Part shown: positions 1-64,000 of the stretch, piece by piece | How the letters are laid out: the number at the start of each line of letters is the position of its first letter | Numbering within the stretch: position 1 is the first letter of the stretch | Source: Terriglobia bacterium | GTDB taxonomy: Bacteria > Acidobacteriota > Terriglobia > 20CM-2-55-15 | Length of the DNA stretch: 64,000 nt | Direction: 5' to 3' | Assembly (NCBI GenBank): GCA_963664115.2 | Contig: CAXWPJ010000011.1 | Coordinates: 32,001 to 96,000 of the forward strand | Made by a program: the position numbers and the translations under genes | Notes under the pieces: model-generated | The model's input: the letters and a program-made list of their open reading frames with translations, nothing else | Database searches by the model: none | Told to the model about the DNA's origin: nothing

Positions 1-156
1 GGCTCGGGGTTCCTGCAGGCGGGCGAGACGATCAGCGCCAGCATCGAAGGAATCGGCACGCTGACCCACAGGGTCGTCGCCGAGGAGAGCGTACCGGCCG
101 ACCTGTCCGGCGCGCAGCTTCCGCCGGTCGAGTCGTATCGCGGACGGGGTCGCTGA
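1..156 (+). CDS. Fumarylacetoacetate-hydrolase family protein, C-terminal end (runs off window start)
   Basis: Frame 1 reads GSGFLQAGETISASIEGIGTLTHRV...*, matching the FL.pGD.v...IEGIG.L C-terminal pattern of the family. Confidence 0.65.
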   Translation, partial: GSGFLQAGETISASIEGIGTLTHRVVAEESVPADLSGAQLPPVESYRGRGR

Positions 157-498
157 CAGGGCGATCGGCCCGGCAGCCGACCGTAAAGACCACCAGGTGC
201 GGACAGACACGCCGCCCGGTTGACCCGGGCAGTGTTGTCAAATGCACTCAAACTGCAATCAGGGACATGTGGGCTCAGCATTCTTCCTGAATGCCGCTGA
301 CAGATCCAATGTTCTGGATTGCCGTAGAGACCTACGTGATGCCCAAACACCAGGCGAATTTTCGCGACTAATCTGCCATGAACTGGTTCCGGGCACCTTT
401 CCGGTTAGGGGACCATACAGGACTTGGAATCAATACCGCCCTATCCAGGAAGCATCGTGTGGAATTGCTGGGGTTGAAGAGCCTGTCTTTAGCGACCG

Positions 499-588
499 CT
501 ACGGAACCGGGACCCGTTCCTTCAGTTCTTCAAACCAGTTGAGGACGATGTTGATTCTTGGGCGCAAGGTTTCTTCCAAGTCGGCACG
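499..588 (-). pseudogene. Orphan C-terminal tail of an acidobacterial Ser/Thr kinase-TolB-like protein
   Basis: Minus strand reads RPRINIVLNWFEELKERVPVP*; an in-frame stop lies at 589-591 immediately upstream. Confidence 0.6.
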
Positions 589-779
589 CTACTCGGGAGT
601 TGGCACGACGATTCAGTAAACATTACGGCGTGAGTCATAGGCTCGATGTCTTGATCGTCGATTACTCCACAATGAATCGCTTGCAGTTGCCGGACTAACG
701 GGCGAGACTAAAAACACACGAGCGTCGGCAGACAACCTGGCGTTCTCGCCTGCTTAACAAATCATCGGAGGAAAGTATC

Positions 780-1262
780 ATGCGCGGAGCAATGCTGTTT
801 GCGGCCGGACTCTTCGTTGGGTTGGCCGTAAGTGTGGGGATGGCGCAAAACGCCAACAGTAATGTCGTGATGATGAATCACGTGGGCATCAACGTGCCGG
901 ACATCCCGGATGCGATGACATACTACACCGAGACAATGGGCTACCGGGAAGCGTTCCGTCTCAACGACGACAACGGGCAGCCGAGGCTGGTCTACATGCA
1001 CATCAGCGAAAACACGTTCCTTGAGCTCGGGCAGGCGAACGCGCAACGGCCTGCAGGTTTCACCCATTATGGGCTGCACGTCGAGAACGTGGCAGCCGCC
1101 GTCGCACGGTTCAGAAGGGACGGCGCAACTGTCAGTGATACCCGCACCAGCGATACCAAAGCGATCCTCGCCAACATCACTGATCCGTACATGGGCCGCA
1201 TCGAGTTGGCCGAACTCCCTCCAGAGTCCCTGCATTACAAGGCCATTCAGAGCTGGAATTGA
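780..1262 (+). CDS. Exported VOC/glyoxalase family protein
   Basis: Signal peptide, NHVGINV, FLEL, THYGLHV and RIELAE motifs; RBS GGAGG upstream. Confidence 0.85.
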   Translation: MRGAMLFAAGLFVGLAVSVGMAQNANSNVVMMNHVGINVPDIPDAMTYYTETMGYREAFRLNDDNGQPRLVYMHISENTFLELGQANAQRPAGFTHYGLHVENVAAAVARFRRDGATVSDTRTSDTKAILANITDPYMGRIELAELPPESLHYKAIQSWN

Positions 1263-1301
1263 GAAGGAGCATTGACATGAAAGAGGGACGGACGACCTGC
1301 T

Positions 1302-1373
1302 TCACGGCACCGGCACCGGCACCGGCACCCGAAGTTCTTCAAACCACTTCAGGACGATGTTAATCCTCAGGAG
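1302..1373 (-). pseudogene. Second orphan kinase-tail fragment with expanded VP repeat
   Basis: Minus strand reads LLRINIVLKWFEELRVPVPVPVP*; (CGGCAC)x4 at 1305-1328. Confidence 0.55.
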
Positions 1374-1384
1374 TATTCACTCAA

Positions 1385-1480
1385 CTACGCCTCGACAATG
1401 TCGTCTTTCAGGCTCAACACAAATGTGACTAATTCATCACATTCTTGCTTTGGAATCTGTAGGGCTTCCATCGTCGCACT
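1385..1480 (-). pseudogene. Probable C-terminal fragment of a group I truncated haemoglobin
   Basis: Minus strand reads ATMEALQIPKQECDELVTFVLSLKDDIVEA*; resemblance judged by eye only. Confidence 0.45.
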
Positions 1481-1834
1481 TACGCGGCGTCCCTTGACCC
1501 GCAATAGCTTCTGCTGGCATTGGCAAGTTGATCGATCGAGGATACTTTTTCACCAGAGTGCACATGTGCTTCCTGTCAGTCAGCAGACAGACGTCATCGC
1601 CACCCACTGGGCTGCGAAGTAGACGATGGTGAGCTGATCGAAGGCGTGGTCCGGCGTATGGGCTGACCGTTCATGCCCTTGCCCGCACGATGGCGTTGTA
1701 CTCGTCGGTTGCCACCCGCAACGCCTCGTTGTCGGTGATGGGCGTCAGCGTGCCGTTGAACTCGGCGTACAGCCGGAACGTGTTCAGCACGACCCGCCCC
1801 GCGCCCATCCAGTTGGTGAACTTGCCCATGTTGA

Positions 1835-1889
1835 GCGGATAAGCGGAACAAGCGGGGTCTGACAACTATCAGAGCGCTGACGGTGTCGT
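1835..1889 (+). repeat. 55-bp dispersed repeat, copy 1 (starts GCGGATAAGCGG)
   Basis: 47/55 identical to 7692-7746 by manual alignment. Confidence 0.8.
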
Positions 1890-1896
1890 CGTATGG

Positions 1897-2307
1897 GTGT
1901 TATGTCAATCCGCGCGCGGCCGCAGGCCGTCGCGCGAAGGTCGTGGGACCATCACGCAGGGTACAACACTCTATGCCCAGCGCTGCGCAATGTGCCATGG
2001 TCCGAACGGCGAAGGGACGGATACCCCGGCAGGTGTCGGACCGCTTTTAGTGGCGCCGAATCAACAAGGTACCAGGGGGATCCGGGGATATCGCTTTTCG
2101 ACCACCTTATTCAGCTTCGTCTACCGCGCCATGCCGATGCATCAGGAAAGGACACTCAGTGCCGATGAGGCTTATGCCCTGTCCGCACTTTTGTTATACC
2201 GCAACGGCATCATCAGGGAGAATGAGGAAATGAACTCAACGACCTTGCCCCGGGTCATCATGCCAAACCGGGACGAATGGAGTCCTCCACCGGAAACTTC
2301 AGGATAA
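1897..2307 (+). pseudogene. 5'-truncated c-type cytochrome (SorB/SoxD-like)
   Basis: CAMCHG haem motif, TTLFSFVYRAMP, EAYALSA, MPNRD; no signal peptide or clear start; paralogue of 7079-7570. Confidence 0.7.
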
Positions 2308-2366
2308 CCATCGATCATTAACTTGGTGTACAGCCCCAAAATCCGGGTATTTCCATAACTCACTAG

Positions 2367-4215
2367 TCCCTGAACAAGCGTGATTGACGAGGAAATGATA
2401 GTGCAATAAGAGCGGAAGTACCCGAAATGCCCCCTCTCCGTGCGAAAAAAACCTTGAACAGATTCTTCGGAAAAGGAGGCATTTCAGATGAACGATTATA
2501 CGCGCAAGAACATGAGGAACCGCAAGCGGCGAATCGAACGTCGGCTTGGGGACCGGCATTGGACGGATCAGGTAGAGCCGATGTTTTCGGCGAGCAACAT
2601 TCAGTACGAGATGGGAGAGCGGACGCGGGGCACATCGGTTGGTGGTATCGGGACGATGCAACTGGTGGCGCGGCGGACCGGGCTGATCGAAGCCATCGAC
2701 AAGGGCGTGCATGTGTTGAAGCGGCACCTGCCGTATCACGAGTCGGATCACGTGCTGAACATCGCCTACAACGCCTTGAGCGGAGGAACGTGCCTGGAAG
2801 ACATCGAACTGCGGCGCAACGATGCGGTGTATCTGGATGCGCTGGGAGCGCAACGGATTCCGGATCCGACGACGGCGGGAGACTTCTGCCGGAGATTCGA
2901 GGCCGACGACGTGGAGTGTCTGATGGAGGCAACCAATCAAGTCCGGCTCGGAGTCTGGCGACAGCAACCGGCGGCGTTTTTCGAAGAAGCGGTGTTGGAC
3001 GCGGACGGGACACTGGCCGAAACCACGGGGGAATGCAAGCAAGGGATGGACGTGGCCTACGACGGGACGTGGGGATATCACCCGCTGATGATCTCGCTGG
3101 CCAACACCGCCGAACCGCTGTATCTGGTCAATCGTAGCGGCAACCGGCCGTCGCATGAAGGAGCCGCGGTCCGGTTCGACCAAGCCATCGCATTGTGCCG
3201 GCATGCGGGGTTTCGCCAGATCCTGCTGCGCGGGGACACGGACTTCAGCCAGACCCGGCATCTGGACGGATGGGACGACCAGCAGGTGGGTTTCATATTC
3301 GGGATTGACGCGATGGCGAACCTGAAGGCCCGGGCCGATGAACTGGAGCCGCGCCAGTGGAAGCGCCTGGAACGGCCCGCGAAATACGACGTGGCGACCG
3401 AACCGCGCCAACGTCCCGACAACGTGAAGGAAGAGATCGTTCGGCAGCGCGGTTTCGACAATATCCGCTTGCAGGGTGAGGATGTGGCCGAGTTTCGGTA
3501 TCGACCCGGAGCCTGCGATCGGGACTACCGTGTCGTCGTGGTGCGGAAGAATCTGTCGGTGGCCAAAGGAGAGCAGGTGTTGTTTGACGACATCCGGTAC
3601 TTCTTCTACATTACCAACCGTTCGGATCCGGCCGACCAGATTGTGATGCGTGCCAATCAACGGTGCAATCAGGAGAATCTCATTGAGCAGTTGAAGAACG
3701 GCGTTCAGGCGTTGCGGATGCCGGTCGGAGATCAGACCAGCAACTGGGCCTACATGGTGATCGCGTCACTGGCCTGGACACTGAAAGCGTGGTTTGCATT
3801 GCTGCTTCCCGAAACCGGACGTTGGGGCCAAAAATATCAGGCTGAGAAGCAAACCGTGCTGCGCATGGAGTTCAAAACCTTCTTGAACGCTTTCATGCTT
3901 GTGCCGTGCCAACTCGTGCGCACCGGGCGGCGCATTCTGTTCCGGATCCTGGCCTGGAACCGGTGGTTGCCGGTCTTGTTCCGCGGGGTGGATGTGTTGC
4001 GTCAGCCTCTGCGATGTTGACCCGATCATGACTCTGAGCCCGGGCGATCGAGGTCCCGGTTTCTGTCAACCGTCCAACACCAGCGAGGCTGAACTGAAAC
4101 AGATTCAACAGAAACTCGATACCTGGAACAGGCCATCCGGGAACGGGATTCTATGCCTCGAATTCTATCGGCGCGAACTGGGCCTCGGCGGACTGGTTAT
4201 GCGCTTGTTTTGGGC
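2367..4215 (+). mobile_element. IS1380-family element
   Basis: CTAG TSD at 2363-2366 and 4216-4219; ends TCCCTGAACAAGCG / CGCTTGTTTTGGGC. Confidence 0.88.
2488..4020 (+). CDS. IS1380-family DDE transposase
   Basis: 510 aa; LDADGT, WGYHPL, LLRGDTDF and R.NQENLIEQLKNG motifs. Confidence 0.92.
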   Translation: MNDYTRKNMRNRKRRIERRLGDRHWTDQVEPMFSASNIQYEMGERTRGTSVGGIGTMQLVARRTGLIEAIDKGVHVLKRHLPYHESDHVLNIAYNALSGGTCLEDIELRRNDAVYLDALGAQRIPDPTTAGDFCRRFEADDVECLMEATNQVRLGVWRQQPAAFFEEAVLDADGTLAETTGECKQGMDVAYDGTWGYHPLMISLANTAEPLYLVNRSGNRPSHEGAAVRFDQAIALCRHAGFRQILLRGDTDFSQTRHLDGWDDQQVGFIFGIDAMANLKARADELEPRQWKRLERPAKYDVATEPRQRPDNVKEEIVRQRGFDNIRLQGEDVAEFRYRPGACDRDYRVVVVRKNLSVAKGEQVLFDDIRYFFYITNRSDPADQIVMRANQRCNQENLIEQLKNGVQALRMPVGDQTSNWAYMVIASLAWTLKAWFALLLPETGRWGQKYQAEKQTVLRMEFKTFLNAFMLVPCQLVRTGRRILFRILAWNRWLPVLFRGVDVLRQPLRC

Positions 4216-4357
4216 CTAGTATCCGGAACACGGCGCGAAAGCCCGCGGCAAGTTACAGATCAACAATGAGTTGAATGGCATTCTTGGATTTTTCGATTTC
4301 AGCCTTCCGATTGCGCTTTCGCGGTAATCCAGTGATAGGGGGTGATACCAATGGCGT

Positions 4358-5527
4358 ATGAACTCAGGCCAAACCGTCTTCTCACAAGTCATGGATTACG
4401 CACCCCGATACGAATTTCAGAAGTGTGTCGCCCGCTATCGTGGCGACTACCAGCTGCAAGGTTTTTCGTGCCGGGATCAGTTCCTTGCAATGGCATTCGC
4501 CCAGCTGACCTATCGTGAAAGCCTCCGCGATATCGAGGCCTGTTTACGCGCCCTCGGCAGCAAGCGTTACCATATGGGATTTCGAAGCAAGGTGGCGCGG
4601 ACGACACTGGCCGACGCCAACGAGCGGCGCGACTGGCGGATCTATGCGGATTTCGCACAGGTCCTGATCGGCGTGGCGCGGCCGTTATATGCCAAAGATC
4701 CCATCGGTGTCGAACTGGCTCAGGGGCTGTACGCCCTGGACTCGACGACCATTGACCTTTGTCTTTCATTATTCCCATGGGCCCGGTTTCGCCGGCACAA
4801 AGCCGCCGTCAAGATGCATACACTGCTGGATCTTCACGGAAACATTCCCGCGTTTATCCGCGTCACAGACGGGAAAGTTCATGACGTCAACATTCTCGAT
4901 GAAATCGCACCCGAAGCAGGGGCCTTCTACGTCATGGATCGCGCGTATATCGATTTCGAGCGGCTCTTTCTCTTCACGCTCTGTTCCGCATTCTTTGTTG
5001 TGCGTGCCAAGAAGAACGCCGTCTTGCAGCGCCGGTACTCCCGTCCGGTGGACAAGACCACAGGGTTGCGATCCGACCAGACGGTCATTCTCACCACGAT
5101 CAAGTCCGCCAAAGCCTATCCCGATCCGTTGCGGTGCATCAGCTACTTCGACGCCGAGACGAACAAGCGGTTGAAGTTCCTGACCAACAACTTCGCGTTG
5201 CCCGCGCTCACCATCACTCAGATCTACAAGTCGCGATGGCAAGTTGAACTCTTCTTCAAATGGATCAAACAACATCTTCGGATCAAGTCCTTCTATGGCA
5301 CGAGCGAGAATGCAGTCAAGACCCAGATCTGGATTGCCGTTTCCGTTTATGTCCTCGTCGCCATCATCCGCAAGCGCCTCGACATCGATAGGAGTCTTTA
5401 CCAAATCCTACAGATTCTCAGCATTACCATTCTCGAAAAACAGCCCATTTTGCAGGCCTTTTGCGCGCCGAACTCCCAATTCGATGGGCTCGACGATCCT
5501 AACCAACTGGTTCTATTCGACTTCTAA
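4358..5527 (+). CDS. IS4-family transposase (DUF4372 + DDE)
   Basis: 389 aa; LDSTTI, MDRAY and YKSRWQVELFFKWIKQHL (YREK) motifs. Confidence 0.95.
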   Translation: MNSGQTVFSQVMDYAPRYEFQKCVARYRGDYQLQGFSCRDQFLAMAFAQLTYRESLRDIEACLRALGSKRYHMGFRSKVARTTLADANERRDWRIYADFAQVLIGVARPLYAKDPIGVELAQGLYALDSTTIDLCLSLFPWARFRRHKAAVKMHTLLDLHGNIPAFIRVTDGKVHDVNILDEIAPEAGAFYVMDRAYIDFERLFLFTLCSAFFVVRAKKNAVLQRRYSRPVDKTTGLRSDQTVILTTIKSAKAYPDPLRCISYFDAETNKRLKFLTNNFALPALTITQIYKSRWQVELFFKWIKQHLRIKSFYGTSENAVKTQIWIAVSVYVLVAIIRKRLDIDRSLYQILQILSITILEKQPILQAFCAPNSQFDGLDDPNQLVLFDF

Positions 5528-5655
5528 CCGGACACTAGTGTCCATAACTATTGATATTTTTTGGGAATGAATTGACTCTGTTATTTGTCACCCCTAGACT
5601 AATCTGATCTCAAGCAGTTTTTCCGCAGGACTGGGCAATATTTGGGGAGGTTAGT

Positions 5656-7020
5656 ATGGCGCAAAAAAAACTGACAAGCCGTAGGCGATTTCTAAAGAGC
5701 AGTGCAGCGCTGGGATTGACCGCAGGTGTGGCACCTGCATTTGGCCAGATACTTCATCCCAATGTCATCGCCGTGACCGAGACCCGTGCCCGTGGCCTGT
5801 TGTCAAAGTATGAAGATACGGAGCGCATCAGGTTCCGGCGGAACAGGAATCCCAATGCCACGGCCCTGACACCATTACAGGACCTGAACGGCATCATCAC
5901 ACCCTCTGAACTGCATTTCGTGGTTGATCATGAAAACGGTGTATTGCTGGATATCAATCCCGCGGAATACCGCCTGCGGGTCACCGGTATGGTGGACCGT
6001 CCACTAGAATTTACTCTAGATGAATTGAAGCGCATGCCGTCGGTATCATCTACCAATGTCCTCACCTGTGGTGCCAACGGCGGGGATGCATTCAGTGAAG
6101 GGGCATTGACGGTCCAACAGACCCACGGCAGGACCAGTACCAGTGAATGGAGCGGCGTGTCATTTAAAACCCTGCTCGAGGAAGCAGGGGTGCAAGCAAA
6201 TGCCAAGTGGGTGATCGCCATGGCCGCTGATCCCAGCGACCACGTGGCCAGTTTCCCAATGGAGAAGGCGATGGACGGGGTGACCATGGCCGCTTATGCC
6301 CAGAACGGCGAATCCGTCCGCATCGACCAGGGTTACCCGGTCCGTGTTGTCGCGCCCGGCTACACTGGCCGCTGGCTGGTCAAGTGGTTGACCCAACTGT
6401 ATGTCACCGATGACACCCATGTGACCCGTCAGGACGGGATGAACATGGAGGACCGCATGCCGGACGGTAGTGGATTCCTGTTGGCAACGGACCTGACCCG
6501 TTATTACCGGCTTGAGACTACGCCAAGATCGGTCATTACTTTTCCTTCTGGCGGGCAGAGATTACCGGGTCCCGGTTTCTATGAGATACGTGGCCTGGCC
6601 TGGACTGCTGGGACCGTCAAGCGGGTGGAAATCTCTACCGATGGCGGCGAGAGCTGGAAGGATGCCACGCTGCAGGAACCGGTGTTGCCCTATTGTCATA
6701 CCCGCTTTCGTATGGACTGGGAATGGGACGGTCGGGAACGTATCATCCAGTCCCGCTGCACCGATGAGAAGGGGTACGTCCAGCCTGCACCAAACGAAGT
6801 CTCCTCGACCTGGGGCGTGGATTCCAGCCAGGAATGTTTTGATGTGATGGGTGAGCTCTGCAACCAGGTGCCAAGGGACACCCATAACTCTTTTATCATG
6901 AGCTGGAAGATCGCCGCGAACGGGGAAATCACTAACCCGATGCGGGAACTGTATCCCGAGGGACGGCCGGAAAGCCTTGGCCATTATTATTCCGGTGGAC
7001 ATGCCTTCTTCGAGGATTGA
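5656..7020 (+). CDS. Tat-exported molybdopterin oxidoreductase, sulfite-oxidase family (SoxC/SorA-like)
   Basis: SRRRFLK Tat signal; TPLQDLNGIITP, LTCGAN (Mo-ligand Cys), QGYPVRVVAPG, VKWL; C-terminal dimerisation domain. Confidence 0.9.
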   Translation: MAQKKLTSRRRFLKSSAALGLTAGVAPAFGQILHPNVIAVTETRARGLLSKYEDTERIRFRRNRNPNATALTPLQDLNGIITPSELHFVVDHENGVLLDINPAEYRLRVTGMVDRPLEFTLDELKRMPSVSSTNVLTCGANGGDAFSEGALTVQQTHGRTSTSEWSGVSFKTLLEEAGVQANAKWVIAMAADPSDHVASFPMEKAMDGVTMAAYAQNGESVRIDQGYPVRVVAPGYTGRWLVKWLTQLYVTDDTHVTRQDGMNMEDRMPDGSGFLLATDLTRYYRLETTPRSVITFPSGGQRLPGPGFYEIRGLAWTAGTVKRVEISTDGGESWKDATLQEPVLPYCHTRFRMDWEWDGRERIIQSRCTDEKGYVQPAPNEVSSTWGVDSSQECFDVMGELCNQVPRDTHNSFIMSWKIAANGEITNPMRELYPEGRPESLGHYYSGGHAFFED

Positions 7021-7078
7021 CCATTAAATCTTTTTTCATCAGTCAATACGAATTGATCAGCGAGAATAGGAAAAGCGT

Positions 7079-7570
7079 GTGAGAACATCATCGGGACATT
7101 GGTTGGGCTTGGTATTACTCGTGTTCTGTCATTCGGCCCTGTCACAGACCCCCGGCCAGGGATTGGGGCGGACCATGAGTGAAAGGGATCTGTCGGAGCT
7201 GATGTACACGGTGGGACCTAAGGGCAAAGAGCTGCCGCCGGGGCAGGGTAGCGCCAGGGAAGGCGTCTTGATCTACGAGGCCAGTTGCGTTTCCTGTCAT
7301 GGCATAGAAGGCCTGAACGGAGGACAAAATACCCTCAAAGGAAGTCCGCTTTTACCTTTCCCCACCACCTTATGGGACTATATCCACCGGGCGATGCCAA
7401 GGAGTCAGGCCAATGTCGGGGTACAGGAAAGACAGCTGAGTAATGATGAAACCTATGCCCTCACTGCGTATATCCTCTACATCAACGGAATAATCGGACT
7501 GGATGAAGTGATGAACGCCGAGAGTTTAGTCAAGGTGGAAATTCCCATCGAAAAGAAAGCGCAAGAATAG
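7079..7570 (+). CDS. c-type cytochrome partner of the Mo enzyme (SoxD/SorB-like)
   Basis: Signal peptide, LPPGQGS, CVSCHG, TLWDYIHRAMP. Confidence 0.88.
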   Translation: MRTSSGHWLGLVLLVFCHSALSQTPGQGLGRTMSERDLSELMYTVGPKGKELPPGQGSAREGVLIYEASCVSCHGIEGLNGGQNTLKGSPLLPFPTTLWDYIHRAMPRSQANVGVQERQLSNDETYALTAYILYINGIIGLDEVMNAESLVKVEIPIEKKAQE

Positions 7571-7691
7571 ATCCTTCCCGCCTTGGGGAGTGATTCGCAA
7601 ACGCCGCCCAGCAGGCTGACCGGAATCAGGGCACACATAGTCTAGTCGTTGTAACTTAAAATTAACCTCTCTGGCATCATATCAATGCGAG

Positions 7692-7746
7692 GCGGATAAG
7701 CGGTATAAGCAGGGTCTGACGACTATGGTAGCGCTGACAGTGTCGT
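7692..7746 (+). repeat. 55-bp dispersed repeat, copy 2
   Basis: Direct repeat of 1835-1889. Confidence 0.8.
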
Positions 7747-7783
7747 AGATTTGCTTGGTCAAGTCCTGTATCTGGACTCCTCT

Positions 7784-8076
7784 GTCAAGTAGGCGCAGCT
7801 CTCCCGTCAGCTTTCTTCGGCAAAATGCATTCAGCAGGACTGACTAGAAGTTACGAGGTGAGTAGCTAGTCGACTGCACCCGTATCTTCGGCCTCAAAAG
7901 TGGAACTGTATTGTTCCGGGCCATGATGGAAATTTGCGCGCGGGGAGCCAACCGATAAAATAACGGCCTCTAAGGGCCAAAGGACTTGTCGGCGTTGCCC
8001 CGCGCCGGTCTGACCGGTACGCCATCATCTCGAACCTCATCGCAGCTCGCTGAAAAGATATTCCGACTGTTCCGGG
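7784..8076 (-). ncRNA. Predicted bridge/seekRNA-encoding region of the IS1111 element
   Basis: About 290 bp non-coding between the transposase stop and the IR, where IS1111 elements encode their guide RNA; RNA boundaries not determined. Confidence 0.5.
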
Positions 8077-9121
8077 TCAGGCCGCCTGATACCGGGCCTG
8101 ATGGTCACAGTCACGGTTCCAAACCGCCCACACGCGACGCGCCAACTTGTTGGCCAGTGCAACGATTGCCTTGTTGTGTCCGCGGAACTCGTGTTTCTGG
8201 AGACCCCATTGCTGGAGAGGTGTCGGTGTGGCGCCCTCTCGATGGGCACTCCACAACAGGGAACGGCCCCCATGAACCAACAGCATCCGGAGGTAACGAT
8301 CGCCTTGCTTACTGATCCGGCCCATGCGTCGCTGGTTGCCACTGGAATGTTCCCGGGGTGTGAGTCCCAGATAACTGGCAAAATGGCGGGACGTTCGGAA
8401 TCGTTTGATGTTTCCAACAAACCCCACCATTGCCGTTGCCGTTAACAGGCCGATGCCGGGAATCGACGTCAGACGCGCGACCTCAGGCATCTGCCGAGCC
8501 AGCGTCTTCAACTCTTGTTCCACCGATCGTAAGCGAGATTCCAATTCACGGATCTCGCCACACACCTGGTGAAACATCTCCCGAACGACACTGGGGATGA
8601 CGACATCTGCATCTTCGATCAGCTCCATTACCCCCGGCACCAGATGATCCGCTCCGGTCGGGATCACGTAGCCAAACTCCCGTAACAACCCCCGCACCGT
8701 ATTGATCCGTGCGGTTCGGGTTCGCATCCACGCCGAACGGATTCGATGCAATGAGGTCAGTTGCTGTTGGGCCAGGGTTTTGACCGGCACTGGATGAATA
8801 TCGCTGTCACGATAGGCTTCCAACAATCCTTTCACATCCGTACGGTCGGTCTTGTTGCGCCTGACGTAGGGCGTCACATACTGCGGCGAGATCAGAACGA
8901 CCGTGTGTCCCAGTTCCCGGATCTTCCGACCCCAGTAATGGGCGGATCCGCAGGCTTCCATCACCACGGTCGCCAGCTCCTGGTTCGCAAAGAACCCCAG
9001 AAACTTTGCCCGACTTAAACGATAGGTTTTCTCTACATGTTTTCTCTACACCGGGGCGATCTGAAACACCAATTTGGAAAACATTCTTTGCCAGATCCAC
9101 TGCTATCGTTCTATTCTTCAT
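8077..9121 (-). pseudogene. IS110-family recombinase (DEDD + Tnp20), frameshifted
   Basis: MKNRTIAVDLAKNVFQ in one frame; MEACGSAHYW, KTDRTD, SIPGIG and SSG in another; short duplication GTTTTCTCTACA at 9026-9037 / 9039-9050. Confidence 0.88.
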
Positions 9122-9369
9122 CTCGGACTCCTTTTTGTTCACACTCACGTGTTTCGCCCGCTTTATTGCGAGGCTCAAAATGACTGTGGCACTTCGATGC
9201 CGACTCAGTCATCAAAGAGGAGTCCATACCATCAATAAACGACATTGTCGGACAGTGAGAATTGGCGAGCTGAGCGTGTCGCCACATTCCATTGAAACAG
9301 CATGGGATATGGCCAATTGGAGGCCATTCGAGGAACGGCAGGCGAGAGGAGAGTTTCCGTTCGGTGAAA

Positions 9370-9409
9370 TTCTCAATGTCCGAAAAGATGATTTATCAGG
9401 CGTTGAGAA
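9370..9409 (-). repeat. dif-like palindromic site B (inverted orientation)
   Basis: Reverse complement TTCTCA-ACGCCTGATAA-ATCATC-TTTTCGGACAT-TGAGAA. Confidence 0.8.
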
Positions 9410-9597
9410 TGGATTTCAGCGGTGGTGTGAGACGAACGTGGCGGGACTGATCTCTCGGTTGCGACACCCCAAAAGTATCCATTTTTTTCGAGGAAGTTCC
9501 TCGTCCGTCAAGAAACCTGGACCATAACGGGCGCGCTGATATAGCATGTTTGCATTCCGAACAGCCAGACAATCAGTAAGTTTTTGGAGGCTCAACT

Positions 9598-10254
9598 ATG
9601 AGGACTATTCCACTCCTCGTGACGACATTAGTTCTGTTTATTTCGGCGCCCTCCTTCGCGCAGCAATGGTACGAGCTGGATTGGAGAGAGTATGAGAATA
9701 GTATAGATTCCTTCGGTGTGAGTTTTCCGGGTGAACCTACATTGGAAGACATCCAGTTCATCACGAGTTATCAGGACACCCTGCCGGGGCGTGTCTACAG
9801 CTATGAGGTTGGCCCGAACGGCTACTCGGTCACGGTAGTCGATTACACGGGACTCGAAGAACTAGAGGCAAGGCGGGTCGCGAATTGCCAAGAGGCCGGG
9901 CGTGATGGGGACTCGTGCCAGAACCACTACATGCATGCTATCCGGGGAGCGGTCATCTATGCGATCTGGAATGTCATGAACAGGGGTGGCGAGGTTACGT
10001 ATCTCTCATTCTCGAGGACGGACCTGGTTGAAGGACAGGAGATGTACGTCAGCAACGACGACGGGTCCCGGACCATCGCCGCGAGCTATATGCACGAAGA
10101 TCTCCTTTATATCCTGGAGGCGACCGTGCCCGGCGACTCCCCACCGCCGACTCTGTTCTACAAAAGCTTGCGATTCCTCGACGAGAACCAACAACGGATT
10201 CGCTATCGAACTAATTATGCCAACGGAATTACAAACCCGGATCGTAGCCGTTGA
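9598..10254 (+). CDS. Exported hypothetical protein, co-oriented with a DUF6152-like gene
   Basis: RBS GGAGG, signal peptide, one Cys pair; 218 aa. Confidence 0.8.
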   Translation: MRTIPLLVTTLVLFISAPSFAQQWYELDWREYENSIDSFGVSFPGEPTLEDIQFITSYQDTLPGRVYSYEVGPNGYSVTVVDYTGLEELEARRVANCQEAGRDGDSCQNHYMHAIRGAVIYAIWNVMNRGGEVTYLSFSRTDLVEGQEMYVSNDDGSRTIAASYMHEDLLYILEATVPGDSPPPTLFYKSLRFLDENQQRIRYRTNYANGITNPDRSR

Positions 10255-10320
10255 CCGTCCCCCGGGCGAGCCGAGAACGATCGCGCTGAAACCGCTTCTT
10301 CTGCTATCAGGAGGTTAAAC

Positions 10321-10713
10321 ATGCAGTTTAGATACTTGGGCCTCGCAGCCATTTGTGCCGTTCTTTTGGCCTTACCGGCTTGGGCGCACCATTCCCATAG
10401 CAACTATGACCTGACGGAGTGGGTAGAGTTTGAGGGCACTCTCAGGCAAATGCACTATCTCAACCCGCATTCCTTTCTCTTCGTCGAAATCGAAGATGAG
10501 GCCGGCGACTCCGCCGTGTGGACACTGGAAGCCACCGGTCCAATGGGCATTGAACAGAACGGAGCCAAGCGCGAGGACGTCAGGCCGGGCGACACGATCG
10601 GAGTGCGATGCCATCTTCTCGTTGACGGCTCCAAGGGCTGTCTCCTTGGTTTTGTGACTCCGTTGCACGGTGATCCGGAGCGAGGCCACGGGGTCGCGAT
10701 AGAGTGGGACTAG
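10321..10713 (+). CDS. DUF6152-like exported protein
   Basis: Signal peptide ending AWA|HHS, NPH, WTLE, PGD motifs. Confidence 0.82.
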   Translation: MQFRYLGLAAICAVLLALPAWAHHSHSNYDLTEWVEFEGTLRQMHYLNPHSFLFVEIEDEAGDSAVWTLEATGPMGIEQNGAKREDVRPGDTIGVRCHLLVDGSKGCLLGFVTPLHGDPERGHGVAIEWD

Positions 10714-10734
10714 CAGCCCGTCGCAGCTTTTCGT

Positions 10735-10911
10735 TACTAGGACCGACTGGCGTCAGACTACGATCGCCGATGGTCTTCTTACCTCGACGCCAGAGTGGGG
10801 GAGACGCGCGAGAGACCTGAACCGCACTCTGGCCAAAGCGTACTCGACGTCGGATGTGGAACGGGCATCCTGCTCAAGCGGATAAGCGGTAAAACAGGCG
10901 CCGACGGCTAG
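10735..10911 (+). pseudogene. N-terminal remnant of a class I SAM-dependent methyltransferase
   Basis: DYDRRW...VLDVGCGTGILL, then runs into GCGGATAAGCGG at 10878 and stops. Confidence 0.6.
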
Positions 10912-11005
10912 CAATTCGCTTGACCTCTAGCCTCTCGCCCATATTGCTGCGCATAATCCAGAAATAGGATTTTGGTATCGATGAAAAAAATAGGGGTGTA
11001 AGAAC

Positions 11006-11479
11006 ATGTGGAACAAGATCATTATTGCTTTGGTGCTCACATTATTGTCGTCGAACGCCGTAATGGCGCAGTCTGCGTTTTTCGATCGCAAGCAATTGAC
11101 GACGGATGCGGCCAGAAAAATCGTCGACACTTGTCTCGCCTTTGCGGCCGAGCGCAATGCCGTGGTCGGCGTGGCTGTCGTCGATATGTCCGGTGTTTTG
11201 ATGGATTTCCACGTCATGCAGGCTGGTGGCGCAACAACTGCGGAAACCGCGATCCTCAAAGCGAAGACGGCGGCGCATTGGGGCCGTCCGACCTCCGTAC
11301 TTGAAGAAACGGTCATGAGCGGCGGCAATCAGGCCTCCGTTTGGATCAATGATTTTCCCAAGGGTGGCGGGATACCGATCGTGGTGGACGGTAAGGTTGC
11401 TGGTGCCGTCGGCGTTGGTGGACCGCGATTCCAAGATGAATGCGCGCAGGCCGGTATCGACGCGGTTCTTAACCAGTAG
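11006..11479 (+). CDS. GlcG/HbpS-family haem-binding protein, exported
   Basis: VAVVD.SG, AILKAKTA, GGGIPIVVDGKVAGAVGVGG motifs. Confidence 0.88.
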   Translation: MWNKIIIALVLTLLSSNAVMAQSAFFDRKQLTTDAARKIVDTCLAFAAERNAVVGVAVVDMSGVLMDFHVMQAGGATTAETAILKAKTAAHWGRPTSVLEETVMSGGNQASVWINDFPKGGGIPIVVDGKVAGAVGVGGPRFQDECAQAGIDAVLNQ

Positions 11480-11742
11480 ATTGGTTTCATCGCCGCTTAG
11501 CCTGTCCCAAAATATAGTTGAGATTGTTTCAGGCTTTGGTTGATTTCTTTCGAGCCGGGCGGGAAGGTTTGGGTCGGCAACGGAGGTGATACCACTTCCC
11601 TTTGCTCTCCAAACGCTCTTCGTTGGGAGCAATGCGTATGCAGCAGCGATCACACCAAACTTTCAGATCGGCTGCAGGCTTCTCTTTGGCAGGTTTCATA
11701 GCATAGTTGACCTCGGCGATGTTTACCTGGCCTTGGCCATCC

Positions 11743-11994
11743 TTACTTGGCCTCGGCGATGGGGTCTTCCCCGTCCTCGCCTTTCCGATAGCGCGACACC
11801 GTGGCGCCGCTGTAATCGCCCCGCCCCCCGCATTCAGCTTTCGTGCAGGTCAACACGAGTTTCACAGACCGGCTCACCGGGCTATTCCCTTCGCTCCGAT
11901 CCAGGCTGAACAATATTGGTGAGGCACAGTGCTCGCAGAGCACACCAAGGTACCACCTGTCGTCCTTTGTGCGAGAGGTTCGCCAAGCTTGCAT
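11743..11994 (-). CDS. Small hypothetical protein with two Cys pairs (possible Zn ribbon)
   Basis: CEHC and CTKAEC in 83 aa; no other support. Confidence 0.45.
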   Translation of the reverse strand: MQAWRTSRTKDDRWYLGVLCEHCASPILFSLDRSEGNSPVSRSVKLVLTCTKAECGGRGDYSGATVSRYRKGEDGEDPIAEAK

Positions 11995-12541
11995 ATTGAT
12001 AGAAATTCAACCTTTGAGATCGAGGTTTCTCTTATCCATATCGGAGCAGAAGATTCCCATCGATCATCTGTACAAAGAATCCGACAACAACAGTCACTAT
12101 AACTATGGAAGGCCTGTCCCGGGCCGCAGCGGCGACACCCCTGAAGATTCCGCTTGCCTTGCGATTTCGCTCGAGAGCGCCGTGGCCATCTGTCTAAACA
12201 AGCTGGTCAAATCGTCCGGGGTGGTTTCGAGCGACAGGCTCGCTGCATGTAGTTTTGACGTCAAGAACGGGCCTCGGGAAATGGCGCTTGTCTGTAGGGC
12301 CCTTCGAGAACCTCGCGGGAAAGATTGAGATCGGCAGCGGGAAACCGAGTACTTTCCGGAAAGGGACACGTGGCTCCGAAACAGGAGTCCGACACTAATC
12401 CGCTACCTGAACGATACTCTTTGGCGGGTACAGGGTCAACGGTCATCACGGCAAGCATCGGGACAATCCGCCACGAAACGACAGCCGACGATCCTTTCCA
12501 AGTCGTCTTCGCGGAAGAATCTGTGGAGCAGACCACCGGCT

Positions 12542-13957
12542 CTAGTCGCTGGCGACGAGCCTGCGGATGGTACCGTCGTGCTTGTTCAAAACGAACAACT
12601 GCCCCCCAGGTCCTCTACCAAAACGCAGATCCACCCGCGTCGCGGGATCCTTGCCCTGTTCGCGATTCTTGTCCTGAATCAGTTCGAGCAGCGTCCTGGC
12701 TTCGCCGTCGTCGTTGAGCAAAACCCTGCGGATGGCATCCTGTCCGCCATCAGGAAGGTCGTTCGCGTCGAGGTGAAAGATTTCTCCACTGGGCAGGTCG
12801 CCGAACAGGATGCGGTTCTGCAATTGAGGAATCGCGTTGTCACGGTAAACCACCAGACCGATGGACGCGGATTGAGGCTGGAGCAGCGGATCCAGTTGCC
12901 CGTACTCCGCAATCGGATAGGTCACATCGGGATCGCTCCGTGGGCTTTCCGTGCTCACCGCCTGGCGGCTGATGAAGCCGAAGCTTCCTTCCCAGGTGTT
13001 CCAGCCAAGATTCGCTCCTGCGGTAACCTGACTGATTTCCTCGACGATGTTCTGGCCGATGTCGGTAGAGAACATGTTTCCGTTCTGAGAGTCCCAGGCG
13101 AAGTTCTGGGGATTGCGGACGCCGTAAGCGTAGATCTCTGCCAGTGTCCGATCGTCACCATCGTTGAAGGGATTGTCGGCGGGAATTCCGTACTTTCCGT
13201 TGGCGCTGTTTGAACCGAGAGGGTCGATGCGGAAGATCTTTCCGAAACCCGAATCAAGTTTCTGCGCGTTGAAGAGCGGATCACCGCCGCTACCGCCGTC
13301 GGCGATCCCCACGTACATCAGGCCAAAATCCGCGTCACCCGCCCCGGCAAGAGGGTTGAATCCGATCTGGCCACCATTGTGGTTACGAAAGGGCTGCTCA
13401 AAGCGGAACAATTCCCTCGGAGCGCCGCCATCGTAAGTGGCGGCATCGGGCGTCCTGGCCGTCCACTCCAGCAGAACGGTGTCGTGGGTGTTGCCTCCAC
13501 CACCGGGCACGAAGTCGGGCGCCGGTTCCGTGTCAGTAACGTCACTCCAGGTATAGAACTTGCCAAAACCCGGCGTGCCGGCCTGGCCGAACTGAGGGTG
13601 GAAGGCAAAGCTCTGCATGCCCCGTTCCCTGCCAGTCGAATTGATGCTGAAGCCCCAGTTGTCGGCGTTGGCATCGACGTACTCGGTGACCGTCTCCCCG
13701 TCGTAACTGACGCTGAAAATCGGGCCAAGCATATCGTTGACGAACAGGCGGCCGGTGCCGGACTCATTGATCAATATCATCGGACGCACCGCTTCTCCAT
13801 CGCGATCCGGAAGAGAGGCAAACTCGACGAAGTCGACATTGATGATGCCTTCGAGAGCTTCGATGGGCTGGGGAAAGGGATCGTCCGTCCTCTGAGCGAG
13901 CGCGGGAGACACCATCATCGCCGCGGCCACAATCAATTGAGTCACGTATTTAGTCAT
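12542..13957 (-). CDS. PQQ-dependent glucose/sorbosone dehydrogenase family beta-propeller
   Basis: Signal peptide, QPFRNHNGG, GKIFRIDP, YGVRNP, GANLGW. Confidence 0.9.
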   Translation of the reverse strand: MTKYVTQLIVAAAMMVSPALAQRTDDPFPQPIEALEGIINVDFVEFASLPDRDGEAVRPMILINESGTGRLFVNDMLGPIFSVSYDGETVTEYVDANADNWGFSINSTGRERGMQSFAFHPQFGQAGTPGFGKFYTWSDVTDTEPAPDFVPGGGGNTHDTVLLEWTARTPDAATYDGGAPRELFRFEQPFRNHNGGQIGFNPLAGAGDADFGLMYVGIADGGSGGDPLFNAQKLDSGFGKIFRIDPLGSNSANGKYGIPADNPFNDGDDRTLAEIYAYGVRNPQNFAWDSQNGNMFSTDIGQNIVEEISQVTAGANLGWNTWEGSFGFISRQAVSTESPRSDPDVTYPIAEYGQLDPLLQPQSASIGLVVYRDNAIPQLQNRILFGDLPSGEIFHLDANDLPDGGQDAIRRVLLNDDGEARTLLELIQDKNREQGKDPATRVDLRFGRGPGGQLFVLNKHDGTIRRLVASD

Positions 13958-14155
13958 TCTGATTCCTTCCTTAGTTCTCCCTGCTCAGCTGCAGATTGTG
14001 AGAAATCCTAACATTTGCTCGCAAAAAGTTGTGTAAGAATTCCTGGTGCCTTGGTATCTCTCACTTTCCGGATCGACACCGGACTGTCGCATTGTAGGTC
14101 TGCTGGTCCGCATGGTGTAGCATTCCCGTAGTGTTTGCGTTTATTGGGAGGAACG

Positions 14156-14614
14156 ATGAAGAAACGAATGACGGTCGCAGGCTTATGTTTGCTGGGTGCG
14201 GTTCTGGCCGGGACGGTTCCGGCGCAGGCCGCGCAAGATGCACCTCTGGAGCCTTGCGGCCCGAATCTGGGAACCGATATCAAGAACGTGAGCGGCCACT
14301 CGCGCTGCTTCGAGCTCAGGACGTATACGGTCGGAGAGGGCAGCACGATCGATCAATTGCACACACGCTTTCGCGAGCGAACGACGGCTCTTTTCCGAAA
14401 GCACGGTATGACGATCGTCGGCTACTGGCAGCCGACCACGCAGCCCAACACCTTGATCTACGTGCTGGCATACGCGGATCGCGCTGCGCGGGACGCTGCA
14501 TGGGACGCGTTTAGAAGCGATCCGGACTGGATCGAGACGCGCGAGGAAATGCCCGTCAATGTCCAAGTCGAGAACGTCTTCATGAGCGCGACCGACTACT
14601 CACCCATTAAATAG
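14156..14614 (+). CDS. NIPSNAP family protein, exported
   Basis: FELRTY, RFRE.T..LF.KHGM, WDAFRSDPDW, TDYSP. Confidence 0.88.
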   Translation: MKKRMTVAGLCLLGAVLAGTVPAQAAQDAPLEPCGPNLGTDIKNVSGHSRCFELRTYTVGEGSTIDQLHTRFRERTTALFRKHGMTIVGYWQPTTQPNTLIYVLAYADRAARDAAWDAFRSDPDWIETREEMPVNVQVENVFMSATDYSPIK

Positions 14615-14822
14615 CTGCCTCAGCCCTCCGGGGCGGTGGGACCGCCCCGGAGGAATCACCTGTAAAAGGAACGGACACTTCAGCCGCAACGCACTCGCCA
14701 GGCCACAATGTCGCATGAAGTGTCCGTCCCCTTTCCCCGCATGCAAACATGACGCTTATACGCGTACGGAGCGTATGTGTTGAAATACCGGTTGAAAGCG
14801 TCGTCGACCCATCAAACCATCT

Positions 14823-16061
14823 ATGAACGGACACAAATCACAACCGGGCTTCGGAGAGTTCGTCGCCCTGATGGCGATGATGATGTCACTCGCGGCGCTG
14901 TCGATCGACATGATGCTCCCCGCGCTGCCTGAGATCGGGCGTGATCTCGGTGTCCAGGGCCCCAACGACACCCAGTTGGTCATATCGCTTCTTTTCCTCG
15001 GCTTCGCAGTGGGCCAGATATTCTACGGCCCGCTATCGGACAACACAGGCCGCAAATCTACTGTGTATTTGGGGTTCGGACTGGTTGTTGTCGGCTCCGT
15101 TTGCGCGTTGTTCGCTCCAAGCTTTCCCATAATGCTTTTGGGACGATTCCTTCAAGGCCTTGGCGTGGCGGGCCCGCGCACGATCGTACTGGCCCTGGTC
15201 CGAGACCGCTACGAGGGCCGGACGATGGCCCGGGTCATGTCCTTCGTGATGGCTGTGTTCATTATGGCGCCCGTCGTCGCACCGGCCATGGGACAGGCCA
15301 TCATGGTTCTGGCGGGGTGGCGGGCGATTTTTGGCTTCTATCTCGGCCTGGTGCTTGTCGTTTCCCTCTGGTTTGGACTGCGACAGCCGGAAACACTGGC
15401 CACGGACCGTCGAATCCCGTTCCGGAGGGAGCGAATCGTGCGTGCCGTGCGCGAAGTCCTGGGCAACAGGATTTCCTTTGGGTACACCCTCGCAGCCGGA
15501 CTTATTTTTGGTTCGTTCATCGGTTACCTGAACTCGTCGCAACAGATCTTCCAGGAACAATACGGTCTGGGCCCGTTGTTTCCCTTGTACTTCGGCATTG
15601 GTGCGCTCTCGCTAGGTTGCGCGTCATTCCTGAACGCGACGCTCGTGATGCGTCACGGGATGCGGCCGCTGGTTCTCCGCGCACTGAAATCCATGTCGGG
15701 TATTTCCGTTGTATTTCTGGCCATCGCCTATGCCCTGGCCGGTCACCCACCGTTGTGGCTGTTTATGGGCTACATGCTGATCGTTTTTTTCTGTTCGGGT
15801 ATTCTCTTCGGAAACCTGAACGCTCTTGCGATGGCGCCCATGGGGCACATCGCCGGAACGGCGGCCGCAGTGATCGGATCGCTCTCCACCTTCCTTTCGC
15901 TCGTGCTCGGCACGGCCGTCGGTCAGGCGTACAACGGAACGGTTCTGCCTCTGGTCCTCGGGTTTGCGCTTTTCGGTGTGGCGTCACTCGCCGTCGTGCA
16001 CTGGATCGAACGTGAAACTTCAGAACCTGAAAGCACCGAAACAGTTTCGATCGAAGACTGA
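14823..16061 (+). CDS. Bcr/CflA family MFS efflux transporter
   Basis: About 12 hydrophobic segments; ALSIDMMLPALP, YGPLSD..GRK, GRFLQG. Confidence 0.92.
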   Translation: MNGHKSQPGFGEFVALMAMMMSLAALSIDMMLPALPEIGRDLGVQGPNDTQLVISLLFLGFAVGQIFYGPLSDNTGRKSTVYLGFGLVVVGSVCALFAPSFPIMLLGRFLQGLGVAGPRTIVLALVRDRYEGRTMARVMSFVMAVFIMAPVVAPAMGQAIMVLAGWRAIFGFYLGLVLVVSLWFGLRQPETLATDRRIPFRRERIVRAVREVLGNRISFGYTLAAGLIFGSFIGYLNSSQQIFQEQYGLGPLFPLYFGIGALSLGCASFLNATLVMRHGMRPLVLRALKSMSGISVVFLAIAYALAGHPPLWLFMGYMLIVFFCSGILFGNLNALAMAPMGHIAGTAAAVIGSLSTFLSLVLGTAVGQAYNGTVLPLVLGFALFGVASLAVVHWIERETSEPESTETVSIED

Positions 16062-16110
16062 TAAACTAAAGCGCGTTCGGGTTGCAATGCGGAGCTTCCC
16101 GATCCCAGCA

Positions 16111-17628
16111 ATGAAGCACGACCGATCGCATCGCCGGTTCGTCATCCCAGTGGCCCTTACCGCCCTGCTGGGCTTGGGACTCCTGGCCTCAGAAATCCCC
16201 GCTCTGCTTCAGACAAGCGCACCTCTACCTTTTGTTGTCTACTTCGACGACGGCCCCTTCCCCACGACCAGATCCATCCGCGATGACGCCACGTTTGTAG
16301 AACTGACAGGTCTCATACGACGCATGGGACTTCCATACACCGATGCGACCGCTGCGGGAACGTTTACGATTCGCGGTCCGGCCGGCACATTGGTCGCGAC
16401 GCGCAATGAAGAAACTCTGACGATAGACGGACGGTCACTGCAACTGGAGCGCGCGCCATACACCGACGGTGCCCGCTGGTACGTGCCCCTGGATTTCCTT
16501 ACAGGGGCTCTGGAACAGATCACCGGTGTGAACTTCCGGTATGAACCCGGCGCGCCGCGCATGCTGGCCGGCACTCTCACCGCCACGCGACTCGACATCA
16601 GCGCCGTCGGAAACGAAGGCGAGACACGGCTGACAATACGCTCCGACGTCAGCGTAAATATTCGAGTGCAACAGATTCCCGAGGAAAATCGAGTGATCCT
16701 GGCAATCGATCACGCACCCATCAGACCGTCCGCGGAAACGCTGGAGTACCGCGATGGTTCTATACGATCCGTGCGGTTTGACGATGCCGACGGGCGTTCT
16801 AAGATCCTCGTCGAAACGACGCCGCAGGTCGCGAGCGTCCGACTGACACCCACGGAGGAGAACCGCACCTTTTTTGTGGATTTCGTTCCCGAAAGCGCCC
16901 CGGCCGAAACAGTGGCGACACCACCGGCGCCGGAGCGGGATGGACTGGCCGGGGCCGGTGGCGTGCGGGTGATCGTCATCGATCCGGGCCACGGTGGCCT
17001 GGATGCCGGCGCCGGGGCATCGGGCACGCTTGAAAAAGATCTGACTCTCGCGCTGGCGCGGCGTATCCGCACCCGACTGCAAACCGGGCTCGATACCACC
17101 GTCATTCTCACCCGGGACTCGGATATCGAATTAAGCGGGGAGACACGATCCGCGATCGCCAACAACAACGCAGCCGATCTGCTGATCAGCCTGCACATCG
17201 GTTTTTCTCGAGACCCCAGCGAGACCGGCGCATCGCTGTTTGTCATGAAGGCAATGCCCTCCCCTGGAATCGAAGCCACCGACGGTATTAACGATGCCGC
17301 GTCCGGGCGAGCGCTGTTCCAGCCCTGGTACTGGACCTATGAGTCCCATCTGGCACGCAGCCGGGTCCTGGGAGAAATCTTTCAACGAAGGTTGGCGGCG
17401 GCGATTCCCGGTTGGGAGTTTTCGCTCCGGGAAGCTCCAATCGGTGTCCTCAGGAGCGCAGCCATGCCCGCGATACTCGTCGAGCTGGGTAACGCGAACA
17501 ATCGGGCGAACCTCAAGGCACTCACAAGCCCGGCGCTCCAGGACCGTCTGATCGAGGCGATCGTGCGGTCGGTCACCGAGTTTGGCGCCATTGGAGCCAG
17601 CGAAGCCCTTGACGATGGAGGTGCTTGA
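16111..17628 (+). CDS. N-acetylmuramoyl-L-alanine amidase (Amidase_3)
   Basis: IVIDPGHGG, EKDL, LISLH, ILVELG Zn and catalytic residues; start uncertain (16087 or 16111). Confidence 0.9.
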   Translation: MKHDRSHRRFVIPVALTALLGLGLLASEIPALLQTSAPLPFVVYFDDGPFPTTRSIRDDATFVELTGLIRRMGLPYTDATAAGTFTIRGPAGTLVATRNEETLTIDGRSLQLERAPYTDGARWYVPLDFLTGALEQITGVNFRYEPGAPRMLAGTLTATRLDISAVGNEGETRLTIRSDVSVNIRVQQIPEENRVILAIDHAPIRPSAETLEYRDGSIRSVRFDDADGRSKILVETTPQVASVRLTPTEENRTFFVDFVPESAPAETVATPPAPERDGLAGAGGVRVIVIDPGHGGLDAGAGASGTLEKDLTLALARRIRTRLQTGLDTTVILTRDSDIELSGETRSAIANNNAADLLISLHIGFSRDPSETGASLFVMKAMPSPGIEATDGINDAASGRALFQPWYWTYESHLARSRVLGEIFQRRLAAAIPGWEFSLREAPIGVLRSAAMPAILVELGNANNRANLKALTSPALQDRLIEAIVRSVTEFGAIGASEALDDGGA

Positions 17629-18288
17629 GTGACACGCAAGCTCTCTATCAGCCTCCTGTTGATGGTCGCCGTCGCCGCTCTGTCCGCGCTTTACTTCTTA
17701 ATTGTAGCGGGAGGCGTGGGACAGAATCCGGAACCGGAAAATGACCCGGTATTCGAGGAAACCGTCGCACCCCTCTTCGCGCCCACCGACCCGGCAATCG
17801 AGGCAAGGTTGTTCTTCCCGGGTAACAACAACGACGTGCTATTGCGGACCCGGGACGTAACGATCTTCGCTTCGGTGGAGATAGAAAACCGCGTCCGCCA
17901 GATCGTAGATCAATTAATCCGGGGTGGGGACGACCCGGATCTATTCTACAGACTGCCCTCAGACACTCGACTTAACGAAGTGTTCGTAGCTGATAGTGGC
18001 GTCGTGTATCTGGACTTCAACAGCGCGATCTCGGACAACCATCCCGGGGGTGTGCTTCCTGAGCAGGCGACGATATATTCCATCGTCAACTCGCTCACGT
18101 ACAACCTTGATGCAATCGATCGCGTGAAGATTCTGATCGGTGGCACCGAAAAGGAGACGCTGGCCGGACACTGCCTGCTTCTGTTACCGTTGGAAATGGA
18201 TCTTTCGATCAGCGATATGGCACCCCCAGCGGCACTCTCCACGACCCCCCAGACGGAACGACCTCGCGGGAACGCCAATGAGAATTGA
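17629..18288 (+). CDS. GerMN domain protein
   Basis: N-terminal [26 protein letters not shown]; lies between amidase and rph. Confidence 0.88.
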
Positions 18289-19006
18289 CGGCCGAAACAC
18301 TGACGATCTGCGTCCTGTTCAGCTGACGCCGGACTTCATTCCACACGCGGAGGGTTCCGTGTTGATCGAAGTCGGCCGGACCCGTGTCATCTGTACGGCG
18401 AGCGTTGAGGAGTCCGTGCCCCTCTTTATGCGCGGTAGTAACAAAGGATGGATTACCGCGGAATACTCGATGTTGCCACGCGCGACCGAGAGCCGGACGC
18501 CAAGAGAGGCGTCGCTCGGCCGCAAGTCAGGCCGGACCCAGGAGATCCAGCGCCTCATCGGCAGGTCACTTCGGACCGCCGCCAACCTGGATTTGTTGGG
18601 GGAGCGGACGATCTGGGTCGATTGTGATGTCATCGAGGCCGACGGAGGAACGCGGACAGCTTCGATAACGGGCGCTTTCGTCGCCATGGTCCAGGCCATG
18701 GACAAGCTGGTCGACAAGGGTGCATTGAACACCGTGCCCATCCGGTCCAGTATCGCCGCGGTCAGCGTGGGCATCGTTGATGGTGTTCCGATGCTGGACC
18801 TGAACTACGAAGAAGACGCCAACGCCGAAGTAGACTTCAACGTTGTGATGACCGATCAGCGGGAGTTTGTGGAACTGCAGGGAACCGCGGAACGGCAACC
18901 TTTCTCCAAAACACGCCTGGACGCGCTCCTCGATCTGGCAGAGTCCGGAATAGCACAACTGATTGACACGCAACAACAGGCGCTGGGAGCGATGCGCAAA
19001 CGGTGA
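18278..19006 (+). CDS. rph: Ribonuclease PH
   Basis: [44 protein letters not shown]. Confidence 0.97.
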
Positions 19007-19596
19007 GGTCCCTGGTCGTTGCCAGTAAGAATCCCGGCAAGGCACACGAGATCGCGACCGTTCTCAGTTCCCTTCATGACTGGAAAGTTGAATCGCTGCC
19101 TGAGGGCATCCCCGACATAGACGAAACTGGAACCACGTTCGTCGAAAATGCGGTTTTGAAAGCGGAGCACTACAGTCGCTCAATCGAGGGCTTGTGTGTG
19201 GCCGACGATTCCGGACTGATCGTGGACGCACTCGGGGGCCGGCCCGGTATCTATTCGGCTCGATACGCGCCGACCGATGACGCGCGTAATCAAAGGCTGC
19301 TCGAAGAATTGGAGCGTATCCCTCCAGGCAGGCGTGACGCCCGCTTTGTCTGCGCCCTGGCGTTGGCCCGAAAGGGACGATCGATCTGGACGGTCGAGGA
19401 ACGTGTCGAAGGACAAATCGCTCCCGCACTTGCCGGAGAATTCGGTTTTGGCTATGACCCACTGTTCTGGGTCCCGGAATTCGAGCAGACGACGGGCCAA
19501 CTGAAACCTGAGATAAAGAACCAGATCAGCCACCGCGGGGTGGCGCTGCGCCGGCTTCAGGAGTACCTCGAAGCCTATCTCGAGACCCGGGAGTGA
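19003..19596 (+). CDS. rdgB: RdgB/HAM1 non-canonical purine NTP pyrophosphatase
   Basis: [37 protein letters not shown]; follows rph. Confidence 0.96.
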
Positions 19597-19710
19597 TTAT
19601 TTTACATCCTCGAAAACGATCAATTGCTAACGTAGTAGGGGACGGACCGTTCTAAAGAGAGTGGTCGAAGAATCGCGATTAAGTTTTAGCATACCTTCAG
19701 GAGGTCGACG

Positions 19711-20349
19711 ATGGTGACTTCAGTGTTGATGCTATTGACGCTTCTGGGTCCGATGGAACAGGGACCCAGAGAACTCACGGTCCCGGATGAGTCGCAGATC
19801 AAACCACCACTGGTCGTATCCGAAGGTACCGTCATCCCGGTGAGCCTGATTAACGAGATTTCAACCAAGAACGCCGAAGCCGGCAACGGAGTCTATGCTC
19901 AGACGATTTTTCCGGTCACGGTAAACAACGAAATCGTGATTCCCGTAGGCAGCTACGCCCGCGGCCGAATCGTAAACGCAACGCGTCCCGGACGCGTGAC
20001 GGGAAAAGCCGAGCTGACGATCAACTTCCATACGATTATCCTGCCCAGCGGTTTGACGCTGCCGGTCTTCGGAAGCCTGGGTGGCGTCGGTGGTGTCGCC
20101 GAAAGACAGGGAGAAGCGACGGTCAGTGGTGACTCCACGAAAGGCAAAGACGTGGGTACCGTCGCCACAACCGCAGGCACGGGCGCGGTCATCGGGGCGA
20201 TCAGCGGTGGCGGCAAAGGCGTGGCCATTGGAGCCGGGGCCGGCGCGGCGGCTGGAATCGCTCAAGTTCTTCTGAGCCGCGGAGAGGATCTTACCCTGCC
20301 CCGCGGTACGACAATCGAGGTGGTACTCGACCGTCCGCTGGAGCCCTGA
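19711..20349 (+). CDS. TrbI/VirB10-like Gly-zipper exported protein
   Basis: GTVIPV.L...IST, IPVGS, Gly-zipper region, LPRGT.IEV.L..PL. Confidence 0.7.
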   Translation: MVTSVLMLLTLLGPMEQGPRELTVPDESQIKPPLVVSEGTVIPVSLINEISTKNAEAGNGVYAQTIFPVTVNNEIVIPVGSYARGRIVNATRPGRVTGKAELTINFHTIILPSGLTLPVFGSLGGVGGVAERQGEATVSGDSTKGKDVGTVATTAGTGAVIGAISGGGKGVAIGAGAGAAAGIAQVLLSRGEDLTLPRGTTIEVVLDRPLEP

Positions 20350-20413
20350 ACAGATTTGCAACCCCCCGCTCTTTCCATTACCTTTAATTGACAGGGCCCA
20401 TGGAGGGCCGTCA

Positions 20414-20488
20414 CGGGGCGTAGCGTAGTCCGGTCAGCGCGCCTGCTTTGGGAGCAGGAGGCCGGGAGTTCGAATCTCCCCGCCCCGA
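20414..20488 (+). tRNA. tRNA-Pro (TGG)
   Basis: Acceptor CGGGGCG/CGCCCCG; anticodon arm CCTGC-TTTGGGA-GCAGG; T-loop TTCGAAT. Confidence 0.96.
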
Positions 20489-20801
20489 TTGAACTTAGCG
20501 AAACAATGAGGCCACGAAAAACGACAGAATTAACGACCTGATTAACAAATCGAGGTTGCTAGGAAGCGCACGTGATTACATTATTGACGGGAGTCAGAAC
20601 GCTCATCTACACGGCCAGAGTGACGAGCCAGGGCGTGATCAGGTCGGTATACATGCATCAGCTGCTTAACACAGGCGGGTGATCGTTTCTGCTGACGGCC
20701 GCAGCAAGCCGGAATCACCGCAGCGCTTCCTGAAGGCCAAAAAGTGGCAACCTATGGCAACCGGATGGGTAGTGCCTAAGATTAGGTGGGCCTTAGATTG
20801 T

Positions 20802-21310
20802 TCAACGGCAGTCATCGAACCAGTCGGGTTTCAATCGAATATATGAGTTCACAACGGATGCGAGTTGAGCGCCCACAGCGACCGAAACAGCGTATACCTT
20901 TTTATTGTTAAGTCGCACTGCTTCTACCGCAGGCGTGAAGTCCCCATCCGCAGACAGCAGGTAGGCAGCATCGAACTCATCCCGCTCGGCCATGACCACC
21001 ATATCGACTGCAACCATCACGTCTACAGCTTTTTCAACCATTGCGGTTGTTTTGTGATGAGTACGGGCGAGCCGGCCGAGATCGTGATAGACCTGTTGGT
21101 CAATTCGCGTCGGGAGATTAGCGAGATACGCTGCTAGTTCCTTAGCCAGCGGATTATCGACTGGTCGCTGCTCAAGGCGACCGAGGTGAGTCGAAATCTT
21201 AGGATCAGTCGCACCGAGCGACGCCAAGAAGCGACGCTGGGCGGCGTAAAGATTGTTCGCTCCAGTCTGCGGTACTCTCCCGATATAGTATCGGGTTCCA
21301 ACCCAGCTAA
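20802..21310 (-). pseudogene. NYN domain (LabA/DUF88) protein, 5'-truncated next to IS256
   Basis: EKAVDV..AVDM and LLSADGDFTPAV motifs; N-terminal IDG.N motif missing. Confidence 0.82.
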
Positions 21311-21328
21311 ACAGACTGTAACTTATAG

Positions 21329-22772
21329 GAGTTATTGTCAAAAGTGGTGTTTAGGAGATTGATTCAAGCGGCGGCCTGATCGACTTGTGTCGCTTCGACA
21401 CCATCGTTGAATTTCACTCCGATGATTACCTTGCTCAGATCATCGAATCCTCGTAATCGTCGCCAATTGTTCTCAGCGCACTGGCCCAGTTTGAACATCA
21501 TGTGCAGCATGCCATCCCGTGCCCAGTTTGAACATCATGTGCAGCATGCCATCAGCCGTCGCGTTCGGGGGCTTCTCTTCCAGTGCAACCTCTGGATCGC
21601 TTCGTTCGGTGTCGAATGGTGGCAAAGGTCGACTCAATGGGATTCGTCGTTCTGATGCTCTGCCAGTGCTTGGCCGGAAAGTCGTAAAAGGCCAGCAGTT
21701 CCTCTCTGTCTTTCTGCAGGCAGAGTGTGGCTTTCGGATACTTCGGTTCATAGGTTTCAATGAACAAGTCGAATGCCTTCTCGGCGTCTGCCTTCGTCTC
21801 GGCCTGCCAGATCGAGTGCAGGGCCTGTTTCGCCTTCGCCTGGACCGACTTGGGCAGGCAGTTGAGGACGTTCATGACTTTGTGCATCCAGCAACGTTGT
21901 TGACGTGTCTCGGGATAGATTTCCTCCAGTGCGGCCCAGAACCCCATCGCACCGTCACCGATGGCCAACTTCGGAACATTCATCCCACGGGACTTCAGCT
22001 TCAACAAGACCTCGCGCCAACTCTGTGTCGATTCCCGTACACCGTCTTCGATCGCCAGGAAACGCTTCTCTCCGCGTTCATTCACGCCGATCACGACCAA
22101 TGCACACAACTTGGTTTGTTCCGCCCGAAGTCCGCTGTAGATGCCGTCGGCCCAGACATAGACCCAGCGATCTGCATCCAAACGCTCCTCGCATCCGAGG
22201 CGGTACTGTTCGCCCCAAACCTGTTTCAACCGCGATACCGTGCTCGCCGACAGACCCTGCGCCTGGGGACCGACAAGAACTTTTAGGGCCTCACCCATCT
22301 CGCCGCTGGAAACGCCTTTCAAATACAACCACGGCACCGCTGCTTCCAGCGACTTCGTCTTCCGAATGTACGGTGGTACCAGGGCCGATCGGAACGTCAC
22401 AGCTTCGCCCGTCTTGGCACGGACCTTCGGGATTTGGACTGTTACCGGACCCAATCCCGTCTGCAGTTCGCGTTCCGGCAGATAACCGTTGCGTACCACC
22501 CCGGCGTTTCCTGTCTCAGTTCGCCGGCCACCGTGCTGGGATAGCAGCTCTGCCAATTCGGCTTCCACTGCGCGTTGGATCAGTTGCTGTGCCCCAACTC
22601 GTAGTAGTTCTGTTACTGGATCCTCAATCGTTTCTCGACCTTCCGGTCCATTCACGTTACTCTTGCTCACAGTGGCGTATCTCCTATGGTTGCTTTGAAG
22701 TTTTGTCACAACAAATCAACCAGATACGCCGCTCTTATTCAATCCCTCAAACACCAGATTCGGTTATAACTC
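21329..22772 (-). mobile_element. IS256-family element, copy 1 (1444 bp; transposase disrupted near its 3' end; no TSD)
   Basis: Ends GAGTTATTGTC / GGTTATAACTC; 59 bp longer than the other copies because of an insertion at 21522-21584. Confidence 0.93.
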
Positions 22773-22806
22773 AGTCCTGAGAAATCATCTTGTCGGAAGT
22801 TGAGAA
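22773..22806 (+). repeat. dif-like palindromic site C (outer left arm cut by IS256)
   Basis: AGTCCTGAGAA-ATCATC-TTGTCGGAAGT-TGAGAA. Confidence 0.85.
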
Positions 22807-22857
22807 AAAAGAAGGGAAAATTTCTTATCGAGTTCCAGATAATCGTAGTTAGGCCAG

Positions 22858-23361
22858 ATGAACTGCGAAACGATCAGACGAGCGTACAACTCTGATTCCC
22901 CACGGATAATTTCGCTCATAGCCGACGTCTATCGAGAGTACGGCGACGAGATCTATCTAGAAGGAGCGGACAAGGATCTAGTTGATATTGAAGGATATTA
23001 CCGACAGGTAAGCGGGGATTTTGTCATATTGGAAAGGAATGACGAAATCGCAGGAACGCACGCCGTACTCCCGCTTGACCTAGCGAACCGCGTCATAACC
23101 TTCAGACGGCTGTACCTTCGGCAGGAGTTGCGTGGGTCGGGTTGCGGAAAGCGGTTGATGAAATGGGCAATCGATTGGTCGATGCGCGAAGGCTATCACT
23201 CAGTAGAGTTTTGGTCTGACATACGATTCCAACGGGCACACAGGTTCTTTCAGCAATTAGGTTTCACGAAAGGGGATACTCGGAATATGACAGATGGAGC
23301 CATGCCCTACTCAGAGTATCGATTCTCAATGAACTTGTTTGGGCAAAATAATATTGCCTAA
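22858..23361 (+). CDS. GNAT family N-acetyltransferase with integron-cassette signature
   Basis: RRLYL..ELRGSGCGKRL acetyl-CoA motif; GTTAGGC at 22848 and GCCTAAC at 23356 overlapping the stop. Confidence 0.88.
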   Translation: MNCETIRRAYNSDSPRIISLIADVYREYGDEIYLEGADKDLVDIEGYYRQVSGDFVILERNDEIAGTHAVLPLDLANRVITFRRLYLRQELRGSGCGKRLMKWAIDWSMREGYHSVEFWSDIRFQRAHRFFQQLGFTKGDTRNMTDGAMPYSEYRFSMNLFGQNNIA

Positions 23362-23460
23362 CACGGGATGCAGTGGACGGCCTTCCGCTGGCGCTCCAGG
23401 CTCCACGGGTGGTCGAGGTCCACGTTTGGGGCCTAACAAGCCGCTGCAGCTGGCGGGGCC
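23356..23460 (+). repeat. Two truncated attC-like left halves
   Basis: GCCTAACACGGGATGCAGTGGACGG (23356) and GCCTAACAAGCCGCTGCAGC (23431); matching right halves absent. Confidence 0.6.
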
Positions 23461-23480
23461 GGCAAAAGAGGTGAAAATGA

Positions 23481-23520
23481 TTCTCAAGTCCTGAGAAATC
23501 ATCTTCTCGGACGTTGAGAA
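23481..23520 (+). repeat. dif-like palindromic site D (complete)
   Basis: TTCTCA-AGTCCTGAGAA-ATCATC-TTCTCGGACGT-TGAGAA, with extra outer IR GGTGAAA (23470) / TTTCACC (23526). Confidence 0.92.
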
Positions 23521-23567
23521 TTGGATTTCACCACTTTTCGGGACCAATCACCACAGCTAGTGACCAT

Positions 23568-23930
23568 ATGAGCCTATCCAGCGCGACCCCTATTCTTAGA
23601 ATCTTCGACGAAGCAAAAGCGAAGGAATTCTATGGCTCTTACTTGGGGTTTTCCGTGGACTGGGAGCATCGGTTTGGTGATGAGTTCCCTCTGTACATGC
23701 AACTGTCCAAAGATAACTGCGTCCTTCATCTTTCCGAACACCACGGCGACGGGACGCCAGGGAGCGCGATTCGCATCGAAACTGATGACGTTGGTGCTTT
23801 GAATCAAGAACTACTGGACAAGGCCTATCGATACGTGAAGCCAAGCGTCGAAGAGAAACCGTGGAACACAAAAGAGATGACGATCACCGATCCGTTTGGC
23901 AATCGATTGATCTTTTTCGAGAACGAATAG
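23568..23930 (+). CDS. VOC/bleomycin-resistance-like glyoxalase family protein
   Basis: PILRIFDE.KAKEFY..YLGF.VDWEHRF, LHLSEHHGD, DPFGNRLIF. Confidence 0.9.
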   Translation: MSLSSATPILRIFDEAKAKEFYGSYLGFSVDWEHRFGDEFPLYMQLSKDNCVLHLSEHHGDGTPGSAIRIETDDVGALNQELLDKAYRYVKPSVEEKPWNTKEMTITDPFGNRLIFFENE

Positions 23931-23942
23931 CCCTGAAATCCG

Positions 23943-23979
23943 TTCTCAAGTCCTGAGAAATCATCTTCTCGGACGTTGA
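23943..23979 (+). repeat. dif-like palindromic site E
   Basis: Identical to site D over TTCTCAAG...GGACGTTGA. Confidence 0.92.
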
Positions 23980-24005
23980 ACTCCAGACTGGTACTCTCTT
24001 CAGTA

Positions 24006-24917
24006 ATGCCTACCGGTAAACCTTGGCTACCTGAGCATATCGTGATGCCAGATGCGGCCGTTCGTCTGATCGAAAGCCAATTCCCGGAGCTTCGACCTGC
24101 GCATATCCAACTTCTAGGTGAGGGTTGGGACAATACGGCCTACGTAGTGAACAGGACTTGGGTTTTCCGGTTTCCTCGCCGAGAGATAGCGGTGGAACTG
24201 CTGCAGACGGAAACTCGCGTCCTTCCTCGAATTGCAGCTCAGTTGCCTTTCCCTATCCCAGTACCAAGATGGGTTGGTAAGCCAACACAAGAGTATGATT
24301 GGCCGTTTGCGGGCTATCGCTTTCTTCCAGGCACCACGGCACTGAGTGTTGGATTGACGCGAGAGCAGAGGAAGGAACTTGCTGCTCCCTTAGCGAATTT
24401 CTTAGCAACTCTACATGCCATTGATCCGGGAGATCTGGAAATTCCGGGAGATAAATTTGGCCGAGCTGACATGGGAAAACGTATTCCACAGTTGCTCTCA
24501 AGTCTTCTGACGATTCGAGGAAAGGGATTGGTTGCTGACGTTTCACCTTGGGAACGGATCGTTGAACAGATGTCATCGGACTTTCAACCGCGGTTGAACA
24601 CATTGTCACACGACGATTTTTCAGCGGAGCATATCCTTGTGGACAACTTTGGACTGCCAAGCGGCGTGATTGACTGGGGCGACATCCACCTAGGAAGCCC
24701 CAGTATGGATTTGGCTATTGCGTTCGGTTTTCTGCCACCCGAGGGTCGCGAAGTATTTTGGGATAGCTATGGAGCCGTCGAAAAGCCGATCCAAATCATG
24801 GCGCGATTTCGTGCTCTCCACGCCGCCGTCATTGGTGTCCTATATGGCGATGATATTGGCGACACTGCTCTCCTGCGCGAGAGCTTATTGGGGATGGACT
24901 TCGCGATAGAGTCGTGA
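24006..24917 (+). CDS. Aminoglycoside-phosphotransferase (APH) family kinase
   Basis: GEGWDN, VFRFPRR, HDDFSAEHIL (Brenner-type motif), VIDWGD. Confidence 0.88.
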   Translation: MPTGKPWLPEHIVMPDAAVRLIESQFPELRPAHIQLLGEGWDNTAYVVNRTWVFRFPRREIAVELLQTETRVLPRIAAQLPFPIPVPRWVGKPTQEYDWPFAGYRFLPGTTALSVGLTREQRKELAAPLANFLATLHAIDPGDLEIPGDKFGRADMGKRIPQLLSSLLTIRGKGLVADVSPWERIVEQMSSDFQPRLNTLSHDDFSAEHILVDNFGLPSGVIDWGDIHLGSPSMDLAIAFGFLPPEGREVFWDSYGAVEKPIQIMARFRALHAAVIGVLYGDDIGDTALLRESLLGMDFAIES

Positions 24918-24959
24918 CCGAGACAATTCCTAGAACTAGACTACGGGAAGTCAGTCCGC

Positions 24960-26344
24960 GAGTTATTGTCAAAAGTGGTGTTTAGGAGATTGATTCAAGC
25001 GGCGGCCTGATCGACTTGTGTCGCTTCGACACCATCGTTGAATTTCACTCCGATGATTACCTTGCTCAGATCATCGAATCCTCGTAATCGTCGCCAATTG
25101 TTCTCAGCGCACTGGCCCAGTTTGAACATCATGTGCAGCATGCCATCCCGTGTCAGGCAACCTCTGGATCGCTTCGTTCGGTGTCGAATGGTGGCAAAGG
25201 TCGACTCAATGGGATTCGTCGTTCTGATGCTCTGCCAGTGCTTGGCCGGAAAGTCGTAAAAGGCCAGCAGTTCCTCTCTGTCTTTCTGCAGGCAGAGTGT
25301 GGCTTTCGGATACTTCGGTTCATAGGTTTCAATGAACAAGTCGAATGCCTTCTCGGCGTCTGCCTTCGTCTCGGCCTGCCAGATCGAGTGCAGGGCCTGT
25401 TTCGCCTTCGCCTGGACCGACTTGGGCAGGCAGTTGAGGACGTTCATGACTTTGTGCATCCAGCAACGTTGTTGACGTGTCTCGGGATAGATTTCCTCCA
25501 GTGCGGCCCAGAACCCCATCGCACCGTCACCGATGGCCAACTTCGGAACATTCATCCCACGGGACTTCAGCTTCAACAAGACCTCGCGCCAACTCTGTGT
25601 CGATTCCCGTACACCGTCTTCGATCGCCAGGAAACGCTTCTCTCCGCGTTCATTCACGCCGATCACGACCAATGCACACAACTTGGTTTGTTCCGCCCGA
25701 AGTCCGCTGTAGATGCCGTCGGCCCAGACATAGACCCAGCGATCTGCATCCAAACGCTCCTCGCATCCGAGGCGGTACTGTTCGCCCCAAACCTGTTTCA
25801 ACCGCGATACCGTGCTCGCCGACAGACCCTGCGCCTGGGGACCGACAAGAACTTTTAGGGCCTCACCCATCTCGCCGCTGGAAACGCCTTTCAAATACAA
25901 CCACGGCACCGCTGCTTCCAGCGACTTCGTCTTCCGAATGTACGGTGGTACCAGGGCCGATCGGAACGTCACAGCTTCGCCCGTCTTGGCACGGACCTTC
26001 GGGATTTGGACTGTTACCGGACCCAATCCCGTCTGCAGTTCGCGTTCCGGCAGATAACCGTTGCGTACCACCCCGGCGTTTCCTGTCTCAGTTCGCCGGC
26101 CACCGTGCTGGGATAGCAGCTCTGCCAATTCGGCTTCCACTGCGCGTTGGATCAGTTGCTGTGCCCCAACTCGTAGTAGTTCTGTTACTGGATCCTCAAT
26201 CGTTTCTCGACCTTCCGGTCCATTCACGTTACTCTTGCTCACAGTGGCGTATCTCCTATGGTTGCTTTGAAGTTTTGTCACAACAAATCAACCAGATACG
26301 CCGCTCTTATTCAATCCCTCAAACACCAGATTCGGTTATAACTC
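24960..26344 (-). mobile_element. IS256-family element, copy 2 (1385 bp, intact)
   Basis: 9-bp TSD TCAGTCCGC at 24951-24959 and 26345-26353. Confidence 0.96.
24995..26281 (-). CDS. IS256-family transposase
   Basis: RNGY, WADG, AIGDG, QRCWMHK, RTTNPIES motifs. Confidence 0.95.
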   Translation of the reverse strand: MTKLQSNHRRYATVSKSNVNGPEGRETIEDPVTELLRVGAQQLIQRAVEAELAELLSQHGGRRTETGNAGVVRNGYLPERELQTGLGPVTVQIPKVRAKTGEAVTFRSALVPPYIRKTKSLEAAVPWLYLKGVSSGEMGEALKVLVGPQAQGLSASTVSRLKQVWGEQYRLGCEERLDADRWVYVWADGIYSGLRAEQTKLCALVVIGVNERGEKRFLAIEDGVRESTQSWREVLLKLKSRGMNVPKLAIGDGAMGFWAALEEIYPETRQQRCWMHKVMNVLNCLPKSVQAKAKQALHSIWQAETKADAEKAFDLFIETYEPKYPKATLCLQKDREELLAFYDFPAKHWQSIRTTNPIESTFATIRHRTKRSRGCLTRDGMLHMMFKLGQCAENNWRRLRGFDDLSKVIIGVKFNDGVEATQVDQAAA

Positions 26345-26372
26345 TCAGTCCGCACGGTAGATGATCTAACCG

Positions 26373-26412
26373 CTCAAGTCCTGAGAAATCATCTTCTCGG
26401 ACGTTGAGAATT
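26373..26412 (+). repeat. dif-like palindromic site F
   Basis: CTCAAGTCCTGAGAAATCATCTTCTCGGACGTTGAGAATT, identical to site D. Confidence 0.92.
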
Positions 26413-26572
26413 GGCAGCGCCGGGCAGAAACAACCGAGTCCGTCGAGTCATCCCCTAAAACCAACAACTTAGAGCCGAGGCGGTGGGGCGAGTCGCTATC
26501 GAGGCGGACGAGGTGTGTGGCTCGGTTGCGTCGGTGGTTTCACCAGCCTGTGGCACGTCCCCATCGCGGCCA

Positions 26573-26995
26573 TTACTCTTCCTGATAGACCCACGCACCA
26601 ACCAACGATGCAACTGGTATTTCAACGACAGTCCAGATCCAGTGCACCAGCACACCGCCGATAGGAATCAGGTCGAACCTGAGCAAAGCGGCATAAGGCA
26701 CAAGGTCGATCGAGATCCAGTAGAACATTCCGCCAAGGATGGCCGTCGTTGAGCCCGCGCCGAATCGAGGACGGAGCGCTGCGTATAGCCAGACGATCAA
26801 TATGCCCAGTGCTGCGGAGTAGACCGCCAAGAAAACGAGCCCCTCCGTCTGGCCAAGGCCCTGTAGACCATGGCTCTCAATAAATCCAACGATCTGTTCT
26901 CTCAGCACTAGAATCCGTGCAGCCGTGCTAACGAATACGATCACACCGGCCAGTAATCCCCCCAGCACAACACGTCCTGTTTTGATGGAACTCAT
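26573..26995 (-). CDS. Four-TM hypothetical membrane protein
   Basis: RBS GGAGG; GRVVLGGLLAG, WLYAALRPRFGAG, GAWVYQE. Confidence 0.8.
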   Translation of the reverse strand: MSSIKTGRVVLGGLLAGVIVFVSTAARILVLREQIVGFIESHGLQGLGQTEGLVFLAVYSAALGILIVWLYAALRPRFGAGSTTAILGGMFYWISIDLVPYAALLRFDLIPIGGVLVHWIWTVVEIPVASLVGAWVYQEE

Positions 26996-27282
26996 GTCGT
27001 GGCCCTCCTCGACGGCGGTTGGTAAATTGTGGCTACGTTACCCGATCTTTGCGTTGGGGCATAATCATTTGCACTAGTCGGATCGGCAGGCGCGAGAGGG
27101 TGCCCCAGACGCCCTAGTTGACCCAGCATTTCCACTCCATTCTATATTTACTTACAGAACTTCACCGGGATAGAGATTGTTAGGGCAACTGGGTCACTTG
27201 AGGCAGATCGGGTGTGCCCTATGGTTCAGGCTGGCTGGGCTCTGCTAGCATGACGGTCAGAGTCTGAGAAGGGCACGTGTCA

Positions 27283-28014
27283 ATGAAGAGAACGAACCGC
27301 GACTACTGGAACGCCACAAGCGATGGCTACCAAGATGCTCATGGGGACAGTCTCTCCGCAACAGCGTTGGCTTGGGGTGTGTGGCGAATCCCTGAATCTG
27401 AACTGGGGATTCTTGGAGCCGTCAAAGGGGTCGATATTCTTGAACTTGGTTGCGGAGCTGCTCAGTGGTCGATTGCTCTTGATGAAGTCGGTGCACAAGT
27501 TGTAGGGATCGACTTTTCGGAGCGACAGCTGAAACATGCCCGAAAGAGTTCGGAGGTTATTCCCCTAGTGCAAGGTAGTGCCGAGTCTCTGCCTTTTAAC
27601 GCTGAATCATTCGTCATTGTCTTCTGTGATCACGGCGCGACAACTTTTTCGCCGCCCGAACTGACAGTTGCAGAGGCGTCGCGGGTGCTCAGGCCCAGTG
27701 GTATTTTCGCGTTTAGCATGTCGAGTCCGATTCGCGACATTTGTTGGGACGCGAACGAGGACAGAGTTTCGTCACAACTCGCTGCTGATTACTTTGGTCT
27801 GCACGCCATAGAGGATGGTGACCAAACGTGCTACCAGCTGCCCTACGGTGGGTGGATTCGACTGTTTCGTCAACACGCCCTTCAGGTTGAGGATCTTGTC
27901 GAACTACGAGCACCGAATAATGCCGAAACTACCTATTCGGATTTTGTGCCGAGGTCGTGGGCCGAGCGGTGGCCTGCTGAAAACATCTGGAAGCTCAGGA
28001 AGCTCGCCATCTGA
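27283..28014 (+). CDS. Class I SAM-dependent methyltransferase
   Basis: ILELGCGAAQWS motif I, AESLPF, RVLRPSG. Confidence 0.9.
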   Translation: MKRTNRDYWNATSDGYQDAHGDSLSATALAWGVWRIPESELGILGAVKGVDILELGCGAAQWSIALDEVGAQVVGIDFSERQLKHARKSSEVIPLVQGSAESLPFNAESFVIVFCDHGATTFSPPELTVAEASRVLRPSGIFAFSMSSPIRDICWDANEDRVSSQLAADYFGLHAIEDGDQTCYQLPYGGWIRLFRQHALQVEDLVELRAPNNAETTYSDFVPRSWAERWPAENIWKLRKLAI

Positions 28015-28017
28015 AGC

Positions 28018-28115
28018 ATGCCCCTCCAGATCTACGTCGATGCCTACGCAGGCTACCGAGCCAACGAGCGGCCCAAGCAGATTACGCTCGACGACGAAAT
28101 CCATGAAAATCGATC
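28018..28115 (+). pseudogene. N-terminal fragment of a conserved hypothetical protein
   Basis: MPLQIYVDAYAGYRANERP..., cut off at the stop of the convergent nuclease gene. Confidence 0.4.
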
Positions 28116-28116
28116 T

Positions 28117-29103
28117 TCACATAATCGTCTTGTGTGCTCTTGAACCCCTCTTCAACTCGCCGAAAGGAACTGAGAATACCCCCTCTTCGCCAAGCAATCG
28201 ACGCCTGAGGCGAAGAAAATCGACGAGTGGAATCTCTCCCGACAGAATCACCATCAAGTCATGTCCGCTCATGGCGAAGAAGGTAGCCTGTTTTCCACGG
28301 ACGATGGCCTGTGAAGCATCTTGGCTCATTCCATTCAGTGCGATGAGCAGTCCCCGAGTGTACGCGGACTTACCTTCAATCTTTCCTCTGAAAACTAGGA
28401 GTTCTGACTCTGGCACCGGTTGTTGTACCCATTTTGCCTCAAGCAAGTAGACTTCGTGATCCAATTCAAATGAGCCATCTATCTGCTCACCGAGGACCCG
28501 AAAAGGCTTGCGTGGTGCGAGGTCAGATGCTTCAAAAAGCTTGTTGAGCAATCGTTCTAACTCGAAACCTGCAGCATTTCTATCGACCATCGTGCAGAGT
28601 TCTAAGAGTTGGTTCTTCAGCTGTTCAAGCTCTTCGTTTCGCCGATCTCGCACAGTTGCTTGGGTTTTCTCCCGGCGAATCGCTTCCTCAAACAATTCCT
28701 TAGCTCGATCACCAGAGTCATATGACAGCGAGACGAGGAGATCGGGATCCCAAAGCTCTGGGAACTTGAATCCAACTTCGAGGATTAGTCCGTTTAGTGA
28801 CTTAATTTCCTCTGATCTAACCGGATTGCCCTTTTTTTGCCGATAGGCAATGCCTTGATTGACAATTTCTAGGATGAGCCGCTGGAAGTAACCTCGATCA
28901 TTTTCGAGCGTACGTCTAATCAAAGTAGCGATTGCCGCGGTCTTGCTTCCACCGGGCCAGTTGTCTCCAACTCCAGCCTTGGCTGCAACGGAGGCAAACG
29001 TGACGTGATTCTTCCATTTGCGATTGCCGGAGCCAGGCAGAAAGTCATACAGCAATTCCGCCATGGCAGCGAGAGCGACCGATTCTTTGGGTGTTAGGGG
29101 CAC
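28117..29103 (-). CDS. Mrr-like PD-(D/E)xK restriction endonuclease domain protein
   Basis: GFELE...EQIDGSF.....YLLEAKW; probable GTG start at 29103 after GAGGTGGA. Confidence 0.82.
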   Translation of the reverse strand: MPLTPKESVALAAMAELLYDFLPGSGNRKWKNHVTFASVAAKAGVGDNWPGGSKTAAIATLIRRTLENDRGYFQRLILEIVNQGIAYRQKKGNPVRSEEIKSLNGLILEVGFKFPELWDPDLLVSLSYDSGDRAKELFEEAIRREKTQATVRDRRNEELEQLKNQLLELCTMVDRNAAGFELERLLNKLFEASDLAPRKPFRVLGEQIDGSFELDHEVYLLEAKWVQQPVPESELLVFRGKIEGKSAYTRGLLIALNGMSQDASQAIVRGKQATFFAMSGHDLMVILSGEIPLVDFLRLRRRLLGEEGVFSVPFGELKRGSRAHKTIM

Positions 29104-29229
29104 ACTCCACCTCAGACCCGGCTGCACGCACGGGCGACGTACGCCGAGGCATGCCTGCGAAGCGTTGCAGACAGATAACAAACATTCTGTCGGACAGGTG
29201 GACAAGTCAGGGGATTTCGCCGGCATTAC

Positions 29230-29354
29230 TTGTGGTGAGCAGCGTGAAGCCGCCGTGTCCGAGAGCACAGGATGGTCGCGTCATTCGGCGGATCTTGATC
29301 GACCGGCAGGATCTGGATGCGTTTATTGACCGGAACAACGAGACAATGGGTTGA
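29230..29354 (+). pseudogene. Excisionase/HTH remnant
   Basis: RRILIDRQDLDAFIDRN* resembles the C-terminus of excisionase-type HTH proteins. Confidence 0.55.
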
Positions 29355-29527
29355 GCTTTAGACAAGAGGCGTAGTCTGCGTCACGTTCACGCCACCGCTC
29401 CGTGATACCCTGCCAGCAAGGATTCCCGCCGAAAATACGTCTTCTTTGGAGAGTGCGTTGGGGAACGCTCTTAATTTGGAGGGGGACGTGCGTCAAAAAG
29501 ATATTCTGAACAGTCGTGAATAAGGTG

Positions 29528-30150
29528 ATGAAAGTCAAAGTGGACCGAATATGGCCAACTGCCATTTCATTTGTGTTGATCTGGCATTTGTCGATCACAC
29601 CTGCATTGGCAGCTCAGACTCAATATCCATTACTGAACGAGTCACGTCAGATCGCAGCAGGGACGTTTGTAGAGCTTAACTTTGAGGTTGGCTCAGATGT
29701 CGGAGCGAGACTCGTGGGTAGCGTCAGTGCACAGGGAGGCGCAGGTAACGACATTCGCCTGTGGGTCCTTTCTGAAGATGAACGAGCCCAGTGGGCACCG
29801 GGGCGACCAGTGCTTGCCCCTACCTATTATTCTGGCCAACTAAGTGTGATCAATCTCGACGTACCACTAGAAGAAGGCCAGTATTATGTCCTTCTCGACA
29901 ATACCTTTTCGATTTTTTCCACGAAAACTGTAGCCGCGAATCTGGCAGTTCTTGTAGGCCCTCCATCAATTGCGAGTGTGACAACAGCTTTCAAGAAGAC
30001 ACGACGGCCGGTGAGCCATGCGAGACGGCTCTGGTGCTCTCCATCGGCGATCTGAAAGGCTTGGCTCATATTGGTGTAATTCAGGCGTTGAAGGATCGGG
30101 GAATCGAGATCAACTGCATCTTCGGGAACAGCATGGGTTCGTTGGTCGGC
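29528..30150 (+). pseudogene. Exported beta-sandwich (GOLD-like) domain joined to a patatin N-terminus; frameshifted and cut by IS256
   Basis: Signal peptide, GQYYVLLDNTFS; in a shifted frame ALVLSIGDLKGLAHIGV...FGNSMG (GxSxG). Confidence 0.7.
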
Positions 30151-31535
30151 GAGTTATTGTCAAAAGTGGTGTTTAGGAGATTGATTCAAGCGGCGGCCTG
30201 ATCGACTTGTGTCGCTTCGACACCATCGTTGAATTTCACTCCGATGATTACCTTGCTCAGATCATCGAATCCTCGTAATCGTCGCCAATTGTTCTCAGCG
30301 CACTGGCCCAGTTTGAACATCATGTGCAGCATGCCATCCCGTGTCAGGCAACCTCTGGATCGCTTCGTTCGGTGTCGAATGGTGGCAAAGGTCGACTCAA
30401 TGGGATTCGTCGTTCTGATGCTCTGCCAGTGCTTGGCCGGAAAGTCGTAAAAGGCCAGCAGTTCCTCTCTGTCTTTCTGCAGGCAGAGTGTGGCTTTCGG
30501 ATACTTCGGTTCATAGGTTTCAATGAACAAGTCGAATGCCTTCTCGGCGTCTGCCTTCGTCTCGGCCTGCCAGATCGAGTGCAGGGCCTGTTTCGCCTTC
30601 GCCTGGACCGACTTGGGCAGGCAGTTGAGGACGTTCATGACTTTGTGCATCCAGCAACGTTGTTGACGTGTCTCGGGATAGATTTCCTCCAGTGCGGCCC
30701 AGAACCCCATCGCACCGTCACCGATGGCCAACTTCGGAACATTCATCCCACGGGACTTCAGCTTCAACAAGACCTCGCGCCAACTCTGTGTCGATTCCCG
30801 TACACCGTCTTCGATCGCCAGGAAACGCTTCTCTCCGCGTTCATTCACGCCGATCACGACCAATGCACACAACTTGGTTTGTTCCGCCCGAAGTCCGCTG
30901 TAGATGCCGTCGGCCCAGACATAGACCCAGCGATCTGCATCCAAACGCTCCTCGCATCCGAGGCGGTACTGTTCGCCCCAAACCTGTTTCAACCGCGATA
31001 CCGTGCTCGCCGACAGACCCTGCGCCTGGGGACCGACAAGAACTTTTAGGGCCTCACCCATCTCGCCGCTGGAAACGCCTTTCAAATACAACCACGGCAC
31101 CGCTGCTTCCAGCGACTTCGTCTTCCGAATGTACGGTGGTACCAGGGCCGATCGGAACGTCACAGCTTCGCCCGTCTTGGCACGGACCTTCGGGATTTGG
31201 ACTGTTACCGGACCCAATCCCGTCTGCAGTTCGCGTTCCGGCAGATAACCGTTGCGTACCACCCCGGCGTTTCCTGTCTCAGTTCGCCGGCCACCGTGCT
31301 GGGATAGCAGCTCTGCCAATTCGGCTTCCACTGCGCGTTGGATCAGTTGCTGTGCCCCAACTCGTAGTAGTTCTGTTACTGGATCCTCAATCGTTTCTCG
31401 ACCTTCCGGTCCATTCACGTTACTCTTGCTCACAGTGGCGTATCTCCTATGGTTGCTTTGAAGTTTTGTCACAACAAATCAACCAGATACGCCGCTCTTA
31501 TTCAATCCCTCAAACACCAGATTCGGTTATAACTC
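30151..31535 (-). mobile_element. IS256-family element, copy 3 (1385 bp, no TSD)
   Basis: Same ends as copy 2; flanks TTGGTCGGC / ATCTCTCTC differ. Confidence 0.95.
30186..31472 (-). CDS. IS256-family transposase
   Basis: Protein identical to copy 2 in the ORF track. Confidence 0.95.
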   Translation of the reverse strand: MTKLQSNHRRYATVSKSNVNGPEGRETIEDPVTELLRVGAQQLIQRAVEAELAELLSQHGGRRTETGNAGVVRNGYLPERELQTGLGPVTVQIPKVRAKTGEAVTFRSALVPPYIRKTKSLEAAVPWLYLKGVSSGEMGEALKVLVGPQAQGLSASTVSRLKQVWGEQYRLGCEERLDADRWVYVWADGIYSGLRAEQTKLCALVVIGVNERGEKRFLAIEDGVRESTQSWREVLLKLKSRGMNVPKLAIGDGAMGFWAALEEIYPETRQQRCWMHKVMNVLNCLPKSVQAKAKQALHSIWQAETKADAEKAFDLFIETYEPKYPKATLCLQKDREELLAFYDFPAKHWQSIRTTNPIESTFATIRHRTKRSRGCLTRDGMLHMMFKLGQCAENNWRRLRGFDDLSKVIIGVKFNDGVEATQVDQAAA

Positions 31536-32284
31536 ATCTCTCTCAGCCTTTCGGTTTCAAACTCGTTCAGATCGTAATCTGTGAAATCGGGATCTCGATA
31601 CATCATGTACGCTTGCAAGAATCGGGAGGCGGAGGCGCGATAGGGTCTGCCGTTTTTTCCTTTGACGAACCCCAAGAGTTGCGTGATGAACCAAGTATTC
31701 CATCGATTCCGAAACGGATGCTTCTTAGCTTCCTTGAGGTGGTTGAGAACGTAATCGCCGTAGCCGTCCAGAAGATCAGGAAGAAAATCAAACAGCCGTG
31801 GATCAATCTCGACTTTGTCCCTTTGACCAGCGGCTTTGTATTCCAATCGAACAGGTCGCTCGTCTCCAGTGTTTGCGTCCCTTGCCATGTGCTTGAGGAA
31901 CACTTGAGGAATGACCAGTGCAGGAGTCGCGTTAAGCTCACGCATCTCCTCAACGACTTCCCGTATGCGCTTGACGGCCCCTTTGGTCTCACCGATCTCT
32001 TCCGGTCGTAGTCCGCCGAATGCAGGCATCCTCCCGCCACGGCCTCCAAGCTGTTTGTTTGGAATGGAAGGAGTGCAGTAGATCGACTCGGCTAGCAGCA
32101 GGATCTGTTCTCGGGCTGACGCCTCTGTCTCAGGGCAGCTAGGGTCCTCACGGCAATTTTTCATCATACCCGCTACCAGTTCGTCGAGAGCTTTCTTCAC
32201 GTTGGCGGGGAGCTTCATCTTGGACGGGTCCTTCCAATGCCGCGCAATTTTCTTTTTAGCTTTCTTTTTCGCCATCGGGTCCAT
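31536..32284 (-). pseudogene. Hypothetical protein, 3'-truncated by IS256, divergent from the integrase unit
   Basis: Long ORF with RBS GGAGGA that reads into the IS end. Confidence 0.6.
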
Positions 32285-32333
32285 TCCTCCTACTCTGTCT
32301 CGCTTCAACGAACCGATTTTAACCGCAAGCGAC

Positions 32334-32362
32334 TTGACCTATACCTAATGATAGGTTATAAT
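32334..32362 (+). promoter_or_regulatory. Sigma70-type promoter with an operator-like palindrome in the spacer
   Basis: TTGACC-17 nt-TATAAT; ACCTA-ATGA-TAGGT at 32343-32356. Confidence 0.7.
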
Positions 32363-32373
32363 ACTAAAGTAAC

Positions 32374-32541
32374 GTGGCAGAAAAGACTCAAAACCAACTC
32401 AACGCAGCGGCCAGCCTACTCGGCAAGCGCAGTGCTGCGGTGCGCAGACGCAAGTGGGGTAAGCGCGAGTTTGATCGCAGGATGCGCGAGTGGGGCAAGC
32501 TCGGGGGCCGACCCCGGAAGGCGGAGACGGCTAAACGTTGA
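32374..32541 (+). CDS. Small basic protein (55 aa) with a GGRPRK motif, upstream of the integrase
   Basis: Manual translation from GTG: AEKTQNQLNAAASLLGKRSAAVRRRKWGKREFDRRMREWGKLGGRPRKAETAKR*; below the ORF-track cut-off. Confidence 0.55.
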   Translation: MAEKTQNQLNAAASLLGKRSAAVRRRKWGKREFDRRMREWGKLGGRPRKAETAKR

Positions 32542-33147
32542 AAGAGACAGGGAGGCGAAGATAAGTGATCTATAAGAGAGGCAAGACTGGGATTTATTGG
32601 TACGAGTTCATGTGGAAGGGTAAGCGCGTTCGGGAGAGCACAAATCAACGAAACAACCGGGTGGCGCGTCAGATGGAAGCAGCCAGAAAGACACAGTTTG
32701 CGAAAGGTGAGGTCGGGATCGAGATAGTCGGACCAGGGCCCACTTTTGTGGACTACGCAGACAATTGGTTGAATGGCCACGCGAAAACGAATTGCAAGTA
32801 TTCGACTTGGAAGAGTTACCAGTCGGTCATCGAAAATCACCTTAAGCCGTTATTTGGGTCACGACGGATCGACGAGATCACACGCAAGGATGTGGAGCGC
32901 CTGATAACTAAGAAGTTACGGCGGGAAAATGCCGCTCGATCCACAGTGCGGAACATTATCGCTCCACTGCGCGAGATGCTTAACCACGCCGTCGATGATG
33001 ATGAATTGGCGATCAGCATAAATCCGGCTAACCGAGTTGGGCGCTATTTCAGAAACGTGAACGCGAAAAAGACTCGTCTGAACGTAAACGCGTTGACGAA
33101 GCCGGAAATTAGCCGTCTTATCGACGCGGCTACTCGGTTTGGGTTTC

Positions 33148-34532
33148 GAGTTATAACCGAATCTGGTGTTTGAGGGATTGAGAAAAAGCGGCGTATCTGG
33201 TTGATTTGTTGTGACAAAACTTCAAAGCAACCAAAGGAGATACGCCGCTGTGAGCAAGAGTAACGTGAATGGACCGGAAGGTCGAGAAACGATTGGAGAT
33301 CCGGTGACCGAGCTATTACGAGTTGGAGCGCAGCAACTGATCCAGCAGGCCGTGGAAGCCGAATTGGCAGAACTGCTATCCCAGCACGGTGATCGACGAA
33401 CCGAGACGGGCAACGCCGGGGTGGTGCGCAACGGTTATCTGCCAGAACGCGAACTGCAGACCGGCCTGGGTCCGGTAACGGTGCAAATTCCGAAGGTCCG
33501 TGCCAAGACAGGCGAAGCTGTGACGTTCCGATCGGCGCTGGTACCGCCCTACATTCGGAAGACGAAATCGCTGGAAGCAGCGGTGCCGTGGTTGTATTTG
33601 AAAGGCGTCTCCAGCGGCGAGATGGGGGACGCCCTAAGAGTTCTTGTCGGTCCCCATGCGCAGGGACTGTCGGCGAGTACGGTATCGCGATTGAAACAGT
33701 CCTGGGCCGAGCAGTACCGCCGTGGAAGCGAGGAGCGTTTGGATGCCGATCGCTGGGTCTATGTCTGGGCCGACGGCATCTACAGCGGACTTCGGGCGGA
33801 ACAAAGCAAGTTGTGCGCATTGGTCGTGATCGGCGTGAATGAACGCGGAGAGAAGCGTTTTCTGGCGATCGAGGATGGTATCCGGGAATCGACACAGAGT
33901 TGGCGTGAGGTCTTGTTGAAGCTGAAGTCACGTGGAATGAATATCCCGGAGTTGGCCATCGGTGACGGTGCGATGGGGTTCTGGGCCGCACTGGAAGAGA
34001 TCTATCCCAAGACACGCCAACAACGCTGCTGGATGCACAAAGTCATGAACGTGCTCAACTGCCTGCCCAAGTCGGCCCAGCCGAAGGCAAAGCAGGCCTT
34101 GCACTCGATCTGGCAGGCCGAGACAAAGGCGGACGCCGAGAAGGCATTCGACCTGTTCATTGAAACCTATGAGCCGAAGTATCCGAAAGCCACTCTCTGC
34201 CTCCAGAAAGACAGAGAAGAACTGCTGGCCTTCTTCGACTTCCCGGCCAAGCACTGGCAGAGCATCCGAACGACGAATCCCATCGAGTCGACCTTTGCCA
34301 CCATTCGCCACCGGACCAAGCGATCCAGGGGGTGCCTGACACGGGACGGCATGTTGCACATGATGTTCAAACTCGGCCAATGTGCCCAGAAGAACTGGCG
34401 ACGATTACGAGGGTTCGATGATCTGGCCAAGGTGATTACTGGAGTGAAATTCAACGATGGAATCGAAGTGACAAACGTCGATCAGGCCGCCGCTTGAATC
34501 AATCTTCCAAACACCACTTTTGACAATAACTC
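33148..34532 (+). mobile_element. IS256-family element, copy 4 (diverged isoform)
   Basis: 9-bp TSD TTGGGTTTC at 33139-33147 and 34533-34541; 1385 bp; many substitutions relative to copies 1-3. Confidence 0.96.
33211..34497 (+). CDS. IS256-family transposase (isoform)
   Basis: Same motifs as the other copies, 428 aa. Confidence 0.95.
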   Translation: MTKLQSNQRRYAAVSKSNVNGPEGRETIGDPVTELLRVGAQQLIQQAVEAELAELLSQHGDRRTETGNAGVVRNGYLPERELQTGLGPVTVQIPKVRAKTGEAVTFRSALVPPYIRKTKSLEAAVPWLYLKGVSSGEMGDALRVLVGPHAQGLSASTVSRLKQSWAEQYRRGSEERLDADRWVYVWADGIYSGLRAEQSKLCALVVIGVNERGEKRFLAIEDGIRESTQSWREVLLKLKSRGMNIPELAIGDGAMGFWAALEEIYPKTRQQRCWMHKVMNVLNCLPKSAQPKAKQALHSIWQAETKADAEKAFDLFIETYEPKYPKATLCLQKDREELLAFFDFPAKHWQSIRTTNPIESTFATIRHRTKRSRGCLTRDGMLHMMFKLGQCAQKNWRRLRGFDDLAKVITGVKFNDGIEVTNVDQAAA

Positions 34533-35219
34533 TTGGGTTTCAGACTTATGCCCTAATCCTCTTCGCGGTTCGTACTGGGCTACGGATGGGAGAACTATTC
34601 GGGCTTCAGTGGTCAGATCTAGATTTGGACTCCCGATTCGTTGAGGTCCGTCGAAATATCGTAAGGGGGCGGACTGGAACGCCGAAAAGCGGCTACCTTC
34701 GTCGAGTAGACTTATCTAACCAGTTAGTAAAGGCGTTGATGGATCTGCAACGCCGGAGGAAAGAGGAATACTTTAAATTAGGCGAAGACATGCCTGAGTG
34801 GGTCTTTATCAACGGAGAAGGCCGACCGCTTGATCAAAACAATTTGAGGAATCGAATCTTCTACCGGGTGCTCGACTCGGCAGGTCTGCGGCGCGTTCGC
34901 TTCCACGACTTAAGGCATTCCTTTGCAAGTCTGTTACTCCAACAAGGTGAATCTCTTGCGTATGTGAAGGAACAGCTTGGGCACGAATCCATTAAGATGA
35001 CCGTGGATATTTACGGCCATCTGATTCCGGGCACCAACAAGCAGGCCGTGGACCGGCTCGACGATGTCGGGGCGGTGAACTTTTAGAACAGTCGGACAGT
35101 GTGAGTGCCGGGGAGTCCGGCTCGAAACCTACTCGCCCCAAAGATCGGACTCCCCACAGATCCCCCCACAGGCGAATAGTCGCGGGTTCGCTCGCCTACG
35201 TAAGTTGTCTGTTATCAAG

Positions 35220-35293
35220 TACGCCCAGAGGGATTCGAACCCCCGACCTACGGATTCGAAGTCCGACGCTCTATCCAGCTGAGCTATGGGCGC
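35220..35293 (-). tRNA. tRNA-Arg (TCG)
   Basis: Minus strand GCGCCCATAGCTCAGCTGGATAGAGCGTCGGACTTCGAATCCG...GGTTCGAATCCCTCTGGGCGTA. Confidence 0.96.
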
Positions 35294-35480
35294 GTGCGAC
35301 TGATTCTAACAGGTTAGAACGGATTTCGGCAGGAGGGACAGGCTCCGAAAGCGTCATTGTGCCCGGATTTGTGCTCATCGCGAGGGCATCGTCAGGTTAA
35401 CTCCCTGCGCGACACGATGCCGTCCGGCTATATAGCTCTCGTCGCAGGCCCCCTGAATCGTTTCTGCTTATCGTGCGAAC

Positions 35481-36329
35481 TCAATCCTCCGGATACTTGT
35501 CTCCCGGATAGGCGAATATGACTTCCCTTCTGGCCACGTCAGGATCGCAGTCATGCCAGCGCGGGTTCGGCCCCCCCGCCTCGCGGCTCAAGTGGAACGA
35601 GTACTTGAACGGCCGCGTCAGGAACGTGGGGTCTTCAAGAGTAACGATCAGCCTCAAGTGGTCGTCATCGATGATTTGATAGCGCTCGGTGAGCTTCTTC
35701 CGCACCGAAGACGCCATATGGAGATGATCGTCCATGCCGTCCGGATCGAACGTGAAGTTGGTCGTTTCAACAACCAGGTCGTCCCCGTCAAACCGGCCGA
35801 TCGAGTGGCCCTGCTGAAACAAGAATTTTGACGGCGGGTGTCCGCGTCCATCCATCCATATGTCCCGGGTAATCTGGTCCGCCGGGTCCGGATGTTGAAA
35901 CACGAGCTTGTCCAAATATCCCCATATATGCACCCCACTGTCGAACACTGTCGGAATGCTCACATTCGCGCACTCGGCCAGCACCGGCGACGCCCGGTGG
36001 TCCGCAAACACCAGCCACGCCTCTCCGCGTTTGTTCAACGGGAGTTGGTCGACCGGCATCGCGCAGTTCAACAGTTTTTCGCCATAGTCTCCCAGACGGC
36101 CGCCACAGTTGCCGCGGTCCTCACTGGCGGGACCTTCGGCACCCCTTCCGATCCCCGTACCCCAGCTCCCGATAAACGAAAAGGACTTGTCGAACTGCTC
36201 ATCGCTCTGGGCGGCCAAAACCGGAGGCCCAAACAGAATCATCAACGTTAGGAAGCCGCCGACCGCAATCTGGTTCCATCCTCGGTTCTGGCCAGTCACT
36301 CTAGCCTTCCTGACACCTGTCATTGGCAT
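35481..36329 (-). CDS. Exported hypothetical protein, DUF6152-partner family
   Basis: IWMDGRGH, GHSIGRFDGDDLVVETT, TERY, EDP and C-terminal Cys, shared with five other ORFs in the window. Confidence 0.82.
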   Translation of the reverse strand: MPMTGVRKARVTGQNRGWNQIAVGGFLTLMILFGPPVLAAQSDEQFDKSFSFIGSWGTGIGRGAEGPASEDRGNCGGRLGDYGEKLLNCAMPVDQLPLNKRGEAWLVFADHRASPVLAECANVSIPTVFDSGVHIWGYLDKLVFQHPDPADQITRDIWMDGRGHPPSKFLFQQGHSIGRFDGDDLVVETTNFTFDPDGMDDHLHMASSVRKKLTERYQIIDDDHLRLIVTLEDPTFLTRPFKYSFHLSREAGGPNPRWHDCDPDVARREVIFAYPGDKYPED

Positions 36330-36618
36330 CCTCCTAAAGCACGCGGATTCATTCGCAGCTCAGAACGCTCGTCCTCAGATCCGAGGATCAAGCATCTAGA
36401 GAACCCCTCCGGCCTGTTCCACGCTCGTCCTACAGGCCGGAGGCCAAAGCGTCGACAGAGCCCGTCTCAAATGGCGTACTTCAAACCGAACCTGCATGAT
36501 TCGCGGGTCATTGACCGACGTGATCCTCCAAAAACGGCTGTTCTCACCGGGTTTCGGCATTGTTGCGTTGGCCGCCGGCTGTCCGTCGTCGCGCAGCCAT
36601 ACCTGAACCAGTCCTTTT

Positions 36619-37716
36619 CTACTCTCGGAAGTCCCGTTGAGCTTGATAGCACTCGACCAGGACGGTGAAAAAACGGTCGACAGCGTCTCGGTTGACAAAC
36701 GAATGGGGCTCTCCCTCGTATTCAAAGAACAAGCCGCCATATGTGTCTTCTACATCTCGCGTTGCAGTCGGATTCATGATTCTCCACACGCGCGCCTTCT
36801 CCTGAATGTTCCCGTGGCTGTATGTCGGCGTGAGGATCGTGTCGGCTCCGGCCTCGGCGGCAATTTCCTTGAACCGCCGTGTCGAATCCACCCAGGTGTT
36901 CATCATAGTCACGCCGTCCGGAAAATACCGGACTCCCTGCCGGCCGATCGAGATGTCCGCGCCGCCCCAGAAGGCGGCCACGTGCCGGTCCTCGTCCGAA
37001 GTCACACTCCGCCTGTTCCACAGCGGTTCGATAATCATCGAAAGCGTGCCCGGTGTCTGCCCCGGAGTCACGTAGAACGTGATCGTGACGTCCCCCAGCG
37101 TCAGTGCCTGGCCGTCGGTGACCACCATGTCCCTCGTCGGCTTGAGCTCCTGTGGATTGTTGTCGCCGGCCACGACCTCCCAGGCCGCCTCCGACATCAC
37201 AACACGCGCCGACGGGTAAGCTCTCTGGAGAACGCTCGCGCCGGAATAGCGGTCGATGAGAGCATCCGAGACGATGATGTACCTGAGGTTCTCGGGTTCG
37301 ACACCGAACCTGAGCAGGTTCAGGACCAAGTCTTCGCTGTTGTAGTCGAAGCCCGGGTCGATAACGACGACCCCTTCTGAGGTGTTGACGGCATACACCG
37401 GGTAATCCTGTGCGCCTATAGAATAGAGATTGTCGAAAAGCCTCACCGGCCGTAGGTACCATTCCGACCACGACATCTCCACACTCCGGTCCTGCTGCCG
37501 GATCTGATCCGGCAGTGTGGGTTCGGCGCACATCTGGTCGAACAATCCGTCGAAAACGTGAAACGGCTGTAAGGGATTTTCGACGGCCGGCCGCACCGCG
37601 GCCCTGGCCGCCGGCACATGCACTTCGACCTCACCGGCCTGTGCGTTGGCGTCCGTGACGATCCCGCTCACACACAGGAATACGCCACACACTGCAGGCG
37701 CCAGATAGCCTCTCAT
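36619..37716 (-). CDS. Exported subclass-B3-like MBL-fold protein with degenerate metal site
   Basis: PVRLFDNLY.IG, T.EG.VVID, LTLGDVTI, TPGQTPGT; the HxHxDH position reads DALIDR. Confidence 0.8.
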   Translation of the reverse strand: MRGYLAPAVCGVFLCVSGIVTDANAQAGEVEVHVPAARAAVRPAVENPLQPFHVFDGLFDQMCAEPTLPDQIRQQDRSVEMSWSEWYLRPVRLFDNLYSIGAQDYPVYAVNTSEGVVVIDPGFDYNSEDLVLNLLRFGVEPENLRYIIVSDALIDRYSGASVLQRAYPSARVVMSEAAWEVVAGDNNPQELKPTRDMVVTDGQALTLGDVTITFYVTPGQTPGTLSMIIEPLWNRRSVTSDEDRHVAAFWGGADISIGRQGVRYFPDGVTMMNTWVDSTRRFKEIAAEAGADTILTPTYSHGNIQEKARVWRIMNPTATRDVEDTYGGLFFEYEGEPHSFVNRDAVDRFFTVLVECYQAQRDFRE

Positions 37717-38458
37717 GGCACTCTCCTTATCGTTCGAAATAGATTCTTGAAGAACGTCCAAACGATCATAATCGGAGGGTGTCGGCCGGGTCAAAGATAG
37801 TATCTGCGCTAATCAATTCGTTCCTTTGCCAACGGGTGCGTTGTCGGCGCGGATTCTCGGCCCAGGGTCTGCCAAGCCTGAGGCGTCTCGTTCCTGGTCG
37901 CGTGTGGAACGAGCCCGGCACGATACTTCTCGACCGGGTCCCGAAGTCGCAAAAATGCCGTCTAGAATCCTTCCTGAACCACGATTGGGCCGGTGATCGA
38001 TCTATGGTAAGGAGATTTTCTCCGGGTTGGTGCCACTGGATCCACAACCGCAAGAGCGGCACGCGGCGTGAAAACGTTGGGAGCGTCTCGAGAACACCGC
38101 TCGGCTTTCCCTCCATTTCCACAACGCCGTCGGCGATACGTTTAGCCCTCAGCCGGCAGGTGTGCACGGTGGTGGCGCCGAGCAGAAGCGTCTAAGCGAT
38201 GGTGAACGCCTGTGCCAGACTGTGTTTCCCTGCGTTCCGCAAGGTCAACGATACCGTATACCATCATATGGAATAGCGACTTAGCGACTGGCTTGATATC
38301 AGCCGCCTCCCAGCATTCAACGAAAAATCGCCATCTGGCCCCAACCCATTAACAAACTGCTTGACGGTAAAAGTGCTTGAAGCTAAACGAATTGACCCGT
38401 ATATTAGGGCCAATTCGCCCATTTGAAAACCGAGCAAGTGCAGGAGGGACATTTAAAC

Positions 38459-40355
38459 ATGAAACCCGCGCAATTCTCCGTAATGATTCTGGCTGTAATG
38501 GTCATGGTGATTTTGTCTTGGCCGTTTGCCGCCACTGCACAGCAAGACGCAAGCCCGCCGCAAGTGGATCAGGACCGCATTGAAGAGGCGCACGCCCCGC
38601 TGTTTTCCGGTCAGGATGAGGCCCTGGATGCGGGCCGGTTGACGGAATCTGTGGCTTCGTCGTTGCCGGACACAGGGGCTTCCTATGAGCCCATAGCTCT
38701 AAATAATTTCGTCGACGAATTCGTCTTCGGAAAGATGGAACGCGACAATGTTCCACATGCGCCTCTGGCGGGTGATGCAAAGTTTCTGCGAAGGGCGTAC
38801 CTGGATCTGACAGGCCTTTTGCCGACGATAGATGAGGCCCGTTCGTTCCTAGCAAACACCGATCCGAATAAGCGCGACGCGCTGATCGACACGCTGATCG
38901 ACACAGAGGCATTCGCGGATCAGTGGGCATATCATTACGGGGAACTGTTCAGAACGGACGACGCCCGTTTTCACCTTTGGACAAAGCAATGGCTCAGGGT
39001 CGACCGGCCCTATAACGAAGTCTTTTATGACATCGTTACGCCGACCACCAAGTATGCGGGGGGGGCTCCCGGCGGCGATGTACTTTGATCCCACCACCTA
39101 CACGAACACTCGCTGCATCTTTATTACCGATAGCGACCATTAAAAAGCTTTTAACCGTCTGGACTGGATGGATGAGGTCACCTCGGATCTTTCGCGCGTT
39201 TTTCTTGGCCTTACGGTGGACTGCAGTTCCTGCCATAACGGCGCGGGTCACACCGACACCGTGAATCTTTGGTTGACGGACAAGAGGAGATCCGACTTCC
39301 ACCAGCAGTCGGCCATCTTTGGAAATCTGCGGCTCACGGCATCCGGTGGCTTCCAGAATGGTGCCCCCACGTTCGACGACGGGGCGCCGGGATATAACAC
39401 CGCGGACGACGGAGCTTACTATACCCCGTCAGAGATGCGTTTCCCGCGTGATGGCAGAACCTACGAACCGGCCTTCCTGTTGACTGGAGAAACGCCAGCG
39501 CCCGGTGAGAATCCCCGTAAGTTTTTCGGAAGGGTAGCGCCCCAGCATATCCAATTCGCGCGCGCGGCGGTCAACATCATTTGGAAGAAGTTGATGGCGG
39601 TGGGTCTGGTCGAGCCCTACGATGGTTTTGATTTGCTGCGTCTGGATCCGAACAATCCGCCACCGGAGCCGTGGACCATTCAGCCGACCAATCCTGAATT
39701 GCTGGAGGCGCTGGCCGAAGATTTCCGCACGAACAACTTCAGCGTGAAACGCATGATCCGGACCATTATGAAATCGAACGCCTATCAACTCGATACGAGC
39801 TTTGAAGGGGAATGGGTGGATGCCTATATCCCATATCATGCGCGCAAGTTCGCTCGGATTTTGACGGGCCCGGAGGCGGTCGATATCGTGGCACAGGCCA
39901 CCGATACGTCGGCCACGTTCGAGATGGAGCAGTATGGAGAGTCCCAGAGGTACGTCAAAGAGCTGACCAATCCCGCAAACACGAGGACCAACCGGAATCC
40001 GGAAAATAGGGAAGTCTTTGCGTTCATGCAGGCGTATTACCAGACCGAGCGCGCCCTGCCACCGGCCGATAAGAGTCGGGCCAGTCCGGTGCAGGCAATG
40101 ATGATGATGGGTTCGCCCGTGATCACCAGCCGGGTGGACGCCCGAGGGGAGACGCGAGTCGCCAGCCTGGTGAACTCCAACAAAACAGATGATGAAATCA
40201 TCGAGGAACTGGTCCTGTCGAGCATGTCACGCTTGCCCACAGTCGATGAGCTGGTATTGGGGAAGCGTTTTATTGCAGAGAAAGGCAGGCGCGATGGTGT
40301 TGAGGCCATCCAGTGGGTGCTGCTGAATAGTACAGAGTTCTTACTGAATCACTAA
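38459..40355 (+). pseudogene. DUF1549/DUF1553 (PSCyt/PSD1) protein with a frameshift and an in-frame stop
   Basis: FLRRAYLDLTG, CSSCH, AVN.IW..LM..GLVEP, PTNPELL, W.LLNS.EF..NH; G8 run at 39058-39065 and TAA at 39141. Confidence 0.85.
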
Positions 40356-40388
40356 GGCATTTAACGTTTGCAGCGAGGAGAACAAGGA

Positions 40389-41846
40389 ATGCGAAAACGA
40401 ATAGGGGATTTGACCCGCCGCGATTTGCTGAAATTGTTCGGTGTGGGCGTGGGCGCGTCGCTTGCTGGCCAAGTCGCGTCGCCGCGCAAGGTTCGAGCCG
40501 CACAAGGTTCGAGGGTGACGCCACGAGGGTCGGCGCGCAATTGTATTGTGATTCAAAATGGAGGCGCCCCGAGTCCGTGGGAGACCTTCGACTTCAAGGA
40601 AACGAAGTGGACGGCGGATGATCTGGATATTCAGCGGGTAAATTCGGAAGTCGTTCTGTCGAAAACCCTCTTCCCCCGTGCCCATGAAACCTGGGCGCCA
40701 CGAGCCTCCTTTGTTCGTTCAATGAGGGGAGGCGCGTTGGTTCACTTCCCGGCCCAGTACCACCAACAGGCCGGTCGCGCACTGAACACCGCAATCGTCC
40801 GGGAGGTTCCGGCATTGGGCAGCGTCGTCGCGAGTGAGCTCGATTCCGAGCGTCGAGAGTCCGACACGTTTCCCACGTTTGTCAGTCTCGACTTGTGGAA
40901 CATTCGGTGTGCGCCATTGGGATCTGGAATGTTGCATCCTCGCTTTGCGGGACTGGACCTCAACACAACCAGCGTATTCGATGCCTTCGGTGGCGATGGT
41001 CCGGAGAGCAATTCGAAGTTGGCGGAACGCTGGGAGGCGCTGAACCGATGGTCAGAGGTTTCCAACCCAGGGGGCAACGACCGGTTTGGCCCGAAGAACG
41101 AAGAATACCAGGCCTCCTATGACTACGGCATCGAGGTCTTACTGGATCCACGGTTTAAGACAGCACTCAACCTGACCGATGAGGAGAAGACGCGGTACGG
41201 CGTGGATGTCGATGGCGGGAACACGAAGCTGGGCCTGGGAATGCTCCTGGCGCGGAATCTGCTGGCCGCCGATGCGGGTACGCGAATGCTGTGGGTGGCC
41301 AACGGCTACAATGGCAGAAACGGGGTATTTGATAACCATTCGGGCCTGTACAAGAGGGGCGTCCCGGCATCAGCCCAGGCACAACCGATATATACAAGCG
41401 TCCCCAGGTTTGATCTAGCGTTCTCGGCCCTGGTTGAAGACCTTCTGGCCATGCCCGGCCATGAACCTGGAAAGACGATGTTAGATGAAACCCTGATAGT
41501 CGTCACCCAGGAATTCGGACGCACACCAGAAATGAACTCTGCCGGCGGCCGTGACCATTTCGGCCCCCTGTTTACGAATGTGTTTCTGGGAGGCGGCGTC
41601 CAGGAGGGACGGGTGATCGGCAAGACGGACGGAACCGGCGAGAATTTGATCGAAACGGGTTGGCAACATCGAGAACAACCAATGATGGATCACGTCACGT
41701 CGACAATCTATTCGGCTTTGGGCATCGATTACAGCAAGGTATTCGAAGACACGCCATCGGGACGCGTCTTCGAACTCCAGCAAACCGCCCCGCTCGGGGG
41801 TCCGGCGTTTATTCCTCGGACGGAGATCCACGAGTTGTTTGTATGA
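40389..41846 (+). CDS. DUF1501 domain protein, Tat-exported
   Basis: TRRDLLK, GGAPS.WETFD.K, FDNH, EFGRTP, GGRDH. Confidence 0.9.
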   Translation: MRKRIGDLTRRDLLKLFGVGVGASLAGQVASPRKVRAAQGSRVTPRGSARNCIVIQNGGAPSPWETFDFKETKWTADDLDIQRVNSEVVLSKTLFPRAHETWAPRASFVRSMRGGALVHFPAQYHQQAGRALNTAIVREVPALGSVVASELDSERRESDTFPTFVSLDLWNIRCAPLGSGMLHPRFAGLDLNTTSVFDAFGGDGPESNSKLAERWEALNRWSEVSNPGGNDRFGPKNEEYQASYDYGIEVLLDPRFKTALNLTDEEKTRYGVDVDGGNTKLGLGMLLARNLLAADAGTRMLWVANGYNGRNGVFDNHSGLYKRGVPASAQAQPIYTSVPRFDLAFSALVEDLLAMPGHEPGKTMLDETLIVVTQEFGRTPEMNSAGGRDHFGPLFTNVFLGGGVQEGRVIGKTDGTGENLIETGWQHREQPMMDHVTSTIYSALGIDYSKVFEDTPSGRVFELQQTAPLGGPAFIPRTEIHELFV

Positions 41847-42643
41847 ACAGACTGATAGTGTTCGCGATCCTGTGTTCCGTTTGCGCCGCGTTGCCAATCG
41901 CGGCGCAAACGGGGGCACCGGAAGGCATGGTGCAGATTCCCGCCGGCGAGTTCTGGATGGGCCGTGCCCACGCCATCGATAATGATGCGGACGATAACTT
42001 GCCGCGGGTCTGGCGGGATGACAGGCCCGCCAACCTGGTTTATTTGGACGCCTTCTACATTGATCAATACGAGGTAGGAAACGCGGACTATGCCCGGTTT
42101 CTGGAAGCGACGGGCGCTCAGGCGCCGTGGCACTGGCCCGAAGGCGAAATCGCTGAGGGTCAAGAACGGCAAGCTGTTTCCAACGTCAACTGGTTCGAGG
42201 CGGACGCCTACTGCCAGGCGGCAGGCAAACGTCTCCCCACCGAAGCGGAATGGGAGAAGGGGGTACGAGGCGGGCGAGATCGGGAAATTTACGCATGGGA
42301 CGGTGGCGTCGTTGCGGACGAGTATCGCCCAACTTTCGAAGCCGGCGGGCCGGCAGCTGTTTCCCTTAACAAGGCCGCGGCCGTCGGATCATATCCACCC
42401 AACGGTTATGGTCTCTACGACATGATCGGTAACGTGATCGAATGGACCAATGACTGGTATGACCGCGGTTACTATGCTTTCATGCCGAAAACCAATCCAC
42501 AGGGACCCGACGACGGTCTATACAAAAGCACTCGTGGCGGTGGTTGGGCGGAAGGCCGGGGCTCAAAGTTGGCGAATTATTACCGCAACTTCAGTGATCC
42601 TGATCTCCGTGGCTCCACGATAGGCTTCCGCTGCGCACAGTAA
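41843..42643 (+). CDS. FGE/SUMF1-sulfatase domain protein
   Basis: IPAGEF.MG, RLPTEAEWEK, PNGYGLYDM.GNV.EW, RGG.W, GFRC; ATGA overlap with the upstream gene. Confidence 0.92.
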   Translation: MNRLIVFAILCSVCAALPIAAQTGAPEGMVQIPAGEFWMGRAHAIDNDADDNLPRVWRDDRPANLVYLDAFYIDQYEVGNADYARFLEATGAQAPWHWPEGEIAEGQERQAVSNVNWFEADAYCQAAGKRLPTEAEWEKGVRGGRDREIYAWDGGVVADEYRPTFEAGGPAAVSLNKAAAVGSYPPNGYGLYDMIGNVIEWTNDWYDRGYYAFMPKTNPQGPDDGLYKSTRGGGWAEGRGSKLANYYRNFSDPDLRGSTIGFRCAQ

Positions 42644-42677
42644 GAAGAACAACCAAAAAACCTCAGGACGTAGCGTT

Positions 42678-43262
42678 ATGCGTTGGGTGATTGTTTCAAT
42701 ATTGATCACACTCCTTTCCGTATCTGGGTCTCAGGCTCAGACTTCAACAGAACCTCCACCTGCCGAGCCTGTGCTCGACCCCACCCTGCTGGGCCAGGAA
42801 TGGGTGGATCGACTGAATGCGCTCGGCGACTGGCACATAACTATGGATGGAAGGGAAGAAGGAATCGACCAAGTGGTCGATGCTTTTATGGAGCCCTTAG
42901 ATCCCGATGTGCTTGTGGAGGTACCGCCCCACGATGAAAAACAGATTGGACCCGTTATGCTTATCGGCACCCGGCAGGTGCGGCAATGGGCCGATAAGTT
43001 TGCGAGATCTAATGTCGAGATCAGCTACTATCTGAAACGTCAGACCGAGAAGGAAGTCGAAGGAGAACGAATGGTCTATTCCAAGGTGTTGCCTTGGGGC
43101 GGACTGGGTATTTCGTTCCCTATCATCGCAGACTATGCTGTTCGTGAGGATCGTCGAAGGTTTATGGAAGTGGGAGCCGTGTTCCTGCAGTATGGAGAGG
43201 ATGGAAAGATCCAGCGCTTCCGTCTTATGCAAGCCGAAAAAGAGGAGGTTCTTGACGATTAG
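42678..43262 (+). CDS. Exported hypothetical protein (possibly NTF2/SnoaL-like)
   Basis: Signal peptide; last gene of the operon; ends ...EDGKIQRFR. Confidence 0.65.
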   Translation: MRWVIVSILITLLSVSGSQAQTSTEPPPAEPVLDPTLLGQEWVDRLNALGDWHITMDGREEGIDQVVDAFMEPLDPDVLVEVPPHDEKQIGPVMLIGTRQVRQWADKFARSNVEISYYLKRQTEKEVEGERMVYSKVLPWGGLGISFPIIADYAVREDRRRFMEVGAVFLQYGEDGKIQRFRLMQAEKEEVLDD

Positions 43263-43349
43263 TTTTCAGTTAGGGATTGATAAGGAAACCGTAGACGGAT
43301 TGGCGGCATCCTCAGCAATCGCAGCCGCCCATGTCCGCCCCGCGGGAGA

Positions 43350-44246
43350 TCACTCGGGCATCAACTCGTCGATCATCCCGTCGATCGAGTTCGTGCTCGC
43401 TCGGCCCCCCTCCTGCCAGCCGTACTCGTCGCTTTCCAGCACTCCCACGATCTCTTCTTTAGTCTTGTTGTCACGGAGCATCTGCGTCACTCGCCATCGT
43501 ATCGACGCGATCTGCGCTCGCCACCGCGTGAAGCCCTCGCGGTCGGTCACGGGCCCGTGTCCTGGCACCACGGTGTCGAAATTCAGCCCCAGGGCAGAGT
43601 CACCCACCTTCTCCCGACCCGCGAAGCTCCCTCCAGTATTGTAGTCAATATAGAATGCGAAGGTGGGCGACCCGGTCGTGTTTTCACCCCGCCCGTTCCC
43701 CGTGTTAAAGCAATCGCCACTGGAAAGCACCCTCACGGCCGGAAAGTAAACGAAGCTGTCACCATCGGTGTGGCATGGCCCGAAATGGTAAACGATCGCC
43801 TCTTTTCCGCCCAGGTTGATCGTCATCTGATCGGCATAGGTCATTTCAGGCAGGCCCGGTTGATTGTTACGGACCATTGCCGCCGCTGCGTTTTCATGAG
43901 CGACGAGTACGGTCGACGCGGGCATACTTGCGTTTCCGCCGCTGTGGTCCCCATGCGGGTGTGTATTGATGACGTATTTCACCGGCTGGTCCGTAAAGGA
44001 TCGCAGTGCCGCCTGAAGCTGGTCGTAAGTGCGATCGAACTTATCGTCGACCAGAATCAGGCCTTCATCGGTCACGTACACGGAAACGTTGCTGCCCTCA
44101 CCCTGGATGACGTAGAAATCGTCCGCGATCTCTAAGACCGGAAGTGGACCCGAATTCTGCGGATTCTCGGCCGCGGCGTCCTGGTCTTGAGCGAAAAAAG
44201 CCGTACAAAGGACCAGGGCGGTCAGCACCACCACGCGAGTTCTCAT
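43350..44246 (-). CDS. Exported MBL-fold metallo-hydrolase (cyclase-like)
   Basis: INTHPHGDHSGGN, HTDGD, SGD, VPGHG. Confidence 0.9.
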   Translation of the reverse strand: MRTRVVVLTALVLCTAFFAQDQDAAAENPQNSGPLPVLEIADDFYVIQGEGSNVSVYVTDEGLILVDDKFDRTYDQLQAALRSFTDQPVKYVINTHPHGDHSGGNASMPASTVLVAHENAAAAMVRNNQPGLPEMTYADQMTINLGGKEAIVYHFGPCHTDGDSFVYFPAVRVLSSGDCFNTGNGRGENTTGSPTFAFYIDYNTGGSFAGREKVGDSALGLNFDTVVPGHGPVTDREGFTRWRAQIASIRWRVTQMLRDNKTKEEIVGVLESDEYGWQEGGRASTNSIDGMIDELMPE

Positions 44247-44575
44247 TGAAGCACCTCCAGAAATGGTGTGTCATCGTTGTCTCAGCCGAAGCGCAGAGAC
44301 CCACCCCACCACAACAATTATGTATGGGGGCGATGGTGGGGAGCATTGCACGAATGCCTGTTGGATTGCACCACTCGATTCGATTCCGTCCAGGGATCCG
44401 TCTGCGTCTCTCTTTCGTTTGGCCCATGGAAGAGCAAAAAGTGTCTTCAACCCCTTTTACGATAAATTGAATAACTACAGGTCACCGCAAAATTTCTTGA
44501 CAGCACAGAACGCCGCCCGTAGGCTTCACCCGAGTACAGTAGTTTCCAACGCCAGCAAGAATTATGGAGGAACTG

Positions 44576-44995
44576 ATGTCGCGCACATTACGGTTCGCGG
44601 TGGTTCTAGCGTTTGCGGTGTTCTGTTTCGCCGTCACCCCTGCTCTGGCCCACCATTATCACGGGCTGAGCTTCGACCCCACGAAGAAGATCACGCTGTC
44701 GGGGACGGTGACGCGGGTGGAGTTCAGGAATCCGCACATCCGCTTTGATATCAATGTCGTGGATGAGAATGGACAGGTCGCAAGCTGGTCGGTCCAAGGC
44801 TCTCCTCTGAACGTCGCATTTCGACGCGGATGGCGGGCGGATGACATGCAGCCGGGCGACCGCGTCACGGTCACGGATGCGAATATGTCGAGGGACGGGT
44901 CGGCGCGCATCGACGGCGGCACAGTGACTTTTGCCGACGGTCGAGAAGTATTGAGTGGAACCGCGACCGATTACGCAGGGTCGGGAAACGATTAG
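44576..44995 (+). CDS. DUF6152-like exported protein
   Basis: ALA|HHYH...FD, NPH, WSVQG, PGDRVTV. Confidence 0.85.
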   Translation: MSRTLRFAVVLAFAVFCFAVTPALAHHYHGLSFDPTKKITLSGTVTRVEFRNPHIRFDINVVDENGQVASWSVQGSPLNVAFRRGWRADDMQPGDRVTVTDANMSRDGSARIDGGTVTFADGREVLSGTATDYAGSGND

Positions 44996-45113
44996 GATAA
45001 TTTCGCAGGTTCCGTTGGGCTGAAGGCGGCGGGTTGCAGGTGGGCGTTTCTCCTCGATTCCGACGCATAATCGGCAGATCCGCTTGCAGCACGCCTTGAG
45101 GAGAGATCCAATT

Positions 45114-46070
45114 ATGGGACAGCACTCCCCCCTGAATCTGATATCTGCAGTCGGGGTCATACTTGGCGTTTTGATCGCGGCGCCAGTGACGACCGCGGCT
45201 CAAGTCAGACCCTGGTCATCGTTCCAGGCTGACGCCGGCCTTGCCTCGACTACCCATATTGACTGGAATCAAACTCCCGACTACCTCTATCACATGGAGG
45301 AGTGGGATGGAGTCTTCCCGAAGGAAACGGGTCCTCGAGACTTTCGGGGCATTTGGAGAGGCCAGGGCGGGCGGCCCTGGGACGTCAGCGATCTGCGCCG
45401 AGGAAGAGAGATCGGCATCTTTGACGGCGGGGGCGGTGGTCTCCAGACGGACATTACCGCCAGCCTGCTGCCGGGTGAGGAAATCGTGCTCACCGAATAC
45501 GGCGCTGAAAGGTACAGAAACATGGATATATCCGAGGGGCCGGCCATGCGTTGCCTGCCCTATGGTCCGGTCAGAGTCATGCTTCAGGCGGACCCGAAGG
45601 AGTATATCCAAAACGATAAACAGTTGTTGATGCTCACCGAGCTGCAGGCCGCGTTTCGACAGATCCATCTGGATGGCCGTGATCATCCCGCGGAAGGCTT
45701 TGATCTTCGAGCCTGGTGGGGACATTCGGTTGGCCACTGGGAGGAAAACACACTGGTGATCGAGACCATCGGTGTCAATGACCGGGTGTGGATAGACTTC
45801 GGCGGCTTGGAGAACAGCAACCAGTTGCACCTGGTCGAACGGCTCCGCAAGCTCGATGACAACACGCTGCTCTGGGCGGTAACGGTCACGGATCCGGTCT
45901 ATTTTCAGAAGCCGTTCACGGCCGAGCGATTTCTCTATCGGGTGCATCCCGACGACGCGCCCCGGCTGCTGCCGGGAATCTGTCACGACGGAGAAACGGA
46001 TTTTGCGCATCGGCAACCTACTCCGCCGATACGCCACCGCGTTCCCCCCACGATGCCCGACTCCCGCTGA
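45114..46070 (+). CDS. Exported hypothetical protein, DUF6152-partner family
   Basis: CLPYGP.R, I.LDGR.H, GHSVG.WE..TLVIET, DP, terminal CHD. Confidence 0.85.
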   Translation: MGQHSPLNLISAVGVILGVLIAAPVTTAAQVRPWSSFQADAGLASTTHIDWNQTPDYLYHMEEWDGVFPKETGPRDFRGIWRGQGGRPWDVSDLRRGREIGIFDGGGGGLQTDITASLLPGEEIVLTEYGAERYRNMDISEGPAMRCLPYGPVRVMLQADPKEYIQNDKQLLMLTELQAAFRQIHLDGRDHPAEGFDLRAWWGHSVGHWEENTLVIETIGVNDRVWIDFGGLENSNQLHLVERLRKLDDNTLLWAVTVTDPVYFQKPFTAERFLYRVHPDDAPRLLPGICHDGETDFAHRQPTPPIRHRVPPTMPDSR

Positions 46071-46284
46071 GTCCGCTGGCCTGTTTGGCGCGAATCGGGC
46101 GCGAATCGAAGGAAGCGCCAAAGGGCTTCGTTCGTAAAAGGTCATCCTCTCCCGGTTCCAACTTTACAGAGACCGAACGCGGGCTGGCGAGGGGCAGGAC
46201 GCACGACCCGACTTGGCAGAAGCCTTGATCTGAACTCGGCCTTGGGGATCGAGCCGAGTGGCTGGCAACAGAGGCCGGACCGAA

Positions 46285-46770
46285 CTACTCTGCGAAGAAG
46301 GGCATCAAACGGCCACAGAACATGACCACGATCCAGAGTACGAGCGAACTCGCGGCAATCAGCTTCGCGGGTGGGGGCGCATCCTCTCCCGGCTTCAGTT
46401 CCTTAACTCGACGAAACACGCCCGTGACATAGAACAGCAGCACGTTGGCACCGGCAAGAGCGATGAACCCCATCTTCGCGAGAAACACCGGATTGCCGAT
46501 GTATGCGCGGGGCAGGCAGACAAAAAACAGCGTGCCCGTTATCAGATTCACGGCGAAACCCAAAACCCCCCACGGAATCAGGGCGTGCAGCGAGCCGATG
46601 TCGACCGCCTTCCCGAGCCCCAACATGCGCATATCGAACGTGCCGATCACGCCGACCAGGAGGGCTAATCCGATAAAATGGAGAATCTCCGACGTTGGCC
46701 AAAACCACGGATTGTCCCGCAGGAATTGCGAAAGCGCGCTTTGCTCGACAATGCTCAGAAAAGAATCCAT
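46285..46770 (-). CDS. DUF6644-like four-TM membrane protein
   Basis: E.S.LS..LR, LHFIGLALLVG, D.R.LG, F..KM, W..V..CGR. Confidence 0.8.
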   Translation of the reverse strand: MDSFLSIVEQSALSQFLRDNPWFWPTSEILHFIGLALLVGVIGTFDMRMLGLGKAVDIGSLHALIPWGVLGFAVNLITGTLFFVCLPRAYIGNPVFLAKMGFIALAGANVLLFYVTGVFRRVKELKPGEDAPPPAKLIAASSLVLWIVVMFCGRLMPFFAE

Positions 46771-46824
46771 GGCGGATCTTCCTTAAGTATCACCTGTGAC
46801 TCGGCACACAGTCTACTGAGGGTG

Positions 46825-47307
46825 CTATCCACCGAAGTATGCGAGCAAGCGCCCGGTGACGATGGCGCCGGTCCAACAAACCAACGAAGCGAGGGCCAAT
46901 AACCTGGTGGGTACCATAGAAATTTCATCGAGAGACGGATCGCGCAATCTATTTCTGATCAGATAGACAGCCACTACAGCCAAAGCGATGAAAACGAGCT
47001 TGAGATAAAAGAATGGGTCCGTCAACCTCACGGTAGCGAAGGCGATAGTGAGCAACACTCCCGATGCCGCATTGATCCAAAACCCAACCCACATGATCGG
47101 GTAGTAGGCTTCCATGGATGCCATGGAAGCCGGACGTTTGCGAGATCCGAATCCCAGGACCCGCAGATCGATGGTTGCGGAAACGCCCACTAAAAACGCC
47201 AATCCCACCGTGTGCAGTGCAAGAATCGTTGGAAAAGCCAATAGTGAGGGCGATTGGCGCACCCAAACTCCAAGTGCCGTGGACTCGATCGAAACCAGTA
47301 GGTCCAT
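46825..47307 (-). CDS. DUF6644-like four-TM membrane protein
   Basis: LHTVGLAFLVG, DLRVLG, F..KL, W..AI..GRLLAY. Confidence 0.8.
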   Translation of the reverse strand: MDLLVSIESTALGVWVRQSPSLLAFPTILALHTVGLAFLVGVSATIDLRVLGFGSRKRPASMASMEAYYPIMWVGFWINAASGVLLTIAFATVRLTDPFFYLKLVFIALAVVAVYLIRNRLRDPSLDEISMVPTRLLALASLVCWTGAIVTGRLLAYFGG

Positions 47308-47500
47308 ATTTACCCGTTCAGTTGCCGGCTCGCTTTGCTAAGCTTCCCGGTCTCATGCCTTAGGGCCGAGCCTATTGCGACTGAACATGTAGTCTATACA
47401 CCACCGGGATCTGGCCTGTTGACGGACAGCCGAGGGAGTTTCTCCTCGGCGACCGATGGAACCTGTACCGAGCCCCGGGCCGGGGGCCGCTGCCTCAACA

Positions 47501-48529
47501 TCACGGCATCACTGGCTGGATGCGGTGATGGGGCACCCAGATCATCGGGGTCTCGGCGCCCATTTCAAAATCATGGCAGATCTTCGGCCGGAGTTCGTTC
47601 ACTTCGTCCCGATACAGAAACCGTTCGAACGTCCATGGTTTCTGGTAGTAGACCGGATCGTTGACTGTGACGGCCCAGAGCATCGTGTTGTCGTCAAGTT
47701 TGCGGAAACGGTCGATCAAGTGTAACTGGTTGCTGGCCGGCAGACCTGCGCTGTCGATCCAGACGCGGTCGTTGACGCCGAAGGTTTCGACAACCAACGT
47801 ATCTCCCTCCCAACGGCCGACGGATTGCCCATTCCAAGCGGCGAATGCCACCCCAAGTTCAGAGTGGGGGCGTCCATCCATGAAAATCTGTCGCACGACC
47901 TCAGTGTGCATCTCGGCGAGGATCACGATTTGATCCTCCGTCATGACGAATTCCTTTGGGGAATTGTTACTCAGCGGCCGGATGGGACCGTATGGAATGC
48001 AATCCGATCTCGGCCCATAGGAAGCGACAACTTCTCGATATAACTCGGCACCAAGTGGGGTTAGAACGATTTCCTCGCCCGGCAGCAGATCGGGGGTCAC
48101 ATCGAGTCCGCTGGAACCCGGTCTGCCGGACTGGATGTTGCTCAGCGAAGAGGGGTCTCCTGCTCGAGCCAGGTTTAGCTGGGCTGAGGCAGGCGTTTCA
48201 TCCGGCCGGCCGCGCCGCATGTCTTCCAGGCCCTGGCGCGGGGGCTGCCCCCGCCATACGCCACTAAAGTCCCGGGGGCCGGTATCTTTCGGGAATACTC
48301 CATCCTCTTCCCGCATGTAATGAAGATAGTCGGGCGTTTGATTCCAGTCGATGTCGGCCGTTGAAGCCAGGCTTTCCTGGGTTTCGAATGATGTCCAGGG
48401 TTCTATTGTAGATTGGGCCGTAGTTTGAGCCCAGGACCAGGATTCCTTCGCCGCGGCAGGCAGGTGCGTTAGAAGCAGACCCCCCAATACGGATACCACC
48501 ATAAAGGTTGAGAGCCTGAAGCGCGTCAT
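47501..48529 (-). CDS. Exported hypothetical protein, DUF6152-partner family; close paralogue of 45114-46070
   Basis: Shares IDWNQTPDYL..M.E.DGVFPK.TGPRDF.G.WRGQ and LLPGEEIVLT. Confidence 0.85.
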   Translation of the reverse strand: MTRFRLSTFMVVSVLGGLLLTHLPAAAKESWSWAQTTAQSTIEPWTSFETQESLASTADIDWNQTPDYLHYMREEDGVFPKDTGPRDFSGVWRGQPPRQGLEDMRRGRPDETPASAQLNLARAGDPSSLSNIQSGRPGSSGLDVTPDLLPGEEIVLTPLGAELYREVVASYGPRSDCIPYGPIRPLSNNSPKEFVMTEDQIVILAEMHTEVVRQIFMDGRPHSELGVAFAAWNGQSVGRWEGDTLVVETFGVNDRVWIDSAGLPASNQLHLIDRFRKLDDNTMLWAVTVNDPVYYQKPWTFERFLYRDEVNELRPKICHDFEMGAETPMIWVPHHRIQPVMP

Positions 48530-48713
48530 AGTGTATCCCTCCTGGCGTTCCTTATTAGAGTTCCCGTAGCCAGACCCATTGAATGCTCTCTTGCGATGAC
48601 CCAATATCTAAGGGCGGCGATATCGCCTCGGGGTTTAGCGCGCGGGATGCGGTGCATTGAAACATGTTTAGCTGACGACTTGCAAAATAAAAACGGATAA
48701 CCAGATGTGAGCC

Positions 48714-48885
48714 GCCCCAGGGTGTACGGCACACGGCCCGACCCAAGAGTCCGCTCTTGCCACGCAAAGGAGGCCATCGCCTTATGGATCGAGACAGCGA
48801 AGGCACACGGCGACCTGGTTCCGCATCCGTTGCCACGTGGGTTCTCACTGAAATACCTTCAGGATGAAGGTTGTGTTTTCCAGTC
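48714..48885 (+). pseudogene. hicB: HicB antitoxin remnant followed by a possible HicA start
   Basis: PGCTAHGPTQESAL, frameshift, HAKEAIALWIETAK.HGD.VP.P; then LKYLQDEGCVF. Confidence 0.65.
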
Positions 48886-49065
48886 TCCGAGGAAGTTTGT
48901 ATCAGACCCACCATCTCTTTCAATTCTATTGACATGCGAAATCGGCATGTTAGCCTACCCGTATATCGATTCCAAACACTTGTAGAATCTATGCGGATGT
49001 GGTTTTCGGGGGCGCTGCGTCCGCTGAAGACGGCAGCAAATCCCTAAGAGTGGAGGTCAACTTTC

Positions 49066-52000
49066 ATGAAGCGAACAATTCTTGCACTGTCTGTTGGAGC
49101 ATGCCTGCTCCTCAGCGGCCCTAACCTTTGGGCACAGGCTTCGGCACAGATCAACGGATCGGTCACCGACACGACGGGCGCGGTCCTGCCTGGCGTCGAG
49201 ATCACCGTGACGCAGACCGAAACGGGTATCGGGCGAACCGTCCTGAGCAATGAGACGGGTGCCTACGTTCTGGTAAACCTGCCTCTCGGCCCCTTTGGGC
49301 ACAGGCTTCGGCACAGATCAACGGATCGGTCACCGACACGACGGGCGCGGTCCTGCCTGGCGTCGAGATCACCGTGACGCAGACCGAAACGGGTATCGGG
49401 CGAACCGTCCTGAGCAATGAGACGGGTGCCTACGTTCTGGTAAACCTGCCTCTCGGCCCCTATCGGTTGGAAGGGGGATTGCCGGGTTTCCAGACATTCG
49501 TGGAGACCGGCACCCTGCAGGTCAACGACAGACGCGTGTCCAATGTCGTGCTTGAAGTGGGGCAGGTAACGCAGACGATAGAAGTGCAGGCCAACGCCGC
49601 GCTGGTCGAAACACGGAACGTCGCGATCGGGCAGCTTATCGAAAACGAGCGTATCCTGGCGCTGCCCCTGGACGGGCGCAACATTCAGAGTCTGATCACA
49701 TTGAACGGTGCAGCCGTCGATATGGGGGACAGCGGCAACCGCTTCTTCCCCGGGTCGCGGTTCGTCTCCCTCGGAGGAGCACCGCAAGGATTCGGCGTAG
49801 ACTACACGATGGACGGCGCCCAGCACCTGAACTATGCCACCGGCATCAGCATGCCGACACCGTTTCCGAACGCCACACAGGAGTTCAAAGTGGAGTCGAG
49901 CGGCCTGACTGCCGATCGTGGTAAGGCCGCCTCGGTGGGAGTGGTGACCAAGTCGGGCACGAACGCGTATCACGGCGATGTCTTCTGGTTCGTCCGCAAC
50001 GATCTGTTCAATGCCCGGAACTATTTTTCGTCCGTGGGCAGCACCCTGAAACGGAACCAGTTCGGTGGCACGGTCGGCGGACCCGTGATTCAGAACAAGC
50101 TGTTCTTTTTCGGAGGGTACCAGGGGACGACGATCCGCCAGGATCCGGGCGACGAGCGGCAGTTTATTCCGACGGCGGCGGTGCTGGCCGGGGACTTCAG
50201 GGCCCTCAGCTCACCAGCGTGCAATGGGGGGCGTCAGGTGACGCTGGGAGCGCCGTTCGTTGACAATCAGATCGATCCCGCGCTGTTCAGCCCAGCGGCC
50301 GTCAACATCGCCAACCGTTTGTTGGCCAATGCGCCAGCGCCGCAGGACGAGTGTGGTGAGGTGACCTACGGTGCCCGGGTCCCGGAGGACCGCCAGGAGT
50401 ACATCGCCAAGGTGGACTATCAGGTGACACCCAGCCATTCGTTGTTCGGCCGGATGCTGATCAGCGGCATCCAAATAGGCCATCCGTACGAACAGGATCC
50501 CGACAACATACTGCTGTCTAACGACGCGGGCTACGACAACCTGGCGCAGTCTTGGGCATTCGGCTCCACCTATTTGCTCGGCGCCAACAGCGTAAACTCT
50601 TTCCGCTTTGCGTACAATCGGTCGGCCAACCGCCGCGTCGGTTCCGTGATGGGGTTCAGCTACTGCGACGTTGGCGTGAAGATGTACTGCGGCTATGACC
50701 CGACGCATATCGGCCGTTTGCGGGTCAGCGGGGCGTTTACGATCGGCGCAACGACCGGATCGGGCGACGACGAGAATACCTACTTCCCGCAGGCCTATCA
50801 GTTCAGCGACGACGTCAGTTGGGTCCGGGGCAGCCACCAGTTTTCGTTCGGCACCGGATACACCTATGCCAAGTTCGGTTCGGTGAATCACTTCGCTTCC
50901 GCTGCCCAGGTCGATATGGATTCGATGGCGGATTTCTTTTTGGGCCAAACCGACGATTTTTTCATGGGCACGCCGGCCGAGCTCTCCATTAACCAGAACT
51001 TCTTCTCCCTCTACGGAGCGGACGCCTGGCAGGCCACGCCCAATCTTACGGTGAGTTACGGCCTGCGGTGGGAGCCCTATCTGGCTCAGAACGTTCCCCT
51101 TGCGAACGTTTACACCTTCGAAATCGACCGGTTCCGGGCGGGACAGAAGAGCAGCGTCTTCCCGAACGCGCCCGCGGGCTTGATCTATCCCGGCGATGAC
51201 GGGTTTCCGGATGGTCTGAAGGGCATCGAGAACCAGTGGGGGAACTTTGCGCCGCGCCTGGGCTTTGCCTGGGACATTCAGGGTGACGGCCGGACCTCGC
51301 TGCGCGCCTCTTACGCCTACACCTATGCGTTCGTTTCCGGCGATTGGCGCGACACCTACAACGGACATCCACCGTTCGGGGGCCGGACCACATTGCAGGG
51401 CCGGACCCTGGACGATCCCTGGGCGGACGCGCCGGGCGGGGATCCCTTTCCGTTGAACCTGGACGCGAGTGTGGCCTATCCGCCGGGGGGCATATTTGTG
51501 GGTGTGCCGACGGATTTGCAGACGCCCACCACGTCGTCTTGGAACGTGAGTCTTCAAAGGGAGGTCGCGGGTTCCTGGCTGTTGTCTGGGAGTTACATCG
51601 GGACCCTGACGACACACCTGTGGGCGCTGCAACCAATCAATCCGGCGTTGTACTTCCCGGGAAGATTCGATGCGAACGGGGAATGCACAGCCGGGGGGTT
51701 CACGATTACAGGCCGGGCCGGAAGAACCTGCTCCACGAGGGGCACTACCCAGGCGCGCCGCAGGTTCAGCCTGGAACGGCCGGCGGATGGGCAGTTGATG
51801 TCCCATGTCTCGCAGATGGATCCGGGCGGAACGCAGTCCTACCAAGGCATGCTGCTGTCGGTCCAGCGGAGGGCCGCAAGCGGCGTCACCGTCAGCGGCA
51901 ACTACACCTGGTCCCATTGCATTGGTCCGAATGCGGCCCTGGAGGCCATGGGTCCTCACGTGGACAACACCTACAGCAACCCCGACGACCGGGATTTCGA

Positions 52001-52559
52001 TCGCGGCAATTGCAACGCGGACCGGCGGCACGTCGTGAATCTGACGGCCGTGGCCGAAACACCGGAGTTTGCGAATCCGACGTTGCGTGCCATCGCGACC
52101 GGATGGCGGCTGTCTGGAATCTACCGGTTGTCTTCGGGAAGCCCGCTCAGTATCATCGCCGGCGGCGACCCTGCGTTGAGTGGCGTCGCTTTTCGCGGTG
52201 GCCGCATTCAGCGCGCGAATCAGATACTGGACGACGTGTTTGACAACCGGAATGCCGATCCGGGGACCAACTACCTGAATGCCGCTGCGTTCGCAAAGCC
52301 CGCGGCGGGAACGCTCGGCAACAGCGGCCGGAACAGCATTCAAGGTCCAGGAACCTGGGGGCTCGACGTGGCCTTGACGCGCGTGTTTCAGTTCGGTGAC
52401 ACCCAACGGATGGAAGTTCGGGCCGAGGCGTTCAACTTGACGAACAGCTTCCGTCCGGTGAATCCCGCGACCGAGCTTCGTACGTCGAGGACCTTCGGCA
52501 TAATTCGGAATTCCTACGATCCCCGAATCCTGCAGTTTGCTCTGAAGTACGTCTTCTAA
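49066..52559 (+). CDS. Oar-type TonB-dependent receptor with a carboxypeptidase-regulatory N-domain; frameshifted by a 167-bp tandem duplication
   Basis: Signal peptide, G.VTD.TGAVLPGV, LPLDGRN, TKSGTN, RNQFGG, terminal PRILQFALKYVF. Confidence 0.9.
49125..49458 (+). repeat. 167-bp tandem duplication (49125-49291, 49292-49458)
   Basis: The two units read identical; CCT microhomology at the junction. Confidence 0.92.
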
Positions 52560-52580
52560 TCGATAAGGATTAGGAAATTC

Positions 52581-52615
52581 AACGGCCTTCCTCGATACCG
52601 GGGAAGGCCGTTTTT
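52581..52615 (+). terminator. Rho-independent terminator after the TonB receptor
   Basis: AACGGCCTTCC / GGAAGGCCGTT stem followed by a T run. Confidence 0.8.
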
Positions 52616-52784
52616 ATTGGTGCGCCAGGCATGGCGCTGAGCGCCATGATGTGGCGATGGACAACCGGGGAGCGACAGCGAACCGGGGGAAGTGACATGA
52701 CCACGCCGTTCCCGACTGTGGGGTTGGTGGAAACGGTGTTTCAGATGGGACGCTCTATCACCGTCAGTCGTTGTTCAGAGATCC

Positions 52785-54140
52785 TCAATTGGGATAGCCG
52801 GCATCTTCGAGCACGGAGTCGAGCAATGCCTGCCTCTGGGCCGCTTCAAAGATCCGACCGTCCGCAACGACGGCCGCAACGCGCCTGAGGTTGCGAATCT
52901 CGGTCAGAGGATCCCCGTCCAGCAGAACCAGGTCGGCCAGCTTGCCGGCTTCTACCGTTCCCAACGAATCTTCCATGTCCAGGAGTATCGCGGGGTACAG
53001 CGTCCCAGCTCGCAGCGCCTCCAATGGGCTCACACCGGCTTCTACGAACAGTACGAGTTCATCGACGCCCGTGAATCCCGGGAGCCGGGTTCCACCTGCC
53101 GAATCCGACGAGGCAATCAGTCGTACCCCGGCCTCGGACGCCATCCGTGTGAGCCGCTGGCTGAGCTCGTAACGTGCCTGGGCGGTGGGCGATATTTCGT
53201 CGGGTAAGGTGCCAAACGAGGATCGTTTCGCAGGCTTCACATATTGAAGACGTGTTTCGGCCATCAGCGGGCTGTCGGCGGTCAACGGCAGGGTGCCGAT
53301 AAGCGTCGGACCGAAAAAGGTGCCGTTGTTCCGAAGCTTTTCCAATCCGTCTTCGCACTTCGGGACATCGATCCGGCCCGCCCCCTGATCGTCCTCCGGG
53401 ACACAATACGCAACGAGAGGGCCCAGGTGTTCAATACTGACCTGCCCTGCGTCCGAGGCCTCGACTATGGTCACGGCGCGGGGAACGTGCCCTGCGAGAG
53501 GTATCCCCAGGGCCTGGGACCTCTCGGCAATAGACGCATAGATTTCCGGTGAGAAGTTTCCGTGCATTTTCACCAGGTCCATTCCCGCTTCCTTCAGCAG
53601 ATCTACAACCAGCCGTCCCACCTGCGGTGTGGGTACCTGGATGGTAGTGTTCAGTGAGCGGGGATTCGGCGCTCCTGCATCGAGCAACGGACCCGAGGCA
53701 ACGATCCTGGGGGCCGCGATTCCCAGTTCCCGGATTCGCCGCCTGCCCTCCACGAGTTGTTCGACAGTGCTGCCCATGTCGCGCACGCCGGTGACGCCGT
53801 TGGCGATGTACAGCTGAAACATGGCCATGCTGTCACCGTAGTCGATCCCGTAGTGGACAAACGCGTGCGCATGCATTTGCCAGAGCCCGGGGATCAGAAA
53901 CTTCCCGCGACCATCGACTATTCGTGCGCCTGGAGGCACGTCGACTCCTGGGGCGGAACCCACTTCGGCGATCCGGTTTCCCTCGATTAACACGGTCCGG
54001 TCGGCCAAACGAGCGCCGGTCTCCACGTCAATCACGGTGACATTTTCGATCGCCGTTGACGTGTTCGTGCCCTGCGCCCAGAGGGTCGGTACACACGCGA
54101 GAACACAGATCAAACTAGCGAGGACAATCAAGCGATGCAT
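52785..54140 (-). CDS. Exported amidohydrolase (Amidohydro_1)
   Basis: DGRGKFLIPGLWQMHAH, GVTGVRDMG, GHVP, SIEH, SSD, GKLADLVLL. Confidence 0.92.
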   Translation of the reverse strand: MHRLIVLASLICVLACVPTLWAQGTNTSTAIENVTVIDVETGARLADRTVLIEGNRIAEVGSAPGVDVPPGARIVDGRGKFLIPGLWQMHAHAFVHYGIDYGDSMAMFQLYIANGVTGVRDMGSTVEQLVEGRRRIRELGIAAPRIVASGPLLDAGAPNPRSLNTTIQVPTPQVGRLVVDLLKEAGMDLVKMHGNFSPEIYASIAERSQALGIPLAGHVPRAVTIVEASDAGQVSIEHLGPLVAYCVPEDDQGAGRIDVPKCEDGLEKLRNNGTFFGPTLIGTLPLTADSPLMAETRLQYVKPAKRSSFGTLPDEISPTAQARYELSQRLTRMASEAGVRLIASSDSAGGTRLPGFTGVDELVLFVEAGVSPLEALRAGTLYPAILLDMEDSLGTVEAGKLADLVLLDGDPLTEIRNLRRVAAVVADGRIFEAAQRQALLDSVLEDAGYPN

Positions 54141-54249
54141 ACAGCCTCCCTCTTCAAACGAACATTGTTTGTCTCAATTGGTCTGCAAGAATAAGCGAAT
54201 CCAGCAGCTTCAGACTGCGGACCACGAGCGCTGAAACGAACGGAATGCC

Positions 54250-55320
54250 TTACAAGGAGAAGATTCTCTCGGCGTTTTCCTGATAGATCATCCGCTTGTC
54301 GGCATCCGAAATCGGCGTCGCGTCCATCCAGGTGGTCCCCGGCGTACTGGGAGCGAAGGGGTAATCGACGCCGAACATGATTCTCTCCGGTCCCAGGACC
54401 GAATGGACGAACATGAACACCGGATCCCAGAACATGGCGCTCGTAACGACTGCGAAGTTGTCCATGAAGTACTCGCTGGGTCGGCGCGCGGTGGCGGGCA
54501 TTCCGGGTCTTGTGGAGGAGATCACATCGAGTCGGCTGAGCCAGAACGGGACGCCTTCGCCCAGGTGTCCCAGGACGATCTTCAGGTTCGGGAATTGCTC
54601 AAAGACGTCGCTCATGAGCAGTCGAACCACATGCATGGACGTTTCCATGCCGAAACCCCACAGGGGCCCCTCCATGTTGTAATCGGCGACACCCTGGTAT
54701 ATCTGGTCCGGCGGGATCCTCGGATGCAGATAGACCGGAACGTCCAGGGACTCGGCGGCTTCGAGTATTGGCCAATATTTCCGCTCGTCCAGGAACTCGT
54801 TGTTCGTGTGCGAGTTGATCAGTATGCCGTTCAACCCTAGGGTCGAGATCCCTCTCTCGGCTTCCTGGGCGGCAGAGGCAGGATCCTGGGTGGCCACCGT
54901 GACCAGCCCGGCGAAGCGGTCGGGATACTGGCGGATCGCCTCCGCCAGTCTATCGTTCACAAGGCTTGCGAGCTCGCGACCCAGCTGCGGGTTGAATATC
55001 TGAACCCCGGGAGACCAGAGTGCGAGTATCTGCTTGTCGATGCGGGCCGCGTCCATCGTCGCGATACGGCCTTCCCCCAGATCGGTCAGAGCATTCGCCA
55101 TTGCATCTTCCAGAGGCGTCACCGGAGATGGCTGGCGATCGGGATCCTGGCGGACAAACTCTCGGATAGCGTCCAGAAACTCGGGAATCGCGAAGGTCTC
55201 TTCAGCAGCGATCCGCTGAAAGTTGGCGCCGCCTCCCTGGGCCGAAAGCTTCCCGGCGGCAGCGAGCGCCGATGAGGCCAGAGCCGCGTTCTTGAGAAAT
55301 GCTCTTCGAGTTTGATCCAT
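54250..55320 (-). CDS. Tat-exported Amidohydro_2 protein, LigW / dihydroxybenzoate-decarboxylase-like
   Basis: TRRAFLK; IAAEE, PGVQ, INSHT, YLHPR, GHLGE..PFWL.RLD, DYPF. Confidence 0.88.
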   Translation of the reverse strand: MDQTRRAFLKNAALASSALAAAGKLSAQGGGANFQRIAAEETFAIPEFLDAIREFVRQDPDRQPSPVTPLEDAMANALTDLGEGRIATMDAARIDKQILALWSPGVQIFNPQLGRELASLVNDRLAEAIRQYPDRFAGLVTVATQDPASAAQEAERGISTLGLNGILINSHTNNEFLDERKYWPILEAAESLDVPVYLHPRIPPDQIYQGVADYNMEGPLWGFGMETSMHVVRLLMSDVFEQFPNLKIVLGHLGEGVPFWLSRLDVISSTRPGMPATARRPSEYFMDNFAVVTSAMFWDPVFMFVHSVLGPERIMFGVDYPFAPSTPGTTWMDATPISDADKRMIYQENAERIFSL

Positions 55321-55662
55321 ATTAATTCCCCTGAAAGTCCCTGAATATTTTTGATACATCCGCTCAGCCGACGACAAACGTCGTTTCGAGAGCAATGCGC
55401 AGGATCGCCTGGGGCCAACGATCGAACGATGTGATGACGCGATGCACTCGTTTTTTGCCCGATCATGCCACGGTGCTGGCTGACAAGAGCCCAAGATTAT
55501 ACCAACAGCAAACTTATACCAACCAGAAAGTCGCCCTGCACACGGGAGTGAAATCGTCCACCGCCGCGGGTGAATTTCCAATGTTCTTGAGGACGACGAT
55601 TACGGTGGTATGCTTGCGCAACCGTTCCCGGGAGAAACGCCTTTTTGCGAGGAGGATGACCT

Positions 55663-56754
55663 ATGAAGTCTTTATCGCGCCGGAGATTTGTTGGAAGCGT
55701 TGGCGCTCTGGGGGCGGCCGCGATTATTCCCGAAAGCATGTTCGAGGCGCAAAACGGGGTCGGCATCACCGGCAAAATCGATGTCCACCACCACCTCACA
55801 TCGCCGGCCTTCGTACGGTTCATGACCGAAAGTAACATCAGTGATTTTCCAGTTCGCTCACCGGCCGAAGCCATTGAGGATATGGACAGCAATGGCATTG
55901 CCATGGCGTTCACCTCGATGATCGGCCCGGGGATCTGGACGGGGAATCTCGATCGAACACGGACGCTCGCCCGCGCATGCAACGACTGGGCCGCACGATT
56001 GATGGGGGACTACCCGGGGCGATACGGCATGTTCGCTTTGCTGCCCCTTCCCGACATCGACGGGAGCCTTCGTGAAATCGAATACGCCTACGAAACACTC
56101 GGGGCTGACGGCATCTATCTGTATACCAACTTCGGACACACCCGGTTTTACGGGGACCAGTATCTGGGCGATCCGATGCTCGCCCCGATCTATGAGGAAC
56201 TCAATCGCAGAAACGCGATTATCTATGTTCACCCCAAAGACAACCTGTGTTGCCGCGAGGTCGTTCCAGGTGTGGACGGTTCCACGATCGAATACGGGAC
56301 GGATACGACACGCACTATCGTGAGTTTGCTGACCAGCGGCACTGCGGCCAGATACCCCAATATTAGCTTTATTTTCGCGCATGGCGGCGGCACAGCACCT
56401 TATCTGATCGGGCGGATCGCCGGAGCCGAAGCCGCGTACCTTCAGGAAGGGGGTGTGGTGCGACCGGGCGCGGCGGCTGCGCGCACTTCGGAGGCGATGC
56501 CGCGGGGACCGCTTCCCCAGATGCGAGAGTTTTACTACGACACCTCAAGCGTGGAGAATCCAGTGGCACTGGGAGCACTCAGAAAGCTCGTACCCGTAAC
56601 GCAGATCCTGTTCGGAACCGATTTCCCCTTTGGTTCCGGCGCCGCGTCGCATATCCGAAACCTGGAAGCCTCCGGAGTGTTGAACCCCGCTGAGCTTCGC
56701 GCGGTCTATCGCGACAATCCCGCGAGACTTCTGCCCCGTTTGCGCGACGCTTGA
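55663..56754 (+). CDS. Tat-exported Amidohydro_2 protein (ACMSD / 6-methylsalicylate-decarboxylase-like)
   Basis: SRRRFV; IDVHHH, YVHP, HGGG, YYDT, FGTDFPF. Confidence 0.9.
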   Translation: MKSLSRRRFVGSVGALGAAAIIPESMFEAQNGVGITGKIDVHHHLTSPAFVRFMTESNISDFPVRSPAEAIEDMDSNGIAMAFTSMIGPGIWTGNLDRTRTLARACNDWAARLMGDYPGRYGMFALLPLPDIDGSLREIEYAYETLGADGIYLYTNFGHTRFYGDQYLGDPMLAPIYEELNRRNAIIYVHPKDNLCCREVVPGVDGSTIEYGTDTTRTIVSLLTSGTAARYPNISFIFAHGGGTAPYLIGRIAGAEAAYLQEGGVVRPGAAAARTSEAMPRGPLPQMREFYYDTSSVENPVALGALRKLVPVTQILFGTDFPFGSGAASHIRNLEASGVLNPAELRAVYRDNPARLLPRLRDA

Positions 56755-57046
56755 TCGGGGAGGTGATGTCGGCGACTTCGACCCTGCCGGTTCGATATTT
56801 CGCGCTGGCTTTGATCGCGCAACCGGCATTGATTTTCTGCAACGATTCTTGAGGGCTAACGAAAGGTTTTCCAGCATTTATTCCCGTCGTTATCCTTTGA
56901 CGCAGCGTCTGGGTTCTTATAGGCTTTTGCCAGCTTTTTCACAGACACTGTTGAGGCAAGTTGGAGACACGATTGAGAGTGGCAAGGAGCCTCGGGTTCC
57001 AAGACGCACGGTGATTAATCAGTAAGCGTCCATCGGGAGAAGGATC

Positions 57047-57481
57047 GTGAGAAAAATCGTACCCTTCATAATCGCCCTTGTTTTTTGGGTCGAACCTGCA
57101 TTGACTCAGACCTCTCCGTCAATTGTAGGCGCTTGGGAACGGACACGGCGTGAGCCACCCGCTTTGCCTGCTTTCATAATGTTCAGCGCGGACGGGTATT
57201 TCTCCATGACGATACTACCGGCGGGTCGTCCCGAAGGGAGCATACGGGAGTTGACGCGGGAAGAATTGCTGGTTCGATACGAGCGTCTCGTGGCCCGGCG
57301 GGGACCCTATAGCATCGACGGCAACAGGCTGACTCGCCACGATGAGGCGCATCACAACCCGAATCTGGTCGGCAGAACGAACCTCAACTTGTTTCGGATT
57401 GAAGGCGGTATGCTCATTTTCTCTTCGGAAGATGGCATCGACACCGAATGGTACCGGCGTATGGAACCGTACGCACCTTAG
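57047..57481 (+). CDS. Exported lipocalin-like domain protein
   Basis: Signal peptide, IVGAW, FSADG, G.YSIDG. Confidence 0.65.
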   Translation: MRKIVPFIIALVFWVEPALTQTSPSIVGAWERTRREPPALPAFIMFSADGYFSMTILPAGRPEGSIRELTREELLVRYERLVARRGPYSIDGNRLTRHDEAHHNPNLVGRTNLNLFRIEGGMLIFSSEDGIDTEWYRRMEPYAP

Positions 57482-57630
57482 TCCGAGAGCTTCTCGCTGC
57501 GCGATTGTGCTGACACGCACTATCTTGAAAGCTGCCGCAGCTTGGATCCGTGCCTGAATTGGTGACGGTTGCATCGAACTGAAACGACAATTCCGGTGAG
57601 GTAGATCTACTTGAGATTGGGAGGCTCTAC

Positions 57631-58473
57631 ATGACTATGCACCTGTTAAGCCCCGTGTTTTTGGCATGGATCGTTCTCCATGCGTTCGCTCCAGTTGTTT
57701 CAGGGGCAGTCCTCCAGTCGGGCGCGGAAGTGCCTGCGGTTGGCGCCTGGTGGTATACCGGTGACGCGCCGCCCGCCGGATCGACTCCCGACCTGACCGG
57801 CGTTTTCTCCGGAGGCTCGAGCGGGGACTTGTCCCAGAGTACGCTGGAAGGCGAAGAGATGATCCTGACACAGTACGGCTACGACAGGTACCGGAGCGTC
57901 GATCATGCGAAGGATCCCAACACATTCTGCGTGCAGCCAGGTCCTGCCCGTATGATCATGATGCTCCATCCCGCCATGATCGTTCAGCGTTCCGATGCCG
58001 TGGTCATCCTTACCGAATCCCAGCGGACTTTCCGGATCATCTATACGGATGGCCGCCCTCATCCACCCGAAATCGACGACTATCCCGAGTTTATGGGAAG
58101 CTCGATCGGCCATTGGGAAGGAGAAACGCTTGTCGTGGAAACTGTGGCGATCAATGATCGCACTTGGCTGGACACTTCCGGGCATGAACACAGTGATCAG
58201 CTCAGCATGGTCGAGCGATTTCGCTTACGCGATCCGAATACAATAGAACACATCGTCACCTACACCGACCCGGTGTTTTTCGTGAGACCTTTCACAACGA
58301 TTCGGACCTTCACCCGTGACATCGGTGACCGCATCATGGATCATTCGTGTGTGGACAACGAACAGGACATCGAACACCTGCGGCCACTGATAGGCGGTAC
58401 AGGGCTCGATGTGGCGGTGTATCAGGACGAAGACGGTAATATTATCCGTCCGGAACCCCGCCCCGAACCCTGA
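57631..58473 (+). CDS. Exported hypothetical protein, DUF6152-partner family
   Basis: PDLTG, DP..FC...GP.R, IYTDGRPH, GSSIG.WEGETLVVET, DP, terminal Cys. Confidence 0.87.
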   Translation: MTMHLLSPVFLAWIVLHAFAPVVSGAVLQSGAEVPAVGAWWYTGDAPPAGSTPDLTGVFSGGSSGDLSQSTLEGEEMILTQYGYDRYRSVDHAKDPNTFCVQPGPARMIMMLHPAMIVQRSDAVVILTESQRTFRIIYTDGRPHPPEIDDYPEFMGSSIGHWEGETLVVETVAINDRTWLDTSGHEHSDQLSMVERFRLRDPNTIEHIVTYTDPVFFVRPFTTIRTFTRDIGDRIMDHSCVDNEQDIEHLRPLIGGTGLDVAVYQDEDGNIIRPEPRPEP

Positions 58474-58678
58474 GTGCCGGAAAATGGCTTGTACCGCGCT
58501 CGGAGCATCCAATGTGTCCAACCTTAAGAATCTGTTTTCGGCCGACGATCCCCACACGGGTTCCCAGCCGCAGCAATACCATTTGTTGTGACCCGCGGTC
58601 CGGATGATCCGGGATTCCAGCATTGGGCGTTAAAAGACAGGTTCTAGACGGAATTTCATCAACCACCGAGGAGACGAC

Positions 58679-59839
58679 ATGCAATCTTCAGGTCATACAC
58701 ACAACGGCTACGCCGGTCATTTGCAAGAAAAGCGGACCCACCTGCGGCATCCTTCACGGCGGGAATTTGTTGCCGGACTCGCGGGCGTGGCAGCAGGTGC
58801 TATCTTTCTTCCGCGTCCTTTTGCCGCACAGACGTCGCCACAGAACCGGATCGATGTCCATTGTCACTTTGTGCCGGCCGCCTATCTTGAGTTCCTGAAC
58901 GCCAATTACCCCGACATGCCTCGATCCTATTCCCCGCCAGACTGGGAGGTGTCCGAACACATTGAAGAGATGGACCGGGGCGGTGTCCGAACGAGCATTC
59001 TTTCGCTTCCGAGACCCGGCATATGGTATGGCGAGTTGGAGGGAATCCGAACGATTGCACGGGAGTGCAACGACGCCAACGCAAGGCTAGTCGCGGACTA
59101 TCCAGGCCGTTTTGGCATGTTTGCGACCTTACCGCTGACCGATATTGAGGGCAGCCTTCGTGAAACGGAATACGCGCTAGACACGCTGAAGGCTGACGGT
59201 ATCGCCATGAAGACCCCTTACGAGAACCTATGGCATGGGGACCCATTGTTCGCCCCGCTTTACGAAGAACTCAACCGGCGGGGAACCGTGGTTTACACCC
59301 ACCCCCAAGATGCTGCCTGTTGTGCGGGCACCGTGCCGGGAGTCGGCTCGCTCGTACCAAATGTTGGTAATACGACGGTCGAGTACGGTACGAATACGAC
59401 ACGAACGATCGCGAGTCTTTTATACAGCGGCACGGCTGCGCGTTACCCGAACATTCGTTGGATATTCTCGCATGCGGGAGGAACTGCACCGTTTTTGATC
59501 CATCGGTTCATCGGCGCCGGGCTCGCGCCGTATCTCAGAGACGGCGGCGTACTGGCCCCGGGCGCTTCTGAGCCCAGGGTGAGTCCGGAGATGCCGAGAG
59601 GGGCGCTGTATGAGCTCCAAAAGTTTTATTACGACACTGCGAACACCTATAACCCTGTGGCCATGGGGGCGCTCCGGAAAGTGGTGCCCGTTTCGCAGAT
59701 CGTATTCGGGTCCGATTTTCCGTACGGCTCCCCTTCAGTAATCGCTAATGGTCTTGCGGTATCCGAGGTATTCAACGCTCAGGAACTTCGGGCGGTCGAC
59801 CGCGACAACCTGGCCAGGATTCTGCCGCAGGTTCAATAG
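58679..59839 (+). CDS. Tat-exported Amidohydro_2 protein; paralogue of 55663-56754
   Basis: SRREFV; IDVHCH, YTHP...CC, HAGG, YYDT, FGSDFPY. Confidence 0.9.
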   Translation: MQSSGHTHNGYAGHLQEKRTHLRHPSRREFVAGLAGVAAGAIFLPRPFAAQTSPQNRIDVHCHFVPAAYLEFLNANYPDMPRSYSPPDWEVSEHIEEMDRGGVRTSILSLPRPGIWYGELEGIRTIARECNDANARLVADYPGRFGMFATLPLTDIEGSLRETEYALDTLKADGIAMKTPYENLWHGDPLFAPLYEELNRRGTVVYTHPQDAACCAGTVPGVGSLVPNVGNTTVEYGTNTTRTIASLLYSGTAARYPNIRWIFSHAGGTAPFLIHRFIGAGLAPYLRDGGVLAPGASEPRVSPEMPRGALYELQKFYYDTANTYNPVAMGALRKVVPVSQIVFGSDFPYGSPSVIANGLAVSEVFNAQELRAVDRDNLARILPQVQ

Positions 59840-60126
59840 GAATTGGTCCGCGATGCGCATCGGTGGTCGTCGCGAACTGTCGGAGACAGCGCCAGGACAA
59901 GGCGCGCGGCCGGAGGGCGAATAGGCCTACTGCAACCAGTCAGAGCATTTCGGACGGGAACCGTTAAAAACCTAAGAGACACTTGCCTGATCCCGACGGT
60001 CTTAAGGAGGATCGAATGAAGGAGAAAGTGTCGGCAGAGCCAACTCTTGTGCCCTGAGTACAAGGGCAGGAGTTTCGATGTGAGAAACGCGGGGAAGAAA
60101 CAAAAGCCCCCTCCCCGCGCAAAGGC

Positions 60127-60969
60127 CTAAAGTCCAGCTGCGGGATCCCGAACGCGACTGTTGAAATTGTCCACCTCGTCGACCGGCGCACAGTCTTCTT
60201 CAAAAACGCCATACCATCCCTGAAGGTCCGTCATCCTCGCGTACCAGGCGACTACTTCTTCTCTCGGGACGAGCCTGTAACTTTTCTGTTCGGCCACCCA
60301 TGGCCGCGTGTAGGTCAGTGGATCAGTGATCGTCATCTCAAGTTCGATAGTATCGTGGTCGACACGCGTGTAGCGCTCTACGACTCTTGTGGCTTCGCTG
60401 AGAGGGTAGCCGTTCTGGTCCAACCACGCTCTATCGTCGAAACCTGCCGACTCCACAACAAGAGTGTTGTCCTCCCATCTCCCGGCCGAGTAACCGTACC
60501 ACCTCCGAAGATCGGGGTTGAAATTCTCGGGAAGTTCTCGTCCGTCCGTCCAGATCTCGCGAAACACCCGATGCCACGAAAACATCTGCACCAGCAAATC
60601 CGGGGTTTGAATGAACTGAGTGGGCCGGGGATACAGCAAGGCGCGCGTCAGGCCCGCTGGATTGCACTCCCCGGTGGGATCGTTACCCGTTGCAGGAGGA
60701 ACCTGGCGGGGGCCATACCCCGGCCGGTACGAGTCGAAGCGTGCCTGGCCTTCGGGGGTCATCGGGGGAGTCGTATCATCCCCGGGGCGCCGACTGATGC
60801 CCCGGCTCCCGCCGTTGCGCTCCCAGATTCCAGAAAAGTCGCGCGGATCAAACGGCGCGTCCGGGTTGGGCGCGGCTCTAGCAACAGAGCGATCCTGGGC
60901 GAGGGTGGCCGACGCGAACACCAACATCACGGCCAAGGTCAAAATCGTTGTGATGGAGCGACTTAACAT
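60127..60969 (-). CDS. Exported hypothetical protein, DUF6152-partner family
   Basis: DFSGIW, DP...CNP.G, IWTDGR, GYS.GRWE..TLVVES, DP, terminal Cys. Confidence 0.87.
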   Translation of the reverse strand: MLSRSITTILTLAVMLVFASATLAQDRSVARAAPNPDAPFDPRDFSGIWERNGGSRGISRRPGDDTTPPMTPEGQARFDSYRPGYGPRQVPPATGNDPTGECNPAGLTRALLYPRPTQFIQTPDLLVQMFSWHRVFREIWTDGRELPENFNPDLRRWYGYSAGRWEDNTLVVESAGFDDRAWLDQNGYPLSEATRVVERYTRVDHDTIELEMTITDPLTYTRPWVAEQKSYRLVPREEVVAWYARMTDLQGWYGVFEEDCAPVDEVDNFNSRVRDPAAGL

Positions 60970-61067
60970 GGGTCGTTAACCTCCAGATGCGTTGTCCAGA
61001 ATCTGAAATTGAGCGGATACCGTCCGCATGGGCGGAGTTCCCCACGAAGTGTCAGTTTTCCCTGCCG

Positions 61068-61475
61068 TCATCTTTCTCTGCCGTCGTCCCGCTCCATGGT
61101 CCGGCCATCCGGCAGTTGGACCTCCGCCATGACTCCAGTCGGCGTGCCAGCCCTGGAGGGCGATAGGATAACCGTGACCTCGTCTCCCGGCCTGATGGAA
61201 TTCCTGCTCCAGCCGGCTTTGGACAAATGGAAGGGGGCGCTGATCTCACCGCTCCAGTGGACGACGTTTCCGTCCTCGTCCGTCACATCCCAGAAAAGTT
61301 GAGCGTGAGGATTGGTCAGCCGCCATTGGGTCACGATTCCAGTGACGCTGACGCGTTTTTCCATGTCGTAGGAAATGCTCGTTCCGTGGTGCGCGAAGAC
61401 AGGCACCGAAACCACAAGTGAACCCGTACTGACAGCCAAAAGAACCGCAAGCAAAGTTATCGTTCTGTGCTTCAT
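61068..61475 (-). CDS. DUF6152-like exported protein
   Basis: VFA|HHG...YD, NPH, WSGE, PGDEVTV. Confidence 0.85.
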   Translation of the reverse strand: MKHRTITLLAVLLAVSTGSLVVSVPVFAHHGTSISYDMEKRVSVTGIVTQWRLTNPHAQLFWDVTDEDGNVVHWSGEISAPFHLSKAGWSRNSIRPGDEVTVILSPSRAGTPTGVMAEVQLPDGRTMERDDGRER

Positions 61476-61658
61476 TTTCGAATGCTCCTTGGTGAGATCC
61501 GGGAGATTGTCATCCATACAAACGCGCGCCCAGTCACGAGGCCTTCGATCTCGTAAGCCATTGAACTCTATTTGAGAACACCCTCGACTGAGACTCATCG
61601 TCAAACACGAGGACTAAGGCGTCACTGTGTTCGGTTTAAACTGTCCTGTCACTTAACT

Positions 61659-62477
61659 TTACTTCACTTCACAAGGAGTCGGGTTCCACTTGGATCCGTC
61701 GGGCTCCTTCTTGAAGTTCGAACTTCGAATCAAGGGTCCGACGCGGTCCGAGCCCGGCAAGCCCCCTCCCGGTTGGGATCCCAGGTATTGTGGGTCGTCG
61801 ACGATCGTGGACACGATCAGCCATGTGTCACCACCCGGGATGTCCGCACGGTGAAAATACTCCGTCACGACGGCGTTCTCACTGTAGGGCACACCGTTTC
61901 GCAGTAAGTATCCGGCGTGCATGCCTGTCGTCACAACCTTCAGATTGCCGCCTCGGGGAATACCGTTCTGGCCTCCCGCGACTTCCCACTGCGCCGACGA
62001 ATACCCCTGCCACGTCGGCTCGGCACCGACAGGCGGTGAGCCATCAAAATGGAACAAGCGTGTCTGCATCCCCGCATCGGTGTCGATTCGCAGTGTGTTT
62101 TCGTCTTCCCAGGTCACATGCAAACGCGTTGGAATCCGCATGATGTTGCCTGCGCCATAAGCCTTGCACGCGTTCCCTTCGGCTACGTCCCGGGCTGGAT
62201 CCCACTGATCGGCGACGCGGCGGCCTTCCTCGTTGAGCGGTATGGCCGGGAAACTGCCCTTTTCGGCGGTGAGCATTCGCCATCGCCAGTCTTCGGTGAT
62301 CAGCGACACCCAGTATCCCGTCGGGTCGATGACAGCTTGCTCTTGCCCGGGCCGTGGGTCTGGTGGGGCCGGGCCGCCTCTCTGGGCAACCATGTACGTG
62401 GGGCTTCCAAGCAACACTATTGCCAAGGCGGCCAGGAACATAAACGACGTATGCCGGGGCAAAATTCCGTAATTCAT
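61659..62477 (-). CDS. Exported hypothetical protein, divergent DUF6152-partner family
   Basis: DPTGYWVS..TEDW..RM, CKAYGA, QGYS.A.W, NGVPYS, DP.YL, terminal PTPC. Confidence 0.8.
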   Translation of the reverse strand: MNYGILPRHTSFMFLAALAIVLLGSPTYMVAQRGGPAPPDPRPGQEQAVIDPTGYWVSLITEDWRWRMLTAEKGSFPAIPLNEEGRRVADQWDPARDVAEGNACKAYGAGNIMRIPTRLHVTWEDENTLRIDTDAGMQTRLFHFDGSPPVGAEPTWQGYSSAQWEVAGGQNGIPRGGNLKVVTTGMHAGYLLRNGVPYSENAVVTEYFHRADIPGGDTWLIVSTIVDDPQYLGSQPGGGLPGSDRVGPLIRSSNFKKEPDGSKWNPTPCEVK

Positions 62478-62575
62478 TTTGGTCCTATCAATCGATCCAT
62501 CAATTAAGGCAGGCCGACACCGGGTTGTCCCACGGTTCTCGCTCTTCCTACACTGCCCGTCGCGCGGGAAATTCG

Positions 62576-62989
62576 TCAGTCGACCACTTCTTCGGGGAGG
62601 GTGCCCCAGGACCACCCATCCGATGGCCGGATGACACTGAGCAGGCGTCCCCGATGGCTACCTGGGCTACGCGCTGGATTGAACACTACTTGCACTGCAT
62701 CACCCACCTGCAGTCCGTCGCCTTCACCCCGGCGCATTCTGGATGCGGCCGCGCCCTCGATGGACCATCGCTGCACGTCTCCATTCGTGTCTGGAGCTTG
62801 CACGTGAATAAAGGAGTGGGGATTGCGGAGCAAGAACTGCACGACTCTCCCTTCAATCTCTTGGGTACCGTCCAGGTCGTAGGTTGCTCCAAAAGAATGG
62901 TGAGCGTATGCGGGCGTAACAGACGCCATCCAAATTCCTGCGGCAACCATTCCGGCGACGGCGAGCCAGACAAGCGATTTACCTTTCAT
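62576..62989 (-). CDS. DUF6152-like exported protein
   Basis: AYA|HHSF.ATYD, NPHS, WSIEG, GD.V.V. Confidence 0.87.
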   Translation of the reverse strand: MKGKSLVWLAVAGMVAAGIWMASVTPAYAHHSFGATYDLDGTQEIEGRVVQFLLRNPHSFIHVQAPDTNGDVQRWSIEGAAASRMRRGEGDGLQVGDAVQVVFNPARSPGSHRGRLLSVIRPSDGWSWGTLPEEVVD

Positions 62990-63058
62990 GCGTACTGACC
63001 TCCTCGAGAAACTTCGACAGAACTTCGATGCTGCAGCGCCACGAAGAGCGCCTGACGA

Positions 63059-63991
63059 CTAGCCTTCGATGAGGCTGCGATACACCGACTCGACGAACCG
63101 GTCGGTGGTGCCCGGTTCCCGCCCGTAGAGCGGGTCAAAATCGAGAGTGAGTCCGGCCTCTTTCACCTGCTCCAACGTCATGCCTTTTTCGATCGCGTTA
63201 CGGATGCGATCACGAATCATCGTGACCATGTCGCGGTAGTACGCGACTTCCGTGAGGTCGCTGATGCGTCCGTGCCCGGGAACCACCATCGTTCCACCTT
63301 GCGACCGGAATTCCGGGAAAATGAGATCGATAATACTGTTGATCCCGTCAAGCAGCCCCTGAATGCTGCCTCCCTGCTCAAGGTCGATGACGGGGTATCG
63401 GTCAACTGCAATGATATCCCCCGTGCTGATCACGTCGGAGTATCGGAAATAAACGATGCTATCGCCGTCAGAATGCGCCGCCGGCATGTGGATGACCTGA
63501 ACGCCTTCTCCATTGAAAAACCGATTCACCCGATGTTGTCCCTCAAGGTACGTATGCGTCGGGACTGCACTCGGTGCCGGACGCTCCGGGGCATCGATCA
63601 TCCGCAGCACGACATTGTCGTGGGCGATGACCTGTTCGCCACCGCCGAGCGGACGGAAAAAGTCACTTTCCACGATCGCGCTGTTCCCTCCCATGTGATC
63701 TTCATCCAGGTGGGTATTGATGATGTAGCGAATGGGCCGGGTCGGGCCGGAGGGATCGAGCTGGCGGGAAAGCTCCCGAACCCTGGCGAGCACTCTGTCC
63801 GACATTTCCGCCACGCCCGTGTCCACCATCAAAACGCCGTCTTTGCCAACGGATAGAGTGATATTCCCGCCGGCGCCGACCAATATGTACACATTCCCCT
63901 GGACGGGCCAAACATAGAATTGGTCGTCGTCGCTCTGAGGTTCCAGGGCATAAGCGGGGTTCCAGAAACAGAGGACCAGAGGCACAGCCAT
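63059..63991 (-). CDS. Exported MBL-fold hydrolase (start may lie at or beyond the window end)
   Basis: INTHLDEDHMGGN, AHSDGD, TGD, VPGHGR. Confidence 0.88.
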   Translation of the reverse strand: MAVPLVLCFWNPAYALEPQSDDDQFYVWPVQGNVYILVGAGGNITLSVGKDGVLMVDTGVAEMSDRVLARVRELSRQLDPSGPTRPIRYIINTHLDEDHMGGNSAIVESDFFRPLGGGEQVIAHDNVVLRMIDAPERPAPSAVPTHTYLEGQHRVNRFFNGEGVQVIHMPAAHSDGDSIVYFRYSDVISTGDIIAVDRYPVIDLEQGGSIQGLLDGINSIIDLIFPEFRSQGGTMVVPGHGRISDLTEVAYYRDMVTMIRDRIRNAIEKGMTLEQVKEAGLTLDFDPLYGREPGTTDRFVESVYRSLIEG

Positions 63992-64000
63992 CAGCCATGT

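Follow-up and report, generated by a model that had tools for sequence, protein, structure and literature searches.

Insertion sequences (IS) of the IS1111 group carry sub-terminal inverted repeats of 11–13 bp, set in from the left end by 7 bp and from the right end by 3 bp, and two of them, ISKpn4 and ISPa25, are presented as attC-targeting in PMC11187229. Further, dif sites have been predicted for three of three Acidobacteria (PMC3025954). In the literature searched, which covered few subscription papers, no description was found of the repeat reported here or of an IS1111 element whose guide directs it to a dif-like site; the tables of PMC11208160 could hold relatives.

The element described below lies in a window of 64,000 nucleotides (the whole stretch of DNA analysed) from a Terriglobia genome, termed G000; related genomes are termed G001 and so on. 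Overall, we consider it probable that this IS is guided by RNA to a 40-bp repeat, and that genuine exchange takes place at this repeat, which is not the host dif and most likely serves as a tyrosine-recombinase site.

Anatomy and relatives of the element

The element occupies 7769..9234 on the minus strand (1466 bp, against 1458 bp in intact copies). Its left end (9216..9234, minus strand) is made up of a 7-nt extension and the sub-terminal inverted repeat, and its right end (7769..7788, minus strand) of an outward TTGACA, the sub-terminal inverted repeat and a 3-nt extension. The inverted repeat is perfect over 11 bp (7773–7783 and 9216–9226); read as 12 bp with one mismatch, it leaves the extensions of 3 and 7 nt. 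The DEDD recombinase gene (8077..9121, minus strand; Pfam PF01548/PF02371) encodes 344 aa in intact copies. In the window it is frameshifted by a 10-bp insertion (9040..9049, minus strand), which cuts the first catalytic Asp off from the rest; the insertion is missing from seven other aligned copies, and high-depth contigs without it occur in runs X12, X14, X15 and X17. A non-coding region of 308 nt (7769–8076) lies 3' of the gene.

The IS1111 type assigned by the first-pass annotation is borne out by the end layout, by the Pfam domains and by an NF033542 score of 316 bits for one intact copy (cut-off 140). Five features of the group are found: a DEDD recombinase of about 330–350 aa, frameshifted in the window copy; sub-terminal inverted repeats of 11–13 bp set 7 bp and 3 bp from the left and right ends; a long downstream non-coding region; one target entered in one orientation with no duplication, none being present at the 7769–9234 insertion; and top- then bottom-strand target matches in an internal loop, varying with the target. 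The element is almost certainly an IS1111-family member with well-supported RNA guides. As an IS it is an ordinary family member, and the unusual part is its target and the convergence on it.

The predicted circle junction contains TTGACA with a poor −10 element. Neither a circle junction nor a joined empty site was present in the contigs of 8 of 24 runs, although contigs cannot show absence. The closest named relatives, ISKpn4, ISPa62, ISPpu24 and ISPa25, have 46–48% identity over 95–99% of the protein. In a tree of 18 proteins, which omits 6 of 24 loci without a long enough frame, the elements of this bacterial family group together, members that target the site being intermingled with others at an unresolved fork.

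Insertion positions in the genome

The target is laid out as 17-6-17, with an 11-6-11 core and a spacer of two classes (A, ATCATC; B, ACGACA). Removing 7769–9234 joins TGGTCAAGTCCTG (7756–7768) to ATAA-ACGACA-TTGTCGGACAGTGAGAA (9235–9261), in agreement with the precise insertion that had been proposed. Four intact copies of 1458 bp, each encoding the 344-aa protein, are present elsewhere in the genome (one at G000:C12:332441–333898) and differ at 0–1 positions, which points to recent spread; because they exist, a frame-repaired recombinase is not needed. Twelve right ends were found in the genome. Ten of them come after AAGTCC[TC]G in the repeat's left arm; another, belonging to a 74%-identical fragment, comes after CAACGTCCG at the mirror position of the right arm, and the last lies away from any site. 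Similarly, seven of the eight left ends precede ATAAA and the spacer, and the other abuts the interior of another transposase gene. The flanks of other copies had been put forward as a check on the targeting, and unrelated targets combined with an RNA lacking a guide as the case against it; all but two of the 12 right ends and all but one of the 8 left ends share the same repeat position, and the guides match the site. All seven site-located left ends have the arm variant GATAA. Among empty sites just 35 of 147 carry it, which suggests that the element selects this variant. One IS fragment, at G000:C12:18906, sits in the left arm, yet its left guide misfits that site. Two copies of the IS1111 non-coding region are interrupted by an IS1380-type element (DDE_Tnp_1_4), which also occurs in the window at 2363–4220 and in about 75 near-identical copies elsewhere in G000.

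The rebuilt window site is a hybrid. The segment 7756..7768 (plus strand) holds left-arm positions 1–13 in a class A context, while 9235..9261 (plus strand) holds the rest of the left arm (ATAA), the class B spacer ACGACA and the right arm, in a class B right context. The left context of strong intact B sites differs from that of the window in 24 of 24 cases (22 by motif and two by eye), and one degenerate IS-free hybrid site is present at G000:C9:908907. Both IS junctions were found in run X1 as exact short contigs, each with fewer than 31 letters on the IS side, and the window copy is a mosaic of alleles from other copies. Exchange between two copies after insertion is a likely origin of the hybrid; a pre-existing hybrid site is possible.

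Predicted guides and their targets

A predicted seek/bridge RNA core was placed at 7869..8030 (minus strand) by alignment of 16 homologues. The right guide CAAGUCCU (7981..7988, minus strand) is complementary to positions 2–9 right of the insertion point, and the left guide UUUAUC(G) (7953..7959, minus strand) is identical, apart from a wobble, to TTTAT/C(A) across the insertion point, marked here by a stroke. The two are positioned on opposite sides of one internal loop, whose 5' strand carries CAAGUCCU and whose 3' strand carries UUUAUCG, and both matches occur jointly in 18 of 5000 shuffled non-coding regions. A guide in the downstream non-coding region, anticipated by the first-pass annotation, is thereby found, its segments matching AAGTCCT and ATAAA of the site. 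A left guide reading TTTAT would also explain the GATAA variant at all seven site-located left ends. A candidate donor guide, AGAUAC (7882..7887, minus strand), matches the right end of the element, and by eye it follows the right-end sequence in ISPa25, L002, L003, L004 and L007. CCAUCAU was rejected as a left-end guide, as it ignores the end variants TGATGG and TGATGA and sits in a stem.

Natural variation among relatives gives further support. Parsing gave 35 copies in 14 guide classes; three further copies (L055, L056 and one in L072) were not parsed, and two distant ones were omitted. Right guides matched their own sites at 7.41 of 8 positions, compared with 4.78 when classes were permuted (0 of 20,000), and left guides at 5.45 of 6 compared with 3.91 (4 of 20,000; eight classes having a left flank), although these permutation figures are overstated because the guide classes are related to each other. 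Single bases were tracked: UUUAUC occurs with TTTAT/C, UUUAAC with TTTAA/C (L001), UUUCUC with TTTCT/C (L043, L056) and AGGUCCUG with CAGGACCT (L035). In addition, the guide AACGUCCG pairs with six right-arm insertions in G002, and relatives in G007, G017, G021, G022 and G029, genomes with few or no sites, have different guides and different targets. Misfits were seen in L027 (5 of 8, its right flank being the other arm) and L018 (6 of 8).

In the 16-sequence alignment the variable columns are located in the internal loop, and structural covariation is modest, with two-sided changes in 4 of 41 pairs. Folding had been suggested as a check on the guides; loop guides matching the target were indeed obtained, while for the non-coding region as a whole the predicted fold is no better than that of shuffled sequences (z −0.5). 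No Rfam match was found at E ≤ 1. These copies offer a natural series of reprogrammed IS1111 guides, with single-base tracking and register shifts, from which the pairing rules of IS1111 bridge recombinases may be derived, and intact, recently spread copies are on hand for testing those rules.

The RNA of the element would likely steer intact sister copies to the 40-bp repeat. By extension from ISEc11 and ISKpn4 (PMC11187229), the element may excise as a circle, its recombinase may bind the RNA, and strands may be exchanged without duplication. The IS would gain an abundant intergenic landing pad, probably disabling the site that it enters.

Number, arrangement and spread of the repeat

A weight matrix of the repeat matches the genome 176 times, 163 of them at ≥25 bits (139 class A and 24 class B), with no match in one shuffled genome, and the abundance claimed for it is confirmed by these 163 strong copies. 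The spacer ATCATC is found in 127 of 168 sites, and the window has four matches to the site pattern against none in 100 shuffles. Pattern counts were 131 in G000, 81 in G002, 46 in G003, 11 in G001 and 2 in G004; elsewhere they were 0–5 in one other genus and 0 in the remaining 51 genomes of that search. A second repeat pattern had no match in 400 other genomes of the phylum, and viral contigs had no exact match.

Class A sites are tandem, and class B sites are inverted, in many cases with an A site 58 or 148 bp away; five B/A pairs with the 148-bp distance are intact. In the window, a conserved 108-bp non-coding module (9262..9369, no strand assigned) separates the B site from an intact inverted class A site (9370..9409, minus strand), and similar sequence occurs at no fewer than four other loci (at least four). 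Further downstream, four class A sites form an array at 22767..26410 (22767, 23481, 23943 and 26371; plus strand) and bound GNAT, glyoxalase and APH-like genes; each segment of the array recurs at another locus, beginning at a site. More generally, non-kinase cassettes hold GNAT, glyoxalase, APH-like and metabolic genes. Cassette polarity received a weak test: a stop lies ≤60 nt upstream in 46 of 139 A sites, compared with a random rate of 14% and with 26 for the mirror side. After the GNAT gene of one site-bounded cassette (window 23357–23470), attC-like remnants were seen by eye, which suggests capture of integron cassettes.

Many sites accompany Ser/Thr kinase genes. Seventy-one of the 139 A sites follow a kinase gene end or remnant, 18 of the 24 B sites lie ahead of a kinase start, and the 116 kinase C-terminal motifs in G000, mostly short remnants, are followed by a left arm in 83 cases. 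Such an association is what would be expected if the IS were RNA-guided and the repeat passive, having multiplied along with a paralogous Ser/Thr kinase module, for instance in the role of a regulator binding site, and being reshuffled by short-homology recombination between 40-bp copies. We hold this reading to be unlikely. A regulator site right after a stop codon would be unusual, many A sites bound non-kinase genes, and the fixed, asymmetric 6-bp spacer in two classes, the fixed relative orientation and the tolerated variable positions, which are symmetric across both arms, fit a recombinase core site. Two results given below, the breadth of the crossovers and the outcome of the named-family enzyme searches, would also suit a passive repeat.

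Other elements landing in the repeat

Further elements have landed in the same repeat. A sister IS lineage inserts at the mirror position in the right arm, and runs X14 and X15 contain a junction between a related right end and the right arm of a class B site. The spacer of the repeat also harbours another IS110-family element, 1538 bp long and with 23% protein identity (under the NF033542 cut-off), at L128 (G000:C11:28.9–30.5 kb) and in seven more copies. All eight of its left ends lie in the spacer, and its candidate loop guides, CAAGAUG and UUAAAUC, were matched in 0 of 5000 shuffles, one class only being represented. For DDE elements (L129, L130 and about 20 other ends in G000), 22 of 24 ends fall within the spacer. 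Assignment of these to IS1182 was dropped, the one copy tested being IS30.

With three differently programmed RNA-guided elements at the left arm, right arm and spacer, it is conceivable that IS110-family enzymes themselves do much of the shuffling between copies. Hybrids at IS junctions (in the window, in L027 and in G000:C3) and a site pair, C2:265587 and C6:45053, whose left arms diverge immediately to the right of where the IS cuts could be read in this way. Yet sites far outnumber elements and occur where no element was found nearby (G007, G017), flank rejoining was not detected for ISEc11 in PMC11187229, and close IS relatives have unrelated targets, so that targeting of the repeat looks secondary. 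Shuffling by the elements is rated as quite improbable.

The repeat compared with dif, attC and REP sites

The first-pass annotation called the target dif-like. The repeat does have two 11-bp arms around a centre within the 6–8 bp of dif and pdif sites, and one arm agrees in part with the XerC arm of the host dif, at 7–8 of 11 positions in 106 of 139 distinct copies. However, a canonical host dif is present in single copy at G000:C2:108.1 kb (L131), beside a GC-skew change, and conserved across the family, with one exact match to the dif pattern in 10 listed genomes; the repeat is not a single chromosomal terminus copy. In the orientation best fitting the XerC arm, its other arm agrees with the host XerD arm at no more than 6 of 11 positions in all 139 copies. 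With a separate canonical dif and the XerD arm missing, the repeat was rejected as the chromosomal dif, and the term dif-like does not hold in the sense of a host XerCD site.

A true Xer site of the pdif type, used by host XerC and XerD together, would account for the 11-6-11 core and the partly XerC-like arm; inverted A/B pairs recall pdif modules, and XerC and XerD are orthologues common to the three site-rich genomes. Given the arm without XerD character, the separate dif conserved across the family and a mostly tandem, not alternating, order of sites, we regard this as very improbable. In G010:C328 and C383 (relatives of the L010 and L017 type), sites join an GTCCGATAA arm, like the right arm of the repeat read backwards, to a canonical XerD arm, and may connect the repeat with Xer sites.

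A second repeat of about 100 bp is present in 23 copies in G000, in full at window 1835–1936 and truncated at 7692–7748 (plus strand), where it abuts the site. In its 3' part, a spacer and XerD arm resembling those of the host dif (by eye, about 20 of 28 positions agree) precede a GC-rich hairpin, and three near matches occur in G001. It makes a stronger candidate for a pdif or Xer-exploiting site than the 40-bp repeat does.

The repeat consensus folds as a bulged 16-bp hairpin, the nearest named IS relatives target attC, and RAYT-like genes are present, so we considered a single-stranded hairpin, of REP or attC type, that would owe its spread to an HUH transposase or an integron integrase. 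Pairing kept by covariation, as in REP and attC, is absent (51 for paired variable positions versus 59 shuffled); the RAYT-like genes score under the cut-off, and no sites flank them at the loci read in G002 and G003; and an integron-integrase-like gene is 195 kb from the nearest site. We give the hairpin reading hardly any credence and treat the repeat as a double-stranded site.

Exchange at the repeat and candidate enzymes

Signs of exchange were found at the sites. Of 27 site pairs sharing ≥150 nt, 17 are one-sided, with identity ending at the site, some of these counting one cassette repeatedly. Site windows make up 0.2% of the genome and hold 17 of 133 ends of low-copy duplications, compared with 0.6 expected from 74 ends within 10 kb, which indicates that the repeat bounds shuffled gene cassettes. 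Rare right-arm variants track the downstream cassette in four pairs. Crossovers are not pinned to the spacer, as in some pairs the arm variants depart from the shared side. Near-identical duplications of 7–16 kb connect contigs C11 and C6 (window 23471–31536 and 33148–51160 versus G000:C6; C11:2.6–9.5 kb versus C6:38–45 kb), two of which begin at a site. Targeting by the IS had been expected to give independent evidence that the sites are abundant and functional; it speaks for abundant, long-lived sites, while a recombination role rests on the duplication breakpoints.

Among the named families searched, no dedicated recombinase accompanied the sites in all three site-rich genomes (G000, G002, G003), and the only tyrosine recombinases common to these genomes, among those read, are XerC and XerD. 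Host XerC, with or without XerD, would be the only candidate enzyme left by these searches. A tyrosine recombinase gene lies between two inverted B sites (L019:4563–5770; G000:C5:52.0–53.3 kb). As the cognate enzyme, the tyrosine recombinase at G000:C5:52.2–53.1 kb was rejected: it was not found in G002, G003 or G004 with that query, and 12 homologous loci are site-free. IS91-linked tyrosine recombinases are near sites at some G000 and G002 loci and at none of the G003 loci read (30 of 39 matches), and no serine resolvase or RAYT-like gene was tied to sites. A reading of the repeat as transposon terminal repeats with a palindromic empty target was also rejected, there being only a few deletion-like right–right joins and no left–left circle junction. 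For a G003 module beside leuS, the empty-locus comparison gave no synteny in five genomes.

The repeat may be pictured as a family-restricted, double-stranded, protein-bound site (17-6-17, two spacer classes) where DNA segments are exchanged. It would most likely serve a tyrosine recombinase, with tandem A sites bounding gene cassettes and B sites, in inverted orientation, marking the 5' end of Ser/Thr kinase modules. A more specific version, which we offer tentatively and at somewhat less than even odds, is that one Terriglobia family has an undescribed chromosomal system for shuffling cassettes, with the repeat as its core site. Starting from kinase-module ends, about 170 double-stranded sites would allow integron-like capture and reordering of genes with no attC hairpins, canonical XerD arm or neighbouring integrase, and would have been stable enough for three RNA-guided elements and an IS30 to evolve separately to land there.

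Comparison with known systems

The seekRNA or bridge RNA of ISEc11 and ISXne4 (PMC11187229; PMC11208160) resembles the RNA predicted here in its downstream non-coding location, in a top-strand match preceding a bottom-strand match, and in natural reprogramming among close relatives. It differs in that a single family here shows 14 guide classes, and in that one 40-bp site is the common target of three separately programmed elements, the RNA described here being a prediction. The IS1111-attC group (ISKpn4, ISPa25, ISPa62, ISPpu24) is alike in end architecture, has a similar downstream loop scaffold and likewise targets a repeated site bounding gene cassettes. In contrast, the target of the window element is the 40-bp repeat and not attC, and the element belongs to a clade of its own bacterial family whose members carry many different guides.

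Acinetobacter pdif/xrs sites and their IS1202-family visitors (ISAba32 group), as portrayed in 10.1101/2022.12.17.520857 and PMC12907356, offer another parallel, comprising many 11-6-11 sites that bound one to a few genes, form islands and are targeted by IS. Unlike the repeat, which has no XerD arm and is mostly tandem with one spacer, those sites resemble the host dif, and the ISAba32-group elements are DDE elements inserting 5–6 bp beside the site, whereas the IS described here insert inside it. Integron cassette arrays similarly have tandem co-oriented sites and identical cassettes in different arrays, and some cassettes here contain attC-like remnants (by eye); the repeat differs in its absent hairpin covariation, its fixed length and the lack of a cognate integrase beside the arrays. 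The repeat works like pdif or an integron array, yet is a member of neither. A family-restricted site bounding mobile gene cassettes that fits none of dif/pdif, attC and REP thus comes with a short list of enzymes to test.

What the first reader, a model, noticed from the sequence alone, without database searches (positions are those of the whole stretch)
22773..26412. Candidate new gene-cassette system: single resistance-like genes separated by direct-repeat dif-like sites
Seen: four co-oriented sites (22773, 23481, 23943, 26373), three of them identical over 35 nt. The core is AGTCCTGAGAA-ATCATC-TTCTCGGACGT inside an outer TTCTCA/TGAGAA palindrome, and folds as a hairpin with two unpaired bases. 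Each interval holds one gene: GNAT (714 bp), VOC/bleomycin-resistance-like (462 bp) and APH kinase (1034 bp after removing IS256 and one TSD). Known: 11-6-11 is the geometry of Xer/dif tyrosine-recombinase sites, and direct repeats with equal spacers allow excision of circles. The site lacks attC boxes and the TTATGTTAA XerD arm. Inference: an integron-like or dif-module-like array using a site family I do not recognise. The recombinase is unidentified; the island integrase is phage-type and may be unrelated.
Basis: partly seen in the sequence, partly recalled or inferred. Interest (0 to 1): 0.88.

Follow-up and report, generated by a model that had tools for sequence, protein, structure and literature searches.

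The report
Recombinase-site gene cassette arrays, Acidobacteria
The four repeats are four of about 180 copies of one short DNA site that bounds swapped gene modules across this bacterium's genome, likely cut and rejoined by a dedicated recombinase, an integron-like gene store made from different parts.

Summary
The four sites are real but not local. The genome (a Terriglobia acidobacterium; matching runs include sponge metagenomes) holds 182 copies of this 11-6-11 site in two spacer classes. Class A sites form co-oriented rows; an inverted class B site with a promoter-like motif and a Ser/Thr kinase start usually heads the row. All three window modules recur elsewhere with other neighbours joined at the site. 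Cargo is general, not resistance-specific. The site is not attC (no covariation), not dif (no XerD arm) and not an IS end. The best enzyme candidate is an intact 316-aa simple tyrosine recombinase lying between two B sites; its homologues in other families carry near-identical sites. Against this: five site-bearing relatives lack it, and arm variants do not travel with their flanks, so homologous exchange or conversion also acts. No excised circle was shown. I found no description in the papers searched. This scan has noted similar dif-like cassette arrays on other DNA, including another acidobacterial family (unchecked notes).

The parts
22773..22800 (+). Class A site 1 (11-6-11 core); outer left part removed by IS256
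22808..23480 (+). Module 1: GNAT acetyltransferase gene 22858-23361. It carries an integron-type core (22848-22854) and inverse core over the stop (23356-23362). A second copy with other neighbours on both sides is at G000:C6:37707-39773 (IS256-interrupted)
   Evidence: the integron-core reading is recalled knowledge
23481..23520 (+). Class A site 2 (full 40-bp form, core 23487-23514); also the point where the 28-kb copy on contig C6 stops matching
23522..23942 (+). Module 2: glyoxalase/VOC gene 23568-23930; same module at G000:C6:26694-27114 behind a different left neighbour
23943..23983 (+). Class A site 3 (core 23949-23976)
23984..26370 (+). Module 3: APH-family phosphotransferase gene 24006-24917 plus inserted IS256. 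An IS256-free copy with a different left neighbour starts at G000:C12:559033 (minus strand); its right site is split by IS110
24960..26344 (-). IS256-family insertion with 9-bp target duplication (24951-24959 / 26345-26353); passenger, absent in 2 of 4 runs laid
26371..26411 (+). Class A site 4 (core 26377-26404)
21329..22772 (-). IS256 copy abutting site 1; no matching target duplication, so the array's upstream part was probably rearranged away (inference)
32565..35086 (+). Phage-type integrase split by IS256 near tRNA-Arg; no site within 3 kb, not considered part of the system

Best explanation
The repeat is likely the target site of a dedicated, single-subunit Xer-like tyrosine recombinase, and it has multiplied into chromosomal rows of swappable gene modules. 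Shown: 182 sites in two spacer classes; rows of co-oriented class A sites headed by an inverted class B site with a promoter-like motif and the start of a Ser/Thr kinase gene; modules re-joined to new neighbours within the site. Inferred: the ancestral unit is recombinase, site, promoter, kinase, site. Foreign DNA replaced the kinase interior by non-specific joining, leaving short stubs. A-by-A recombination then excises, inserts and reorders modules, B heads supply transcription, and junction migration or homologous conversion mixes arm variants among copies. The window holds a four-site piece of one such row whose head was probably cut away by IS256.
For: Sites: 156 A and 26 B; 139 of 156 A share one spacer while arm positions 15, 26, 27 and 33 are polymorphic in all four genomes tabulated. 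Swaps: 17 site pairs share the right flank with unrelated left flanks and 23 the reverse, among 339 sites of four genomes (10 of the 23 are copies of one IS110). Site-to-site modules of 1248 and 348 nt sit in contexts differing on both sides. Polarity: 41 of 41 B sites with an inner A within 8 kb face it oppositely (14 more have none); 50 of 70 single-ORF modules are co-oriented; 33 of 56 B heads have a -35/-10-like motif and 40 of 56 a kinase start. Enzyme: the 316-aa recombinase at G000:C5:52189-53154 lies between two inverted B sites with arrays on both sides; its catalytic R-K-H-R-H-Y residues are invariant in 9 aligned homologues; it is present in 4 of 4 runs laid. 7 of 18 homologue loci (6 of 17 without G000) have an 11-6-11 palindrome within 160 nt upstream, against 18 of 417 tiles. 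Two homologues' arms match our left arm at 10 of 11, and 4 of 5 homologue-bearing genomes hold same-family sites. G030 has two direct sites with identical spacers enclosing 5.7 kb just upstream of its homologue; G007's homologue is divergent from the same kinase family, with a site after the kinase.
Against: No homologue of the recombinase was found in G002 (98 sites, 2 contigs), G003 (55 sites), G004, G441 or G442 (best hits 26-35% identity); G001's is broken. G009, G019 and G024 have homologues but no site match. Exchanges are not confined to the spacer: pairs sharing the right flank differ at right-arm position 26 in 8 of 17 and at 33 in 7 of 17, and non-IS pairs sharing the left flank differ at position 15 in 7 of 13; arm alleles show no linkage to flanks. 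11 of 18 homologue loci lack an upstream palindrome by my rule. No circle or excision junction was shown (contigs only). Some duplicates may be two haplotypes in one assembly.
Confidence: 0.6

Rival explanations
1. The host's own XerC (with or without XerD) acts on the sites, making this a pdif-like module system.
For: The right arm matches the genome's own dif XerC arm at 8 of 11 and a class-level variant at 10 of 11. XerC and XerD are the only non-phage tyrosine recombinases found in site-rich G003, so they are present where the dedicated enzyme is not.
Against: Neither arm resembles the XerD arm (5-6 of 11), which a paper passage calls the more conserved one (PMC3025954). A separate single-copy dif exists in 25 of 41 relatives, most of them without these sites. 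The base conserved in dif at the third position from the spacer is the most variable one here.
Confidence: 0.17
2. The sites are relics of recombinase-carrying elements or a dispersed REP/BIME-like repeat, and modules are now shuffled only by homologous recombination and gene conversion within the 34-90 bp of shared sequence.
For: Arm alleles are unlinked to flanks and exchanges run across the whole site. 76 of 156 A sites also share a kinase-end stub that lengthens the homology. 12 close inverted A/B pairs with conserved linkers resemble BIME layout (the BIME comparison is recalled). Site-rich genomes lack the candidate enzyme.
Against: The spacer stays conserved in separate classes while symmetric arm positions vary in four species, which points to selection on each copy. 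Swaps also occur where only the 34-bp site is shared. Rows have fixed head-to-tail polarity. The two RAYT-like genes have only one site nearby.
Confidence: 0.17
3. The site is an atypical attC-like hairpin recombined by the genome's integron integrase, or a transcription-factor operator or transposon end.
For: An intact IntI is present (439 bits against a cut-off of 265). The site folds with two bulges. The GNAT module carries integron-cassette marks.
Against: No covariation at the variable pairs (pair 15-26: 56 observed, 57.9 expected). The site is 40 bp. There is no site within 3 kb of intI, no attC-like hit in its 12-kb region and no IntI among G003's hits. No target duplication flanks B-to-A units. 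An operator would not explain flank swapping.
Confidence: 0.06

Closest known systems
Acinetobacter dif modules / pdif sites and chromosomal dif-module islands (PMC13141974 passages; PMC12907356 abstract)
   Same: 11-6-11 sites bounding one or a few accessory genes; multi-module arrays; shuffling between sites with identical or near-identical spacers; sites targeted by IS (bioRxiv 10.1101/2022.12.17.520857 passages).
   Different: pdif sites have a XerC and a XerD arm and standard modules have inverted sites. Here there is no XerD arm, most neighbours are direct repeats with one spacer, a second class heads the row with a promoter-like motif, and a dedicated recombinase family carries the same site.
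Integrons (IntI, attI, Pc, attC cassettes; recalled, not read here)
   Same: Head site plus promoter followed by co-oriented, mostly single-gene cassettes; rows without a nearby enzyme; sites used as IS and intron-like targets.
   Different: No attC structure or covariation; the enzyme is not IntI (60.8 bits against 265); 49 clusters of sites are spread over the chromosome; modules carry stubs of a kinase gene.
Single-recombinase Xer systems (XerS, XerH, XerA) and MGE-borne simple tyrosine recombinases (PMC8138268 passages)
   Same: A simple recombinase without arm-binding domain, with a palindromic site next to its own gene (the site-beside-gene layout is recalled).
   Different: Those act on one chromosomal site or one element. 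Here the site is amplified to 50-180 copies per genome beside a normal XerCD/dif system.
REP/BIME repeats with RAYT (recalled)
   Same: Hundreds of short imperfect palindromes, two types, close inverted pairs, IS110 targets.
   Different: No hairpin covariation; the sites mark module joints; the linked enzyme is a tyrosine recombinase, not an HUH transposase.

Membership tests
Integron | IntI-family integrase next to the array head | tested here: not met
   C5 recombinase scores 60.8 bits on TIGR02249 (cut-off 265); the true intI has no site within 3 kb
Integron | attC sites: structure-selected hairpins with R and L boxes | tested here: not met
   No covariation at the variable pairs; the base left of the R-like box varies; 40 bp
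Integron | Head site with promoter and co-oriented cassettes | tested here: met
   41 of 41 inner A sites face B oppositely, 50 of 70 single ORFs co-oriented; promoter-like motif at 33 of 56 heads; promoter activity untested
dif modules (pdif) | 11-6-11 geometry with spacer-matched exchange | tested here: met
   298 arm pairs at 6-bp spacing against 9 at 5, 7 or 8; no spacer mismatch in 40 swap pairs, though the spacer is nearly monomorphic
dif modules (pdif) | One XerC arm and one XerD arm | tested here: not met
   5-6 of 11 match to the genome's XerD arm
dif modules (pdif) | Modules bounded by inversely oriented sites, alternating C and D types | tested here: not met
   89 of 131 neighbouring pairs under 10 kb are direct; only B-to-A units are inverted
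dif modules (pdif) | Dependence on host XerCD | not testable with these tools
   Needs a binding or recombination assay
Tyrosine recombinase (C5 enzyme) | Catalytic R-K-H-R-H-Y residues | tested here: met
   R164, K191, H261, R264, H287, Y296 invariant in 9 sequences; PF00589
Tyrosine recombinase (C5 enzyme) | Strand exchange confined to the central spacer | tested here: not met
   Arm variants do not travel with adjacent flanks
Tyrosine recombinase (C5 enzyme) | Co-occurrence of enzyme and site | tested here: inconclusive
   Intact in 3 of 8 site-bearing family genomes and in 3 without site matches; local linkage is strong
IS / MITE end | Terminal repeats with target-site duplication and a transposase | tested here: not met
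   No duplication around B-to-A units; outer bases are the least conserved
REP/BIME-RAYT | Hairpin covariation and RAYT gene flanked by the repeats | tested here: not met
   one site near the two Y1 genes

The most novel reading that the evidence does not exclude
A third, undescribed class of gene-cassette platform beside integrons and dif modules. A very large unstudied family of simple tyrosine recombinases (over 5,000 homologues) uses symmetric 11-6-11 sites in two incompatible spacer classes to build promoter-headed cassette rows. It makes new cassettes by swapping foreign DNA into a kinase-gene shell, so the stubs record cassette genesis, a step that is unexplained for integrons (recalled).
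Probability: 0.35. Interest if true: 0.92.

Novelty: new variant of a known kind. Interest (0 to 1): 0.76.

Why it matters
It would be an integron-like capture and shuffling system built without attC or XerCD, with 182 sites in 49 clusters spanning about 0.4 Mb of a 4.9-Mb genome. It gives a likely function and target to a large recombinase family that databases label only as XerD. The kinase stubs at module ends make cassette origin testable. Site searches tuned to attC or dif would likely miss such arrays, and a one-enzyme system with natural incompatible spacers could be a cassette-exchange tool.

Tried and rejected
Hairpin/attC model: no covariation. Target duplication or CRISPR-like repeat copying: neighbouring sites are no more alike than random pairs (mean 2.99 against 3.15 mismatches). 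Tn916-like homotypic joints: the search returned essentially the known sites. The 306-aa recombinase (6 identical copies) belongs to an IS91 element; 5 of 6 copies start beside a site, but 96%-identical copies in G013 have none and G003 lacks it. Reverse transcriptases occur in 5 of 5 genus genomes, including site-poor G004, so they do not discriminate. No common gene lies outside B heads except the C5 case. Viral contigs: 0 site matches and 1 distant recombinase. Rfam finds only two tRNAs in 20-36 kb. The generic promoter scan did not pick up the B-head motif; my own looser pattern did. Paper searches gave no description of this system; supplements were not opened. A last script to re-derive window coordinates did not run; coordinates come.
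Full report
Observation. The four repeats, their spacings, the three genes and the IS256 with its 9-bp duplication are as described. Site 1 is clipped on the left by another IS256. The genes are family-level look-alikes only: best NCBIfam scores are 32, 24 and 72 bits against cut-offs of 250, 140 and 600.

The site is genome-wide. A profile scan finds 182 copies on 9 of 12 contigs and none in a shuffled genome. They fall into 49 clusters, 24 with three or more sites, together spanning about 0.4 Mb. There are two spacer classes, 156 A and 26 B; 139 A sites share one spacer, while positions 12, 15, 26, 27 and 33 of the 41-nt frame vary, with the same alleles in G000-G003. A strict pattern hits 6 of 41 relatives: 10, 84 and 35 copies in three congeners, 0 in G004, and one each in two genomes of another genus. 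G004 has a variant with another spacer. Runs holding the window stretch come from 7 studies, and the named ones above a small share are sponge metagenomes.

Modules are swapped at the site. Among 339 sites with full flanks from four genomes (all usable G000 sites, plus those in 40 fetched regions of G001-G003), 17 class A pairs share the right flank but not the left and 23 the reverse; 10 of the 23 are one IS110. These pairs are not all independent. A 1248-nt and a 348-nt module occur site-to-site in contexts that differ on both sides. All three window modules recur with other neighbours: GNAT and VOC on C6, APH on C12. C6:1-27165 matches C11:55471-83160 at about 99.8% and stops matching at window site 2; this may be a second haplotype in the assembly, but the breakpoint is still the site. 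A G003 array sits between two core genes that are 139 nt apart in G000. Cargo, from 118 of the 148 ORFs selected from 175 ORF clusters in fetched regions, includes metallo-beta-lactamase folds, GNATs, DUF6152, dehydrogenases, an extra sigma-70 (71% to the other copy), an S1 paralogue and many IS.

Rows have polarity. All 41 B sites with an inner A site within 8 kb face it oppositely; 14 have none; 50 of 70 single-ORF modules run with the A sites, by crude ORF calling that includes transposases. On their inner side, 33 of 56 B sites carry a -35/17/-10-like motif, mostly at a fixed offset, and 40 of 56 the start of a Ser/Thr kinase with WD40-like repeats. 76 of 156 A sites follow that kinase's 3' end. 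Of 127 such ends only 5 belong to long kinase matches; the rest match for 140 nt or less and join unrelated DNA at variable points. I infer that modules arise when foreign DNA replaces the inside of a B-promoter-kinase-A unit; the joining mechanism is not shown. Kinase-end stubs also occur in relatives mostly without the site, so the stubs need not depend on it.

What kind of site. It is not attC: variable pairs do not covary. It is not the chromosomal dif, which exists separately in single copy here and in 25 of 41 relatives. Both arms are XerC-like (right arm 8 of 11 to the own dif, 10 of 11 to a class variant) and neither is XerD-like. It is not a transposon end. It is a target: 10 of 11 left ends of one IS110, 8 of 8 of a second IS110-like element, 14 of 21 IS30-type ends and 3 of 3 intron-like starts lie in or beside it.

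The enzyme. Of 27 tyrosine-recombinase matches in G000, one, at C5:52189-53154, fills the 1130 nt between two inverted B sites, with kinase starts and arrays pointing away on both sides. It is intact, below the XerC, XerD and IntI cut-offs, and belongs to a family of at least 5,155 proteins. 7 of 18 homologue loci have an 11-6-11 palindrome within 160 nt upstream, against 18 of 417 tiles (one locus is G000 and two are close kin). They include two acidobacterial plasmids. In G426 and G342, from another family, the arm beside the gene matches our left arm at 10 of 11. G426 also holds a site with arms like ours and one with a B-like spacer, and G030 holds sites with the same third-position polymorphism. 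G030 has a 5.7-kb stretch between direct sites with identical spacers just upstream of its homologue, and G007's homologue is divergent from two kinases of the same family followed by a site. The gene is present in 4 of 4 runs laid.

Against. Five site-bearing relatives, including two-contig G002 with 98 sites, show no homologue, and three genomes have one without site matches. Arm alleles are unlinked to flanks and differ between pairs whose adjoining flank is 93-100% identical far more often than that divergence allows. So exchange is not confined to the spacer; junction migration, conversion or plain homologous recombination must contribute. No circle was seen.

Comparison. It works like Acinetobacter dif-module arrays (PMC13141974, passages; PMC12907356, abstract; bioRxiv 10.1101/2022.12.17.520857, passages) and is laid out like an integron (recalled), but fails a defining feature of each. 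Passages of PMC8138268, PMC3025954, PMC3469429 and bioRxiv 10.64898/2026.02.23.706985 gave background and no such system. Searches (listings only for the other papers) found no description; the library lacks most subscription journals and supplements were not opened. This scan's notes report similar arrays in other lineages, one in soil Acidobacteria with two site types; they are unchecked, were read after my own analysis, and are not counted as support.

Verdict. A real, lineage-wide cassette system on a Xer-like symmetric site: about 0.85 that modules are exchanged at the site, 0.6 that the C5-type recombinase is the enzyme. New variant of a known kind; interest 0.76.

Noticed in passing
window 22848-23470: The GNAT gene has an integron-type core before its start, an inverse core over its stop and two attC-like left halves after it: probably a former integron cassette recaptured by this system.
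   Followed up: partly
G000:C9:714590-715873 (L012): Intact integron integrase with no attC-like hit in the 12 kb around it.
   Followed up: partly
G000:C1:92926, C2:196451, C12:159118, C12:486987, C1:108595; G002:C2:2944072: IS91 elements carrying their own tyrosine recombinase begin within about 20-50 nt of a site in 5 of 6 G000 copies and 2 of 2 G002 copies; the reason is unknown.
   Followed up: partly
G000:C5:47877-49331 and 10 other places: An IS110 inserts at one fixed position in the left arm of the site; a natural RNA-guided element aimed at the cassette joints.
   Followed up: partly
G000:C6:1-27165 vs C11:55471-83160; C11:2636-9528 vs C6:38179-45072: Near-identical long blocks, including tRNA-Arg, suggest two haplotypes of one locus in the assembly.
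   Followed up: partly
G013, G021, G030, G004 (L124-L175): Short 3' stubs of the Ser/Thr kinase gene are scattered in relatives that mostly lack the site; in G013 and G021 kinase genes are also stacked head to tail.
   Followed up: partly
G000:C2:330491-332179 and C2:256969-258510: A full-length extra sigma-70 gene and an S1 paralogue travel as cargo between sites.
   Followed up: partly
window 26440-26500: A shared leader follows six class A sites in the genome; function unknown.
   Followed up: no
window 20802-21341 and 28117-29268: A NYN-domain gene and an Mrr-like nuclease gene in the island between tRNA-Pro and tRNA-Arg; possible defence genes.
   Followed up: no
G000:C11:34361-36220 and many other places: A 1.86-kb element is present in dozens of near-identical copies, so IS expansion is recent.
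   Followed up: no

What the first reader, a model, noticed from the sequence alone, without database searches (positions are those of the whole stretch)
35481..63991. Expanded uncharacterised periplasmic system: N-terminal His-His proteins, Cys-pair partners and co-clustered enzymes
Seen: three DUF6152-like genes here (a fourth at 10321) whose predicted mature N-terminus is HH, with conserved NPH and W-x-x-E/Q. Six partner-family genes (35481, 45114, 47501, 57631, 60127, 61659) share an early Cys, a G-x-S-x-G/A-x-W/F motif, DP and a late Cys. They alternate at 60-63 kb and are mixed with MBL-fold hydrolases, amidohydrolases and a TonB receptor. Known: an N-terminal His is a metal ligand in His-brace proteins. 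Inference: two-subunit periplasmic metal-dependent enzymes or binders, diversified for many substrates imported by the receptor. I know of no assigned function.
Basis: partly seen in the sequence, partly recalled or inferred. Interest (0 to 1): 0.7.

Follow-up and report, generated by a model that had tools for sequence, protein, structure and literature searches.

The report
Hyper-expanded His-His cap and barrel system
This bacterium carries about 125 small proteins predicted to be exported and to start with two histidines, mostly encoded beside or fused to one of about 145 unnamed predicted barrel proteins, and the pairs likely form an unstudied family of two-part metalloenzymes diversified for many small molecules.

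Summary
The genes and motifs are real, but this is not a local cluster. The 4.9 Mb genome holds 125 DUF6152 and 145 partner ORFs, 3.5% of its DNA. 90 of 117 stand-alone DUF6152 genes adjoin a partner (random mean 6.7); 8 ORFs are fusions. His1, His2 and His29 are kept in 123-124 of 125 copies, and DUF6152 comes first in 142 of 142 diverse fusions. Models give an OB fold and a FABP/calycin barrel; the two cysteines behave as a disulfide. New here: the 10321 copy uses a second partner family; a DUF6644 membrane pair is co-inherited (30 of 31 genomes); expansions of 96-150+ copies recur in other lineages, including a gammaproteobacterium. TonB receptors are not enriched near the pairs, and this one is frameshifted. 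Binding, metal and activity are untested; co-folding was unavailable. Best reading: split periplasmic metalloenzymes (0.45); main rival metal-assisted solute capture (0.3). No paper names DUF6152 or DUF6644. The scan noted this system before on other DNA.

The parts
9598..10254 (+). Second, unrelated partner family (no Pfam or NCBIfam name); exported protein encoded just upstream of a His-His-x-His DUF6152
   Evidence: 13 copies in the genome, 12 within 600 bp of a DUF6152/partner gene against 1.0 expected; no profile similarity to the barrel family (hhalign probability 5.6%); Atlas look-alikes unnamed
10321..10713 (+). DUF6152, His-His-Ser-His subtype; no barrel partner nearby
   Evidence: PF19649 82.5 bits; nearest barrel gene 13.5 kb away; His4 in 10 of 12 copies beside the 9598 family against 5 of 101 others (Fisher p 3e-9)
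35481..36329 (-). Barrel partner without an adjacent DUF6152
36619..37794 (-). Exported MBL-fold protein with a degenerate metal motif (accessory)
   Evidence: PF00753; below all beta-lactamase cut-offs; sequence
43350..44246 (-). Exported MBL-fold hydrolase with intact HxHxDH motif (accessory; about 80 relatives in the genome)
44576..44995 (+). DUF6152 (His-His-Tyr-His; Gln in place of Glu49); ORF can start at 44564 or 44576
   Evidence: PF19649 79.7 bits; covered by contigs of RNA-library runs X3 and X5
45114..46070 (+). Barrel partner of 44576
46285..46770 (-). DUF6644-like four-helix membrane protein
   Evidence: PF20349 22.3 bits, under the cut-off of 27; aligns with 25 relatives, invariant His31, Arg48, Lys99
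46825..47307 (-). DUF6644 four-helix membrane protein (second of the pair)
   Evidence: PF20349 31.3 bits; 18 of 21 genome copies within 2.5 kb of a DUF6152/partner gene, 3.9 expected
47501..48529 (-). Barrel partner upstream of the DUF6644 pair; with 44576-46070 it gives the same gene content as the single-copy core module
49066..52559 (+). TonB-dependent receptor; 167-bp tandem duplication (copies at 49125 and 49292) separates the signal-peptide start from the barrel ORF 49374-52559
   Evidence: PF25183; one RNA-library contig lacks the duplication
52785..56754 (.). Three amidohydrolase-superfamily genes (52785-54140 -, 54250-55581 -, 55663-56754 +); neighbours, not core
   Evidence: PF01979, PF04909; weak enrichment
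57047..57481 (+). Exported lipocalin-like protein (Lipocalin_5), neighbour
57631..58473 (+). Barrel partner without an adjacent DUF6152
58679..59839 (+). Amidohydro_2 protein, neighbour
60127..60969 (-). Barrel partner of 61068; modelled as a FABP/calycin-like barrel with Cys78-Cys236, Arg113, Glu174, Asp192 (mature numbering)
   Evidence: pLDDT 95.1; folds; numbering
61068..61475 (-). DUF6152, modelled as an OB fold with His1, His2, Asn27, His29, Trp46, Glu49; likely start 61475 behind an AAGGAG site
   Evidence: PF19649 89.1 bits; pLDDT 91.3; folds; RNA-library contigs of three runs bridge it to 60127
61659..62477 (-). Divergent barrel partner of 62576
62576..62989 (-). DUF6152 (His-His-Ser-Phe)
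   Evidence: PF19649 62.5 bits
63059..63991 (-). Exported MBL-fold protein with altered motif (HxDxDH); a further barrel gene lies just upstream, outside the window
33148..51160 (.). 18-kb segment starting at an IS256-like element, duplicated at G000:C6:1-17847 (99.75-99.95% identical)

Best explanation
The DUF6152 protein is likely a metal-holding cap and the partner likely a substrate pocket, and together they would act as a split periplasmic metalloenzyme, with each of the 100-plus pairs likely tuned to a different small organic molecule. Shown by sequence: the two families are adjacent, fused, co-diverged and co-inherited; His1, His2 and His29 are almost invariant; DUF6152 always comes first in fusions; the partner's cysteines are lost together. 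Predicted: export with cleavage before His1; an OB fold for the cap and a FABP/calycin barrel for the partner. Inferred: one transition-metal ion held by the His1 amine and imidazole, His2 and His29, with Glu49 or a barrel glutamate near it; the cap docks on the barrel mouth; the residues after His-His and the barrel loops set specificity. Also inferred: the much rarer DUF6644 pair (21 genes for 125 caps) is a shared inner-membrane partner that passes electrons or loads the metal. I favour redox chemistry (copper or iron) slightly over hydrolysis, because a hydrolase would not obviously need a co-inherited membrane partner. A His-His-x-His subtype uses a different pocket protein (the 9598 family), so the cap appears modular.
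For: Ligand set: His1 123, His2 124, His29 124, Glu49 98 of 125 copies at a median identity of 31%; His at +1 occurs in 2.6% of secreted proteins (PMC12537917). Free amine: DUF6152 first in 8 of 8 fusions in the genome and 142 of 142 diverse fusions, His-His in 138 of 139 with that column filled. Cognate pairing: 86 of 90 adjacent pairs co-oriented; rho 0.44; presence of the two families agrees in 30 of 31 genomes. Pocket fold: best matches are the Oplophorus luciferase 19-kDa subunit (Z 8.4, rmsd 3.1, 118 aligned) and FABPs (Z 7.7-7.9); barrel enzymes such as the spirocyclase OlmO also appear (Z 6.7). The barrel has no conserved His but keeps Arg113/Glu174 in 302 of 306 pairs. Subfamilies cross phyla: 27 of 56 caps sampled from a gammaproteobacterium have a counterpart of at least 50% identity here, which suggests conserved distinct jobs. 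Catabolic settings in cultured sphingomonads: beside LigB-type dioxygenase, GCV_T, MetF and PurU genes in Novosphingobium PP1Y, and luciferase-like monooxygenases and TauD in Sphingobium TomTYG65. A PQQ-type propeller gene lies upstream in 4 of 9 single-copy loci and a cytochrome c gene in a fifth.
Against: No activity, metal or contact has been shown. The recently characterised His1 families are described as metal binders or uptake proteins, with weak or no oxidase/peroxidase activity for DUF4198 and DUF6702 (PMC12537917). Most barrel matches are binding proteins, and Z near 8 can reflect a common arrangement. Glu49 is replaced in 27 of 125 copies. 44 of 137 stand-alone partners have no cap within 500 bp, and Azospirillum has cap plus DUF6644 with no barrel within 6 kb. 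In this genome cytochrome c genes are not enriched near the pairs (12 of 75 within 600 bp, 8.0 expected, p=0.10) and PQQ genes only marginally (5 of 11 within 2.5 kb, 2.1 expected, p=0.04). Four of the nine single-copy genomes are one genus.
Confidence: 0.45

Rival explanations
1. The pairs are metal-assisted solute-capture proteins, not enzymes. The metal grips a carboxylate, catechol, thiol or phosphonate, the barrel holds the rest, and the ligand is handed to a few shared membrane proteins (DUF6644 pairs or other transporters and sensors).
For: Many periplasmic units per membrane unit (125 caps, 21 DUF6644 genes), as with the 434 TTT solute-binding proteins of Rhodoplanes (PMC5994714 abstract). 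FABP-like barrels are mostly carriers. TonB receptors flank several low-copy loci.
Against: DUF6644 has four helices and no similarity to known solute permeases in Pfam or PDB. No transporter family stood out among recurring neighbours. An almost invariant three-His site is more than a binder usually needs (inference).
Confidence: 0.3
2. It is a CopC/CopD-like metal uptake or chaperone system: the cap scavenges Cu, Ni or Co and hands it to the DUF6644 pair or to client barrels.
For: Cap plus DUF6644 alone in Azospirillum and in G172. DUF6644 weakly matches DUF2214 (13 of 26 members) and CopD (1 of 26, E 0.0037) and has one invariant membrane His, like the functional His of CopD domains (PMC13344008 passages). 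No CopC was found in the genome.
Against: It does not explain 125 divergent caps with cognate, co-diverging and often fused barrels. No metal-homeostasis genes recur among the neighbours.
Confidence: 0.15
3. The histidines serve another purpose (haem or organic-ligand binding, or a structural role), or the two proteins work in one pathway without a stable complex.
For: Haem-binding barrels (nitrobindin, Z 6.0-6.4) are among the fold matches and the barrel lacks its own conserved His, so the cap could supply an axial ligand.
Against: Three near-invariant His plus a mostly conserved Glu, and the fixed N-terminal position in every fusion, fit a non-haem metal site better. Short-linker fusions are common.
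Confidence: 0.1

Closest known systems
Histidine-brace copper proteins (LPMOs, CopC, PmoF1, X325/Bim1, YcnI)
   Same: Secreted, with a conserved N-terminal His and a further conserved His (definition in PMC10952591, passages).
   Different: His-His start with a third His and a Glu; modelled as an OB fold, whereas LPMO and CopC are Ig-like sandwiches (recalled); needs a separate barrel partner; copper binding untested.
DUF4198, DUF6702 and anglerases Ang-1/Ang-2 (PMC12537917)
   Same: His exposed by signal-peptide cleavage; DUF6702 has a modelled three-His site (His1, His28, His32); anglerases work with a membrane permease.
   Different: These are beta-sandwich folds, and anglerases are fused to HupE/UreJ-2. 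DUF6152 was not found in the sections read or the five supplement files searched.
CopC-CopD / YobA-YebZ / YcnI-YcnJ copper import
   Same: Periplasmic His1 protein encoded with a membrane protein that has a conserved membrane His; DUF6644 is weakly like DUF2214 and CopD.
   Different: No CopC match; about six caps per DUF6644 gene; barrel partners have no counterpart in that system.
Calycin superfamily (FABP/CRBP, nitrobindin, Oplophorus luciferase, OlmO)
   Same: Barrel fold over about 110-125 residues, with an N-terminal G-x-W motif.
   Different: About 250 residues with large insertions and a probable disulfide; 5-16% identity; no Pfam or PDB sequence match; paired with an OB-fold subunit.
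TTT solute-binding protein expansions (Rhodoplanes 434 genes; Bordetella Bug proteins)
   Same: Lineage-restricted expansion of a periplasmic family to several per cent of the genes (PMC5994714 abstract).
   Different: Unrelated folds; two-gene units; subfamilies shared across phyla rather than mainly lineage-born.

Membership tests
Pfam PF19649 (DUF6152) | Score above the curated cut-off (27 bits) | tested here: met
   62.5-89.1 bits for 4 of 4 window genes
Histidine-brace copper proteins | His at position 1 of the secreted mature chain | tested here: met
   By pattern only: His-His after a hydrophobic stretch, small residue at -1 in 119 of 121; no SignalP, no N-terminal sequencing
Histidine-brace copper proteins | Second His completing a T-shaped CuN3 site | not testable with these tools
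Histidine-brace copper proteins | Binds copper | not testable with these tools
   Needs metal analysis; genome context does not name the metal
Histidine-brace copper proteins | Ig-like beta-sandwich scaffold (recalled for LPMO and CopC) | tested here: inconclusive
   The model matches OB folds (Z 8.8-9.1, rmsd 2.7-2.9, 81 of 107 residues); no sandwich protein was among the 50 listed, which does not formally exclude one
CopC-CopD copper import | Periplasmic partner is a CopC domain (PF04234) | tested here: not met
   No CopC match for the window genes, among the 25 families listed for the 102 members of A3, or in the genome
CopC-CopD copper import | Membrane partner is a CopD domain | tested here: inconclusive
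   CopD 1 of 26 members at E 0.0037, DUF2214 13 of 26, UPF0093/HemJ 1 of 26 at E 0.17
Anglerases / DUF4198 / DUF6702 | Pfam family match or fusion to HupE/UreJ-2 | tested here: not met
   No such match; the three HupE/UreJ-2 genes of the genome are separate ORFs
Calycin / FABP-like barrels | Antiparallel beta-barrel superposable on FABP | tested here: met
   Z 8.4 (5b0u, rmsd 3.1, 118 aligned) and 7.9 (2qo4, rmsd 3.2, 111); Foldseek CRBP1 E 2e-3, TM 0.56 by target; middling scores
Calycin / FABP-like barrels | Sequence match to a named lipocalin/FABP/nitrobindin family | tested here: not met
   0 of 6 partners match Pfam or NCBIfam; no PDB sequence below E 5.8
TTT/TRAP solute-binding proteins | Periplasmic-binding-protein family match with cognate permease | tested here: not met
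   No such Pfam match for cap, barrel or DUF6644

The most novel reading that the evidence does not exclude
A new class of modular redox metalloenzyme: an OB-fold cap whose N-terminal His-His and a third His hold copper or iron docks on interchangeable pocket subunits (a calycin barrel or a second unnamed fold), exchanges electrons through a haem-bearing DUF6644 membrane pair, and in over 100 versions per genome lets uncultured Acidobacteriota and Gammaproteobacteria attack a very wide range of dissolved organic compounds.
Probability: 0.25. Interest if true: 0.92.

Novelty: categorically new. Interest (0 to 1): 0.72.

Why it matters
About 260 genes, 3.5% of this genome's DNA and roughly 5-6% of its coding-like ORFs, encode one system that none of 8.4 million searchable papers names. 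Similar expansions occur in other Acidobacteriota and in a gammaproteobacterial lineage, while most relatives have none or one copy. Whatever it does likely defines the lifestyle of these uncultured bacteria. If it is an enzyme, it extends N-terminal-histidine metal chemistry to a new fold and offers thousands of natural variants (1,861 clusters at 50% identity hit one fusion at E<=1e-10). It is directly testable: natural single-chain fusions exist, and cultured sphingomonads carry the module in low copy.

Tried and rejected

Inter-chain covariation (mean-field DCA) on 306, 364 and 499 pairs (effective numbers 180, 231, 363) recovered Cys-Cys, Arg-Glu and strand pairs within chains, but inter-chain maxima (z 5.2, 5.3, 5.8) did not exceed shuffled pairings (5.6-7.6). 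In the largest set the top pairs join the residue after His-His and the helix after Glu49 to one barrel region holding a mostly conserved Glu (303 of 339 when residue 3 is Ser). This is suggestive only and is not counted as evidence. Pairs with ambiguous neighbours or many gaps were dropped (79 of 117 caps unambiguous, 73 after removing near-duplicates).

Rejected: a local cluster; TonB linkage in this genome; Cys as metal ligands; relation of the 9598 family to the barrel family; cytochrome c enrichment; IS elements as a general driver (IS1380-like 14 of 86 near pairs against 16.6 expected; IS256-like 11 of 69 against 11.4). One DUF6152-histidine-kinase read-through in G151 looks like a frameshift and was set aside.

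No sequence relatives in the PDB for cap, barrel or DUF6644 (the one E 7e-4 hit is a repeat adhesin summed over four weak stretches). No periplasmic OB proteins such as CusF or CcmE (names recalled) were among the listed fold matches; the viral library gave only generic OB folds. HemJ was not found in 61 genomes of the phylum, so no profile comparison was made. The ESM Atlas gave only unnamed clusters.

RNA-library contigs left 46092-46755 (DUF6644) and 53396-54723 uncovered. The control stretch 26320-30170 was almost uncovered, but it lies among IS elements and may be absent from those strains, so it is a weak control.

Paper searches: DUF6152 0; DUF6644 0; Rariloculaceae 2 listings, not read; searches gave nothing on this system (listings only). 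Supplementary gene tables are not covered by these searches and may list the families.

Full report
1. Observation. The window is G000:C11:32001-96000 of a 4.89-Mb, 12-contig genome, 97% complete. It is probably an acidobacterium: the closest named loci to the 60127 protein are Acidobacteria gp5 and Terriglobia. The four small genes match DUF6152 (PF19649) above cut-off; the six partners match nothing in Pfam or NCBIfam. Likely starts are 61475 for the 61068 gene, 48529 for 47501 and 62477 for 61659.

2. It is genome-wide. Profiles built from the window proteins converge on 125 DUF6152 ORFs and 145 partner ORFs, 8 of them fused. The domains cover 169,752 bp, 3.5% of the genome. A few copies are truncated or split. 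Of 117 stand-alone caps, 90 have a partner within 500 bp (random mean 6.7, maximum 17 in 1000), 86 co-oriented, in both orders; 93 of 137 stand-alone partners have a cap beside them. Paralogues are old: median identity 31% for caps and 26% for partners, with 10 pairs above 90% in each family. Adjacent genes co-diverge (rho 0.44 over 73 non-redundant pairs; permutation maximum 0.16), which co-duplication alone would also give. The window's density is reached by 13 of 920 overlapping 28.5-kb windows.

3. The cap. Across 125 copies His1 is kept in 123, His2 in 124, the His of NPH (His29) in 124, Trp46 in 111 and Glu49 in 98. Ala precedes His1 in 109 of 121 scored; 114 of 121 pass a hydrophobic-core and (-3,-1) heuristic and none has a Tat motif. 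His at +1 occurs in 2.6% of secreted proteins (PMC12537917, Results). The cap comes first in all 8 genomic fusions, and in 142 of 142 fusions among 150 representatives at 50% identity, with His-His in 138 of 139; 118 of 118 closer fusions also keep it. That is what a free His1 amine would require (inference). The AlphaFold2 model (pLDDT 91.3) matches OB folds (SSB/PriB, Z 8.8-9.1, 81 residues, 14-21% identity). I could not measure His geometry.

4. The barrel. The model (pLDDT 95.1) matches FABP/calycin barrels: Oplophorus luciferase Z 8.4, FABPs Z 7.7-7.9, OlmO 6.7, nitrobindin 6.0-6.4. These are middling scores. Conserved are Cys78/Cys236 (both in 137 of 145), Arg113, Glu174 and Asp192; no His is conserved. 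Among 306 pairs, 289 keep both Cys, 8 lost both, 1 lost one and 7 are gapped, so they most likely form a disulfide.

5. Further components. (a) DUF6644: two genes sit inside the finding (46285-47307). 18 of 21 genomic copies lie within 2.5 kb of a cap or barrel (3.9 expected). They have invariant His31, Arg48 and Lys99 and weak likeness to DUF2214, CopD and UPF0093; a His/Lys haem site as in HemJ is recalled, not tested. (b) A second partner family, window 9598-10254: 13 copies, 12 within 600 bp of a cap or barrel gene (1.0 expected); the caps beside them lack barrels and carry His4 in 10 of 12 against 5 of 101. It also occurs in regions sampled from G034 and G035. (c) Accessory enzymes: MBL-fold genes are twice enriched (29 of 80 against 14.9), amidohydrolases weakly, TonB receptors not at all (7 of 30 against 6.4). 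Families were seeded from neighbours, so the weak enrichments are biased upward.

6. Other genomes. In the same family 12 of 18 genomes have 45 to at least 112 DUF6152 matches (112 is the scoring cap) and 6 have 0-3; 11 of 12 genomes from other families of the class have none. Presence of cap and barrel agrees in 30 of 31 genomes, as does cap and DUF6644 (kin are not independent). In a phylum sample 13 of 150 genomes have the cap, 8 in single copy. Genomes behind named loci show 96 (Acidobacteria gp5), 112 (Vicinamibacterales) and 150 of 150 scored (Ca. Rariloculaceae, which I recall as Gammaproteobacteria) matches; these were chosen because they hold the partner, and two further genomes of that call may overlap and are not counted. 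70 of 79 partner loci have a cap within 4 kb. Of nine single-copy genomes examined, seven have barrel-barrel-cap facing a DUF6644 pair, one has the pair 7 kb away and one contig ends; four are one genus. A tenth (G172) has a weak cap and one DUF6644 only. Window 44576-48529 has this same gene content. About half of the caps sampled from G034 (27 of 56) have a counterpart of at least 50% identity in G000, so many subfamilies are shared across phyla.

7. Cultured carriers. Novosphingobium humi, N. sp. PP1Y, Sphingobium TomTYG65 and Croceibacterium atlanticum carry cap and barrel on plasmids or chromids, three of the four with a DUF6644 pair; Azospirillum ramasamyi has cap plus DUF6644 only. In PP1Y the module lies beside two TonB receptors, a LigB-type dioxygenase, PurU, MetF, a GCV_T protein, an aldehyde dehydrogenase and a CoA ligase, a set I recall from lignin-monomer O-demethylation. 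In TomTYG65 it lies among luciferase-like monooxygenases, TauD and sulfonate uptake genes.

8. Expression. Contigs from four RNA-library runs of two studies cover 61068, 44576, 62576/63059 and the TonB gene; contigs from three runs bridge 61068 to 60127. Contigs cannot show level, strand or a single transcript, and DNA carry-over is not excluded.

9. Local oddities. Window 33148-51160 is repeated at C6:1-17847. The window's TonB gene has a 167-bp tandem duplication that shifts the frame after the signal peptide; the C6 copy lacks it but stops after about 376 codons, and one RNA-library contig lacks it. Allele or assembly error is unresolved.

10. Mechanism. The cap carries all conserved His ligands and the barrel carries a pocket, so the simplest reading is one active or binding site at their interface. 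A chaperone does not need 125 divergent forms with cognate partners; an enzyme or solute-capture family does. I put the split metalloenzyme at 0.45, metal-assisted solute capture at 0.3, CopC/CopD-like metal handling at 0.15 and other roles at 0.1. Against the enzyme reading: the four His1 families of PMC12537917 are described as binders or uptake proteins; Glu49 varies; cytochrome c genes are not enriched. The metal is unknown: the genome has no detectable CopC, three HupE/UreJ-2 and two SCO matches.

11. Literature seen. PMC12537917: abstract, Results parts 1, 2 and 4 of 4, and a search of five supplement files, one cut when stored. PMC10952591 and PMC13344008: passages. PMC5994714: abstract. 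Full-text searches for DUF6152 and DUF6644 found 0 papers; subscription journals and supplements are not covered. Earlier notes of this scan describe the same cap, barrel and DUF6644 module on other DNA; they are not independent evidence.

12. Verdict. It works like an N-terminal-His metal site but is not shown to be a histidine-brace protein, and the OB-cap plus calycin-barrel arrangement has no described counterpart that I found. Interest 0.72.

Noticed in passing
window 33148-51160 and G000:C6:1-17847: Near-identical 18-kb duplication beginning at an IS256-like element and running to the end of contig C6; it copies two of the reported pairs' genes and the DUF6644 pair. Recent duplication or an assembly of two strain variants.
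   Followed up: partly
window 49066-52559: TonB receptor broken by a 167-bp tandem duplication; the C6 copy has a different break; an RNA-library contig lacks the duplication.
   Followed up: partly
window 9598-10254: Unnamed exported family (13 copies) that partners the His-His-x-His caps; many members have two Cys in a variable insert. By eye it recalls a PsbP/DcrB-like fold (recalled, untested).
   Followed up: partly
G000:C6:64076-64789 and five relatives: Another unnamed exported family (6 copies, conserved GaGhGT-GN motif), 5 of 6 within 600 bp of a cap or barrel gene, 0.5 expected.
   Followed up: partly
G000:C5:120131-121108, C2:349875-350852, C12:259640-260602: Long DUF6644 forms of about 320 residues with an extra N-terminal HxxxNHxP motif, possibly fused pairs or added metal or haem sites.
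   Followed up: no
window 36619-37794, 43350-44246, 63059-63991: Exported MBL-fold proteins belong to a second large expansion (about 80 matches); two of the three here have altered or lost metal motifs. All score below beta-lactamase cut-offs.
   Followed up: partly
window 38423-43262: DUF1549/DUF1553 gene split over two ORFs (38423-39088, 39168-40355), then DUF1501, an FGE-sulfatase-domain gene and an unnamed exported protein; an 81% identical paralogous block lies at C4:8918-13678.
   Followed up: no
window 20400-35100 and genome-wide: Four IS256-like copies, an integrase split by one of them (32565-33173, 34520-35086) and other cargo; the genome has about 86 IS1380-like and 69 IS256-like matches (names recalled).
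   Followed up: no
G000 genome: NHL-repeat proteins resembling peptidyl-hydroxyglycine lyases (name recalled; 32 copies, 12 near pairs against 5.9 expected) and Ser/Thr kinases (21 of 50 against 9.1) are mildly enriched near the pairs.
   Followed up: partly
G000:C12:345361-345894, C9:90605-91078; L070:1451-1972: A cap subtype keeps His-His but replaces NPH with NxxH and has longer loops.
   Followed up: no
L102, L105, L107, L085: A PQQ-type propeller gene, with an N-terminal cytochrome c domain in three cases, lies directly upstream of the single-copy core operon.
   Followed up: partly
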